Assembly (NCBI GenBank): GCA_025594325.1
Contig: JANHCV010000001.1
Coordinates: 744,001-808,000 of the forward strand
Length of the DNA stretch: 64,000 nt
Direction: 5' to 3'
Source: Blastocladiella emersonii ATCC 22665
Lineage: Eukaryota > Fungi > Blastocladiomycota
The position numbers and the translations under genes were made by a program. Below the pieces are notes generated by a model. The model was given only the letters and a program-made list of their open reading frames with translations. It did no database searches and was not told the origin of the DNA. Positions 1 through 64,000 of the stretch are shown here, one piece after another. Position 1 is the stretch's first letter; each line of letters begins with the position of its first letter.

Positions 1-1
1 C

Positions 2-655
2 GAGCCTGGCCACGGCCACCACCACCTCCACCACCACTCGCACCATCATCAACAACATCATTCTCCACACCTCGGCTTCGCGCCTTCCTCACGGCCCACG
101 CCGCCTCCACCACCACCACTACCGCCCCCGTACCACGTCCCTGTCGCCGGCGGCCACGGCCACGGCGGCGCGCCTCCGATCACCGCGCCGGCCTCGCCAT
201 TCGCCGCCTTCACCACGACCACGGGCGAGCCGCGACGTCGGCCGGCCGACCCTCACCGTGCCGTGAGCAGTACGGCGGCGGGTATGACGTTCTCGACGCG
301 TCCGCCGCTCCCGCCGCGGTCGTGGCCTTCCTCTGCCGCCGTCGGCGCTGCGCCGCCCGCGTCGTACCACGGATTCTGGGCGCGGCAGCCCTCGACGGCC
401 GCCCCCGGCGCCGCGTCGCCGCCCGTCGCGGGTCCATCTTCTTCGGCGTCGGCGCCGATGCAGACATTTGCAGGTTCGCTGTCCGTCCATTGTTCGCGTC
501 CCCGAAGCTATTGTTGCTCCTGCAACTCGCGGGGCGGAGGGCGGGGTGAGACGAGACGCGACGCCCTGGGGGCTGGCTTCCCCTTCTCGAACGCATCTCG
601 GCGGGCGGGCCCGCAGCCATCGCTGCGGTCCAGCAAACCGACCGCGCCACCGTGA
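2..655 (+). CDS. Open frame entering from the left edge; His/Pro-rich low-complexity segment. Possibly the 5' exon of the downstream H2C2-domain gene via an intron 546-854
   Basis: Frame 2 is open from position 2 (EPGHGHHHLHHHSHHHQQHH...PPPPLPPP) to TGA at 653-655. GTGAG donor at 546 is phase-compatible with a CTAG acceptor at 851-854. Confidence 0.4.
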   Translation, partial: EPGHGHHHLHHHSHHHQQHHSPHLGFAPSSRPTPPPPPPLPPPYHVPVAGGHGHGGAPPITAPASPFAAFTTTTGEPRRRPADPHRAVSSTAAGMTFSTRPPLPPRSWPSSAAVGAAPPASYHGFWARQPSTAAPGAASPPVAGPSSSASAPMQTFAGSLSVHCSRPRSYCCSCNSRGGGRGETRRDALGAGFPFSNASRRAGPQPSLRSSKPTAPP

Positions 656-854
656 GCTCTTCATGCTCGCGCACGAGCTCGTCGATCGCAGAAGCGGGGC
701 CTGGCTGGCCGCCGTGGTCCACGCTGGCCCCCGGCCCGGCCGCCCTGGCCGCCCCGGCCCCCGCCTCGCCCTATTCCCTTTCATTTGGGCCAACCTGCTC
801 TGCTCGTCCTGCACCACTTGCTGACTTGTCTTCATTCATTTCCACGTCGTCTAG

Positions 855-2301
855 CGCCCGACACGCGAGGCTGGCCCGCCGCACAGCATCACCCGCGGCC
901 GCGCGCGCCGTTCCACCGCCACGCGCGGCCGGATCACCTCCCGCATCACGATGCGGCACCCCTGCGGGCTCCGCAGCCGCCTGGCCGTGCATCGCTCGAG
1001 ACGCGGTTCCATCTCCCGCCGCTCCCGCCGCCGCCTCCGCTGATCCCGACGCCCGCGCAGACGCCGCCGACGGCGGGCGGTGACGCAGTGGCGCGCGATC
1101 ACGGCGTGGGCGTTCCGGCACCGCGGTCCCCTCCGCCGCCGCGACCGATCCACCACCCCATCCCCGTACTCCCGGCGAACCTGATTGCGGCCGCTGCGGC
1201 TGCCGCGGCCAAAGAGTCCTCATCCTCCTCATCCTCCCTCCCCGCTCTCCCGCCGCTCCCCTTACCACGCTCCTCGCCGCCCGCCGCGCCGAGCTCCCGC
1301 TCCGCGTCGCCCGCCGACGCCCCTTCCACCGCCGCACACCCTGGTGAGCCCTTCTGCACGCCGCGGTCGTACCACCTATTCAACAGGGCCTCGTACGCGC
1401 TGATGGTGCACTGCGTAGCGGCATCGCGGTCGCCGAAGACGGCCGCGATCGACGCGGCGGACCGCGACCGGCCCGTGTCGTTCAAGCGGTGGAAGCGGCT
1501 GCAGGGGAACCTGCGGGTTGTCGCGGTGCGGCGGGTCGCGGGGGAGGTGTGGTTTGGGGCCGACGCGGCGAGTGTAAGGCAGGCGGCGGGGGGTGAGGAG
1601 GCGGTGCAGTTGCCTGAGCCGGAGGATGATGGGGACGGGGTGGGGGAGGTCGAGTACCGGCTCGTGTGGCGGACGTGTTCCAAGAACTTGTGGATCGTGC
1701 CCGTCGAGGTGCGTTTACTCATTCACCTTCGAGTTCCGACGACTGGAGATTAACTCGTTCGCGATCGGCGTGTACTGTAGCACTGGCCAGAAGTCTTCCG
1801 TTCGATCCACGTCGTGCCGGCGACCACGGGCGAGTGGCCCGTTCACCTGCGCCTGCAGGAAACGGTTCGCGCGGTACGCTCTAATTCATCATTCCCCTTA
1901 CAACCCCCGCTAACTCACGTCCCGAATAGCTCTCGCTGCGGTACCAAACGCGCCGCTCGCGGTCCGGCATCACGACGGACGCGGTGCGCGAGCACATTCT
2001 CGGGTGCGAGTGCCAGGCGCCAAGACACGGGCGCGGGCGGCGGCCCAAGGCGGTGGTCGCGGGCCGGGCGCGCGTCAAGTCGCGCGCTGCTGCGGGCGCG
2101 AAGTCGAAACGCGCCGTCGACCAAGCGAGCGGCGATGACGGCGACGAGGAGGACGAGTCGCTCCTCGAGGAGGAAGAGGAGGACGGGGACGCGAGCGAGA
2201 TCGAGATGGTGCCGCCCGATGAGCGACAACCGTTGCGGGACGACGACGAGGAGGATGGTGACGGATCGGAGCGACCGCGCAAGCAGGCGCGGCTCCGGTA
2301 G
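855..2301 (+). CDS. Intron-containing protein with an integrase zinc-binding (H2C2)-like domain and acidic/basic tail; 5' end uncertain
   Basis: Splicing introns 1709-1780 and 1874-1929 gives HWPEVFRSIHVVPATTGEWPVHLRLQETVRALSLRYQTRRSRSGITTDAVREHILGCECQ, then an acidic tract and RPRKQARLR*, stop 2299-2301. Confidence 0.6.
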
Positions 2302-2398
2302 CAGTAGTAGTTGTGCAAGAGGAAATAGTTTGGGAGTGATAGTCGCAGGCAATGAACGGATTTGAACTGTTTTTCTTTCTTTCCATCGGTGCATACTC

Positions 2399-2745
2399 TC
2401 AGATTCGCGAAATGTACAAGACTACACCCGCACGCAGGTCAGTTCACGGCAACCCGTAAACACCCAGCGTGACGCACCGTTGTTGCCGCGGACGAGGGCG
2501 TCGCCGTAGACGTTGGTGCGGCGTCCGGCAGCGTACTCCTCCGTGTCCTCGAGCACAATGTTCATGTAGCCGTCGAGGCACGCGAGGCGGCCGCGGTACT
2601 CGATGCCCGAGTTGAGCTTGACGGCGACGTGGCTGCCGACCAGCGCGCCGAGAAAGTCGGACGGGGCTTTGCGTTCGGCCCTGCGCGCGCGCGATCCGGG
2701 GCGTCAGAACGGAGGGCGGGGGTAATTCATGGGTCGTAGTTACAT
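2399..2745 (-). CDS. LSM6: U6 snRNA-associated Sm-like protein LSm6 (3 exons; ATG split by first intron)
   Basis: MAERKAPSDFLGALVGSHVAVKLNSGIEYRGRLACLDGYMNIVLEDTEEY...YGDALVRGNNVLYISRI*. Introns 2743-2681 and about 2477-2422. Confidence 0.93.
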
Positions 2746-3075
2746 TGCAGGAGGTGCGAAGCTTCGTGAGGGTATGCTTTGAGAGCAAGGAGAGGGGGAG
2801 CACGACCGACACGCGTCGATGCGAGCGAGCAAGGCCGGATTTCACGCCCGCACGTGACGCGTTCCGCGCGGTTCTGGCTTTCAAGGGGGGCGTGGCGCCC
2901 GGTGAGCGCCGCGGTGGGTCGCCACTCACCGCTCCGCCGCGGCCGCCGCCCGCCAGCGTGGCCCGCGCCGGCCGCGCCCAACTCTCTCTCCCCTCTTCGG
3001 TCAGAGCGAGCCAACCCCTCCCACAGCTGCTGCAACGTATCGCCGAAAGAGTGTAAACACGCAACCACCGTCATC

Positions 3076-3790
3076 ATGTTTATCGTCAACTGGTTCTGGG
3101 ACGTGCTGTCGTCGCTCGGTACGGATCGCCCCGCCGTCTGCGCCACACACACGCGACTCCCGGCGCTGACGACGTTTACGGGGAAACAGGCCTCGTCAAC
3201 AAGAACGCCAAGATCCTGTTCCTCGGCCTCGACAATGCCGGCAAGACGACGCTCCTGCACATGCTCAAGAACGACCGGCTCGCGACGCTGCAGCCGACGC
3301 TGCACCCGAGTACGTTCCCCTGCGCCGTCTCCGCGCGACCTCCACCCCCTCGCTGACCACGGGACGCGTCTGCCCTGTAGCCAAGGAGGAGCTCGCCATC
3401 GGCAACATCAAGTTCACGACGTTCGATCTGGGCGGCCACCTGCAGGCGCGGCGCATCTGGAAGGACTACTTCCCGGAGGTGGACGCCATCGTGTTCCTGG
3501 TCGACACGGCCGACCGCGCGCGGTTCCCCGAGGCCAAGCAGGAGCTCGACGGTCTGCTGGCGCTCGAGCCCCTCGCCAACGTGCCCTTCCTGATCCTCGG
3601 CAACAAGATCGACGCGCCCGGCGCCGTCTCCGAGGAGGAGCTCCGCTACTACCTCGGGCTCGCCCAGACCACGGGCAAGGGCAAGTCGGCGCTCGCGCCG
3701 GGTGTCCGCCCGATCGAGGTCTTCATGTGCTCCATCGTCCTCAAGCAGGGGTACGGCGAGGGGTTCCGCTGGATGTCCAACTACATCTAA
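3076..3790 (+). CDS. SAR1: Small COPII GTPase Sar1 (3 exons)
   Basis: [25 protein letters not shown]-loop, DLGGH, NKID. Introns 3119-3189 and 3310-3380. Confidence 0.97.
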
Positions 3791-3935
3791 GCGTTCCGCT
3801 TGTTGTTGTCTTACTCCCTCGCTCTCGTCTCTTTGTCTCTCTCTCTTCGGTAATATGGTTAATCAAGGTTTCTCGCACTCATCGGTGAAGGAGAGGAGAG
3901 TAATAGTATGCACAAAATGAGCAACCCCGCGCTCA

Positions 3936-6900
3936 TCACAACTTGGACGCGCCCGCCCCACCGCCACCGCCATCGCGCCGCCGCACGTAGAACAGCGTGT
4001 ACGCGGCATTCGTCACGATCTTCTCCTGGGCGCACGGCGACACGCGCGAGTCGTCAAAGTAATGCCAGTCATCGCCGTGCTGGACCGCCGCCGTGTAATG
4101 CCCGCCGTCGAGCCCGCCGTAGTGGTTGCTGACGCCGTACAGGTCGTACACCAGGGCGTCCGCGCCGCGCGGGTACCCGAGGTACTCGTTGAGGTTGAGC
4201 GCGCGGATCGGGAACTGCACCAGGTGCATCAGCTTGTTGCGGAACGGGCCCGCGTACGAGAACCGCTTCAGGTGCACGACCAGGATCGCGGGGAAGCGGG
4301 TGATGAGCGTCGATTTCTCGGACCGCCGCGCGCACTTGCACGCCGGGCACCGCCACGCGTCGTCGCCGTCGAGGATCTCGGGGCGGAGGAACTCGTCGAG
4401 GCACGCTTCGAGCGCGGCCACACCCCCACCGCCGCCGCCCGCCGCGGGGAGCGGCAGGGACAGGGATGTGAAGGGGGCGAACGTGACGGACGTGGCGCCG
4501 CACGTCAGACACCGGAGCTGCGACCGTAGCATGCCCTGGAACAGGTGCGTTACGAAGCTCGCGTTGCGCACGAGGTACCGGTCCCACGCGATGCGGCCGG
4601 CGTCGTGCGGGTCGAGCGTCGCGAGGTCGTCGTTGTCGTCGGGCGGCAGCGCGGCGTTGGGCGGAGGCGGCTGCTTCAGGTCCTCGTGCAGCGCGTCCAG
4701 CAGGTACGTCAGGAACTCTTGCGAGTCCTGCTGCTCGCGCGTCGCAAAGTGCGGGGCCACGTCCGCGAGCATGTCCTACACGGCGTCGTTAGCGCAGCTA
4801 CTTCTCGCGAAAGCGCGTAGAGCGTACCCGAAACGCGACCGGCGCAACCGTCGTGCCCGAACTCCTGACCATATCCTGGATGAGGTCAAAGAACGCGCGC
4901 GCGACCTTGCCGCCCGTCCCCAACGGATTCTTCGGGTTGACGTGGCTGCGAAACTCGCCCGACGCAAAGAACCGCGCGAGCGGCACCGTCCCCTGGAGAC
5001 ACTGCAGGATCGAGTTCTGGTAGCACGAGTTGCCGAGGTTCTTGAGCCCGACCACCCCGTGCGACCGCGCTACCTGCGACAGCGCCGCGTTGCTGTCGTG
5101 GAACCGGAAGTCGGCGGCCGCGCCCGCGTATGCCGAGGACGGGGAGCTCGCCATGAGCGAGGAGCGCACGGGGGAGGACGTCATGTTCGACGAGCTCGCC
5201 GTCGACCGCCGCGCTGCGAGGGCTGCCGGGGACAGGCGCGGCGGCAGGTTCGGCACGCCGAGCCGTGGGCCTGGAACCGCCGGGGGACGCTCGATGGGCG
5301 CCAGCGACGACGCGCGCGGCGCGATGCTCGGAAGCATGGGCGCTGACGAGATGGGCGCGGGCACGGTGGAGGGTTTCGCGACATTGCTGCCCGGGTACGC
5401 GGCGCCCGCCGTGTAAATGTCAAAGTCGGCCACGTTCCCGACACCGTCCCAGTACATAGGGTTGTAGATGGACTCGCGCGCGCGCTGGCTGCGCCGGATC
5501 CGCGCGGCGGCTGCCGTGTCATCCGAGGGCTGCATCGACTGCGGCGCGGTCGGCGACGGGCGGTGCGTGCCGATGATCTAGGTTGGCGGGGAGGAGCGTT
5601 AGCCGTCGTCGGCGAAGCGCGATAGGCAAGACGTACCTTGTCGTGCGCCGAGCGGAGGTACGTCGCGTTCGTGAGCACCGGCGCGATTGGGCGCCGGATC
5701 AGCGGGTCGCCGCCACCACCGGTCGTCGGGCTCTTGAGCGCATTCACGGACGGCGCGGCGGGCAGGCCGAGGTACGGGATGTCGAGGCCCGCAGTGAGGG
5801 CCGGGTCGATGGGGCTCGTGAGCTCGGACACGGACGAGGACCGGGTCGGGATCCCGGATGCGTCGATACGCGCGGGCGGCGCGGCGGTGGTCCCGTTGCG
5901 CGCGTAGCCCGAGGTCGTCGGGGTGCCGGGCAGCGAGGCGGAGCCGGCGGACGACGCCGAGGCGGCGGTGCGGACCGAGGTGGTGCGGGCGGGGACGCCG
6001 CCGGGCGGGCCGGTGAGCACGTCGGATGAGGTAGTGGGAGCGGCGGCGGCTCGCGCGGCGAGGATGGCGGATTTGAGGGATTCGCAGCGGTCCATGATCT
6101 CGGGGAGGCGGCGCTACAGGATTGACGAGATGTGAATGGGGAGTGCGAGGTGAGAGGATCGGGACACGTACACTGAGGACGGCGTGCTCGTGCTTCTCGG
6201 CGGGCGACATGTGGACGCCGTTGAGGCGCTTCATGAGCGTCCTATGTTCGCGCGCGTCAGTCCCAGACCCGCACCCAACGCGACAACCGAGGGCACGCAC
6301 ATGAGGAAGCAGTAGTAGTAGACGTAAGCGTCGTCCTGCTTGCGCACGTCCATGTGCTGGTCGCCCTTGGCGAGGAGCTTCTTGGCGTAGTCAATGGCGC
6401 GGGCGGGTTTCGTGGCGGCGCTCGGGATCGCGGCCTCGGCGCGCGCGTTGAGCGCGGCCACGTACTCGGCGGCCGCCGCGTCCGCCTTACGCGAAGAAAC
6501 CGGTGTCGGTGTCGGGACCATGGGGAACTCGCGCGGGATCGGCAGCGATTGCGGGGCGAGGTGCAGGTCGAAATCGAGGTCGAGCGTCAGGTTCAGCGTC
6601 GGCAGCGGCGCGAGCGCGGGCGAGGAAGAACCGTGGGCCGAGTCGCGGTACGGCGACGTTGAGGAAGAGGAGACGCGCAGCGGGGCAACGGAACGGACGG
6701 ACGCGGGCGCGGCACCCGACACGTCAAAGTTGAAGCTCTGGGTGGCGAGGTCGATGGGCGACGGCGGCGGGTCCTCGTCGTGCGCGAAGCCGAGGGCCGA
6801 GTCGGAGCGCGGCGGCGGTTTCCGGGAGGATGACGATGAGGAAGTGCGGGGCGGACGCGAGGCAGCGGTGGCGGCGCGCGAGCGGACAGAGCCCGAGTCG

Positions 6901-7280
6901 TCGGCCAAGGGTTCAGTGACGGCGTCGAGGTCGTGCTCGATGCGCGGCGAGTCGGCGGCGGCGGACCGGCCCGGCAGCCAGCTGGGGGCGCAGAGGATGG
7001 GCGAGCGGAAGATGCGCGGCGCGCGGATGCGCCAGCGGGACGGCGAGTTGCTCGATGAGGTGGAAGATTCGGCGAGCGGGTGTTGATGCGGCGACTGCGC
7101 GAAACCCGATCGCTGTGCGGTGACGAGCGGCGACGAGGGACGGCGCGACGACGAGGACGAGGGCGCGGGCGACGGGGCGCGCGAGGTGGGCGCCGAGAAG
7201 GAGAGTGGCGAGGCGGAGCGCGAGGGCGGCTGCGACTGCGACGTGGAGGGGGTCGGAGAGTCGGAGCGCCAGCTGGGCAT
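3936..7280 (-). CDS. Ubiquitin carboxyl-terminal hydrolase of the USP8/Doa4/USP2 group; USP8-dimer-like N-terminal domain, no evident rhodanese domain, C-terminal SKL
   Basis: Cys box GLKNLGNSCYQNSILQCL, QQDSQEFL, His box NHYGGLDGGHYTA, WHYFDDSRV. Helical AKKLLAKGDQHMDVRKQDDAYVYY segment. About four introns (6300-6242, about 6168-6116, about 5636-5581, about 4830-4785). Confidence 0.9.
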
Positions 7281-7919
7281 GGGGACGCGCCGGCGCGGGG
7301 GGACGCGGGCCCGGCAGCGGAGGTTGTATGGTGGGAGTGGGTGGAGAGTGCGTGTGCGCGCGGTTGCGGTCAGTCAGAGTGGTGTTGCTCGCGGCGATGC
7401 ATCGGGTCCGTTCCCGCGAAAGGGAGAGGGGAGAAGCGAAGCGGCGACGCGATGATGGCGCCGCAGAGACGGGAAGGCAGCGCCACGCGCGCACGTGGCC
7501 GCGGCCCACACGCTCCGCGACCCGCGCGCCACTCGCCGCCGCCGCCGACTTCTCTCCGCTCCCCGCAACGGTGCTGTGCCACTCGCGACCGACCGACTCT
7601 GTGCAACGTATCGACCACCGCCGACCACTGCCGCCGCGCTCCACGCGTTGCACCCAGTCCGCCGCCCCCTGCGCCTGTCCCCGCGCGCCCGGCCCTGCCC
7701 ATTCAGCAGCAACTGCGCGCACGTGCCCACGCGTCGCCCATCTCCACCGCCGACGCCGCCCTCGCCGCCCCCGCAGCGACGTCGACGCCCACCACCGCCC
7801 ACCCCTCCCTCTCTCCAACCCCCACCAGTCCCCGCCCCCCGCTCGCCAAGATTTGGAACAACTTTGGCCGCGGGCTCTCGAGCGCCATCTCCAAGCGCAT
7901 CTCGTCGGCCCGATCGAGC

Positions 7920-10900
7920 ATGTCGCTCGACTCAAACTCCACCTCCTCGCCCTCGGCCGCGGGCACCGGCGGCGGCGCGACCCCGCCCCAGGGATTCGAC
8001 GATGCCGCCGACCTCGAGTCCGTCGCCTCGTCGTCCGCCACGGGGCTCGGCGGCGCCGCGCCCTCCGCGCTGCCCGTGCCCGGCCCGACCCCGCTCAGCA
8101 GCACCATTGCGCCCTCGTCCGTGATCGACGACGACAGCCCTACCGCCGCGACGCCCGATCCCGCTGCCGTGCTGCCGACGCCGCCGCCTTCTTCCACTAC
8201 AACGAGCGCCGAGGACCCGCGCGCGCTCATCACGTACCGCGACGACTTCCGGCTGTGGCCGCACGTCGAGAAGCACCTGGTCCCGCGCCTGCCGCTCCGC
8301 AACCTGACGTGGCGCTCGCTGCGCGGCGTGCGCACCATCCCGCTGCTCGACGTGCGCGTGCGGCCCTTTGACCCGACCTCGCTGCCGCGCACCGCCATGT
8401 TCGCCGCCCTCACCCCGACCCTGCACCTCTACTTTGTCCACTGCGACGACCCCGAGACCTACCGCCAGGTCATCCGCAACGAGATCAAGAAGTGGGTCGC
8501 CCTCTTCAACAACAAAAAGGACCAGGAGTGGCTCATCGTCTACATTGCCGCCGCCTCCGACTCTTCCTCGACCTCGTCGTCCAACGGCACCGCCAAGAAC
8601 AAGTTCTTCAACAACATGAACATGAACATGTCCATGTCCATGGGCAAGACCTCGGTCCTCGACAAGATCAAGGCCGACTTCCACAAGTCGGGCGACAAGC
8701 GCGACCGCGTCGTGTCCCTGCGCCTCCTCGACACCGAGTCGAGCGGCGACCACGGCGTCTGGGGCGACTTCTTCCTGCGCGTCAAGGACGGCCTGCTCGC
8801 CTCCTTCGAGTCGCAGGTCCACCGCTACGACGAGGACATTGCCCGCCTCGACGCCCAGCGCCTCACGCCCGGCTGGAACTTCTGCCACTTCTTCCTCCTC
8901 AAGGAGGGGCTCGCCAACTGCTTCGAGGCCATTGCCCTGCACGAGGACGCCCTCATCCAGTACGAGGAGCTCGAGGCCGCCCACTTCCAGACCCTGCACA
9001 CCCAGATCACCTCGTTCACGACGTTTGGCGGCACCGCGCCCGGCGACGACCACGTCGCACCCTACCTCTTCGGCCAGGCCTCGCGCAAGGACTACCGCGC
9101 CCTGCTCATGTCCAACGACATCTCCGTCTTCGACTTCCGCTGGTACCTCGTGCGCCAGCAGCTGCGCATGGTCCACCGCCAGCGCCACGCCGCCGAGCTC
9201 GCCACGCGGGCTGCCGCGTTCCTGCGCCAGTTCGGTCCCGTCCTCGCCGCCAACGAGCCCGACCTACCGCTCTTCTTTGCCGAGTCGTTTACGCTGTCGT
9301 TCGTCGACGCCGTCCTCGCCGCCGTCGACGCCATGATCCCCGCCCTCCGCCTCGACCCCGACGCCATGGCCCGCCTCCAGTCCACCCGCCTCGACCTCAT
9401 CCTCCTCGCCAAGGCCGCGCTCGACCGCATCGGCGTCCTCGCCCATGGCGCGCGCCCGAGTCTCGGCGCTCCGCTCGCCGATTCCGGAAACGCCGGGTCC
9501 GTGCGCCCCGAGGACCTCGCCGACGCCGCCGCCGCGCTCGCGAACCCGGCTGCCCGCGACGCCCTGGCGAGTCTCGCCGGGTACGCGCGCGTGTACTCGT
9601 CGTACCTCGACGCCGGGCACATGGCGGCGTCGCTCGCGCAGAAACCGCGGCTCGCGACGCTCCTGCAGACGGACCGCGCCAACCTGCATTTCGCGCTCGG
9701 CGAGTGGCACGCGGCCTCGGCGCTGTACGCGGCGGTCGTCGCCACGTACGCCGAGGTCGGGTGGCTGCTCATCGACCGGTCGCTCCTCCAGCGCCAGGCC
9801 GCGTGCTACGCGCGGCTCGGCGCCACCCAGGAGTACCTCATGACGTGTCTCCGGCTCGTCGCGTCGAATATCATCCATGGGAACCACCATGTCCCGAAAT
9901 CGGTCAAGGGCGATGGGCTCGTGCATGACGCCGACATGGCGCAGCTCGCGGCGCAGGCGCACGAGCTCGTGGACCCCGTCGTCGTCGAGTTCGCGCCCCT
10001 GTTCGAGTGTCTCCTCCCCGCGACGCTGTTCACCGCGTACGACGCGGAAGCGGAGGGTGGCGTCGTGACGCTGCCGACCGCGGTCCGTATCGTGTCGCAC
10101 CTCGCCGCCCCGCTCGCCATCGACCGCATCTCGCTCTCGCTCGTCGGCGGCGAGACCAACGACCTCGTCTTCTACCGAGGCCGCCGCACCGCTGCGCTCG
10201 ACCCCGCCAGCGACGACACGTTCGAGCTGCTACCCGGCGAGAACCTGGTCCCGATGCAGTGGGAGAAGCCCTCAACGGCCGGCGACTACGTGGCGGAGAA
10301 AGTCAAGATCGAGGTCGGCCGGCTCGTCTTCGTCACCAACCTGCTCAAGGAGAACCGCAAGCACACGCTGCGCATCCACGAGCCGCCCAACCCCGTCGCC
10401 CTCGCCCTCACGCTGCCGCCTGTTTTGGGGGTCGATAACCGCAAGGTCATGCTGCGCATCGACTCGGCGCTCCCCGTCTCCGACGCCACCGTCACGCTGT
10501 GGTCGCTCGTCCCGCAGCCCACCGCCCTGCAGCCCGTGTCCGCATGTGTCCTCGACCCGCATGACGGGGACCCGACGCCCCTCGAACCGCTCCCGCCCGC
10601 CGTCGGCCGGTTCCTCGTCCCCGCGTTCACCGGCGCGGCGGAGCTGGTGCTCGAGCTCCCCGACCGGTTTGACGAGGCGTCCATCAAGGCCGTGTTCGAG
10701 TTCGAGGCCGCGGGGCGCGTGCATACCGTGTCGCTCGTCGATACCGTGCGCAACTCGGCGGTCCCCCGCATTGACCGCGACGTCCAGGTGCTGGGCGACG
10801 ACATGGTGCTCGTGTTCGAGGTCACCAACGAGGACCCCGCGAATGTGCTCCGCATCGACGATTACGCGGTCGAGGTCGAGGGGGGTTCGGTTGTGCTCAC

Positions 10901-12105
10901 GGATCTGCACCACGAGGCTACGGTACGCGTTCTTGCGAAGTGATTCGTGGGTGTCGGTGGCTGACTCGTGTGTTTGTAGTACCTCCCGCCCGGCAGCTCG
11001 ACGACGCTCGCGTTCCTCGTGACGCCGACCGGCCCCTCCGTAGCCTCGTTCGACGCGCAGCTCGTCCTGCACCACCACTTCCTGCGGGAAGACGTGCAGC
11101 ACCACGTCTCCTCGGCTCTCCTCGCCGCGATGCGCGCGCGCGACCTCGCGCTCTACTTCCCGATCCTCAACCACGCGTGGACCGCGCACGTCGCGTCGCT
11201 CGACTGGACCTCGCTCGTTCTCGCCGGCACCATGCGCGTCCCCGACCCCGGCACGCTCCCACTCGGGATCCTGCCCGCCGACGTCGGCGCCGCCCTGCGC
11301 GATGTCGAAAAGGAGTTTTACGCGGTGAGCGGGGCGACGGTCAGCTTGCCCGACCTCGTCCCCGCGGGCCGGTCGCGCCGCACCGTGTGCGGGTTCCACC
11401 AGCCGATGCCCGCCGCGCACGTCCAGTACGCGCTCGTCCCACGGGATTCTGGGGAAGCGGTCGTGATTGGCCGGCCGATGCCGTGCGAGCTGTCGATCGC
11501 GCGGTCGCGTGGCGCGAGCGAGCTCGACGCCGTGTACGAGCTCGACGTCAACGAGGACCACTGGCTCGTTGTCGGTGGCCGGCGGAGGGCGTTTACGATT
11601 GCGGTACGCTTTCCTTGCTCTTTTGTTATCCGCAATCATCACTGACCTCCGTGGAATGTAGCAGGACGCGTCCCTGACCTTCGCCCTCGCCCTGATCCCG
11701 CTCGCTAGCGGCCGTCTCGCGCTCCCGACCGTCTCGATCGTCGTCCGGTCCGCCAACGCCGACACCCTCGTCACCGTCGAGGAGCTCGCGGGCAACGGGC
11801 CCGCCGCCGTCCCGGTCCACCCCGAGGCGACGGCTACGCTCGTCGTCGTCGCTGGGAACCAGGTGCAGCGCATCGGTCAAGCTGTTGCCGCGCCCGCGGT
11901 GGTCGACGAGCAGCAGCCGACGGTCGCGTCGTCCCGCACTTCGCTCGTGGCGGCAAGCGCGGCGGTCGGGCGGAGTCGGTCGAGCTTGCACGCCACGGCG
12001 GGACCGGGAACGTCGATCGCCGCGGTCGCGGCGACATCGGCCCGGTCGTTGCTCGGGCTGAACCGAAACTCAGATTTCAGTGTCGCGGCGGCGGGGTCGT
12101 CATAG
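7920..12105 (+). CDS. TRS130: TRAPP II subunit Trs130/TRAPPC10; start codon uncertain
   Basis: LPLRNLTWRS, LHLYFVHCDDPETYRQVIRNEIKKW, EWLIVY, RLTPGWNFCHFFLLKEGLA...HEDALIQYEELEA. Introns near 10923-10979 and 11604-11662. Confidence 0.88.
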
Positions 12106-12523
12106 AATTTTGGAGAGGAGAGAGTGATACATCACGTTTGCAATCAATTTGCGGGGTAGATGGTCGTTGTGGTCGAGTGAGGAGGAACGCTTCTGCCTGC
12201 GCGAAAGGCAAACGGCACGGATATGGCAGCGACCGCATGGCTATCGAACATGACGTTCAGCTGCTCAAGGGCGGCGAAGCCGGGGGTCCGTTCCCTCGTC
12301 TACGCTCAACGATGGGGTCGGGCGGGCACTGGTGCGAGACACGCTACGAGACGCGTTGCGCCACACACGTGCGGTAGATCTCGCGCGAGAAGGCGGTCCT
12401 GTCTCTGGCCGAAACTGTACCATCCATCTTGATACGATCACGAAGGGAGTGATTCGAGCAACAGTACATCTATTATACTTGATGTCGAACCCGGAGCGGG
12501 TGGAGGGCATGGCGGCGGTGGTG

Positions 12524-12552
12524 GTGGTGGGAATGGTGGGAATGGTGGGAAT
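12524..12552 (+). repeat. 9-bp tandem repeat (TGGTGGGAA)x3
   Basis: Directly visible: tggtgggaatggtgggaatggtgggaatgg. Confidence 0.8.
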
Positions 12553-12749
12553 GGTCGTCGTATGTTGATTGCGTTGCAAAGAGCGGTTGTTGTAGATTGC
12601 GCCAAGTTTCATGCCCGTAGCGACGGGGGGTGGGAGGTGGTAACGGCTTCAGAGCAGGTCGGGCGGTCGGTCGGTTGGCTACTAATACTTTTGCTCGCTG
12701 GATCATGGCCTTGACGGTCCCCCGGGCGCTGGGAGATTGTCTCGCGAGC

Positions 12750-12861
12750 GACGCGTCGTTTATTTTTATTGAATTGAACACGCGTTTTGGAGACGCGGTA
12801 TATTGGGGAAAGGGAGACGCGTTGCGCCTGCCACGTGCCAGGCACGCGTTCCGCGACGCGT
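12750..12861. promoter_or_regulatory. Cluster of five ACGCGT (MCB-like) sites
   Basis: ACGCGT at 12751, 12780, 12817, 12844 and 12856, with AT-rich spacers. Confidence 0.5.
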
Positions 12862-13971
12862 CTCGCGCCCCGTGTCTCGCGCTCCACGCGCGCCGCACCG
12901 CGCCGGCGACGCGGGCAGCACGCCAAGACAAAAGATTGGACGCTTATTCCAATCAAAATTGCTAACATCGGATGCGCGCACTTCACCCGGGCACGAAATC
13001 GCAGGGGGCACGCGACGCACGTCGCGGGAGGGCAAAAGGGTTATCAGTCGGCTGATACATTGTCGTGTTCCATCAACGCTAACTCGTAGGTCATCGACCG
13101 GTGGGGGTATCGAACACTAGACTTCGCACCCTGGCACTCTCAGGATCGACGGCACACTCGAGCGCTCCGGGCACGCTACAGACATGTATCCAGCAGGCGG
13201 CCGCGGCTATGCGCGCCCGTCCCCGCGCCCTCGCTCATCCCTTCGCTCAGAGCGTGCGCCCGAAGAAAGCGGCCGCAACTGAACCTGCTCCCATGACCCA
13301 GGTTGAACCAAGCTCGTCGCAAACGGAACCGAGTCGCGCGCGTTCATGGTTGCAATCCACCAGCGACGGCGGGCCAGCCGGCGAGCCGCGGCACTAGGGG
13401 CCATGGCCTGTTCGCGAAACTACCCAACTACTTCCCTTCTGTGATGGGCAAGGCGCGCACGCGACACGACCACCGGTCGCGATGAACGACGCGATCGGCG
13501 CACGCGAGAACGGGTGTGATCGTTTCAGATCTGCGAGCCGCGACGCGACGCGACGCGATCAGCACCATGTCTCCCACCCTCACCCGCCGCCGCCACCTCG
13601 CGACGGCAAACACCCTCCCTACGACGATCTTCGCGTTTGGCAAGGTGATTACGCTTAATCATCGATGTCAATCACGGCTTAGGGTGGAACAGGGTCCGAC
13701 TCAACTCGACTCGACTCCGTCAGCCAGCCACGGCAGCCGCGCCACCCGGAGCGACACCCACGACGGCAGCAGCGCGCGCGCGCCACTCGACCTTGGCCCG
13801 GTCGAGCGCGCGGCGGACCTCGTCACGGTCGGCGGGCGCAGGTTCCCCGCGCAGCTCGCGCGACGCCACGTCGTAGGCCTCCTGGAGGTCCACGGCCGTC
13901 GGGGCGGCCAGCGTGTCCGTGTGGATGCTGCACACCACAGATCGCCTATCCCGCGCCGTCGTCGGCGTCGA

Positions 13972-15830
13972 CTAGTCATCCTCGGCTTCCGCGGCATCGA
14001 CGTCGCGGTCCGAGTCCACGTCCGTGTCATCGTCGTGGCCGTCGATCCCTGCCGCATCGCTGCCCGCGGCCGTGAGTGTGAGGTGCGCCGAGCGGTGCGA
14101 CGCGTCGCCCTCGGTGTCCGACGCGAGCGCCATGTACTGCCCGGCGGGCGTGCTGCGGCCGAACGTCGACGCGGAGAGGAGCGGCGACGTCGAGACCGAG
14201 GACCGCGATGCGCGGCGCGAGCCGCGGCCGCGGGGCGGGGTGGCAGCGGGATCGTGGTCCGCAGACGTGAACCGGTCGTCGCCGTCGTTGTCGAGGTCGT
14301 CCTCCTCGTCCTCGAAGACCTCGTGCGCGTCGAGCATCGCGGCCAGCTGGTCGAGCTTGGCGCTCGCTGACGACTCCTCGCCACCACCGCTGGTGCCCGG
14401 GGGACTCGCGCCGCCGCCGCGCAGCGCCTCGATCTCCTCGATATCGCCGTGCAGCTCGTCGAGCATATTGCGCAGGCTGGTGCGCTCGCGGAGCAGCCGC
14501 TCGCGCTCCAGGTAAAAGTGCTGCTGCAGGTACCCGGTGATGGACGACGAAGACGACGGCGCGTTCGCGTTCGCGGACGGGGTGGGCGAGCGGCGCGCCG
14601 CCGCCGTAGTGGTGCTCGCGGTAGTCGTCGTAGTCGTGGTCGTCGGAACCGACTTGACCGTCGTCGAGTTGACCGGCGGGATGCGGACCACGTCAAACCC
14701 GGCAAACGGGTCCTCGAGGTTGACGCGGGCCGGAGTGCTGAGATCGAGCGCGACGCGGTCCCCCGTCGCCCCCGACTCGGCGTCCTTGAGCAGCTGCGCA
14801 AAGTCCTCGTAGTCGTGCCAGTCGAAGAACGGGTCTGCCTCCTCCCGCTGCGGCGGCGGGAGCCGGCGAACCGGGCTTGCGCTGTGCGACGGCGCCTGCC
14901 GTTGCTGCTGCGCCTGGACGGGGCTGCGCACCGTGTGGTTGGCAGCCACCACCGCGGCGCGCTCGCGGTACTCCTGCTGCGCGGCGGGGGACGGCGGGAG
15001 CACGGCAGCGGGTCTCGCGTGCCGGGGCTGCAGCGGGGCCGAGAGATCGAGGAGGTCGTTGTGCGGGGCGGGGTGATGCTGCGGCGCGGTAACCGCCGGC
15101 GGAGCAACAAACGCGGCGGGCGCCGTCGCCTCGTCCTCGCTCGGGGCAAACCGGCCGTGCAGGCGCGATCCCTCGGCGAGGAGCATCTGGTCCTCCTCCT
15201 GGGTCACGTCGAGGTCGAGCTCGTCGAGCGCGAGGAGCAGGCGCTGGCGCTTGTACGGCGTGTCGAAGCGCGCGAGCAGGGCGAGCGACCGCGTTACAAA
15301 GTACGGGTCGGCGCGGTGGTTCTCGAGGAAGGCGGCGAACAGGTCGTCGATGCGCGGTTTGTTCGACGCGAAGAGGCTACACGTTTGAGGTTGAGCGTTA
15401 GTTGATCGTTCTCACGGTAGCAGAATGAGAGTAGTGCAAACCGGCGAGCGAGCCGCTCCTCGCGATCACGGTCGGCGTAGACGTCGAGCAGCGCGCCACG
15501 GAGCGCCTCCTGGTGGATCTCGTTGGCCGAGCGCGGCAGCGCGGCGGGCTGCTCGCGGTACTGCGGCGTGCTCGAGGCGGCCGCGGGCTCGAGCGGAACG
15601 GCCGACGCGAGGCGCGGGCGCGCGTCCTGCATGGTGGTGCCGTCGTCGTCGTCGCTCGCGTCAAGCGAGGGCAGGCGCGCAGATGCCCAGTAGGTGGTGG
15701 TGGGCGGGGCGGCCTTGTTGGTGGCGTGCGGCGACGGGCTGGCGGCGGCCTCCGAGGAGGCGGCGTGCGTGTAGGGAGCGGGCGCGTAGCGCGACGACGG
15801 GTGCGCGTCGCCGGCACCCATGGAGAGCAT
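13972..15830 (-). CDS. Coiled-coil/acidic protein with a segment resembling the PCM1 conserved C-terminal-region motif (2 exons)
   Basis: Intron 15441-15377. FLENHRADPYFVTRSLALLARFDTPYKRQRLLLALDELD; coiled coil YLERERLLRERTSLRNMLDELHGDIEEIEAL. Confidence 0.6.
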
Positions 15831-16035
15831 GGCGGGGGTCAGGCGGGTTGCGGCAAGTCGTTGCCGGGATGCATGCGACTTCGGTTGAGCGACGAGGGGC
15901 GCGAGCGAGGGCGGCCTGAGAGCGGACGGACGAAGCGGCCGACGCGACGCGTTTCGCCACTCGGGCCCGTCAGCTGACGCCGCCGATCACCACCCAGCCT
16001 CTCCTCCAACCTCTGCCCTCCCTGCCGGGCAGCCC

Positions 16036-16904
16036 ATGCATCTGACTTGGCGCAACGCAGCCGCCACCATGTCGCTGTCGCAGACCGCCAACGTGCCGCG
16101 GAGGCGGAGCAGCATCGCGGGCGGGAGCAACCCGTCGCTGTACATGCTCGGGTCGGGCGGGCCGGTCCCGAGCGCGCCGCTCCCCTTCTCGGCGCTGCTG
16201 GGAACCCCGCAGACAGCATCTAGCGTTTCCGCGGCTCCCACCAGCGGATCGTCCGACAGCAGCGCCCTGCCGCCCGGCACGACGGCGACCGCGTCGCTCG
16301 GCGCGCCACCGCCGCTGTTCGTCGTGCCCGACGCCTTCGCCCTCGTGGAGCCCGGCATCTACCGCTCGAGCATGCTCGCGCCCGCCAACCTGCCGTTCAT
16401 CCGCACCCTCGGCCTGCGCTCGATGCTCGTGCTCGCGCCCGAGGCGCCGAATCGGCATGTCCTCGCGTTCCTGGACGAGAACGCGATCGAGCTGGTACTA
16501 CTCTCCGTCTCTTCGGCTCACGCCAGTACCTCAACTCACCCACCCTCCGACGCGCATAGGTCCACCTCGGCCAGCGCTCGTGGCGGTCGTCCGCGCCGGG
16601 CTGGCGGCCGATCCCCGAGGAGCTGATCAAGGAGGCGCTCGAGTTCCTGCTGCAGCCCAAGAACCAGCCCGTGCTCATCGCGTGCACGTCGGGCATCCAC
16701 GAGACGGGCGCCGTGGTCGGGTGCCTGCGCCGCCTGCAGCGGTGGAACTTTAACTCGATCGCCGTCGAGTACCGCTCGTTTGCCGACAACAAGGCCCGCT
16801 ACGCCACCGAGCAGCTCATCGAGCTGTTCGACGTCGACCTCATCACCCTGCCTGCCGCACCACCGGTTGCTGCGGCAGTAGCGGCGCCGGCGAATGGCTC
16901 GTAG
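16036..16904 (+). CDS. OCA4: Siw14/OCA-family tyrosine-phosphatase-like protein, Oca4-type pseudophosphatase (2 exons)
   Basis: VPDAFALVEPGIYRS; P-loop ACTSGIHETG lacks the catalytic Arg; GCLRRLQRWNFNSIAVEYRSFA. Intron 16495-16559. Confidence 0.75.
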
Positions 16905-17123
16905 TGAATGGACCCTTCTTGCGGAGTTTCGACTCGGTTGGTTTCATGCCCGTGAGTGGCGCATCGCGTCGAACGGCTCGCGCCGCGTGAGTGACTTGGC
17001 GGGTCGAGAAATGAGTCGACTGGGGAACGCGACCTCGAAGCAGGGGTTCTCCTCGGAGCCCTCAAGAAGGACCTGCTCCCTCACCCTCTCTCTTCCCACA
17101 ACGCCCTCGGCCGTGACCACACC

Positions 17124-19480
17124 ATGATACCCAATGCAACACGCTGTCGCTTCCACGATCTGCCGTTCGAGCTCGCCATCTCAATTGCCGCCCTCGCCGC
17201 GCCGCGCGTGGCCGTGCTCGCGTCAACGCGAATTCTCGCCGACACCGCGCGCCTCTCGACCTCGGCGCTCTTGCACTGGATCGACCGCACCTTACCGTTC
17301 CTGCTGGCCCAGTTGGAGCGCGGCGGCCCGACCAAGCTCGTCGGCCACGGCTGGATGCGGCCGTGGCAGTCCGGGTTCGCTTCCTACGTACGCCTGCGCT
17401 TCGCCGCGCGCCACCGCACCGACCTGCCCGTGGAGCCCAAGCTCGACCTCGCGCTGTTCCACGCCTTTCTGTTCGCGTACTTGCGCAGCGACCCGGCGTC
17501 GCTCGCCGCGGTCCCGCGGGCGCGGCAGCAAGAGCATCTCGACGCGCTCTCGCACGACGTCGTCGTCAAGTCGGACAGCTTCTTCCACCAAGTCCGCCCC
17601 ATCCACCTGCAGGGATTCATGTCGGACGGCCTCGTGCTCGCGCTGTACTTTGAAGCGGCCGAGTGCACCGACGAGCTCGCGGCTGCGCTCACGCTCATGG
17701 CGAGACACTTCCCAGCCGTCTCGTTCAATCGCGCGCTGCCGGCGTCCAGGCTGCTCGAGCTCCTGCCCGACTGCTCGCCGTGCATGTACGAGCGCGTGTC
17801 GATGCTGGCGGGCGAGCTGCGCGAGGAGCGCGAGCCGCGCCGCGTCGACTTCTTCACGCTCGTCGCGTTTTCGGCCGCGTGCCACTGGAACCTGCCCGCG
17901 CTCAAGGCGGCCGCCGCGCTGCACCCGGACCTGTCCTCCGTCATGGCCTTCCTCTCGCACCACCGTGTCGCCAACGCGTTCCTCGGCCTCATCAACGAGT
18001 ACCCGGCCGACCGCGTCCTGTCCGTCCTCGACTGGTTGTTCGCGCACGGCTTCTCCCTGCTTGCGGAACCCGGGCCCGAGTGGTGGCCCATCCACATCTC
18101 GAGCTACCTGAGCCCGCTCAGCTTCGGTCCCGACGTGCTGCGCACCGTGTTCCGCAAGTACGACGAGGCGCGGCCGCTCGACGTGGACAAGTGGGGCACC
18201 ACGAAGCGGGTTCTCGGGCGGCTCGCGCCGTGGGTCGAGCAGGGGTACGACCGCGAGCTCGCGCAGCTCCTGCGCGCGTGGCCTGGCGTCACCGACGCGC
18301 GGGTGTGGGCGGTCCTTGTCATGGCGGCGATCCACGCGCACTGCCCGATCGAGCAGCTGCGGCGAATGGTGCACGTTGTGGCCAAGGAGCAGCGCGACGC
18401 GTTGCTCACCGAGCGTACGTTTTTAGTGAGCTGTCACCATCTACGCGGAAAACTGACCAGTTTGGCGTTTACTCTCTAGTCTTCACGCACGAGCCCGAGC
18501 GGTACAACGAGAACAAGTCGCACGTCGCGCGGCTATGCCTCCTCGCGCGCGCGTGCACCAAGACGCCGCTGTCGCAGCTCCTGGCCACTGCCCTCGTCTC
18601 CATCGGCGACGGCACGTTCGGCCCCGACCTCGGTTCCCTCGGCCTCGGCAGCCGCGAGGAACGCCTCGCGCTCGCCCGCTCGCTGCTCGGGCACGCGTTC
18701 CCGGTCCTGCACGAGCCCAACTGCGCGCACGCGCTGATCGGGATCCTGGTCCCGCTGCTCACCTCCCCGTCCTCGGCGCGCGCGGCGCTGCACCACCTCG
18801 CGGGCAAGCGCGAGCGCGACTGGACCGAGCTGTACGCGTCGTTCATCTCCGCCATGGCGGGCAGCCGGTACGAGGTGACCGACTGGGTGGTGCAGGTCGC
18901 CGCGCCGCTGTTCCTCGTGACGCCCGACTTCTTCGCCGCGTTCGCCAACTTCCTCGCGGTGTGCCCGGCCGCGATCGTCACGCCCGCGCTCCGCCCGCGC
19001 GTCACGCAGGACCTGATTGATATCGCGCGCCTCGCGGACCCGCGGTACCACGCGCTGAGTTTCGCGGCGGCCGAGTTCCGCGGGCGCGAGGTGAGCGCGG
19101 GGCAGCGGTTCCTGCACCTCCTAGTGGCCCATGCGCCCGTGGCCGTCGGCGGGCTGTGGTTCGAGGTCGGCGAGTCGCTCCTCCCGCTCATCGCGCGGTA
19201 CTTTCCGCCCGGCGCCCTTGACGCGTTTGTCGCCCCGCGCGCGTGCGCCGAGGCCATCGTCTGGGAGGCGCGGCGCGACGGGAAGGTGCACGGGAAGTTG
19301 ATCCTGCAGATCATCCGCGCGTGTCCGGCCACGGCCCGCGACCCGGAGTGTCTGCGGATCGTGGCCAAGGCGGTCGGTGAGAATGATAAGTTTGACCGGC
19401 ACGTCGTCCAGCGGGTGCCCGGGCTCGCGAGGGCGATGCGCGAGGCGGTCGAGTCGAAGAAGCAAGGGAGTGAAGAATAG
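17124..19480 (+). CDS. Orphan helical protein with F-box-like N-terminus, tandem copy A (2 exons)
   Basis: ATG 17124, DLPFELAISIAALAAPRVAVLAST; intron about 18415-18479; clear paralogy to copy B. Confidence 0.8.
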
Positions 19481-19799
19481 AAGGCGCGCTCGTGTGTGTG
19501 ATCGGTTCTGTGATCTCGGTCAGCTGATGCTGTTGCGGCACAAGGGAGACGAGCGTGACCTCGGCCGGCCCGGCGCAAGAGGATCCCAGTCGAGGACTTC
19601 ATTCGCGCTGATTTGACTCGAAGCCTTGGAGGGTCGATTTTTGGAGCTTGGGAGCGGTGGTGGCGCGCCGCGTGCCTTGTTGGGCGGCGTCTCGCACCGC
19701 AATCAACTGAGGCGCATCCTGCGAGGCACTCTTCAAGAAGGACCTGCTCCCCCGCTTTCTTTCCTCTCAACAATCCCTTGCACACTAGACCCACACACC

Positions 19800-22225
19800 A
19801 TGTCACTCGATGCGACGCACCCTTCCACCGACCTGCCGTTCGAGCTCGCCATCGCGGTCGCCGCCCTCGCCACTCCACGGGTCGCGGTCCTCGCCTCGAC
19901 GCGGCTGCTCGCCGACACCGTGCGCCAGCCGACCTCGGCGCTCGTGCAATGGTTCGGCCACACGCTGCCGGATCTCCTCGACGATCTGGATGAAGACGCC
20001 CCGGCGTTCGGCACCGACGGGTCCATGCTGCCGTGGCAGACCGACTTTGCGCGCTACGTGCGGCTCCGGCTCGCGATGCGGCACCGCCTCAATCTGCCCG
20101 CGGGACCCACCCTCGACCTCGACCTGTTCCGCGCGCTGTTCTCTTTGTCGCTGCGCTGCGACCCAAGCTGCTCGTTCGACGACGTCGCTGTGTCGCGGGA
20201 GCGGCAGCTCGAGCACGTCGCCAAGCTCGCGCGGGCCGCGCAGCTGGAGTGCTTTTTCCGCCGCGTCTCGCTGCAGGGCCTCGTGTCGGACGGCCTCGTG
20301 CTCGCGCTGTACTTTGAAGCCGCCGAGAGCGACGACGAGCTCACGGCCGCGCTTACGCTCATGGCGAAACGCGTGCCCGTGATCGCGTTCCACCGCGCGC
20401 TCCCCGCGCACCGCATGCTCGCGATGCTGCCCGACTGCGCGCCCGCCGTGTACGAGCGCGTGGCGGCGCTGGCGGGCGAGCTGGGCGGCGAGGGCGACGA
20501 GGACTCGGAGGACTCGGAGGAAGAGGATGAAGAGGTCGAGCCGATCCTGATCGATTTCTTCACGCTCGTCGCCTTCTCGGCCGCGTGCCACTGGAACCTG
20601 CCCGCGCTCAAGGCCGTCGCCGCGCTGCACCCGGATTTCACGGGTGTCGTCGCGTTCCTCTCGCACCACCGCGTCGCCAACGCGTTCCTCGGCCTCGTCA
20701 ACGAGTACCCGGCCGACCGCGTCCTGCCCGTGCTCGAGTGGCTCTTCAAGCACGGCTTCTCGATGCCCGCGGCGACCGGCCCGGACGCGTACGTGTCGTG
20801 CTACCTGAGCCCGCTCAATTTCGGGCCCGACGTGCTCCGCGCCGTGTTTACCAAGTACGACAAGGCGCGCCCGCTCGACCCGGAAATGTGGGCGACCACG
20901 CGGCACGTCATGGAGCGGCTCGCGCCGTGGGTCGAGCAGGGGTACGACCGCGAGCTCGCGCAGCTGCTCCGCGCGTGGCCGGGCACGACGGACGTGCGGC
21001 CGTGGGCGGTGCTCGTCGCGGCGGCGATCCACGCGCACCGGCCCATGGAGCAGCTGCGCCGCATGGTCAATGTCGTGGTCAAGGAGCAGCGCGACGCGCT
21101 GGTCACCGAGCGTACGCTATCTACTCTCACTCACTGTGCTGGGAATAGCGCTAACACTAACTGCCGAATGTAGTGTTCGCGCACGTCAAGGGCACCTACC
21201 GCACATCCAAATCCGCCGTATCGCAGATCTGCACCCTCGCGCGCGCGTGCACCTCGACACCCCTCTCGCAGCTCCTGGCGCCCGTGCTCGTGGCGCGCTC
21301 GGACGCCTTTCTCGGCCCCGAGATCGTCACCTTTGCCGACGGCGCGCTCGGCCCCGACCTCGGCACACTGGGTCTTGGCAGCCGAGACGAGCGCCTGGCG
21401 CTCGCCCGCACACTCCTCGCGTACCCGTTCCCGGCGCTCCGGGAGCCCAACTGCGCACACGCACTGGTCGGGATCCTGGTCCCGCTCCTCGCGACACCCA
21501 GCTCGGCGCGCGCCGCGATGCACCACCTCGCGGGGAAACGCGAGCAAGAGGGGGAGCGCGACTGGACCGAGGTGTACGCGTCGTTCATCTCGGCCATGGC
21601 GGGCGCCCGGCACGAGCTGGTGCAATGGGGGACGGCCGTCGCGGGCCCGCGGTTCCCCGTTTCGCCCGAGTTTTTGCCCGCGTTTGAGCACTTTCTCGCG
21701 CTGTGCCCGACCTCGGTTGTGACGCCCGCGCTCGCGCCGCGCGTCGCGCAGGACCTCGTCAGCATCGCGCGCGCCGCGGACCCGGGCCACGACGCGACGG
21801 GGCTCCTGGCCAAGCACCGCGGGCGCGAGGTTGCTGCGGCGCACCGGTTTCTCCAGCTGCTCATTGGCCACAGTCCCGCGACCGTGGGCGGACTGTGGGG
21901 GTCGAGCGAGGGTGAGATCGGCACCTGGCTCCTCCCGCTGATCGCGCGGCACTTTCCCGCGGGCGCGCTCGACGCGTTCGTGCCGCCGGATGCGTGTGCC
22001 GAGGCGATCGTGTGGGAGGCGGGCCGGAGCGGAAAGGCAAACGCGAATGTGATCCTGCAGGTGTTCCGCGTGTGTCCGGCCACGGCCCGCGACCCGGCGT
22101 GTCTGCGCGCCGTGGCCGAGGGGACCAACAACCGCGACTGGTTTGATAAGAATGTGGTGCTCAAGGTGCCAGGGCTCGCGAGGGCGATGCGCGAGGCGGT
22201 CGAGGGTGGCGAGCAGAGTGAGTAA
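19800..22225 (+). CDS. Orphan helical protein with F-box-like N-terminus, tandem copy B (2 exons)
   Basis: ATG 19800, DLPFELAIAVAALATPRVAVLAST; intron about 21112-21173 at the same position as in copy A. Confidence 0.8.
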
Positions 22226-22325
22226 TAGAACAGCTGTTTTGTGTCTGATGGGTTTTGTGATTTTGGTCAGCTGACGCTTGAAGAGTCGGTGGTGCGGCCA
22301 AGTCCCCCTGGTGCGGCGCAGCAGC

Positions 22326-23775
22326 ATGCCTTGGTCGCTCTTCGCCCCCACCCTTACTCTCCCGCAGCCTTGCAATGCCACTCCAATGAAGTCCATGCAC
22401 GCCGCGCAACTCGCCGCACAGACGACATACCCGCTGGTCAAAGCGACGTCGGTGCTGCGGACGCACCGTTTCTCGTTCCGCAAGGACGGGTGGCCCGCGG
22501 CGGTGCCCGACATGTACCGAGCGATCGATGTTCACTACCACGACGACTACCTGATGGTGATCCACAAGCCGGCGAACCTGATCATCGACGCGGACCACTG
22601 GTCGGTCCAGGAGTACCTGCAGCGGACGTACCCGCAGTACCCGCACTTCCACCTCGTGCACCAGATCGACTACGCGACGAGCGGGATCATGGTGCTGGGC
22701 CTCGATAAGAAGGCGACGGGCAGGGTCGGGAAGCTGTTCCAGGACCGGATGGTCAGGAAGGAGTATGTCGCGGTCGTGCGCGGGTGGATCGAGCAGGACA
22801 CGTACGCTGCGTTTGCTTCGTGAAGCTGTTAAACTGTGCTGATTGGTTTGGGGGATAGGACGCCGGTGTCGAGCCTGATTGGCGAGGACGCGACTAACCC
22901 GCTCCGGATGGCGGTGGTCACGGACGAGACCAAGGGCCGGGTACGCCTTCCCGCACCTCCTCCCTCGGCGCGAACCGGCACTGACCAGTTTCCCTTCCCC
23001 CTGAATCTAGCGCGCCGACACGATTGTGCACGTCCGCCGGCGAGGCTACCTGTCGGCGCCTAACGACTCGGGCCTCGTGAACGTGCTCCCCGCCGACGGC
23101 GACGCCGCCGATTCCCTCCCCGACACCGACCGCCGCATCCCCGTGACGCTGGTCCACCTCGACCTCAAAACGGGCCGGCGGCACCAGCTGCGCGTGCACC
23201 TCGCATCGCTCGGGCACCCGATCGTCGGCGACCCGCTGTACGAGTCGGACCCGCCCGCAGGCACGATCCCTCCCGCGTCGTGGCCGTGGCGCGCGCACGG
23301 CGCCGACGACGTGGTGCAACGCCGCATGCTCCTGCACTCGCACTACATCCTCCTCCCGCTGCACCGCGGGCGCACGCGCAACGCGCCGCGGCTGTACACG
23401 CACGACCTCGCGGTGCATGTCCCCGCGCCGTTTGTGGGATGGGTCAAGTGTCGGTGCGGGCGCGATGCGGACGCGGAGTGTGAAGCGTGCGAGGTGACTG
23501 GGGTCAAGGACCGGCTCATGCGGCAGTGGGAGGAGGAGCAGATGGCCGCGGCGCAGACGGACTTTGACGCGGACGTCGCCGAGCAGAAGCACAAGGAGGC
23601 CGCGCGCGAGGCGCGGCTCGCGAAGCGCGCGGCGCGGCGGGCGGCGGAAGCGGCCGCGGCTGCAGCCGACGCTGAAGCTGGCGAGAAGGAGCCGGCAGTC
23701 GCCGCTGCAGATGGGGGGAAGCGGGCCGAAAAAGCCGAGGCCGTCGAGTCAGCGCCTGGCGCCGTCGGCGAATAG
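22326..23775 (+). CDS. RluA-family RNA pseudouridine synthase (RPUSD1-like), 3 exons; start may be 22386
   Basis: HKPANL, catalytic [51 protein letters not shown]. Two GTACG introns near 22.80-22.86 and 22.94-23.01 kb. Confidence 0.88.
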
Positions 23776-24038
23776 ACGTTGCTGATTGCTCTACATTGTC
23801 CCCAAACTCGAGCATTCAGAGATCCGAGGATTCCGGAGGCGGAGGAGCTGGAATGGTGGAGGTGGCGCGGCGGCGAAGCGCGAGACGCGTCGCGTGCGTG
23901 CGAGACACGGCGGAGACAAGCGAGGATCGTGTTGGGGAGCCGGCCCGCTCCGAGTGATCCGAGGCCGCCGCCCTTGCTTCTCCTCCTCCCCTGCCCGCCC
24001 GCAACGACGAAAACATCTATAAAGAGGGACTGCCCGCC

Positions 24039-24827
24039 ATGAACGCTCTTCGCAACACACTCCGACCCGCCGTCCGCGCCGCCGTGAGCCGTTCCAGCCG
24101 CTCCGCCGCCGCTGCCACGACCGCCACTCGCACTCTTTCCCTCAACCAAACGTGCGCCATGTCGACCAAGCACACGGCAATCGAAGCCGGCCACGGCCCG
24201 TGGTCGTGGGACGTGCGTCCGCGCGCGATGCACCGCGGGATCGCGGCGGTGGCGCCCGAGTACTCGACGTCGCTGCACATCCCGGTACAGTGGGGCGAGC
24301 AGGACGCGTTCGGGCACCTCAACAACGTGGTCTACATGCGGTATTTCGAATCGGCGCGCATGCAGTACCTGATCGACTTCTCGCAGTACCTGCCCGAGGG
24401 CCTGCGGCACACGTTCGCGCACCCGTCGGCCGAGCACCCGGGCCCGATCGTCGCCTCGGTCACCACCCGGTACCGCGCCCAGGTCCACTACCCGGACGCG
24501 CTGTCGTACTTTCTGCGCGTCGCGCCCGAGGATATGCCGGAGCTGCGCGCGATCGCCGCGCTCGAGGATGGCGTGGATGTCGTGGCGTGGGCCAAGGACC
24601 AGGGCAAGAAGCGCGCCAAGGACCGCATGACCGTCGAGTACGTCGCCTTCAGTCACCGCCACGGGACTATCGCCGCCGACGGGACCTGCCTCATCGTCGC
24701 CTTCAACTACGGGGACAACACCAAGGCGCCCATCTCGCCCACGGTCGCCCGCGCGATTGTTCGGTGGGAGGACGAGGGCCGACGCCGCCACGTCGACGAG
24801 TACGCCAAGGCGACGTACGCCGAGTAG
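24039..24827 (+). CDS. Hotdog-fold acyl-CoA thioesterase (4HBT/YbgC-like) with probable mitochondrial presequence
   Basis: VQWGEQDAFGHLNNVVYMRYFESAR motif; Arg/Ser/Ala-rich, acid-free N-terminus. Confidence 0.85.
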   Translation: MNALRNTLRPAVRAAVSRSSRSAAAATTATRTLSLNQTCAMSTKHTAIEAGHGPWSWDVRPRAMHRGIAAVAPEYSTSLHIPVQWGEQDAFGHLNNVVYMRYFESARMQYLIDFSQYLPEGLRHTFAHPSAEHPGPIVASVTTRYRAQVHYPDALSYFLRVAPEDMPELRAIAALEDGVDVVAWAKDQGKKRAKDRMTVEYVAFSHRHGTIAADGTCLIVAFNYGDNTKAPISPTVARAIVRWEDEGRRRHVDEYAKATYAE

Positions 24828-24993
24828 ATTTTATGGGTTGCTGTGATATACACTAGTTGCTTAGTCAACGCAGTCTTGCGGTGTTCAGGTCAGCCGCGAA
24901 AACGCGTTCGCCCCGACGCACGCCGTCAAAACCGCCGCGCGCCTCTCTCACCCTACCCTCTCTCCCTCCCCAGCACCCTCACCCGAGAAAACC

Positions 24994-26688
24994 ATGGAAC
25001 CAACCAACCCCACGAGTATCCGCATCTCACGGACCCGTCCCGCGACCGTCCAACGCAGCGCTTCCCCGGCGCCCGCAGCCGATACGGCCGACTCGCTGTC
25101 GAGCTCCAACACGTCGCTCTCGACCGTCGACTCGGCCGCCGCTGCCAACCCGCCCACCGCCGCTGCAGCTGACCCGATGGTCGTCGACACGCCCGACGAG
25201 GACAAGTCGCGCCGTCCCGCGCGCAAGCGCGCCAAGAAGGCCGACGGCGAGGCTGCTCCCGCGCCTGCTGCTCCCGCGACGCGCCGGAGTGCCCGCGCGC
25301 CGAAACCTTCGGCTAAGGCGGTGACGGCCGAGGGGGACGATCTGTCGGACGAGGAGGAGGAGGAGGCGGCGCCGCGGACTACGCGCACGCGCAGCGGGCG
25401 GGTCTCGGGCGCCGCTGCTACTCCCGCGGCGACGCCCAAAAAGGCGGCTGCGCCCGCCAAGGGCAAGGCCAAGGCGGCGGCTCCGGCCAAACCCAAGGCC
25501 GCGCCGGCCGCGGCTGCAGCGGGCAAGAAGAAGCCGGCGCGGCAGACCAAGGCGCAGCGCCTGGCCGAAGCGCGCGCGACGCAGCAGCAGCTAGTCGAGC
25601 ACGCGGTCGCCGAGCCGGCGTACTTCGCGTACGACCGGGCCTCGCCGCTCGCGCAGCTCCCCTCCCTCGCGCCGCTGCTGACCAAGGACCACTGGGCGAT
25701 GCTGACGGACGCGGACCGCGCCGAGCTGCTGGCGATGCTGCCCGACGCCGACCTGTTCGCCGACGGGTCCGCGCTGCGCCACGACTTCTTCAACGCGACC
25801 AACCTCACGACCCAGGCCGAACGGTACCTCGAGTACCTCGAGTGTGGACTGCTCGCGCACGTGCTCGCCGACTCGGTCCTCGCGGGCGACGCCGCCAAGG
25901 AGGCCGTGGCTGCTGCTGAGAGCAAGCCCGGCGCGCCCAAGCGCCCGCGTAACCCGGCCAAGCCGATCCCGGACCTCCGCCTCATGCAGGTCAAGCAGGG
26001 CGAGCTCGACCCCGCGGCGCTCGACGGGCCCGACGCGCCGTGGCTCCGCGCGCTGTTCTGCGACGACGACGAGGGCGGGGATGACGCCGAGGCGTGGAAG
26101 GACGAGAATTTCGAGTCGTTCTGGGGCGAGCTCGCCGAGCGCCAGCGCCGCAAGAACAAGCACGCCGCGGGTGCGTCCGCCCAGGTCACGGTCGCGGACC
26201 TCCTCAAGGCGGGCGCGATCCGCGCCGGCGACAAGGTCCGGTACTTTAAGAAGTTTGTGCGCCCGTTCGCGTTCCAGATCGACGCGCTGGTCGAGGTACG
26301 CTCACTCGGCTCTCGCGGTTGCGGCCTTGACTGACACCCCCTCCCACTCTCGCGCACACTGTAGCTCAAGACGGTCGCCAACACCAAGTTCACGGGCGTC
26401 CTGCTCGAGGAATCCGTCGACTTCGAGGACGCGGCGCACGCGCGCCCCGCCGCGACGCCCGCGGCGCCAACGGACCTCGCGTTCCGCTCCTTCAACGACC
26501 TCGAGGGCGTCCTGTACGAGCGCGCGCTCGGCACCCGCGAGGCGCGGCCCAACGGCAACGTGTGGCGCAACACCAAGCGCGTCCGCGGCGGGACCAAGGA
26601 CGTGACGCTGTTCCAGCTCCGCCGCGAGTTTATCGCCGCGGGCGAGAACCGGCCCACGGGGAAGCGGAATGTTGGTGTCGTTGAGTGA
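24994..26688 (+). CDS. Asx-homology (DEUBAD/ASXH) chromatin protein with RAMA-like C-terminal domain (2 exons)
   Basis: LAPLLTKDHWAMLTDADRAELLAMLP...FFNATNLTTQAERYLEYLECG (ASXH-like); ENFESFWGE; VTVADLLKAGAIRAGD; FRSFNDLEG...PNGNVWRN...TLFQLR. Intron 26296-26364. Confidence 0.75.
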
Positions 26689-26784
26689 TGGATGGTCTGG
26701 GTGGTTCCCGCAGCAGTACATATAGTTTTGGTTTGGTTCGAGCAACTCCTGGCCAGCCCATATGCCGCGCACGCGCGAGAGTGG

Positions 26785-26804
26785 AGACGCGTCGCGCGAC
26801 GCGT
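26785..26804. promoter_or_regulatory. Perfect 20-bp palindrome containing two ACGCGT sites, upstream of the CEP89-like gene
   Basis: gacgcgtcgcgcgacgcgtc equals its own reverse complement. Confidence 0.55.
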
Positions 26805-26915
26805 CGGGAGACGCTGCTGATCGTCCCTATCTTCAGTCCCCGCCAACCAGCACTAGCACACGACTGTACCTTGCAAAACGGATGCAACTTGGCGCCGCGC
26901 GCACGCCCACCCACC

Positions 26916-29626
26916 ATGACTCCACCACCACCGGGCATCCTCGCGCCCATCGGCGACCTGCACGGCCCGCTGCACCGCCCGCCGCTCGTGAGTCCCGTCA
27001 AGAAGCCGCGGCCACCGAGCCCGCCTCCCCCTCCACCACCTCCGCCGCCGCGGGAACGCACGCCGACCCCGTCACCACCATCCTCGCCGCCACCGCCGCC
27101 GTTCGACGGCGTCCCGCGCGATGCGTACGACGCGGCGGTCCAGGAATCCGCGTTTCTGCGGGATGTCGTCGCGCGGCTCAACTCTGAGCTCGCGCAGTGC
27201 AAGAAGCTCGGGCTCGCGCAGGGTGAGAAGCGGGAGCTGGTACGCGAACACGACTGCGAGTCCAGACCGGAGCTGACCACGTGGCCGTAGTCCGAGTTCC
27301 TCGAGTCGGGCGACGCGGGGTGGCTGTGGGACGCCGAGGCGCTCGCGCCGCTGCTCGCGTGCACCGACGAGTACGTCAAGCAGATGGCCGACCGGATCGC
27401 CGAGTACGATGTACGTCGTTTCGCGCCGCGCGCACGTGGGATGCTGGGCTAACTGCTTGGAGCGGGTTAGGCCAAGGTCCCCGACCTCGTGAACCGGTGC
27501 GAGTCGCTCGTCGCCGAGAACGAGAAGCTGTACACGCAGATCGACGCGCTCCAGGGCGCGCAGCGCCACGCGGCTGCGATGAAACCGGTCGCGCCGCCGC
27601 CGGCGTCGGATCCGAACGCTTCGTACGTCGTCGCTGCCGAAGCCCGCGTGGATACCCGAACTTACCCCGAGGCGTGCGTAGCGAGCACATCACCCAACTG
27701 ATCCATCAAAACCAGCATCTGCGGCGCGAGCTCCAGTCCGTGCGCGCCGCCGCCGACACCGCCGCGCGGGACTCGTCCGCCGCCTCCTCCCAACTCAAGA
27801 CGCTGACCGCGCAAAACGACGCCCTCCGCGCAGCGAAGCGTGACCTCGAGGACCAAGTAACCGCGGCCGCCGCCGACGTGGCTGCGCTCGAAGCCGAGAA
27901 CGCGGGCGCGCACCGTCTCGCGACGCAGCAATCTCACGACCTGCGCCGCGCACACGACCGGATCGCCGCCCTCGAATCCTCGGTCGCGACTGTCACGGCG
28001 CGGTTCCAGGACTCGCTCCGCGAGGTGCACGCGTGGACCGCGCGGCACCGTGACGTGGTCGCCACGGTGCGCGAGCAGGAGGCCGAGCTCGCGGCAGCGA
28101 CGGCCGCGGCCTTGGCCACGACGGAGACGGTGCGCGGGCTCGAGGACGCGCAGCGCGAGGTGACCGCGCGCGCCGACGCGCTCGAGAAGCGGCTCACCGA
28201 CCAGACCCAGCGCGAGGCCAAGCTCGTTGCGACGGTGCACGCGCAGGCCTCGGCGCTCGACGAGGCGCGCCGCGAGCGCGATGCCGCGGTGGCGGCGGCC
28301 GACGAGGCGAGGGCCAAGTGCGCGAGTATGGCGGGGCTCGTCAACAGCGTGGTCCCCGACTCGGTCGCGAAGCGCGACGTGGTCCGCCTAAAGGCCGAGC
28401 ACGCGGCGGCACTCGACGCGCTGCGCGGCGAGCTCGCGCTGCTGACCGAATCACACGTCGCGCTGTCGAGCGCCATGGAGCGCGCGGTGCGCGACCGGCG
28501 CATGGTCGACGACGAGCTGCGCCGCGTCCAGCAGAGTGTCCCCGAAGAGCACGCGCGGCTCGCGGCGGTCGTGGACGAGCTCGCAGCGCGGCTACGCGGT
28601 GTGGAGAGGGAGCGGAGCGAGGTCGTGCATCAACTCGATCAGTTCGTATGCGTGTCGCGCGGGGACGGGGTCTGCGGGGGGATGGAGACTGACTGACGCG
28701 TCGTGGTGTAGGGCGCAGCGTAAACTCGACCGCGTCGACCAGCGCAACGACCAGGAGAAGCAGGTCCTCGCGCAGGAGCTCGCGCACGCGCAGAAGCGCG
28801 CGTCCCGCGCCGAGATCATGGTCGAGGAGGTCAAGGTACGCACGCAATCGCTCTCGGGGTCTCGTCCGACCACGCGCTGACGACCGAGCGAGTGTAGGAG
28901 GCCAACCTCAAGCTGATCAGCCACCTGTCGGACGTCACCAAGCAGCTGCACGACGCGCAGCAGGCCAAGTCGCGCGCCGAGCAGCTCGCGGACGTGACAG
29001 CCAAGCAGCTGGCCAAGCAGTTCGAGTCCAAACTGCACGGTCTGCGGTCGGAGCTCAGCGACCTGCGCCAGACGCACGCCGCGGCGTGCAAGGAGCTACA
29101 CGATCTCCGCGCGACCCTCGCCGCGCGCACTACCAAGTTCACGTCCGAGCACGCGCAGCTGACGAAAGACTACGACACGCTCGTCGACACGCTGCGCACG
29201 CAGCTCGCCACGGCGCACGCGCAGCGCGAGGACGCGTTCCGCGCGGCCAAGGCGATCAAGGCCAAGCTCCGCCGCGAGCTCCACTCGGAACGTGCCGCCC
29301 ACGCCGACGCCGTGCACCGGATCCAGGAGCTCGCAAGGCGGAACGACGAGCTGCTGACCAAGGTCGCTGAGACGACGCGCGCTGCGGCGGGGATGGCGAG
29401 GGAGAAGCGCGAGGCGCAGCGGCGCGCGATGGAGCTCGTGGCGACGGCGGCTAAGGGGACTCGGATCCCGCACGTGGTGTCGCCCGCGGACTCGGACGTG
29501 GTCGGCAGTCCTCGGAAACGGCGACCCGACCCGCCGCTGCTGCCAACGCCGATGGCGCCGCCAGGAACGACCATGTTCGCGGCCGAGCTCGAGGTGCAGC
29601 TGGAGCGCATCAAGGCGAGGGGATGA
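26916..29626 (+). CDS. CEP89: Centrosomal distal-appendage protein CEP89/CCDC123-like, multi-exon coiled coil
   Basis: LRDVVARLNSELAQC...GWLWDAEALAPLLACTDEYVK...LVAENEKLY matches the recalled CEP89 pattern (WLLDxKYLSPLLLAY...VVKENEEL). Introns at about 27240, 27411, 27623, 28646 and 28837. Confidence 0.7.
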
Positions 29627-29712
29627 ATGAGACTCAATGATTGTACTCCTACTACTAGTTGTATGTGTGCACGTCAAGGGTTTTCAGTGTATTGAGGTGG
29701 GGTAGATCATCA

Positions 29713-30858
29713 TCATTCGTCGTCCGGGTCCTGCTCCGAGTCGTCGTCGCCCGAGGCCATCTCCTCCCAGCTTCCTTCGGACCCGTCCTCCTCCTCGGCG
29801 TCCTCGTTGCTCGGGAGGCCGTCGCGGTACTCGGCACGACCCATGAGCTCGCGCATCTCGGCCTCAAGGTCCGAGTCCATGTCCTCGCCGTCATCAAAGT
29901 CGACGTCGTCCTCGTCCTGGTCGTCGTCGGCGCCGCCCGCGAGCATGCCCTCGAGGTCGCCGAGGCCCAGGCGGTCGAGGTACTTGGACTCGGCGGCATC
30001 GTCGTCGTCGGATCCGCTCGCAGCGGCCTCCTCGTCGTCGTCGTCCGAGACCCACTCCTCGGCGTCCGAGTCGAGCTCCTCGTCCGAGTCAAACTCGGCG
30101 CCGGATCCGAGCCCCGCGTCATCATCATCATCGCTTCCACTGCCCGCCTCGTCGCAATCCTCATCATCATCACTCGCAGCAGCGGCAGCGGCCTCGCGCG
30201 GGACGTCCTCCTCGGGGAACTCGTGGATGATGGTGTCGCCCTTGGCGGTGACGCCCGAGAAGGCCTCGTACAGGTCGCCGAGGCCGTCCTCGGCAATCTT
30301 CTGCGGGACGGCGGCCGACTTGCGCTTCTTGAGCTTGAGCAGGCGCTCGTACCGGTCAATGTCCATGCGGTCAATGGCCTCGTCGCGGTCGAAGCCGAGG
30401 TCGAGCCCGCGCGGTACGGGCGCCGACGCCGGGATCACGCGCGACTCGCGCAGCTTGGCGAACAGCGCGGGGTCCTTGCTCGCCAGCTTGATCATCTTGG
30501 CCGTGTCATCGGCGTCGGTGGTGGGGCGGGAGGCGGGCTTCTTGCCCTTGGACGAGGATGAAGACGAGGACGCGGCGGGAGCAGCAGCAGCGGCGGCGGC
30601 GGTCTTGCTGCGCTTCGCGGGGCGATCCGCGGGGGCAGCAGCGTCGGGCGCGGGCCGCTTGGCGGGCTTCGCCGCCGCCGGCGCCGCAGCCTTGCCGGCC
30701 TTGGCCTTAGGCTTCTCGGCAGCGGTGGCGTGCTGCTGGTAGTGCGCGGCCTTGCGGTGCTTCTTCTCGGCGCGCTCCTGCTTGCGCGCCTCCTTGCGCG
30801 ACTTGCCGGGCTTGCCGGTCGGCGGGGCGCCGCGCGTGGACGTCTTTGGGCGTGGCAT
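29713..30858 (-). CDS. Basic/acidic nucleolar-type protein resembling only the N-terminal region of Sgd1/NOM1
   Basis: KSRKEARKQERAEKK; DIDRYERLLKLKKRKSAAVPQKIAEDGLGDLY; long D/E tract; stop at 29713 with no MIF4G/MA3 region. Confidence 0.65.
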   Translation of the reverse strand: MPRPKTSTRGAPPTGKPGKSRKEARKQERAEKKHRKAAHYQQHATAAEKPKAKAGKAAAPAAAKPAKRPAPDAAAPADRPAKRSKTAAAAAAAPAASSSSSSSKGKKPASRPTTDADDTAKMIKLASKDPALFAKLRESRVIPASAPVPRGLDLGFDRDEAIDRMDIDRYERLLKLKKRKSAAVPQKIAEDGLGDLYEAFSGVTAKGDTIIHEFPEEDVPREAAAAAASDDDEDCDEAGSGSDDDDDAGLGSGAEFDSDEELDSDAEEWVSDDDDEEAAASGSDDDDAAESKYLDRLGLGDLEGMLAGGADDDQDEDDVDFDDGEDMDSDLEAEMRELMGRAEYRDGLPSNEDAEEEDGSEGSWEEMASGDDDSEQDPDDE

Positions 30859-31305
30859 GGTATTTGATTCGTAGCGGTTCAGCGTGTGGCGATGGGGAGG
30901 GTCGGCAGCGAACAAGGCGACGCGACAAGAAACGCGAGGGTCAGCGAGTGGCGTTGCGCGGGTCAGCCGGCGCCGCGTGACGCGTCGCGAGGGCGGCCCG
31001 GCGACGCGCTGCGCCTCTCTCCCCTCGCCCGCCGCCATCGAGCCCAACTCTCCTCGCCGCCTACGAGTCAGACTCGACATCGGCAGCTGCTGCCCGCAAC
31101 GTAACTCTACGCATCACCGCCACCTGCCTGAACCCCGCGCGGCGACGACGCGCCGTGCACTTGACCGCCGCCATCGCCTCCAGCCTCGCCACGGGCCGTC
31201 AGATTCACGGCCACCACTGATTGTTTGGCCCGGCCTTCCGGAACTGCTCTCGCGTACCCCGCGTCCCTGCGCGCTACATAACCCGCCCGCGTCCCCACTC
31301 CAACC

Positions 31306-32476
31306 ATGGCGGCCAAGAAGAAGGCTGCTGCCGCCGCGGCACCTGCACCCGCTGACGCCGCATCGACCGACGCTGCTGCCGGCACCACCGCCTCGTCCCC
31401 GCCAACAACAAAACGGGGCCCCACCACGCGCTCGCGCTCGCCCGCCCGATCCAAGGCCGCGAAAGCCGCCGCCGCTGCCGCCGCCGCTGCCGCCGCTACG
31501 CTGGCCGCTGACGCCGCCTCCGCCGTCAAGTCGCCCCCGTCCCCCGCCGCCGCCAAGGCCGATCCCGCCGCCATCCCCAACCCCGCGATGCTCGGCGGGT
31601 CCGACAACGAGACGGGCGCGGGCGGCGCCGAGGAGATGACGCGCGACGACTGGGAGGCCAAGGAGCACGACCGGCTGCTGCCCATCGCCAACGTGGCGCG
31701 CATCATGAAGAAGACGCTGCCCGACAACGCCAAGATCTCCAAGGAGGCCAAGGAGTGTGTCCAGGAGTGCGTGTCCGAGTTCATCTCGTTCATCACGTCC
31801 GAGGGTACGCTTCCTGGGGTTGTGCGCGAGCGATCGATGCTGACGCGCGCTGGGTGTAGCGAGCGACCGGTGCCAGCAGGAGAAGCGCAAGACCATCACG
31901 GGCGAGGATATCCTGTGGGCCATGCAGCAGCTCAGCTTCGACAACCACGCTGAGACGCTCAAGGTCTACCTGACCAAGTACCGCGAGGTACGCGTCCCCT
32001 CGTCGCGCTCCTCCCGATCCCGGCCGCTGACTCTCCTCATCCTCGCACCCTAGTGGCTCGAGCTCAAGAGCGACAAGACGTCCAAGCACAAGTCCTCAAA
32101 GTCGACCGACGACTCCGCTTCCTCCTCCGCCATCACCACCAACGGCTCGCAGCAGAAGCTCCCGCAGCAGTCGCAGCCTCAGCCGCAGCCCCAGCAGTCC
32201 GTCGCGCCCTACCACCACCAGCAGCACCACCAGCAGCACGGGTACCCACCGGTCCAGGGCTTCCCGCCAGGAGCCCACATGCAGCCGCAGCAGCAGCAGC
32301 AGCAGCACCCGGGCTACGCCATGGGCGCGCCCGGGTTCCCGCAGCAGCATCAGCAGCAGCACGCGTACCCTCACCACCAGCAGCACCCGCACCAGGGAAC
32401 CCCGGCGCCAGGCACGCCTATGATGCCGCCGCCGCCACAGCAGCAGCAGCCACCAGCACCCTCGTCGTCATCTTGA
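31306..32476 (+). CDS. HAP3: CCAAT-binding factor subunit Hap3/NF-YB with Q/H/P-rich tail (3 exons)
   Basis: [45 protein letters not shown]|[22 protein letters not shown] histone fold. Confidence 0.95.
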
Positions 32477-32507
32477 ATGCATGTATATTGATTTCCTCGT
32501 CTCTCCT

Positions 32508-35500
32508 CTAATCGTCGGCCAGCAACCGGTCATTGTACTTGTACCGCGTCGCGTTGAGCCACTGCTGCACCGTGCCGACCGACTGCGCGACGCGCGCGCG
32601 CTCGCGCTGCAGGTACTGGTCGTACAAGTCGTCGAGCAGGCTGCGGTACCTCGCGCCTGCGCCGCCGCCCGCAGACCCCGGCCGTCCTCTGGCCCCGCTC
32701 CCCGCACGGCTGCCCGCCAGACTCCGCGGGAGAACCGACAGCAACCCGACACGCACCATGGCGGCCTCGAGCTGCTCGCGCGACTGGACGTTGAAGAACG
32801 CGAGCGCCTGCATCGCGGCGCGGCGGACCGTCGGGTGTGCGTCGGCGAGCCGCGCAATCAGCGCGACCAGCACGTCTGGGTGGTACATGCCGATCCGCGG
32901 CAACGTCGCCGCGATCTGCGCGCGCACCGCCCACTCGGGGTCGCCGTGCAGCGTGTCGACGAGCGGGTGGAGCACCGTGGCGACGGGGTCCGCAATGTCG
33001 CGCCCGAACACCCGGTACACGTACGCGACCATCTTGGCCGCCTCGACGCGCGCGTGCGTGTGCGGCGCGACCCGGATCAGGTCGCCCAGGACGTGCAGCA
33101 CGTTGGCCACCGTCACGTCGCGCCCGCCCAGGCCTGGGAACCACGACAGCGACATGACGCGCGAAAGCTTGTGCTGCAGCTCGTCCGCGGGACCCGGCCC
33201 GCCGCCCGGCGACGCGGGGTTCGAGACCGACGACCGACGGCGCCCGCTGCCACTCCCGCTGAGATCCAGCTTGAGCTCGGTCGCGGCCACAGGCGTCCCC
33301 GCGCCGCCGGACCCCGGCGCCGACGACGACCGCCGCTGCTTGCGCAGGATGCTCCACACGGCGCGGTCCTCGTCGCGCGGCTCCTGCAGCGTCACCTTGC
33401 GCCGCGGCTTTTCGGGCTCGGGCTTGGCGCGCGGCGCCAGGATCGGTTTTGGCGGGACCTTGGTCGCGGCGGGAAGCGGTTTCGCCTTGAACGCGGGCGC
33501 GGCGGGTTTCGCAGGGGAGGCGGCGGCCGCGGGAGCCGGCTTCTTGGCGCCGCCAGCGCCCATGAGCAGCTTCATCGGCATGGCGGGCGGCGGCGCGGGT
33601 TTCGGCGCGGGCGCGGGCTTCCTGGGCGGCGCGGCCGAAGGCGGCATCATCTTGACGGGCGACTTGGCGGGCTTCGAAGGCGCGTCCTTGACCTCCTCGA
33701 GGCTCGGTTCCTTGCGCGGCGGCGCAGGGGCCGGTGGCGGGGTCGGCTCGCGCGGGGGCGGCGTGGGTTCCCGCGGCGGCGGTGGCGGAGGAGGGGTAGG
33801 CTCGCGCGGCGGAGGCGGAGTAGGTTCCTTGCGCGGCGGCGGTGGAGGGGGCGGGGTCGGTTCGCGCGCGGGCGGAGGCGGGGGCGGCGGGGTCGGGTCG
33901 AGGATGTCGAGGTCCTCGTCGCCGTCGTCGGCGAGATCGACCGCGTTCGCCGCGTCGTCGTCATCGTCGTCGTCGCGGCCGCCGTGGTGGTGGTGGTCGT
34001 CGTCGTGGTCGGGTTTCGGCGGCGGCGAGGGCTTCTCGGCGCGCTCCTTCTTGCGCCGGTGCTTGATCGTGTGGCGGGTCTTGCCGCGGCCGCCCGCCGC
34101 GCCACCCGCGGGCCCAGCCTCGACGGGCGGCGGGACCGCGGGCGCGGCGACGTCGGGCGGACGCGCGGTCGAGTTGGGCACCGCGACGACGCCGGCGTGC
34201 AGGACGCCGATCATTCTTATCTTGCGCTGGATGTTGCGCATCTTGGTCTCGAGCGGGATGATGCCGCGGTCGCGCTTGTAGTTGCGGATGGCGCCGTCGC
34301 GGCCGTCGACCGTGGCCACGTCCTCGTCCGTGACCTTGGGCTGGTACAGCTGCGCCGCGTTGCGGTTGGTCCGCAGAATGTACTTGACCTGCCCGTGCGC
34401 CGCGTCCGACTTCATCATCTGGTCGAGGTTGTCCCACACCTGCGCGTCGTCGACCGACATGGTGTTGTAGGTCCGCCGACTCATGTCCGACAGCAGCGTG
34501 TCGAGCTCGTCGTCCGTCTGGCTCCGGTCCGGCGCGGGCTCCATGCCCGTGAACAGGTACCGCGACGGCCGCGTCCCGCGCCGGTCCGCGGTCGCCGACG
34601 AGAAGGACGACGTCAGCGCGCTCGACCCCGACGCGTTGAGCCCGTTGAGCGACTGCCGGCTGTCCCGCACTACCGTCGACTCGGTCCGCGACAGCTGGCT
34701 ACCGCGCGTGTCGTGCGATTTGGGCTTCGCCGTCTACACGTCACGGGCGTGAGTCTTGTGGTTGATCTTGAGCGCGTCTCGAACGTACCATGCCGCGCGG
34801 ACCCATGAGCTCGCGCTGGAACTCCTGCATCAGTTCCGAGTCGAGGTACCCGTCGTCGGGCTTGACCGAGCTACACGCGCGCCGCGTCGCGAGGTCAGTC
34901 GAGTCCACACCAGCTCGAACGGCACACGTACTAGAGACACATGTGCCACTGCTCCTTGTCGAACCCGGGCCGCTCGCGGAACCCGCGCCAAAAATCGAGT
35001 CCGGGGTCAAACGGCATCGGGTCCTCGGGCGGGTCCTCGGGCACGCTGATCTCCTGCATCACGTACGAATGCGCCGCCGGCATGTAGTCGCGCCAGCGGA
35101 CGATGCTGACCTCGTCGTGGACGCCGACGAGCAGGTCGCCGCGCTGGTTCGCGAACGCGATGCACGTCACGGGCTCGCCAATCTGGATTTCGCGCACCAG
35201 CATGTTGTCCGCGTTCCACAGCTTAACCACGCCGTCCATGCCGCTCGTCACGTACAGCCCGAGCGTCGGCAGGTGGTCGACCGCCGTCACCACCCGCGTG
35301 TGGTCCTCGTCAGGCGAGTGCAGCCACAGGCGCCCGCTCGGCGCCAGGCTACCCGTCCCCGCGACGCCGCTCGACACGACCACCGTGGCCGCGCCGGGCA
35401 AGCTGCTGTGCGACGACATTGGGTCGCGGTTGAGCGAGCTGCTGCTCGAGTTCCCGCCGCCCCCGCTGTGGTTCGGGTGCTGCTGCTTGGCCGTGAGCGG

Positions 35501-38245
35501 GACCGGCGACGGCACCGCGTCGTGGAGCGAGAGCACGCCGGCGTTGGTCGCGAGCATGAACGCGGGTCCACGGCCCGCCGGCACCAGGACCTGCGCGGAC
35601 GGCGGCAGCGACCCGGCGAGCCGCATGCGGCACGGGAACGCGGTGCAGACGACCGAGTGCACGAGCTCGAGCGAACGCCGCGACAGGTCGTACCGCCACG
35701 TCTTGACGGCCTTGTCGTTTGCCGCCGACACGACGAGCGGGCCACGTAGAGTGCCGGCGGCCTGGATCGACACCACGTCGGCCGTGTGGCCCTGCACCAG
35801 CACCGCGTGGTGGCCCGAGACCAGGTCCATGGCGACGAGCTGGCCCGAGTCGGTCCCGCCGAGGATCGTGAAGGGCTCGCACGGCAGCGCCGCGAAACAC
35901 GTCACGCGCGACGTCTCGCCGCCGCCGCCCGCCGCCGCGACCACGTCGATGGTGCGGACCACCTTGGCCGGGTTCACGGACGTGTCGTACACGATCACCT
36001 CGCCGCTGTTCATGAGCGTGTACACGCGGTCCGCGGCCAGGTCGTGCAGCACGTCGACAATGTACGTCTGCTTGAACGTCGGGAAGCAGGTGACGAGCAC
36101 GGCGCCCGACCGCGGCGACAGCAGCCGCACCGACCCGTCCTCGCACACGACGATGAGCCGCGCGAGCCGGCCGTGGCGCTCGCTCGTCGGCGGGATCCCC
36201 GTGGCGCGCGACGCCACGACGCGGCGCACGTGGGTGACGGGCGACTGCGTGTGGCAGAAGGTCGCCATGAGCCGGTTCAGGTGCCACACGAAGATGGCGC
36301 GCGGCGAGTAGTGGTAGAAGACGTCGCGCCGCATCATGCCGAGCCCGAGCACCCGCGCCTGCGTCGGCTGCCGGTACACGCACCGGCCCTTGTCAATGTC
36401 CCACATGCGCAGCGAGCCGTCGGTCGAGCCCGAGATCAGGATCGGCGGCGGGCGGACCTGCGCCGAGTACGACAGCGGCAGGATCAGGCCCGTGATGGCG
36501 CCCGAGTGGTCGTTGAAGGCGCACACGAGCAGACGCTGGCTGTTCCAGACCTTGACTATGATATGCGCGGGGTGTCATGGGTCGACGGGGTGAGTGACAC
36601 TCGAGTTGGCGGCGTAGCAATCAGCAACGTACTTTGCCCGTCCTTGCACCCGCTGATCAGCGAGTCGCTCGGCTCGTGGATCGCGAGCGCCGTGATGGTG
36701 AGGTCGTGCAGGTTGGGCAGCGCGTCGGTCCGCTTGCCCGAGTCGTAGTCGAAGATGTAGACCGAGTTGTCGCACGCGACGTACAGCCCGTTGGTGCTCT
36801 GGCGGTACAGCGTGCGCGTGACCCACTCGTCGTCGCGAAAGTCATTGATGACGAGCCGCGGGCCCTGCAGCACGTAGATCGAGTGGTTCGCGATGCTACA
36901 ATGAAGAGGGAGGGGTCAGCGGGAAGTTCGGCTGAGGGGATACAACGAAGCGGCTGCGACCAACCATGCAGCAGTACCTCTCGGGCTCGCGGAACACGCG
37001 CCAGACCCACACGCCGCCGACGCACCCGGCAATCACCTCGTCGCGCGCGTCGCACGACTCGAGCGACAGCACGGGCTTGACGCTGGACCGGCGTGACAGC
37101 TCGGCGAGGTTGTGGTCGAGTAGCTTGAGCTCGAGGCGGTCCGTCGCCACGACGAACAGCCGCTGCCGGCGCAGGTAGACCCACTGCGTGACCGGGTCGG
37201 TCAGCCCACCGAGCCCGGTCCCGCCGTCGCGGATCGACGCGCGGTCGTCCTTGTTGAGGTCGACGCCCGCGCCGAGCGGCCGCCGCTTGATGCGGTTCTG
37301 CCCGCGCCACAGGTGCACGTGGTGCGCGTCCATGGACGCGAACGCGTCAGCGTTTGGGTTGCTGAGCGACGCAGCGGCGGCTGCCGCGGCTGCAGCAGCT
37401 GCAGCTGCGCCACCGGACCGGTGCCCGTCAGCGGCGGCGCGGACCGGGTCCGCCATGAGCCCGCCCGGCGGCGGCGTGAACAGGACGCTCGACACGGTCG
37501 CCTTGCCGTGGAGCAGCGAACGTTGGAGCTGGAACCCGTGCGGGATCGTGATGGGCAGCAGTAGGTTCGACGCGGCCGCGGATGCCGCTGCGGCGGTCGC
37601 CGAGACGTTGGCCGGCGCGGGCGTGTCGGCGGGTCCGTCGAGGTACTCGCCAGGCGGCATGAAGACGGCGGGCCCGAGTGGCCCGTCGCTGGGCTCCACC
37701 TCGTCGTCGCCGTCGGCATGGGCCTCGGTGTTCTGACGCGACACGGGCCGCCGCGCGTCGCCCGTCTCGGCCGAGGCGGCGACGGGGGTCGTGGCGCGGG
37801 AAGCGCGGGAACCCGCTCCCTCGGCGTCTTCGTCCTCCTCGTCGCTATCCTCCTTATCGCCACCGCCGTCGTCCCCACCGCTGCGACCGGGCCGGCGGAT
37901 CACGGGCATCGGCTGGTTCCCGAGCGCAACCTCGTACATGTCGACGGGCATTCCGGCGAGCGAGGACGCGACGACCGTGTTGCGGCGCGACTGGCCGGGG
38001 CGGCTCTGGCCCTGCTTGCCGGACCCCGCCGAGCCCGCAGCAGCAGCGGCTGGAGCGAGTCCATGGCGCGTTCCAGGCCGGCTACCGGGACCGCCGTTCG
38101 GCGAGGGCGGCGGCAGGGAGGGACCGGGAGTATTGGAGCGGCTCGGGAGGATGGGGATGGGCACGAAGTCGAGCGACGTTCGGCGCGGGTCCGCCTTGCC
38201 GCCGCTCGCAAAGGCCGAGGTCGGTGCGGCTGGGTGCGGTGCCAT
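32508..38245 (-). CDS. Large WD40-repeat ciliary protein of the WDR87/WDR97 family with C-terminal HEAT-like segment (5 exons)
   Basis: Multiple WD repeats (ISGSTDGSLRMWD, VTSGMDGVVKLWN); VVCEDGSVRLLSPRSG...GEVIVYDTSVNP; C-terminal VRRAAMQALAFFNVQSREQL. Four GT..AG introns, one with a TA|GT donor at about 34931. Confidence 0.75.
33715..33900 (-). repeat. Coding tandem repeat (R/K)EPTPPP(P)n x5-6 inside the WD protein
   Basis: PAREPTPPPPPPRKEPTPPPPREPTPPPPPPPREPTPPPREPTPPPAPAPPRKEPS. Confidence 0.8.
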
Positions 38246-38527
38246 TGAGTTGCGCAAAGTTACATGGATGGTTTGCGTGGAGTCTGCAGAGAGAGGGATA
38301 GGCGGAAAGAGCGGGGATCGGCCGGCGAGGCGCGCGGGGACGAGAGACGCGTCGGCTCAGAGCATCACGTGCACCACGTGCAAGTGTCTCACGCGCGAGA
38401 CACCGACGCGTCGAGCGAGGTTGTGAATCCGATTGAAGGTCAAACGGACGCGGGCAAGGTTTAATCTCCCTCAGGGTCCGGAACGTGGTAATGTGAACCA
38501 AGACTATTGCATTGAGAAAGGCGAGAG

Positions 38528-40800
38528 CTACCAGTCCTCATCCGCATCTTCAACAACATGGAACTCAGGCGATTTGCCCTCGGACTCGTCGAAGACCCAC
38601 TTGCGGATGATACCCATGCTCCACTGCACGGCGCGAGAATCAATGTCGACACCGCTGGCGAGGTGCCCAACGACCTCATGCGGATGGACGGTGAACTCGA
38701 GCTTCGTGAACTCGAGCCAGCCCCGCGGGATGGGCAGCGGGGCGTGAAGCGTCCATGGCTCCGCATCATATCGGTCAAGCGTTGGCGGCCCAGCAAGTAT
38801 GTCGCCCTTAATCGAGACGTCCGTCAGGTACCGCGATTTGGCAAGATTTGCAAGCGTCGCTGGACCGAGGACCGAACACGGCTCATCCACATCCCTGTCC
38901 CAACGCGAAGGCGGGGCCAGGCCTGCCTCGCGCATGTCCAACTTTGTGAGCAGCGGGAGGGGACATGGGATCGCAAGCTCCCACAGCTTCGAGCACCCGC
39001 ACTCATGCGCACCAGCCGGGTGCGTTTCACGACACTGGCACCGCTCGAAGCTCGGCTCGTGGTCCAAGCCGGGCTCGCGAAGAACACTACAACCCGCTGG
39101 CACGTCGTCGTCGGCCTGCGCGCGCAGCGTGAGGGACGTGAGCTGTGCGAGTACGTGCGCCGGACCGTCAATCGTCAGGTTCTCGCAGTCGATATTCACG
39201 ATCTGAAGGCGAGGAGAGCTCTCGGGAAGTACGAGAAGTGGCCGGTTGTTCAGCGGGCTGCGCAGCACGCGAGAAATGTCGCCGCTCAACCAGGCAGGCC
39301 AAGGAGCCTGTGGCTCCTCGAGCTGGTTCTGATTCTCCTCCAGAGTCGCAGGATCCCAACCGCGCTCGAAGCTCTCGCCAACACACAGCTTGACCAGACA
39401 TGGCATGACGAAGATCCAAAGCATTGCGGCTGCGATTTCCTTTGGCACCACAAGCGCCTCGAGCCGGCCCAACACGCGCCACGGAGCGGGGACGCTGTTG
39501 AAGGGCAACGCAGGAACTTGTGCAGCGGCATCGGCGAGAACGCGAGCGAAGACAGCACAGGGACGGGTGAGCGTGAGCTTGGTAAGGCGGCTGAGGCCGT
39601 GAAGGTTGGATATGGGCGCGGGAACCATTTTGGGCGTGAGCTGCAGCTCACCGAACCTCACATAAAGCGGGTATCGCGAGTTGTTGTAGGACTGCTCGAG
39701 CTGCGAGTACTCGACAATTTCGACGTTCGGGAAACGCCGGCCGTCCAACGCAAGCTGCAGCTGGCACCGGGCAAGTTTGCGGATTTGCGGTGCCGGATGC
39801 GTCGTCGTCAAGTGCTCCAACAACGCCGTTGACGAGACCATCTTAAGCTTGAGCGATGCAAGCTGCGCAGGGAGCGATCTGGGCAGAAGTTCGAGCTGCG
39901 GAGGCAAGACAGACACGGCGATACCGCGGCGAAGAAGGTCAATGGCCTCGCCGGCAACCTGGCGCGTCGTAGTGCCAATCGTGGCTTCGAGTTCAAGCGC
40001 CTTGAGCGCCGGGAACAAAGTCAAGATTGTTCGCATCGCGTCCCCGTCCAAGTCGGCCAGCCGAAGCGCGAGTGATTGGACCACGGGGAGGACGAGCGGG
40101 AACCCGTTTGCGATGCACGCTTGTGCTGTTCGATGATCCGAATAAATGCAATCGACTGCTTTAATTTGGACGTTGATCGCGCGTGGGAAGGCTAGTTGGG
40201 CGAGCGCGTCCAAATCGCGGACGCATCGAAGGTCCAGTTCGAGTGAAGTGATACGCTCCGTCACGAGGCCGAGAAGCGTGCGCAGCGATTCTGCATGAGT
40301 ATAGCCTTGAAGGCCCAAGTGACGCAGGCAGGTCGCGCGCCGGAACAACGAGCAGAGGGCGGGAACCGCGGCAAAAGTGCCAAAGACCGGAAACGGGCGA
40401 CCAAATTCGAGGCGCTTGGTCACCATGTCGATGCGTCGCACCAACTTCACGTCGATCGGGAATCTTGGCGACCGCATTTGAGGGCAGGGTGCGCCAAATT
40501 GGTGCTGGAGATGGGGCTGGGTCGCGTTGATATACAGCCCGGTTGCGGTGAGCGTCCACTTGGTGTTGCAGAGCTCGCCGCGCTCGTTGAGAGCAAGCGC
40601 CCAAAGATCAAGATCGCGAGCGAGCTCGGAGCGAGCTCGGGCATGACCAGATCGAGCGGCTTGCGGCTGACCCAGGCCAGGGCAACCAGCGAGTCGAGGT
40701 CGCCGTTGCCGCCGACGCCCCCGTCCCGGACGTAGCGGACAATGTGCCGCAGGACCTCGTCCGGGAGATTGCATAAAGTTGCATTCGACGAGTGCTCCAT
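38528..40800 (-). pseudogene. Intronless F-box plus LRR-like gene frameshifted by an 11-bp tandem duplication
   Basis: F-box NLPDEVLRHIVRYV...SLVALAWVSRK from ATG 40800. (AGCGAGCTCGG)x2 at 40619-40640; removing one copy fuses the two frames into a 753-aa ORF. Confidence 0.8.
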
Positions 40801-41456
40801 GGTAGTGTGATTCTCTGGGGGTGCCGAGACCGAGAGCGTGAGCGTGAGCTTGAGCGCTTCGCGACACGTCCCCTGGGAAACGATGCTTCGGCAAACGAGA
40901 ATCGTGTCCATTGTCCCTTGCGCACTCGCTGGCTCGGACAATAATTGATGGATGGCCAATTATATGTGCTAGTTGTGTATATGCGGAACAGGGCTGCCTC
41001 GTCGGTCGGGACCTGGCTCTCATCTGGCCGCTGACCTGATGGTTCGGTGCACCCGCTGCCTGGGTTCCAACATTCGGCATCGGCGCGAGGATGTGATAGG
41101 AATAGTGGAATCTCAGTTACACGATGGTTCTGGCGCTCAAACGTAGCACAAAGGGTATCAGCGGGCCGATCGAGCAGCGCTTTCGCTTCAAGCGGGCAAG
41201 CGGGGACTCCAAGAAACAGACTGGACCGCATCAGTCCGTGTGCGATCAGATTAGAGTGTATCTCTTGCCGCTTCTCATGCGAGAGCGATAGAGAGGGAGA
41301 CTTTGTGTGACCGAGGCCCGCGTGAGCTCGCGCTGCGCCACTACTGACCACGCGCCGCGCCACACTTTTCTCACTGCCCGAGTATCGCTGCTTCGATTTG
41401 CTTCGCGCGAGCGTGGCCAAAGCCGGCTACACGACCAAGACGGGGTTTCTTTTTTT

Positions 41457-41919
41457 TGTCAGGACCCATGAGTGGTCGTCGTCATCCACCTGTCCAAGCG
41501 CCAGCTCGGCAAGTTCATGTCCAGGGTACTCACGCATGGTGTGCCCATCAAACTCAACAGCGTAGGTCAAGTCCGGCCCGACAGCTCCTGACGCGGTCGA
41601 AAGCGGGAAACTGTCAAGATTTTGCGGAGTTTAGGTTAGATTTTCGCCACATCTTTGCTCAAGGTCGGCCAACGCGTGCGTGAGCGGGTCGCTAGTGGCA
41701 GCGGCAAATGGTGCTTGCGAGGTGCATGAACGCGCAGCCGGCCCTTAGGCCCGGCTGAGAGTGTTAGCAAGTTTGGTTGAACAAAAAGCTACCCGGCATG
41801 CTCGAGAGCCGAGACTTTGAGCTGTACGCCGTCGTTGCGGCCGCAGCCCAGCGGCACTTGGGCGGCATCAAACTTGGACAGAAAGCAGCGGCATCTAACT
41901 GTAAGACTCGGATCTGACA
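41457..41919. mobile_element. Candidate solo LTR (TGTCAG...CTGACA, 463 bp)
   Basis: TG...CA termini with a 6-bp terminal inverted repeat in a non-coding accessory zone; no matching target-site duplication seen. Confidence 0.25.
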
Positions 41920-42783
41920 ACGAGCATCAGGAATGCCCATCAGTTTGGGGGCGTCGAGAATAACAAGGCAACCGAATCGAACTGCAACCGGCGCGGGGTT
42001 CCAAGAGTGCCATTGTTTCGAAATCGAAGCATGCCGCGACTCGACAACCGTAATTTAAGAGAAGCCACAAGCGTAGTATGTATCTTGGATTCAAGGACAA
42101 TCCGATAGCGTGACTGCGTAGCAGGGCGGGTTCTACTCGCGAGCAGCTGAAGTCCGGCTCAGCGTCACCCCGAGACAGTCGCCCAGTGCAAAGCAGCTTC
42201 GATTCGGCTGAGCGTCGAGTAAGGCTGTCGTGTTGATCTCGGGCACTGCAACATGCGTGCAACGTCGACCTCGCTGGAACCCACATTCATCGCGAGCGAG
42301 CGACTCGGATCGCCCCGAGGGCAAACTTTGAGTCGCGACATTTCTCGAGGACAGTCATCAATTGAGGCACATGCGACAAACTTAACGGAGACCGGCTGGA
42401 GAGCAAGCGGAACTCGAGCCGTCAAGGGCCAGAACTCGGATCATCGCTCGTGCATTGCGCCTCCGTCCATGGAGCATAATCAAGGGCAGACACCCGTTGC
42501 AGCAAGCCTAGTTCATTGGTTTCCATGGATCGTCGAGAATGTAAGCGTGTTGAAGCGAAGCGGCCGATCCAAGCCGGCAGCCGCAGGGGCGCAGCCACAG
42601 ACAGAATGGCGCACACGGGGCCGACATAAACGACGCGCCTTGTCGCGATCACGCCGTGGTCGCGCGGCGGGTTGCCATGCAGGGCCCTGCTGTTCACTTA
42701 TCGACTCTTCAGAGCTCATCACAATGTCCTCGATCTCTCATTTCAGGCCCCCATGTGTGCAAAGTGCTCTTTCCATTGCTCAA

Positions 42784-43502
42784 TCAAACAGCTGGCGCAC
42801 GCACCTCCTGCAGCCACGCGTCGACCGCCGCAAGCCCGCCGTCCGACTGGGTAGTCAGCACGAGCTTGCCGTAGAGGACCATCTCGATGCCCGGGTTCTG
42901 GCTGGTGAAGAAGTACGTGTTGGTGAGGAACACCGTGACGGGCGGGCACGGCGACTTGTCAGCCACCACGTCCTTGAGCATGGCGTGCTCGCAGTCGTCG
43001 AGGAGCTCCTGGGGCGACTTGATGATCGCGATGTGCTCGACGCGGCCCTTGCGCTCCTCCTTGGCCTCCTTGAGTAATGTCGCGCGCGTCAGCAAGACCT
43101 CGCATGCATCGTCGAGGTACGTTTCCCCCCATCGTAACCGGGCGAAACTGCTGGGGAAGCGGCTCCGTGAGGACGACCTGGACACGGTGGTGATCGGGTA
43201 CGTCGGGGGTGGCGGTGTCGAGGCCGTGCGTGTGGGCAAACGCCGGGTCCTCGGTGTAGATGCGCACGTCGTACAGCGTCGAGCCGGGCGGCACCAGCTC
43301 GTGGAACATGGCCGAGAGTGCGTTGGTCCACGTCACTTCGAGCATGTGCACGGGGATGCGGAGCGTGTCCGGGCCCGCGGGTACGCGCACGACGGCGAGG
43401 CGGCGGAGGACCGCGTGCGTGAGCGGGGCCAGGTCGGCCGAGCCGATCAGGATGCCCGCCATGGCCACGTCGAGTGCTGTAGCGTCGAGCCCGGCCTTGG
43501 TC
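42784..43502 (-). CDS. Module gene Y (left copy), unknown protein; 5' exon not located
   Basis: LRIPVHMLEVTWTNALSAMFHELVPPGSTLYDVRIYTEDPAFAHTHGL. A 52-nt GTACC..CTGAC..AAG intron joins it in frame to EAKEERKGRVEHIAIIKSP...; homologous to 63.4-63.8 kb. Confidence 0.6.
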
Positions 43503-43963
43503 CTAGGGTACGGCAGCTTTCGTCGCGCTGGAGATAGATTTGAATGGCCAAACTTGACTCTGATTGCATTTATTAAAGGTTTATGAATGCTTCCCTGTTT
43601 TGGATATCAATTTGTGAGGCGTCGACGCTCTTCGCGTCCCTCGAATGGCTCCATGGCGCGTTGACACTGCGCAGTTGTGAGCGACGGCCAAGCCGTGTGC
43701 ACTATCGACCAACGGAACGTGGTATAAACGACTGCGAGGCTATGTTAACGCTCACCGGGATAGTTGTAAAAGACGAGGCGACGATGGCCACGGCCATGGT
43801 CGCGTGGCCGCGGCCACGAAGACCCGATCAACTCCCCCATTCTGTGATCGCGCTGGTCTGTGCGTCATTCAACGAGAGCGCGAAGCGTAGAAAAGATTCA
43901 AGGCAACAGTCAGATACTTTCATCGCTTTCGAGGACAATATTCGACGCAACGAGCCCCGAATC

Positions 43964-45345
43964 TCACCAGTAGTTCGACGCCTCGGCCGCGGCCGCAGCG
44001 GCAGCGGCAGCCGCGCGTGCGCGCCACTCGGCCTTGCCCTGGTCGGACCCGCCGGTCAGGCACATCTCGCACCACGACGCGAGAACGGCAACGGCCTGTG
44101 CGGTACGAACGTGGACCACGCAGTTGACGACATTACCACTGAGCAACTCGTCGGCCATTGAGGTGGACGACTCGTCGGTCGAGACCAGTATCACCGCCTG
44201 CGAGTACTGCGCGGGCCGGCGGCGTACCAGGTTCGCGAGAATCGCATAGTTGATCGCCTTGTTCGCGACCGGGACCACCGGGTGGTGCGTCATGTTGCTG
44301 CGGCCGTGCAGAAGCGGCTGCCACTACCATCGGTTTGACGCCCGTGTTAGTCTTCGTCGTCGGCTTGCGCGTGGGAGAACTCGTCAGCAGGGAAGCGAAC
44401 CTGGAACTCGTTTCCGACGGATTGGTACACGTGGACGTGGAACCACGGCTTGTCGAGGGTCTCGATCAGGTCCGCGGTCGCCGGCACCGAGTCGCCATCC
44501 CACATGACGAGAACGGGCGTGGTGTCCTCGCTCTGCCAGTCTGCTAGCCAGCCGCGGTGGAACTCGAACAGCTTTGCCATCATGACCATGCAGTTAAAGC
44601 TGAGCAGCTTAACGCGGTTGTTGGCGAGCACGTCCGTGAAGGCTTCGGCGTGGACGTGGTACTGGCGGAGCATCATGTCGCAGAACCGTGACACGGGCAT
44701 GGTAACCGACTGGCTCGTCGCCGTCGGCGGGCGCCGGTGCAGGATGGTCTCGGGCGCGAAGCAGTTGTAAAGGTGCATCAGCGCCATATCGTCCACCACT
44801 GGAACCGCGCCGTTGTCGTGCAGGTCGGGGACGGTGGACGCGATCTTGTAGAGGTAAGCACAATGAGAGAGTGTCACCGGACCGTCCCCGTTGAAGTTGA
44901 GGTTGACCATGGCAACGGCGACGGCCGCGCCGCCCTCGCGAGCGGCGTCAGCAAACGCGTCAAGCACGCCCTGGATCAGGTCGATGATGGCGGACACGCC
45001 AGTACGGTTCCACTCGGGACTCGCAGACGGCTTCGCCAGCAGCTGCAGTACGTCCTGGACCACGCCTGGCGCGTCATCGTCGAGCGTGTACATGCTCGCG
45101 AGTTCGGCGGCCCGAAACGCGTCGTACGTTTCTTCCGACGCCGCGGCGACGTCCAGTAGGGCATCGAATGCGCGGCCGATGAGCTCCTGGCCGCGGCGGA
45201 CGAACGTGCCGAGGTGCAGCGACGACGCGTCGTCGGCGGCAAAGTCGGCGCGCAGCTGGTCGAGGTCCCGCTGCACCGCCGCGGCCGCGTTAGCCGCCAC
45301 GTCGGCAGCCGACTGCTGGTTCTCCTGAGCGTCAATCGCTTCCGA
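43964..45345 (-). CDS. Module gene X (left copy), unknown helical N-terminus plus PIN/NYN-like C-terminal pattern; start exon uncertain
   Basis: Long open exon 45345-44401, intron 44400-44324, exon to 43964; homologous to 61.4-62.96 kb. Confidence 0.7.
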
Positions 45346-45934
45346 CTACACGCGGATACCGAACACCATCAGCGTCGCCGGTTCGTGTCATGTAGATCGC
45401 TCACGGCGCGCGCAACCCGCGGCGCCGCGAGCGGTGGTCAGAGCGGACTTATGTTGCTCATGGCCCATTCAGTTGCAATGTGTTCCATGCGTTCAAAGAG
45501 CTCCGTGGTGGCAGTGGCCTGCGGTGTTGGAGGGAGAGGGGAACGGGCGCGAGCTGTGAAGGGCGAGGACGCGCGTGGGACACGCGTCACGCTGGCCGCC
45601 GCGCCGCCACGACAGCTCGCTCGGCCATCGCGAACTCCATCACACGCGATGCGTTACTTCGTAGGTGCTGGAAATTTCTTCCCTGCACCCTCGAGCTTAT
45701 GTCTAAGGGAGAATGTTCGCAGTTACCAGTGGGACGCGAAACTTGAATCAAGGGTTCTTCTTGGTCGCCGCGAGCTTCAGCGTCCATCGTTGAGCGAGAC
45801 CCCGCCCGGATTAACGAATCCACGGCTGTTACGGCTGTAGTCAGATTCTAGCAGCACGTTTCCGGTCGTCCCGGGAAGAACGTTGGTCTCCATCGGTCGG
45901 GGCTCAGCCTGCAAGTAAGTCCAAGTTTCGTGTC

Positions 45935-46433
45935 GATGGCCATGGTCATCAATCCCCGGCCACCATGACCACCGCCTCGACCACGGCCATGGGCTTGCGG
46001 AGCTTAGTTTACTAGAAACGCGTTTACATCTTCCGTTCGATCCGATTCAACTTACAAAACCACAGCGAAGCGAAGGCTCGGATCAACTCCCTCCACCGGC
46101 ACGTCAAGGTGGCCAGCGGCAATCGCTGCCACGGAACTCGAGACGCTGACGACCAGGTGCGCCAGGAATCGAAAGCACCCCGAGAAACCAGTCCGTGACT
46201 TCGTGTACGCGACCGGCTGAGCGCGTCCGTACCTCACTCACTCACTCAAATCATCATCGTGGCGGTTGACCGGCCTGGGTTCGGCCTGAGGTGCGTCGAG
46301 TCGCGAGAATCGATGGCCATGGTCAGCGGTCCCTGGCCGCCGTAGCCACCGCCTCAACCACGGCCATGAGTTTAAGAAGTTTCGTCAGCTCTTCAAGCAC
46401 ACCTGATCCTTCGCCGACCTCAACTTACAGACC
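45935..46433 (+). repeat. Two diverged direct copies (about 120 bp) starting GATGGCCATGGTCA at 45935 and 46312
   Basis: Shared gatggccatggtca...ccaccgcctc(g/a)accacggccatg...tcaacttaca blocks. Confidence 0.75.
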
Positions 46434-46530
46434 CGGGTCTGGTGAGCACCACGACATAGATCTATCACATTCATCGGGGCACATCATGCTGGCCAACAGC
46501 GAGCACTGCCCGCGTGATCCCTAATCGCGC

Positions 46531-47046
46531 TCACCAATGCGATGACCCGACGTCGAAACACCCGGCGAGATTGACCAAGCGCATTGCAGACCGAAAGTAC
46601 CGAAGGAGCGGAGCGGTCCGCGACCTCGTGCACGCGCCCGTGTTCGAGCATTCGTACTCCTCGTTTTGACAGCGGCGACCGAGCTGCGCCAGCTTGCCGT
46701 GCGTGAAGCTCAAGCGAGAAAACGTGAACTCGTACCCGGCCGTCGAAAGCACCGCCCATCGCTCCGCCCTGGCCCGCTTTATCAGGGCACCATAATGGTG
46801 CGCGAACGGGTCTAAGGGAGCGACGAGGGCGGCGAGCGGTGCCGGCGAGGATCGTTCGGGACAGCAAGCTTGAGGCCGCACGAAGAGAGCAGCGGAAAGG
46901 TACCGGGGAGAAATGAGAGTACGGCGACGAACGACGCGTGCGCGAGGTCGCGGATCGGATCCAGTCTTGGTACCGATGATTGCTGGACGGGGAATGCAGG
47001 TGCGAGTCAGTTTCGGGGTCTCGGAGAGGGTGTCAGGTCGGCGTAC
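46531..47046 (-). pseudogene. Module gene W remnant (left copy)
   Basis: Intron 47046-46983 (GTACGC..CTGAC..CAG), then QSSVPRLDPIRDLAHASFVAVLSF, a frame break, and LVAPLDPFAHHYGALI; matches 60.0-60.5 kb. Confidence 0.55.
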
Positions 47047-48418
47047 CAGATGCGAAGGGTGAGAACCGGTCGTTAATCAGATGAGTGAGGTTGCCGGGCA
47101 GCAAGTAGATGCCAGCGACCACCGAGAAATCAACAAAGAATGGTCGGACGCGGAAAAAGCACGGCGCCGGCGACAGCTCGAGAAGTCGAAAAGGGGTTGC
47201 AAACATGATGGGTTTGACGCGTTGAGTGCGCGCAGTTGCACATCGCCCTGCCGCTTCACACGTTCGAGGTCCGACGCCGAGTCCGACAGTCATGCATACC
47301 GCCGCCAGCTCGTCCTTGGGCACCGTGAAGAATCGGGCTCTGAAAAGTCTTGCGGGCAGTGTACCACTCGATCTCAATGAGATTGGTACACAGGCTCCAA
47401 CGCGCGTCGCCGGGTCGCGCTCACAATGAGTTGCGTTCCACTGCGTTCGAGGCCCTGTATGGCGATTCCGAGTCCCGTCACCGTCCAGGAAACGGTTCGA
47501 CGACGCAAGCGCACTTGCAGCGCGGTCTCGAGGTGCTTGAGACTTGTCGGGCAAGCGATTCGTTCCACCACCTGCATCCCATTTGCAAAAGCAGAAGCCG
47601 GTTGCAGCCGGAGCAACCTCGAGCGGAAGCACCGCGAAATTCAATCTCAGAGGGTTGGATTTGACACGGTTCCCGCCGGCGGACAAGGCGTTCGACGAGG
47701 CCGATACATGACGCGACGCCGACCAAGCGGACAGATCGCTGGAACAAGAGCAAGGAGTTCTAGATAGTGCGATGCATGGAGATATTTGCGAAAGAGGCCC
47801 GGAGCAAGTGTGAGGGGGGGGGAGGAGCTGCTGCTGCTGACGCGCGCGCGGGGGGCGGGGCAGCGAGCGGGGTCGCTCGGCCGGGAACGTGATGCACCAC
47901 TACGCCGACGTCGGTCGGGTCGGCTGTACCACTCACCGTGGTCGACTCAGCGCTGGCTTGTCGCGCATCGCGAAGGCTCGTTATGCGTCTCGAGCGGTGG
48001 CCCTGGACGCCGGCTTATCCCGTCAGCCAAGAGCGGAAGCTGGCGACCGTTCCTCGCTCACGCGCTCGCCGCTCGCGGCCGACCACCGCACGTAAGCTGC
48101 CCGCGCGAGGACGGGGTGGACTTCGTCGAGCCAGAAGTCCAATGACTGTCATGGTGATAGTGCTGCTTGAGAAGCGAGGTTTCGAGCGCTACAGCCGGCT
48201 CACGACGCGAGTCTTCGTCGCGTCGCTGGACCAGGTGGGAAGCGTAAGAAGCGCGTCAAAATGCCATCGACAAGCCGCAAGGGCGACAAGCTGCCAAGAC
48301 CGAGGCGACTCGAGAGAGAGAAAGGCGTGATAAAGAGACTCTGACTCGTATTCACACACGCGGGGACAACGAAAACGACACGGGGGAGGGAAGCGAATAC
48401 ACAAAAACAAACACACAC

Positions 48419-48447
<29 letters not shown>
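48419..48447 (+). repeat. (ACG)n microsatellite in the SKP1-like 3' region
   Basis: About nine consecutive ACG/CGA units visible. Confidence 0.8.
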
Positions 48448-48449
<2 letters not shown>

Positions 48450-48478
48450 CAGCACGAGCCGCGGCGCGACGTGCCGCC

Positions 48479-49027
48479 TTAGTTGTTGCTGTTGTTGGTG
48501 TTGGCGGCGTCGGCCCAGGCGAACTCGGCGCGGATCTTGACCTTCTCCTCCTCGGTGAGGTCGTCGGGGAGGTTGAACTTCTCGCGGATCTCCTCCTCGG
48601 TCTTGCACGCGTCGAGCATGCGGGCGAGCATCTTGCAGGCGAGGTCGAGCAGGGGCTTGATCTCGAGGTAGTTGGCGGCCAGCGTGAGCTCGATGATGTC
48701 CGACTGCGGAATGTCCATGAACTTGGTGTCCCAGTCGGACACGGGCGCCTGGCGCAGCGCCTCGATGGCCTCGTACTCGTCCTGGTCCGGGTCGGGCTCG
48801 GGCACCTCGTCGTCCACGTGGTGCTCGAGCCACTCGAGCACGCGCTTGAGGGCGCGCTCCGACACGTTGGGCAGCGGCACCTCCATGTCCTCGGCGCAGT
48901 CCTCGAGAATGTTCTTGAGCAGCACCGACTTGGCCACAATCGCGTGCGTCGTCGTCACCGTCTTCTTGTCCGACGTCACCAGGCGGACCTCGAGCGTGGC
49001 GGGGGCGGCGGCAGCAGAGTCAGACAT
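48479..49027 (-). CDS. SKP1: Skp1-family SCF adaptor, divergent, intronless
   Basis: SVLLKNILED, VPLPNVSERALKRVLEW, WDTKFM, ELTLAANYLEIKPLLDLACK, EEIREKFNLPDDLTEEE. Confidence 0.9.
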   Translation of the reverse strand: MSDSAAAAPATLEVRLVTSDKKTVTTTHAIVAKSVLLKNILEDCAEDMEVPLPNVSERALKRVLEWLEHHVDDEVPEPDPDQDEYEAIEALRQAPVSDWDTKFMDIPQSDIIELTLAANYLEIKPLLDLACKMLARMLDACKTEEEIREKFNLPDDLTEEEKVKIRAEFAWADAANTNNSNN

Positions 49028-49292
49028 GCTTCGTTGCGGGTGCGTGTCGATGCGTTGCAGCGAGTGTGGGCGAGATGCATGCGCTTGCGTGCTGGGCTGC
49101 GGGAGGAGGGGGGTGCGAACCGGCGGCGCCCGTTTTATAGCAGCGCTCGCTCCTTGCCGGCTTGCTCGCCGGCCGGCCGCGTCAGGCTCGAGTCACACTT
49201 TGCTGCACTGCTCGCCAACGCGTTCCTCGCGTACTCTGACCTCTCCTCCGGCAAAGTCGTGAAGAGGGGTATAACCGCACTGTATTCATCAC

Positions 49293-51045
49293 TCACACTC
49301 CTCTCGACGCGCCGCCGCCGCCGCTCACCCTCTCCGCGAGCCCGCGGTCGCGGCGGTACCAGCGGAGGTGCGACGCGGGGAGCGGGCGGCAGAGGACCCA
49401 GGCGAGGTTCGCGAGCGGGCCGCATCCCCAGACCCTGGACGTGCGGTGCCAGGGGTTGCGCCACGCTCGCTCGGGCCCGAACCGGACGTGTTCGTGGGTC
49501 GTGAGGTTGCGCAGGAGGAGGTACCAGTGGTAGCCCGTGAGCGGGAGGAGCGACAGGGCGATGATGGCGCCGACGAGCGCGAGGGCGAAGGCGACCGGGT
49601 GTGCGGCGAGGGCGCTGCCAAAGTCGCGCGGCGGGAAGACGGACGCGTTGTTGGCGTAGCGGACGAGCACGCCGATGCACTGGCCGAGGACCGCGATGTT
49701 GAGGAAGGCGGCGTGCGTGACGAACGTCACAAAGTACCGGTAGTTGCCCGCGCCGATGCAGTTGGACGTGTAGGGGCAGTGGTGGTCGTGGTTGGCGACG
49801 CAGTTGTCGCACGTCGAGCAGTGGAAGGTGCGCGGCCCGCGGTAGATCTTGCACGTCTGGCAGTACTTGATCTGGAACTCGCGGCCCTGGAACGCCGCGT
49901 CGACCGGGTCCGCGTCCAGCATCCGCTGCCCGCCGCCCTGGTGGTCGAAGACGAGGTGCGTGAACCGCGGCATGATCCCAGGGTCTGTTCGGAGGTGTTA
50001 GTCCAAGTCCGCTTCCTTGCATCGCAGCGGTGCCTGACAGCGTACCCGAGAGCGACGTCATCATGAGCGCGAGCATCGTGGTGACGTGGAGGAACACGGT
50101 GACGGCGATGAGCGCGACCGAGATGTCGTGCATGACGGCGGGCGCGACGAACACGTAGTACAGGACGGGGAGCACCGTGAGGAGGAAGATGGTGACCGCA
50201 AACGCGCGCCGGTCGTGCGCCGTGACAAAGATGCGTGTTCGGGGCGGCCGGCGTATCCTCCTTCTCCCTCCCGCCCCCGCCTCCTTGCTGAGCGACGCGG
50301 CCGCGCTACGGTCCTCGAGCGGCGGGATCCCGAACACCAGCCGCGCGCACGCGGACACGTCGTTGAGCGGCGGCTGTGCGCTGCCGCCGCCCGCGTCGGG
50401 CGGGTGGTCGACGCGCAGCGAGCGCACGCCGACGACGGCGTTGGCGCCCTGGAACGGGATCGCGGCGGGCCACCCGTGCTCCATGAGCTGCCGCATGTGC
50501 TGCTCGGACCACACCATGGGTGGGTCGAGCACCGCGGGCGATACCGCCGCCGCGAGCGGTTGTTGGGATGACGACGGCACGCTGCCGCTCGTCGAGTAGG
50601 CGGACCCGCCCGCGCCCGCGGCGTGCCCCGGTTTTGGTGGCGGCGGGGGTGGCGGCGCGGGCGGCTGGTACTGGTACTGCGCGGACGACGACCCGCGCGG
50701 CGGGCGCGACGGCGTACCCGAGGCCGAGTACGACGACGCGGGCGGGTGCGCGGGGATCGCAGATGGGAGCGGGCGGCCGAGCGGCGGTTGCCCCGTCAGC
50801 GGCGGCTGCGGCGCGCCGTGGACCTGGTTGTTGCCGCCCGCCGAGTAGTGACCGAGCGTTGGCGGCATGCTGAGCATCGGCACGTCCTCCTCGCTGGTAG
50901 CGGCGGCGTAGATGGCGCGGTGCCCGAGCGACGCAGGAGCAGCAGCACCGGAGGAAGCGGTCGCGGTCGGCAGCGGCGAGTAGAAGAGCGCGGACGGGGG
51001 GATGCCGCGATTCGTGGAGGAGCCGCCGCGTGCGGTCGGGATCAT
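49293..51045 (-). CDS. ERF2: DHHC palmitoyltransferase, Erf2/ZDHHC9-like (2 exons); start uncertain
   Basis: TSLS|DPGIMPR; KYCQTCKIYRGPRTFHCSTCDNCVANHDHHCPYTSNCIGAGNYRYF; four hydrophobic segments; TTHE motif. Confidence 0.85.
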
Positions 51046-51587
51046 GCCGCGCGGAGAGAGAGGGGGCGGGCGGTCGGGCGGGGCGGGCGCGCGACGACCG
51101 GTAGCGGTGGAGGTGGAGGTGGTGGTGGGGGCAGTGTGGCGCAGGCGAGGAGGGGGACGGGCGAGGCGGCGGCGGCGGCGGCGCAAGCCATGAGACGAGT
51201 CGCCGTCCGCGGTCCAGTGGTCGGCGGGCGGGTGTGGTCGAGCGAGCGGGTGTGGTCGAGCGAGCGGGTGCGTCGCGCCAGGCGATCGCTCCTCGATGGC
51301 GGCGGCGACGGCAGCGGTGGAGTGGGGTCGCGGCGGGAAGAGAGCGCGCGCGTGCGTGGAGGGTCGCAGGCGGGCGGGCGGGCGGGCAGGGCGGGCCTAG
51401 CGCGAAAGTTGCATGGAAGTGGTTGCTCGGTGCTTCCGAGAGGAGGAGAGAGCGAGAGCTTACGGCGGACCGGCGCAGCCCGGAGCAGACCAGACCAGCG
51501 TCGTCGCGCCGGCCACGTGAAGCGTGTCTCCCGATCACGCGAATGCCGATCCCCGCTTGGCCGCAATCGCGTCGCGTTCTTCATATA

Positions 51588-54500
51588 TTACACGTCGTCC
51601 TTCCTCGGCCCTCCCGGCGGCGACGACGTCAGGTACACGGCCTGGTGCGGGACCGCGCGCGCCCACGCGAGGACCGCGCGCTTATCGAACGCGGGCCCCG
51701 CGGCTCCCTGCTCGCGGCCGCGCGCGACCGTCGCGCGCCAGCCGCCGTCCTGCTTGTGCTGCCCGTCGTCGTGCGTCGTGATCCACGGCGCGCCAAACGC
51801 GGCGAGGTCGAGCAGCAGCACGCCGTGCGTGAGCGGGGACGCGTCAGCTCCGCTCCCGCCGCCGCCGTGGCAGAACAGGTGCACGACGCGCGTGGTCGCG
51901 GGCGGGAGCTCGATGCGCGGCGGGTCGAGCGCCGGGTCGAGGTGGACCGCCGGGTGGTCGAACCGCGCATCGCCTTCTTCCCTCCCCACCGCTACCGCGC
52001 CGTTGGCTGGGGCCGCGGGCATCCGGCCAGCCGCGAGCGCCGCGTCTGCGGCAAGGACCGCGCCGCGCTCGTCGGCAGTCAGCGCGTGCCACGCGAGGAT
52101 CCCGATGTGCGCCGTGACGCTGAACGGCGCGATGTTGGTGATCTCGAGCGGGACGGTCGGGGACGCGCCGAGCTGGACGACGCCCGACGCCGGGTTCCGC
52201 CGTGGCGTCGCGACGTACACGGGGCTCCCGCGGACCGACACGCGCGCGGGGATGGACAGGGTACCCCCGCCCGCGTGGTGCAGCGTCACGGTCCGCGCGA
52301 AATCGCCGGCGGCCGTCGCGACCGCCCACACGCCAACCTCCACAGACGCGCCCGCGGGCACCGTGCCCCACGGCGGGAACACGGCAAAGGCGGCCCCGCG
52401 TTCGCCGTTCGCCAGCGACCACGCCTGCTGCGCGAGCGCCATGGTGTCGGCGTGCGGGACGCCCTTGCGCGGGACGACCGCCGCCTCGTCGTCGTCAGTC
52501 CAAGCGGGCCCGCGCGCCGCACACTCGGGTGCCGCCATGAACTCGACGGGCACCGGGCTCGCGTTCGTCAGCACCACGCGCCGCTCCGTCCACCCGAACA
52601 GCGCGAGGGGGCCGTAGTCGAGGGTCGCCGTGTCGCACGTCAGCGCTGGGTGGACTGCGGTGCCGCGGACGCGCACGACGGCGGGCTCGGCGCCCGGGAC
52701 CGTGAGGATGAGATCCGCCAAGACCGGGCCTGCGCGGGAGCACGTCGCGACCACGTCGATGACCGCCGTCGCGCCGCCCGGGATCGCGACGCTGCGGCTC
52801 GACAGGTCAAACTCGAGATCGTCGCCCGCCGTGACGGTCCGGATCGCGACCTGCACCGGCGCGCGCGTCGGGTTCGTGATCTCGACCGGGACCGAGCGCG
52901 GCGCGCCGACCCACACCGGGTCGAGCGCCACGTCCTCGCGCACCTCGATCCGCGGGACGACCGCCGTGAGCGTGAACGGGACGACCGCTGCGACCTCCGC
53001 CGCCGGGGCGTGCCCGCGCGCCTCGTGGACGTGCGCCGTACACTGCACCGTGCCCCGCAGCGCGTCGACGGGGCGGACAGGGATGCACTGGACGCGGACA
53101 GCGACGGACGCGCCGGGCGCGAGAACACCCGCAGCGGGGTCGGAGCGGAACACGGCGTGCGTCGTCTGGGTGTGGGTGACGAGCGGGACCGCGGCGAGTC
53201 GCCAGTCGAGCGCGCGGCGCAGCGGGTCCGCGTTCGTCAGCGTGACAGTGGCCGTCTGCGTCTCTCCGAGCGCGAGCGGGCCGAACTCGACGCTCGGCGG
53301 GCTCACCTGGACCAGCGCGTCGGCCGCATCCACCACAACCTGCACGGGCACGCGCTGCTGCCACGCGGCGACGGTCCCCGCGGGATCCCCCGCGACGGCC
53401 TGCTCGACGATCACGCACCCGTTGACGGCACCCGGCCACGCGCCGCGGAGGTCGAGCGCGACAGTCCGCGTCTCCCCCGGCGCGAGCGGCGTCTCGGCCT
53501 TAGCGTCGACGACGCGGCACCGCAGGATGTGTTCGGGCACGTTCTCGATCCACCACCGCAGCGGGACCGACGCGGCCGACCGGTTCGTCACGGTGACCGC
53601 CGACGTGTGCGACGCGCCGACGCGCAGGGTTCCGGGGACCGACACGCGCGGCGGGTGCACGTCGATGGCGATTGCGGCGACGGTCGCGGTCAGCGAGAGC
53701 GTCGCGGCGTGGACCGGAATGTCGTCGCCCTCGGTGCTGGCGAGCAGACGCACGTGCGCGCGCGCGTGGAGCGGGCGCGGCGCGGTGCTCGTGACGGTGG
53801 CGACGACGGACGCACCGGGCGCGAGAACGCCGCGGCGCGGGGCGATGTTGATGCTCGGCGCGGCCGCCGCCGTGTGCGCGGTATCGAGCGCGCGGTCCGC
53901 GGCCGCGATCAGCTGCGACGCGCTGGCGCCGATCCGGTCCGCGTCCAGGTGCGCGAGCCGTGCCGCGGCGAGGGTCGCGTCGACGTCACCACTACCCACA
54001 TTATCCTCATCGTCGTCGTCGGGCAGCACGACCTCGTCCATGGCGACGGGCCCCCACGCGTACGCGACGGGCAGCGGGGTCGGGTTCGTGACGGTGACGC
54101 TCGCGCAGGCCGGGGTGCCAGGGAACCCGGCGAGGACGAGGGTCGCGGCGCTGAGCTCGAGCGCGGGCTCAGGCGGGACGCGCGCGACGGCGACCACGGA
54201 CGTGCGCGTGGCGCCGTTGTCGCAGTGGATTTCGAGTTCAAACTCGACGAGTTCCGGGAGCGAGTTGGGATCAGCGACCGTCCCCGCGTCCGTGTACGTG
54301 AGCGTGAGGTTGGCGTGGTTCCCGGGCCCGAGGTAGAAGCTCGCGGGCGAGACGGCTAGGGTGCCGGGTGCGCCGCCTCCGCCCGGGCCGACGACGGTGA
54401 GGGTAAACGACCCGGCGCCGCCCTCGTTGACGAGCCGGCGGACCTGCATGACGCTGGCCCCCTTGCGCGCGGGGCACGCGGGGAGGTCCACGGCGTCGGG

Positions 54501-55937
54501 CCACGCGAGGACGGGCGGCGGGCGGTGCGCCGCGACGGGGACGGTCAGCGTGCCCGTGGTCGCGCCCTGGTACTGCACGTCGATCGCGGCGGCGTAGTTG
54601 GCGAGCGAGTCGGGGCGGAACAGGATGTGGATCGCGATGCGCATCCCCGGCGCGAGTCGCACGGGGGTGCGCGGGGTCAGGTGAAAGACCGACGCGAGGC
54701 GGAGCAGCGGCGACCCCGGGTGGATCCCGACGGCCAGCGAGTGCAGCGACCGGTTCAGAATGTCGACGCGCGCCGCGTACACGGTGCCCGGCGTGTAGTT
54801 GGTGAACTGCACGGATGCGGGTTCGGCGGCGATCGGGACCACGCGCGGGACGAGGCCGCGCGGGGAGGCGGGGCGAGGGGGGAGCACCGTGCGGCTACCG
54901 CGAAGGGACGCGAGGGCGTCCTCGGACGCGGCGTCGAGGTGCTCGCGGATGCGCGCGGGCGGGGAGGGCGGGGCGCCGCCTCCAGGCGCTGTGCGGGACG
55001 TGCGGGCCGGGAAGGCGGTGAAGACGGGGCCCTGCGGCGGCGCGGCCTTGGTGATGGACGGGATGGGCGCAATGTAGGGCAGGATGAGCATGTTGGGGCT
55101 GCCGGCGTCGATGGCGGACTGGACGAGGTCGTCGTGGTCGACGAGCGGCGGGAACGCGTAGTCGCCACCCTCGTAAGCGCCGTCCGCGTAGCGGGTGAAG
55201 GAAAAGTCGTCCTCGCCGTCGTTCATGGCCTCGATCATCGAGTCGGTGAGGTAGTAGTTGCTGCTACCGTTGCCTGCATACTCCTCGCTCGATATCGCCG
55301 ACGACGGCGTGGTCGTGAGACTCTCCCCGCTCGCGACCGCCGAGTCCATCGTGTTCCCGCGCTCGGCGGGGAACGCGACGCCGGCGTGGCGCGTGGCGTG
55401 GAGCTCAGCGGCGATCGTGTCGAGGGCGTCCTCGAGCGACGCGATGGCGGTCTCGAGCACGTCGTGCTGGCGCAGGTGTTCGACCAGCATGGCCTGGACC
55501 GCGGGGTTGGAGTCCTCCTCGGCGATCAGGTCGCGCGACGCCGAATAGCGGGGCGAGGCGGCGGCAGTCCGGGCGCGGATCCCGCTGGCGATGCGGCCGC
55601 GCGGCGACGCGTGGCTGCGCAGCGAGGCGGCCGAGCGGTACGCGGAGTAGGGCGTGGGCGGGGTGCGGTGGCTCAGGACCGACTGCATCGACCCGCGCAC
55701 GCTGCCGACGACGCCAGACTGCAAGAGCAGGGCTACGTTCAGGGGGTCGTGAGACGGGTGGTTTGTCGAGACAAGGGTGGCCGTACTGCTGCGGTGCGAG
55801 GCGAGGCTCGCCTTGGACCCGCGCATGCTGCGTGGCGCATCGTCGAGTGCCGCCGCGGCGGGTGGGGCGTCGAGGGCGCCCGACGAGGGTGCGGCTGCGA
55901 GCGCGGCGGCGGGTGCGGGTGGTTCGGCAGCTTGCAT
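51588..55937 (-). CDS. DLEC1: DLEC1/CFAP81-like central-pair ciliary protein with repeated ASH/PapD-like domains, single exon
   Basis: VQFTNYTPGTVY...LAPGMRIAIHILFRPDSLANY...VPVAAHRPPPVL matches the recalled DLEC1 pattern; repeated Ig-like 'V.F..L.LG....TVTLTN' units. Confidence 0.75.
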   Translation of the reverse strand: MQAAEPPAPAAALAAAPSSGALDAPPAAAALDDAPRSMRGSKASLASHRSSTATLVSTNHPSHDPLNVALLLQSGVVGSVRGSMQSVLSHRTPPTPYSAYRSAASLRSHASPRGRIASGIRARTAAASPRYSASRDLIAEEDSNPAVQAMLVEHLRQHDVLETAIASLEDALDTIAAELHATRHAGVAFPAERGNTMDSAVASGESLTTTPSSAISSEEYAGNGSSNYYLTDSMIEAMNDGEDDFSFTRYADGAYEGGDYAFPPLVDHDDLVQSAIDAGSPNMLILPYIAPIPSITKAAPPQGPVFTAFPARTSRTAPGGGAPPSPPARIREHLDAASEDALASLRGSRTVLPPRPASPRGLVPRVVPIAAEPASVQFTNYTPGTVYAARVDILNRSLHSLAVGIHPGSPLLRLASVFHLTPRTPVRLAPGMRIAIHILFRPDSLANYAAAIDVQYQGATTGTLTVPVAAHRPPPVLAWPDAVDLPACPARKGASVMQVRRLVNEGGAGSFTLTVVGPGGGGAPGTLAVSPASFYLGPGNHANLTLTYTDAGTVADPNSLPELVEFELEIHCDNGATRTSVVAVARVPPEPALELSAATLVLAGFPGTPACASVTVTNPTPLPVAYAWGPVAMDEVVLPDDDDEDNVGSGDVDATLAAARLAHLDADRIGASASQLIAAADRALDTAHTAAAAPSINIAPRRGVLAPGASVVATVTSTAPRPLHARAHVRLLASTEGDDIPVHAATLSLTATVAAIAIDVHPPRVSVPGTLRVGASHTSAVTVTNRSAASVPLRWWIENVPEHILRCRVVDAKAETPLAPGETRTVALDLRGAWPGAVNGCVIVEQAVAGDPAGTVAAWQQRVPVQVVVDAADALVQVSPPSVEFGPLALGETQTATVTLTNADPLRRALDWRLAAVPLVTHTQTTHAVFRSDPAAGVLAPGASVAVRVQCIPVRPVDALRGTVQCTAHVHEARGHAPAAEVAAVVPFTLTAVVPRIEVREDVALDPVWVGAPRSVPVEITNPTRAPVQVAIRTVTAGDDLEFDLSSRSVAIPGGATAVIDVVATCSRAGPVLADLILTVPGAEPAVVRVRGTAVHPALTCDTATLDYGPLALFGWTERRVVLTNASPVPVEFMAAPECAARGPAWTDDDEAAVVPRKGVPHADTMALAQQAWSLANGERGAAFAVFPPWGTVPAGASVEVGVWAVATAAGDFARTVTLHHAGGGTLSIPARVSVRGSPVYVATPRRNPASGVVQLGASPTVPLEITNIAPFSVTAHIGILAWHALTADERGAVLAADAALAAGRMPAAPANGAVAVGREEGDARFDHPAVHLDPALDPPRIELPPATTRVVHLFCHGGGGSGADASPLTHGVLLLDLAAFGAPWITTHDDGQHKQDGGWRATVARGREQGAAGPAFDKRAVLAWARAVPHQAVYLTSSPPGGPRKDDV

Positions 55938-56386
55938 GGTGTGCGTGTCGCTACATGGCCTCGAGTGCGGGTCGCGCTGCTGGAGCCGACCAACGCGTGC
56001 TGCGTGTCTCGCGGCCGACGCGTCTCTCGTTCGGCACGCGTGGGTCACGCCGGCGCGCGGATCGCGGCCAGTGGGCGTCGCGGCACGTGCGCCGTGCGTC
56101 GAGCGCCACCTTTGCCGTTTCGCTCGTCCGGGTCCGCCGCCTGGTCCGCCTCCGCCGAGTCGTCCCTTTCGGAGCGCCCCCTCGACGCTCCCTCTCCCCC
56201 ACAACCCCATCCTTCCGCTCCCTGCGACGCAACGTAACGCCCGCTCATCGAGTCTGCCTGGTCCCCGCGCAAACGCACCGACCGCCTCGACTCGACCGAC
56301 GACGACGACGACGACTAGACGCCGCGCGCCGCGAGAGCAACCCCCACCGCACCCAACCGCCACCACACCCCCACCCCGCCGACAAG

Positions 56387-58016
56387 ATGCTGCAGCAAAT
56401 CTCCGAGTCGGTCGACATGCAGTCGCTCGAGACGGCGCTGGCGGCGGTGGCCGTGTCCGAGGAGCGCATCCAGGAGCTCGAGTCGCTCGATGCGGCGCAG
56501 CTGCGCGACCTGCTGCGCGACGCCTACGCCACCATCAACAAGAAGGAGCGCGACCTGCTGCTCGCCGCCGAGATTGGCCAGTCGCTGCTCGACGCCAACA
56601 ACGACCTGCGCCTGGCCCTGTCCGAGTCCGAGGACTCTGCCCCAGCCCGCGCCGCCGCCCGCACCCGCGCGCACCTCGCCGCCGCCGTCGGCGCCGGGTC
56701 GGGCGAGGCCGACGAGGTGCTCGCCAAGCTCGAGGCCCACAACCGCGACCTCGAGGCCCGCGTCGACTCCCTGGAGGCCGAGCTGCGCGAGTCGCGCGCC
56801 GCGCACCGCCGCGACGCCAAGCAGCTCGCCGTCGAGCTCGAGCGCGAGCGCGCCCGCGCCGAGGCCCTCGAGGCCCGCGCCAACGACGCCCAGGCCGCCA
56901 AGGAGAAGCTCGCCCGCGACAACATTGACCTCAAGGTCCGCCTCGCCTCGGGCGGCGACGCCTCGGCCGACCTCGCCGAGTTCCAGGACGAGCTGCTCTC
57001 CCTGCGCGGCGAGCGCGACGCCCTCGCCGAGGCCAACCAGCAGCTCGCCCTCCAGCTCACCGTCGCCGCCACCCAGGCCGACGAGCTCAAGGGCGAGCTC
57101 GACGAGTCGCGCAAGCAGGTCCGCGAGTTCCACGACCTCCAGGAGTCGTGGAAGTACCAGGCCCGCCACATCATCGAGCTGCGCGACCTCGTCGACGAGC
57201 AGCGCGCCCGCATCGCCAAGATCACGGGGGCCGCCGACGCCAACGCGACCGCCGGCATCGCCGCTATCCCCACCACGCGCTCCAGCGAGATCGCCGTCGA
57301 AAAGTCGCAGACCTCGCTCATCTCTGAGCTCGAGGCTGCCTGGGTCAAGGAGCACGGCGAGCCCAAGACGGGCTTCTCGGGCCTCATCGACGTACGTCTC
57401 TTCTTCTTTCGACCACGCTTCCAGGCTCGGCGGGTGGTGCTCCGTGTCCACGACGACGACGCACTCAATCCTCGCGAGCGGCCAGGCACCACCACCGCGT
57501 CGTCCCTCGACGCCGCCCGCCGCCGAGCCCTATACCCTCGTCATCTCGGCCGCTTCGCCGCCTCCGCCACCCTCGCCCCTGCACCGCCGCGTGGTCGCTA
57601 CCCCTGCCGACCCCGACTGCGTACTCATCCCTACATCCACTTCGGCGACTGTAGAGCATGCGCGGCCTGCTGCAGATCAACCTGCAATAACCGCCCCTCG
57701 CCCTCACCTCCGCCGCCGTCGCCGCGTGTCGGTCGGCTCCCGCTCCCCCACCTCCACCATCGCCCCCGCTTCTGTACAGTCTCGCGGCGGCGCTGGTCGG
57801 CCCTCCACCCCACCCTCTACCTCACCATCATATCCCCCGTCCGCGCTCCACCTCGCGCGCCTCGCGCTCGCCAACCTCCTCGTCAGCCTCGCCCACGTCC
57901 TGCAGGTCGCCCTCGCCGTCACCGTGTTCCCGTGCCTGCGCCGCCGCGCCCACCGCGCCGTGGCCGTGCGCGCGACGGAGCGGTCCGCGTGTGCGTGTGA
58001 TGTCGGCTGGACGTGA
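56387..58016 (+). CDS. CC1-box (TRAK/HAP1/BICDR-type) coiled-coil dynein-adaptor-like protein with predicted C-terminal membrane anchor (2 exons)
   Basis: KERDLLLAAEIGQSLLDAN; long heptad region; TSLISELE; intron 57392-57485; LALANLLVSLAHVLQVALAVTVFPCL near the C-terminus. Confidence 0.75.
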
Positions 58017-58094
58017 TTTCCCTTCTCTCCCCCTTTGTGTAAAACCCCATCATCAACTGTACAAGAACGGGAACTATCAAAACCCGCGTTTTTC

Positions 58095-58844
58095 TTACTC
58101 CATGGCAATGATCTTGGGCGACCCGTCGCCGTCCACGGACACCACCTCCTCGATGCCGCTGCCGGCGTCGGACGCGGGCGCGGCGGGCGCGGGTGGGATG
58201 CTGTGGATCGTAACGGTCGCCTTGGGCTCGTTGTCGTCGGCCGACCGCGCTGCGGGCGGAGGCGGGAGCGCTGCCGTACCCTTGCTCGAGGTGCCGGACA
58301 CGCGGCGAACGACGTACGAGATGCCGCGGACCACCTTGACGGTGATATAGCTCGCGCCGATGAACGCGGTACCTACATGCCGCGATCAGTCAGCGCGCGA
58401 AGCTCTCGCAGGGATCGGCGCACAGAATCGTACCGCCGACAACGATGCGGCCCGTCAACCGCGTGCGCTCGACAAACGTGTCGACGCGCTCGGGCGGGTA
58501 CACGAGGCACGCGAGGCGGTACCCGGCGCGCGTCCGGTACATGGCGTACGACGTGCCCGTCGTCAGCGCCGCCACCAGGAGCTTGCCGGCGGCGGAGCCC
58601 TACGCGATCGCATGGGAAGTTGTCAGCGTCAACGGGCGAGAGCGCAGACAGCGGGTGTGGACAGTACGATCGCGTTGCCGAACCCGTGGCCGACGCCGAC
58701 CAGGAACGCCATGAACCAGCTCGGCTTCTTGGGCTCGGCCGGCGCCGCCGCGACCGCCGTCGTCGAGGACGGAGTCGTGGCGGTGGCGGCGGGCTTCGTC
58801 TTGCCCGATGCAGCGGGTTTCGTGATGCGGTCGGCGCGCGGCAT
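58095..58844 (-). CDS. Small 3-exon probable membrane protein of unknown function
   Basis: MPRADRITKP...WFMAFLVGVGHGFGNAI|GSAAGKLLVAALTTG...GRIVVGG|TAFIGASYITVKVVRG; canonical GTAC..CTGAC..TAG introns. Confidence 0.65.
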
Positions 58845-60004
58845 GGTTGTTGATGCGTTGCAGGAACGGCGGGGTGGAGAGCGGAGAGCGGAGAGCGGGA
58901 AGAGAAAGCGACGAGTGGCTCAGAGCGCCGATCACTTTTCACGTTGGTCGCCGCTGTCGCGACTCGTCGCCCGTCCTCTCCTCTCTCAGCGACGACGCGG
59001 GGCACACTCCTCCTCGCTCTTGAGCAGCGGTATAGAGTAACACTGCGCAAGCGGGTGACGCAGGAGGGTGCGGGTCACAGTCGGCGTGGCCGCGGCACGG
59101 ACGCCGATGGCGACCTCTGCTCGTTCACGGCGACCATGGCCGCCCTTGGGAAGCCAACCGGTGACAGCACTTGACATCAGCCTGATCGTCGCGGGTCGGG
59201 GTAAGTTTGAAGAGCGCGCGGGTGGCGCGACGCGGTCGGCGGGGTGAGCGAGCGAGCGGCCGAGCGCGCGGCGCGCTCACGACTGACCCCCGCCTCCTCC
59301 CCTCCCGCTTGCCCCGCGACCTTATCATGATATAAGTCCATGCATCGCATTACCTAGACCCTCTTGCTCCTATCGCTGTGTCTTGCTTGCCCGGATTATG
59401 CTTTCGTGTCGCGCGCCGGGCCTACCGACGCGCGAGTCTGCCGCTGTGCGCCAAGTTTGACAGTCGCGACGCTTGAAATCAAGACGTCAGCTATGAGCGT
59501 CGATTTTTTGTACCAGCACCGACCGTGCATCGACGGCATGGCGCACGGACGGCATGTTTGGATCGTCGGCCAGCTCGTATCATGGTTTGAAACCCACGTA
59601 ACGCGTTGGTCCCGATCCTTGCCTAGGTGCGTACGTCTGAGCAGCTTGGGCGCGCCCAGTGTGGTGCTGAACCGCATTCCCCGAGTGTAGCGTGACGTGC
59701 TGCTGAACCGACCCTGCAACCCGACACATGCTCACTCGGTCGCATTCCCAAACGGAGGCAGCCGACTAATGCATGCCACTGGCTGGGTTGCCCTTCCAAA
59801 TGGTTGCGGCTGCGGTTCGCTCATCATCTCGGTCACTTGCTTCTGTGCGCTCGATTTCTGCGCGAGACTCGCGGACTCTCAGCACGGCGTCCAGCATATG
59901 GCCCCGTGGCGATCAGTTCGGCAGAGCCGCGGCACTCGGGCCAAACTTATCATCAACTCGCTAAACCTGTAAGACGCACTCCCAGCGATGGACTTTCATG
60001 TCGA

Positions 60005-60532
60005 GTACGCCTCGTTTCGTTCTCAACCGTCCGATCCCCGGCTAACACTCGCATCCGCGTCCTCGCGTAGCCATCGTCGGCGCCAAAACCGGATCCGACC
60101 TGCGACCTCGCGCACGCGCTGTTGGTCGCCGTGTTCTCGCTTCTCATTCGGCGCTTTCCGCTGCTGCTTGGTCTCATGCTCGTGATACTCGCGCGCTTCC
60201 CGCTGAATCTTCGCCGGCACTCTCAGCACGCGCTCGTCGCTCCCTCCCGCTCATTTGCGCACCGCTTCGGTCCCCTGATAACCGCGGGCAGGGACGGAGC
60301 GAGGGGCGCCGCGGGTTTGCCAGCGATGGCCGGGTGCGTGTCGGGGGCCACCGTGGTCCGTGCCACCGGGATAATCGCTGAACGAGATTTGACGGCTTTG
60401 CCAACATGGGCGCGTGCACGGGATCGCATGTCGCTTCGGTTCTTGGTCCGACGGTCGACATGTCGCGTCCCTCGCGCGGGTGTCGCTGTTTTGTTGATCG
60501 GCATGGATCATATACGAATGAATATTTGTTAA
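60005..60532 (+). pseudogene. Module gene W remnant (right copy)
   Basis: Intron 60005-60070 (GTACGC..CTAAC..TAG), then PSSAPKPDPTCDLAHALLVAVFSL...ALVAPSRSFAHRFGPLI. Confidence 0.55.
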
Positions 60533-60741
60533 GAAACGCTAGATCCCTGTTTTTAAGTAAAATTATCAAAATGAAGGAATGGATAGGGTCGGTCGCGCAG
60601 ATCTACGACCTCGCGATGGCCACGGTCACGGCCAACCGCTTCCTGTTGCTACCAGCCATCAACCTTCACAACTAGCTTCTGTCCGCGATGAGGACGCATC
60701 AATCAATACTTGGACCATGTAGCTCCGCGAAATGACACTAG

Positions 60742-60770
60742 ACCGGTTCAAGCTACTAGCTTGAACCGGT
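60742..60770. repeat. Perfect 14-bp inverted repeat with 1-nt spacer
   Basis: accggttcaagcta-c-tagcttgaaccggt. Confidence 0.9.
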
Positions 60771-61433
60771 TAGGCTAACCGCGTGGACCGGCGAGAGAGA
60801 ACGCTCGTCGCTTCTGAGATGTCAAAGTGCGAGGCCCACACTTCTGAAATTTCATGTATTGTGCATGTGACCAGCAGGCTTGCTAATAAATCGGGACTCT
60901 CGACTTGTTTCCGATCGTGGTGGCCCGAAGCGGCCACGATCACGGCCACGAAGCCTTGAGAGCAACCAAGGTCCGCGGGAATGATGAGAGCTGGGCCGAC
61001 ATCAGCGTGATTGCTCGTCGGCCGACCGATGAGCGAGGTACCGCGTTATCAGACAAGAGAGCTTGTTGAGGAGGATCGGCGAAGGTTCAAGCACGTTGTG
61101 GCGCGGGTTTCGCGACGTTCACCTCAGCGTGCGGAAACGCGACTTCGAGTCGAGGCGGCGCCGCGCGAAGCTGTGCGCTTCCTCTCCCTCCCTCTTGCTC
61201 CGGCTCTTCTCTCACGCCAGTCCACCGTGACTTGATGAAACTCATGAAGAAAACACGCACATCACGGAACGGTTCCGCCGCAGGAAACGTAGGTCCTTGT
61301 CGTGACTTGAGCGGATCGCGGCGGCAACCGGGCCTGACGAGCCGGCTTCCATGCGTAGCCTGCGCTGGCACGCTCCCAGCGTCAGCTGCGGCCTCCCACT
61401 GCGGCCGCGGAGGCCTCGGGTCCTGCGTCGCCC

Positions 61434-62961
61434 ATGGCTCAGCAGACGCTGGACCACATTCGCGCTGCACTCCCCGCTGAAGGGTCGATACCCGTTGGCG
61501 ATTCGGTAAACGGTTGCCAGTATATCGCCTACGCAGCTGCAAACCACATGATGTACGCCGCGTCGCTGTCGGGCGGGACGGAGAATCCGCACGTGGCCGC
61601 GCCGCCGCCGGGCAGCGCACAGCTCGCGCTCAAGGCCGTGTCCGAGACCGATGTGCTCAACCTCGATAACGCGCCGCAAGTGGTGCTCCATTTGCGCCAG
61701 CTGATGGTGACGGCGCCGAAAACCCCCCGTTGCGCCGCGAGGACGCGCGCTTCATGTAGTCCCAGGTGGAGCTCTTCATTGACAAGATCGAGCGGCAGCA
61801 GGCCAACGGCGACAGCGGCCGCGGCCGCGGCCGCGGTGCGGGTGACGCGGGCGCCGGTAGCATCCTCGTCGAGCGCAAGGGCAACGACAACGAGGTGGCC
61901 GAGGAGGAGGAGTCGCAGCAGCCGCAGGACCCGGACGTGACGCCCGCTCATTGTGCCTTTCTCACTTTGCTCGGGCGCAAGAACATGCACCTTCACGCGG
62001 CGGGTGTTGCGGTGCCGGCCGACGACTGGCCGCTGCTTCAGACCTTGACATCGGCGGTGCCAACGAACGTCTGTCGCGAGCAGCCAGTCTCGGCGCTCGA
62101 ACACGCGTCGACGCATGGGGCACACCTGCACAACGTGTTGCTGTGTGGTTTCGGGGTCCATGCCCGCGATTTCATGCGCACCGTCGCCGACAACCGCGTC
62201 GCCGGGTTTGGAAGTCGGTTCCTCGACGCCATGAAGACGCTTCTCGCGGCGTATCGTGGTCCCGATGCCCTTGCTCGACACGGTCTCGCCAACGGCGACG
62301 ACCACGCGCTCGTCATCGTCCTGTGGGACGCCAACACGGTGTCGGCGACGGCCGACCAGATCGCGGCCATAGACGAGCCGTGGTTCGACACGCATGTGTG
62401 CGCGAGTGCTGCCAAACAGGCCGAGGTACGCTCTTCCGAGGGCGAGCGTGACCTGCTCGACTGGGACTGACTTTGTACGACGCACGGTAGTGAAACGCCG
62501 TCACGGGCAAGCGCAGCAGCCGCATCAAGTCGCTCACGGTGGACGCCGAGCCGTCGGCGGCGCTCAAGCACCGCGTTCTCGCGCACGTCGCGGCGGCGCT
62601 CGGCTCGCCGCGCCCGCGGCCCGTGATCCTCATCTCGGACGGCACGATCTTCGACGGCGTCGAGGACACGGCGCGCCGCGAGCTCGGTCTGGACCGCCTG
62701 GTGGCGGCGGCGGGGAACGGCAGCGATGCCGACCGGTGGGTCCTGCAGGTGCGCACGCCGTTGGCCGCGACCGTGATCATGTCGTGGGCCCAGATGTGCC
62801 TCACGGACGGGCCCGACGAGGCCAAGGGCGAGTGGCGCGCGCGCGCCGCCGCGGCCGCGACCGAGGCATCGTCTCAGGCGTCCAAGAAGGCGACGTCCAA
62901 GAAGGCGACGTCCAAGAAGGCGACGTCCAAGAAGGTGTTGTCGGACGGCAACCGTCACTGA
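61434..62961 (+). pseudogene. Module gene X (right copy), inactivated
   Basis: Colinear with left X but has a 1-nt frameshift near 61,725, TAG at 61757-61759, and TGA at 62491-62493 where left X has TGG. Intron 62426-62490 is at the same position as in left X. Confidence 0.75.
62877..62934 (+). repeat. 15-bp tandem repeat encoding SKKAT x3-4
   Basis: aggcgacgtccaaga units visible. Confidence 0.85.
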
Positions 62962-63212
62962 ATGAAGAACTATTGTCCCCTTGTAAAGTCGCTCGCCTGA
63001 GTCGCAACGTCGTGAGCGCGGTGACGTAGTACGCTCATGCCGGCAGGCAGATGAAGCGGATCACGGTGGCCACGGCGACGGCGGCCGGGAGGGTTGGTGG
63101 TCCCACGCTGCTCCGTCGGCCGCGCCGGGTATAAAACGCGTTCCCGCTCCCGCCCTCCTGCTCTCCCTCTCTCCCACGACGATCTCTTCTATCAAGAACA
63201 CTCACTACCTGC

Positions 63213-64000
63213 TATGCATCAACCACCGTGCTCTCAACCGCCGCGGGCAACACCACCACCTTCAACTGCCCGCCGGCGCCCCAGTGCTTGACGCGCGAGG
63301 AGTTCGTTGCCGCCGCGTGCGTCTCGTCCTCGAGGCGTGCACAATCGCTCTCTGGAATCTCTAGCTGACGGGCTACCCCCCTTGTCTAGTGTCGAGGCCG
63401 GCCTCGACCCCATCTAGCTCCTGTCCGCCATCGCCGCGGCGCCGGCTAGCGCTCCGGACCGCGTGCCGGTGACGCGGCCCGTGCTAGAGAAACTACGAGG
63501 GCTCGTCCAGTTCACGGACCCCGAGATCGTCATCCCCGTGCACGTCCTCGACGCGGCGTGAACCGACGCGCTCGCCGCGACGCTGCGCACCCTGCCGTCG
63601 CCCGACGCGCCGTGCCGCTTCGACGCGACGGTGTACACGTTTGACGCGGGGTTCGCCGAGACGCACGGCATCGGCCCGGCCGCGGCGCACGGCGCTGATG
63701 ACGGCGGCGCACGGGTTCATGTGCGTGTCGAGGCGCCGCCCGTCAACGAGCTGTTCCCGCTACGTTCCGAAGGTCAAGCTGGTCGCGCAGCGTGGATCCG
63801 CAGCTTAGAACTCGCTCGTGCCACCAGGACCCGACTACGACGACCACAACGACGAGGAGTACACCAAGTACGACTACTTGGACGGACCCGGCACGAGCAC
63901 CGTCCAGGCGATCCCGTCGCCGTCGCCGTTTTCGCCACGGCAGCAACTCCAGCACTACCACCAGCAGCAGCACCACCACCATCTGCAGGCGGAGCCGTGG
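63213..64000 (+). pseudogene. Module gene Y (right copy), inactivated; runs to the window edge
   Basis: IVIPVHVLDAA*TDALAATL...FDATVYTFDAGFAETHGI aligns with left Y. TAG at 63415-63417, TGA at 63559-63561 (W in left copy), and the ATG is out of frame with the exon-1 reading frame. Confidence 0.7.

What the first reader, a model, noticed from the sequence alone, without database searches (positions are those of the whole stretch)
42784..64000. Inverted duplicate three-gene module (W-X-Y) bracketing about 13 kb of host genes
Seen: reading outward from the centre, both arms carry the same order: W (conserved GTACGC intron, DLAHA..VAV..), a repeat-rich spacer, X (VT..HCA.L; VHA..F....A.NRV; V..WD...V.ATAD.I...D.PWF..HV; same last intron; VRT......SW..MCLT.G.D..K.EWRARAAAAA), then Y (IPVH.L....T.AL; D..(I/V)YT.D..FA.THG). 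The left arm is on minus (47.05 to 42.78 kb), the right arm on plus (60.0 to 64 kb). Between them lie SKP1-like, ERF2-like, DLEC1-like, the dynein adaptor and a membrane protein. I do not recognise any of W, X or Y as a known transposase. Inference: either an undescribed multi-gene mobile or selfish cassette (composite-transposon-like, able to invert or carry the enclosed block) or a toxin/antidote- or defence-type module that duplicated by inversion.
Basis: partly seen in the sequence, partly recalled or inferred. Interest (0 to 1): 0.8.

Follow-up and report, generated by a model that had tools for sequence, protein, structure and literature searches.

The report
Old inverted duplicate of NYN-like gene
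The two mirror-image stretches around 13 kb of ordinary genes in the fungus Blastocladiella emersonii are real, but they are old, strongly diverged copies of one lineage-specific gene unit (a nuclease-fold protein plus a partner part), one copy already dead, and nothing marks them as a jumping element.

Summary
The inverted, colinear homology is real (left 42.8-47.8 kb on minus, right 59.3-64.3 kb on plus), but only selected segments still align: 67-77% DNA identity, 30-58% protein identity.

- **X:** a helical domain plus a divergent NYN/PIN-like domain. The best structural match is the MARF1 NYN domain (Z 9.9). The family is restricted to Blastocladiomycota and has at least 11 loci in this genome.
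- **Y:** a family found only in B. emersonii. It lies 0.6-1.7 kb downstream of X on the same strand at seven loci on three contigs. NCBI models X_L and Y_L as one gene.
- **W:** not a protein gene. It is a conserved fold-back of about 350 nt, with no codon periodicity and indels that are not multiples of three.
- **Right arm:** X and Y there are pseudogenes. The arm also lies in an 8.5 kb inverted repeat (one mismatch) whose partner is 45 kb further on, across a stretch rich in transposon remains.

I found no transposase, terminal repeats or near-identical dispersed copies, and codon usage is host-like.

Verdict: an old inverted segmental duplication within a fast-evolving, lineage-specific gene-family cluster, not a composite transposon. 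A toxin/antidote or defence role for X-Y is untested. Other first-stage notes of this scan flagged the same NYN-like family elsewhere in this genome.

The parts
42787..43501 (-). Y_L: left-arm member of the Y family, two blocks (about 43184-43501 and 42787-43068), open reading frames intact
   Evidence: Profile search E 1.8e-71 and 5.7e-35. Matches residues 444-637 of the NCBI model P0007. GC3 0.91-0.93.
44033..45372 (-). X_L: left-arm member of the X family (helical domain plus NYN-like domain), two exons (44401-45372 and 44033-44323), open. Motifs WDGDSV and LVSTDESS.
   Evidence: E 1.5e-108. NCBI model H9P43_000272. The start coordinate is inferred from that model.
45933..46385 (.). Spacer between W and X, with one 76-nt direct repeat pair (45933-46008 and 46310-46385, 79% identical)
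   Evidence: No TRF arrays. No other genomic copy apart from a 52-nt match on C5.
46600..46960 (-). W_L: conserved non-coding fold-back of about 360 nt, bounded by an inverted 23-nt motif (46614-46636 and 46935-46957)
   Evidence: 71-77% identical to W_R, with indels of 5, 6, 1, 1 and 8 nt. Mismatches 16/13/15 by phase. MFE -163 kcal/mol, z -3.9. 12 of 87 pairs changed on both sides.
47748..47820 (.). Innermost conserved patch of the left arm, pairs with 59296-59369
   Evidence: 73-82% identity. Peak of 64% in the arm alignment. Function unknown.
48479..49027 (-). Skp1 paralogue inside the bracketed block. It has an inverted paralogue 23 kb away, at C1:816408-816803.
   Evidence: Pfam Skp1 and Skp1_POZ. 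45% aa identity over 135 aa, E 1e-22.
51588..56366 (-). DLEC1/CFAP65-type Ig-repeat ciliary gene inside the bracketed block. The block has ordinary host composition, 70-75% GC.
   Evidence: Pfam. GC profile.
59296..59369 (.). Innermost conserved patch of the right arm
60095..60435 (+). W_R: right copy of the fold-back. Its 3' 90 nt also occur at C1:866924-867013 (80% identity), beside X_6.
   Evidence: MFE -171 kcal/mol, z -3.8.
61434..62961 (+). X_R: right-arm X, a pseudogene. There is a frame change between '..MVTAPKTP' and '..ELFIDKIE' and an in-frame stop. Motifs WDANTV and LISDGTIF. The tail carries a 15-nt tandem repeat (62879-62935).
   Evidence: The NCBI model P0009 skips the lesion with an intron.
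63379..64000 (+). Y_R: right-arm Y, a pseudogene with a stop at the conserved Trp of 'VLDAAW'. It continues to about 64340, beyond the window.
60942..64000 (.). Start of the proximal arm of an 8.5 kb near-perfect inverted repeat: C1:804942-813496 against 858163-866717. There is one mismatch after position 60967.

Best explanation
The two arms are old paralogous copies of one host gene unit of Blastocladiella emersonii, produced by an inverted segmental duplication inside a cluster of the same family on contig 1 (about 786-868 kb).

- **The unit:** an upstream non-coding fold-back (W), then X, then Y. X encodes a helical N-terminal domain and a divergent NYN/PIN-like alpha/beta domain. Y is a B. 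emersonii-specific partner, either the 3' exons of the same gene or a tightly linked second gene.
- **Age (shown):** since the duplication, unconstrained DNA has diverged to background identity. Only W, the conserved exons and one short patch still align.
- **State (shown):** the left copy is still open. The right copy is dead.
- **Later history (boundaries shown, mechanism inferred):** the right arm became part of a roughly 9 kb inverted repeat with a partner 45 kb away. I infer that this repeat was homogenised almost to identity by gene conversion or by a recent re-duplication.
- **Setting (shown):** the cluster lies in lower-GC stretches rich in transposon remains, where several other inverted duplications are seen. 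Nothing in the arms encodes or resembles transposition machinery.
- **Function (inferred only):** X is most likely an RNA-binding or RNA-cleaving protein of the MARF1/NYN type. The acidic motifs look intact in some paralogues and are replaced in both arm copies. Y would act with it.
For: **Homology and age**
- Colinear inverted matches.
- Identity peaks only at constrained segments.
- X_L against X_R: 33-36% aa identity, dN 0.57-0.68, dS 0.84-0.86.

**Family**
- At least 11 X loci and at least 12 Y loci in the genome.
- Only 14 X relatives (E <= 0.001) among 1.84 billion representative proteins. Of the 12 whose source I identified, 11 are Blastocladiomycota: 7 B. emersonii, plus B. britannica, Coelomomyces, Catenaria and Allomyces. 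One is an unnamed Logan-assembly protein.
- The seven annotated B. emersonii paralogues form one clade, support 100/99.

**X-Y linkage**
- Same-strand adjacency at C1:788k, 805k (and its near-identical copy at 865k), 812k and 925k, at C4:641k and at C17:743k.
- NCBI fuses X_L and Y_L in H9P43_000272.

**NYN fold**
- AF2 domain model with pLDDT 77.
- MARF1 NYN domain is the top hit by Foldseek (E 5e-3, probability 0.97) and by VIA-align (Z 9.9, rmsd 3.1 over 120 aa). Rae1/YacP and 2qip also score Z above 8.
- The nearest ESM Atlas clusters are NYN, score 0.86.
- Weak PF01936 hits in two distant homologues, E 0.03 and 0.09.

**W is non-coding**

**Right arm is dead**

**Resident in the host**
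GC3 of 0.82-0.96, like the neighbouring genes.

**No mobile-element marks**

**Other inverted duplications nearby or in the family**
- The 8.5 kb repeat.
- The Skp1 pair.
- The Y copies on C20.

**Transposon-rich interior**
Gypsy, Harbinger and PIF1-helicase ORFs.
Against: - X_R groups with X_6 (96/95) rather than with X_L. The left/right pair is therefore not a single clean duplication step. At least three copies share the ancestor, and the order of events is unresolved.
- W is better conserved (71-77% DNA identity) than the coding exons (about 54%). Plain neutral decay does not predict that. It needs either selection on W or a later conversion patch.
- The dispersal of X-Y units to three contigs has no shown mechanism.
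- I could list no transcript data, so gene structure, expression and the one-gene or two-gene question are all open.
- The NYN assignment rests on a predicted structure with middling scores. No Pfam model reaches its threshold.
Confidence: 0.7

Rival explanations
1. X-Y is a selfish or conflict-type two-component system, such as a toxin/antidote pair, an allorecognition system or a defence system. X would be the nuclease-fold effector and Y its cognate partner. Turnover under conflict would explain the copy-number burst, the fast divergence and the dead copies. The inverted pair would be one product of that turnover.
For: - Recurrent X-to-Y linkage at seven loci on three contigs.
- Lineage-specific burst with very long branches.
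- dN/dS of about 0.7-0.8 between the arms.
- Variable loss of the acidic motifs among paralogues.
- Pseudogenes present.
- Location in transposon-rich islands.
Against: - There is no functional evidence of any kind.
- X occurs without Y (C16, C1:489k), and Y without X (C20 three times, C11).
- No Y was detected next to the X homologues of B. britannica or Catenaria.
- The NCBI model makes X_L and Y_L one protein, which fits a domain fusion as well as a pair.
- Relaxed constraint after duplication explains the same rates.
Confidence: 0.12
2. The arms are the remains of an unrecognised mobile element that carries X and Y as cargo or as its own machinery. W would be its fold-back terminus. The 13 kb block would be bracketed as in a composite transposon.
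For: - X-Y units are dispersed on three contigs.
- W is a hairpin bounded by short inverted repeats, like a fold-back element or MITE.
- Its 17-nt motif is about 2.7 times enriched in the genome: 59 matches against 22 for the control.
- The edge of the older homology between the 8.5 kb repeat arms falls inside W.
- Harbinger, Helitron-type and Gypsy genes lie nearby.
Against: - No transposase, integrase or recombinase domain in the arms.
- No terminal repeats at the arm ends.
- W occurs only at this locus: two copies and one partial. It is absent from the other X-Y loci I could read.
- There are no young copies with shared boundaries. The one young copy (8.5 kb) starts inside the W-X spacer and ends inside another gene's exon.
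- Codon usage is host-like.
- No known transposase uses an NYN fold (from my own knowledge, not tested here).
Confidence: 0.06
3. The left/right resemblance is kept up by occasional gene conversion between dispersed family members rather than by descent from one inverted duplication. The colinear order would simply reflect the fixed internal order of every family unit.
For: - Gene conversion plausibly acts in this cluster. The 8.5 kb arms differ by one base while their edge is only 71-80% identical.
- W and the short patches are more similar than the coding sequence.
- The X tree does not pair X_L with X_R.
Against: - W and the 47.8/59.3 kb patch are found nowhere else, so they must come from a shared ancestor of these two arms.
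- The order W, spacer, X, Y is colinear over 5 kb, including non-family sequence.
Confidence: 0.1

Closest known systems
MARF1 / limkain-b1 type NYN-domain proteins (Pfam PF01936, PIN-like clan)
   Same: The C-terminal domain of X has the same alpha/beta fold in the model (best PDB match 5yaa, Z 9.9). Some paralogues carry a D-x-D-N motif after strand 1 and an S-G-D-x-S-F motif after strand 4, as NYN domains do. The link to NYN motifs rests on my own recollection of the family.
   Different: - No Pfam model reaches its threshold.
- The N-terminal 300-residue helical domain and the Y part have no counterpart.
- There are no LOTUS/OST-HTH or RRM domains.
- The acidic motifs are replaced in both arm copies.
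- The family is confined to Blastocladiomycota.
Inverted segmental duplications and palindromes kept alike by arm-to-arm gene conversion, as in sex-chromosome palindromes and plastid inverted repeats
   Same: There are nested inverted repeats. The 8.5 kb arms are almost identical while their edge has diverged, the pattern expected from conversion. The repeats hold members of an amplified gene family.
   Different: The old W-X-Y arms are not homogenised at all. Spacers are long (13 kb and 45 kb). No orientation isomers were tested.
Composite transposons or gene-carrying macrotransposons, for example the Harbinger-bounded blocks reported by this scan in the same genome
   Same: Two inverted related arms bracket ordinary genes. 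Real Harbinger and Helitron-type genes occur within 30-45 kb.
   Different: The arms hold no transposase and no terminal repeats. They are ancient and one is dead.
Linked toxin/antidote or killer/immunity gene pairs of eukaryotes, for example peel-1/zeel-1 (from my own knowledge)
   Same: A tightly linked two-part unit, fast evolution, copy turnover and a nuclease-type fold as a possible effector.
   Different: No evidence of toxicity, rescue or drive. The two parts may be one gene. Solitary X and solitary Y copies exist.

Membership tests
NYN domain (PF01936), PIN-like clan | Sequence match to the family profile at the curated threshold | tested here: not met
   No Pfam hit for any B. emersonii X copy. 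There are only sub-threshold NYN hits in two distant homologues: E 0.03 and 0.09, 13.7-15.2 bits against a cut-off of 24.2.
NYN domain (PF01936), PIN-like clan | Three-layer alpha/beta fold with a parallel sheet, superposable on solved NYN domains | tested here: met
   AF2 model of P0002:798-960 with pLDDT 77. MARF1 NYN (5yaa, 6fdl) is the top Foldseek hit, E 5e-3 and probability 0.95-0.98. It is also the top VIA-align hit, Z 9.9 and rmsd 3.1 over 120 aa, about one Z unit above unrelated folds. Support is moderate, not strong.
NYN domain (PF01936), PIN-like clan | Conserved acidic metal-binding residues at the C-termini of the core strands | tested here: inconclusive
   WDGDNV and LVSGDGSF in the C17 copy, and similar motifs in X7. 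The motifs read WDGDSV/LVSTDESS in X_L and WDANTV/LISDGTIF in X_R. I did not map residue by residue onto a solved active site.
NYN domain (PF01936), PIN-like clan | Ribonuclease activity | not testable with these tools
   Needs an enzyme assay.
Composite or DNA transposon | Element-encoded transposase or recombinase | tested here: not met
   No Pfam family for any arm ORF I scanned. The nearest transposase genes are 24-45 kb away, outside the arms.
Composite or DNA transposon | Terminal inverted repeats at the ends of each arm, with target-site duplications | tested here: not met
   There are no end-to-end inverted or direct repeats at 42.7/47.8 kb. The only inverted repeat is the 23-nt pair inside W. 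At this age, target-site duplications could have eroded.
Composite or DNA transposon | Several near-identical copies with the same boundaries | tested here: not met
   Family copies are 24-45% identical in protein. The single near-identical copy has different boundaries, one of them inside an exon of X7.
Linked two-gene toxin/antidote or defence module | Two components conserved as neighbours across copies | tested here: met
   X then Y on the same strand with a gap of 0.6-1.7 kb at seven loci. Solitary X and solitary Y copies also exist, and the NCBI model fuses the two.
Linked two-gene toxin/antidote or defence module | Toxic activity of one part that is neutralised by the other | not testable with these tools
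   Needs expression experiments.
Inverted segmental duplication | Colinear homology in opposite orientation that includes non-family sequence unique to the two copies | tested here: met
   W and the 47.8/59.3 kb patch occur only here. The order W, X, Y is the same in both arms.

The most novel reading that the evidence does not exclude
X-Y would be an undescribed eukaryotic conflict system of Blastocladiella. An NYN-fold nuclease effector would be genetically coupled to a cognate partner (Y) and amplified and diversified in this one species. The conserved 350-nt fold-back W upstream of the X_L/X_R subfamily would act as a hairpin RNA or cruciform control element. The inverted repeats would allow flip-flop of the enclosed gene blocks.
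Probability: 0.1. Interest if true: 0.7.

Novelty: new variant of a known kind. Interest (0 to 1): 0.3.

Why it matters
As a structural feature this is ordinary: an old inverted segmental duplication in a rearrangement-prone region rich in transposon remains.

What is new is the gene family. It is a divergent NYN-like family confined to Blastocladiomycota and invisible to Pfam. In B. emersonii alone it has burst to a dozen loci and is repeatedly coupled to a second orphan family.

If the coupling reflects a nuclease-plus-partner system, it would be a tractable case of fast-evolving RNA-targeting or conflict genes in an early-diverging fungus that is being developed as a model organism.

The near-identical 8.5 kb inverted repeat with diverged edges is also a clean candidate for studying gene conversion and inversion isomers in this genome. 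It also matters for annotation: several current gene models fuse or mis-splice these genes.

Tried and rejected
- **RNA evidence:** The look-up of sequencing runs listed no run. Transcript structure, strand and both-orientation tests are therefore open.
- **Complex prediction:** X7 (two exon pieces as separate chains) with Y7 gave no verdict, score 0.00. This is not evidence for or against binding.
- **Whole-model fold search of X:** 476 aa against the PDB was uninformative. Only the isolated C-domain gave a signal.
- **PDB sequence-profile search:** nothing.
- **Rfam on 41-64 kb:** only two chance-level hits, so W is not a known RNA family.
- **Y:** no Pfam family. The nearest ESM Atlas clusters are unnamed fungal clusters plus a weak F-box lead.
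- **Synteny:**
  - The word search with the enclosed dynein-adaptor ORF found nothing.
  - The B. britannica X locus shares only X with the C16 locus.
  - No Y was found near X in B. britannica or Catenaria.
  - The window's own records are withheld from the look-up of encoding contigs.
- **More genome DNA** (the C4, C5, C11 and other C1 loci) could not be fetched.
- **Integrated virus:** I considered and dropped the idea that the 62 kb between and including the 8.5 kb arms is an integrated virus-like element with long terminal repeats. Its content is Gypsy, Harbinger, PIF1-helicase and acetyl-CoA carboxylase fragments, with no viral hallmark genes among the ORFs I scanned.
- **Spliced models:** Exons were used separately by reference, and full-length proteins were taken only from database models.

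Full report
**Source.** The window is contig C1:744001-808000 of a 32.65 Mb, 21-contig assembly. Protein matches name the organism as Blastocladiella emersonii ATCC 22665. The genome is a PacBio HiFi assembly described in PMC9730499. It is about 70% GC, and the arms lie in lower-GC stretches of 57-63%.

- blastn gives five colinear inverted matches between 43.2-47.8 kb and 59.3-63.7 kb at 67-77% identity, best E 4e-24.
- Six-frame tblastn confirms X (171 aa, 30%, E 6e-19), Y (102 aa, 35%) and the W region.
- In a global alignment of the two 5.5 kb arms, identity rises above background (35-45%) only at W, the conserved parts of X and Y, and one 70-nt patch at 47.8/59.3 kb.
- X_L against X_R gives 33-36% aa identity, dN about 0.6-0.7 and dS about 0.85, probably saturated given GC3 near 0.9.
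- The duplication is therefore old.

**What X is.**
- *Family size.* X belongs to a multigene family. A single-ORF search found 9 loci, and a profile of the paralogues found about 11 plus fragments.
- *Architecture.* An intronless copy on C16 (NCBI H9P43_004057, P0001) and a copy on C17 show the full layout: a helical region of about 300 residues, then an alpha/beta domain of about 160 residues that a conserved intron splits in most copies.
- *Pfam.* It finds nothing in any B. emersonii copy.
- *Structure.* An AlphaFold model of the C-domain, built on the paralogue alignment, has pLDDT 77.
  - By Foldseek its best PDB match is the MARF1 NYN domain, E 5e-3 and probability 0.97.
  - By the Foldseek-independent aligner it is the same domain, Z 9.9 and rmsd 3.1 over 120 residues. 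Rae1/YacP and the LabA-like 2qip are also above Z 8.
- *Other lines.* Language-model features place it nearest to NYN clusters, score 0.86, a lead only. Two distant homologues give weak full-length PF01936 hits, E 0.03 and 0.09.
- *Reading.* Taken together, X carries a divergent NYN/PIN-like domain. Motifs resembling the NYN acidic motifs are present in some copies (WDGDNV and LVSGDGSF) but are replaced in X_L (WDGDSV, LVSTDESS) and in X_R (WDANTV, LISDGTIF).
- *Range.* An exhaustive profile search of 1.84 billion representative proteins returned 14 proteins.
  - I identified the source of 12 of them: seven B. emersonii and one each from B. britannica, Coelomomyces, Catenaria and Allomyces, plus one unnamed protein from a Logan assembly.
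  - I did not look up the other two.
- *Tree.* The seven annotated B. emersonii paralogues form a clade (100/99) apart from the other species, with long branches. X_R groups with X_6 at C1:867k (96/95), and X_L is unresolved.

**What Y is.**
- Y is a second orphan family with no Pfam family. The word search returned only B. emersonii proteins.
- A profile search finds it at about 12 places.
- Y lies 0.6-1.7 kb downstream of X on the same strand at C1:788k, 805k (and its near-identical copy at 865k), 812k and 925k, at C4:641k and at C17:743k. There is a looser pairing at C1:544k/537k.
- Solitary X copies (C16, C1:489k, C1:867k) and solitary Y copies (three on C20, one on C11) also exist.
- The NCBI model H9P43_000272 (P0007, 637 aa) splices X_L and Y_L into one protein. 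H9P43_000277/000295 (P0009) run from X_R into Y_R up to its stop.
- 'X and Y' may therefore be one gene or a tightly linked pair. I could list no RNA data to decide.
- No Y was detected beside the X homologues of B. britannica or Catenaria.

**What W is.**
- W is homologous between the arms at 71-77% identity, better than the coding exons. Its indels are 5, 6, 1, 1 and 8 nt, and its mismatches show no codon periodicity, 16/13/15.
- Each copy is a unit of about 340-360 nt bounded by an inverted motif, GCGACCTCGYGCACGCG.
- Each copy folds as one long imperfect hairpin, z -3.9 and -3.8 against shuffles.
- In the two-sequence consensus fold, 12 of 87 pairs changed on both sides. This is weak evidence, because the structure was derived from the same two sequences.
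- W exists only at this locus. A partial third copy, its 3' 90 nt, sits next to X_6.
- It matches no Rfam family.
- I read W as a conserved non-coding fold-back upstream of X, not as a gene.

**State of the copies.**
- X_L and Y_L are open.
- X_R has a frame change within about 10 codons, too short to be an intron, and an in-frame stop.
- Y_R has a stop at a conserved tryptophan.

**Wider architecture.**
- From 60942 the right arm belongs to an inverted repeat, C1:804942-813496 against 858163-866717. The two copies differ by a single base after position 60967.
- One end of that repeat is sharp and cuts X7 at the start of its second exon, so the distal X7 copy is truncated.
- At the other end, identity falls to 71-80% and continues to 60346/123013, inside W_R.
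- I infer an older inverted duplication later homogenised by gene conversion. A recent re-duplication that started in older homology is the alternative.
- The 45 kb between these arms holds another X-Y unit, a Skp1 paralogue inverted relative to the one in the window (45% aa identity), a Gypsy element, a Harbinger transposase, two PIF1-type helicase ORFs, and a 5'-truncated acetyl-CoA carboxylase copy.
- Two Y copies on C20 are also inverted relative to each other.

**Tests for mobility.**
- No transposase or recombinase domain in the arm ORFs I scanned.
- No terminal repeats at the arm ends.
- No near-identical copies with shared ends.
- X and Y have host-like GC3 of 0.82-0.96. The low GC of the arms comes from their long non-coding spacers.
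- The composite-transposon reading is therefore not supported.

**Verdict.**
- *Main reading.* The finding is a real, old inverted segmental duplication of a lineage-specific gene unit (fold-back W, NYN-like X, partner Y). It sits inside a family cluster in a rearrangement-prone region, and one copy is already decayed.
- *Still of interest.* Three things remain: the undescribed Blastocladiomycota NYN-like family with its burst specific to B. emersonii, its repeated coupling to Y, and the unusually well conserved fold-back.
- *Open.* A conflict-type function for X-Y remains possible but untested. I put it at about 0.1.
- *Other readers.* Other first-stage readers of this scan had independently flagged the same NYN-like family at several places in this genome. 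None of those notes carried a follow-up check.

Noticed in passing
window 60942-64000, continuing to C1:813496; partner at C1:858163-866717: An 8.5 kb inverted repeat with a single mismatch after position 60967. One end is sharp and lies inside exon 2 of another X copy. The other end fades into 71-80% older homology. It is a candidate for arm-to-arm gene conversion and for inversion of the 45 kb interval.
   Followed up: partly
C1:828000-851000 (loci L012-L014): A low-GC (51-65%) transposon graveyard between the 8.5 kb arms. It holds Gypsy gag (zf-CCHC) and pol (RT, RNase H, integrase), a Harbinger DDE_Tnp_4 transposase and two PIF1-like helicase ORFs.
   Followed up: partly
C1:852706-858065 (L014), plus about 40 places genome-wide: A 5'-truncated copy of acetyl-CoA carboxylase, 87% identical to the probable real gene on C18, abuts the distal repeat arm. 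A piece of about 75 aa from the carboxyl-transferase domain occurs at 20 or more dispersed loci. It looks like a host-gene fragment carried by a repeat.
   Followed up: partly
C17:743105-746000 (L006, L026), protein P0002: The NCBI model named 'Endopolyphosphatase' (1014 aa) appears to fuse a metallophosphatase gene with the C17 X-family gene, which forms residues 440-1014.
   Followed up: no
C20:810852-824607 (L021, L022): Three Y-family copies lie here without any X. The first is inverted relative to the other two. A subtilisin-like ORF lies beside the first copy, and the flanks are highly similar.
   Followed up: no
window 48479-49027 and C1:816408-816803: Two divergent Skp1 paralogues (45% aa identity) in inverted orientation. 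Each lies next to an X-Y unit but at a different relative position, so they are not part of the same colinear duplication.
   Followed up: partly
window 46620-46636, 46935-46951, 60102-60118, 60411-60427; C5:859145-866558: The 17-nt motif GCGACCTCGYGCACGCG that bounds the W hairpin has 59 genomic matches at one mismatch or fewer, against 22 for the reversed control. Five of them cluster on C5. I could not fetch that region.
   Followed up: partly
window 62879-62935: A perfect 15-nt tandem repeat, 3.8 copies, encodes (KKATS)n in the C-terminal tail of the dead X_R copy.
   Followed up: no
window 66595-67629 in extended coordinates (L010:2595-3629): An intact 345-aa ORF with GC3 0.89 and no Pfam family lies inside the 8.5 kb repeat, so it is present in two identical copies.
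   Followed up: no
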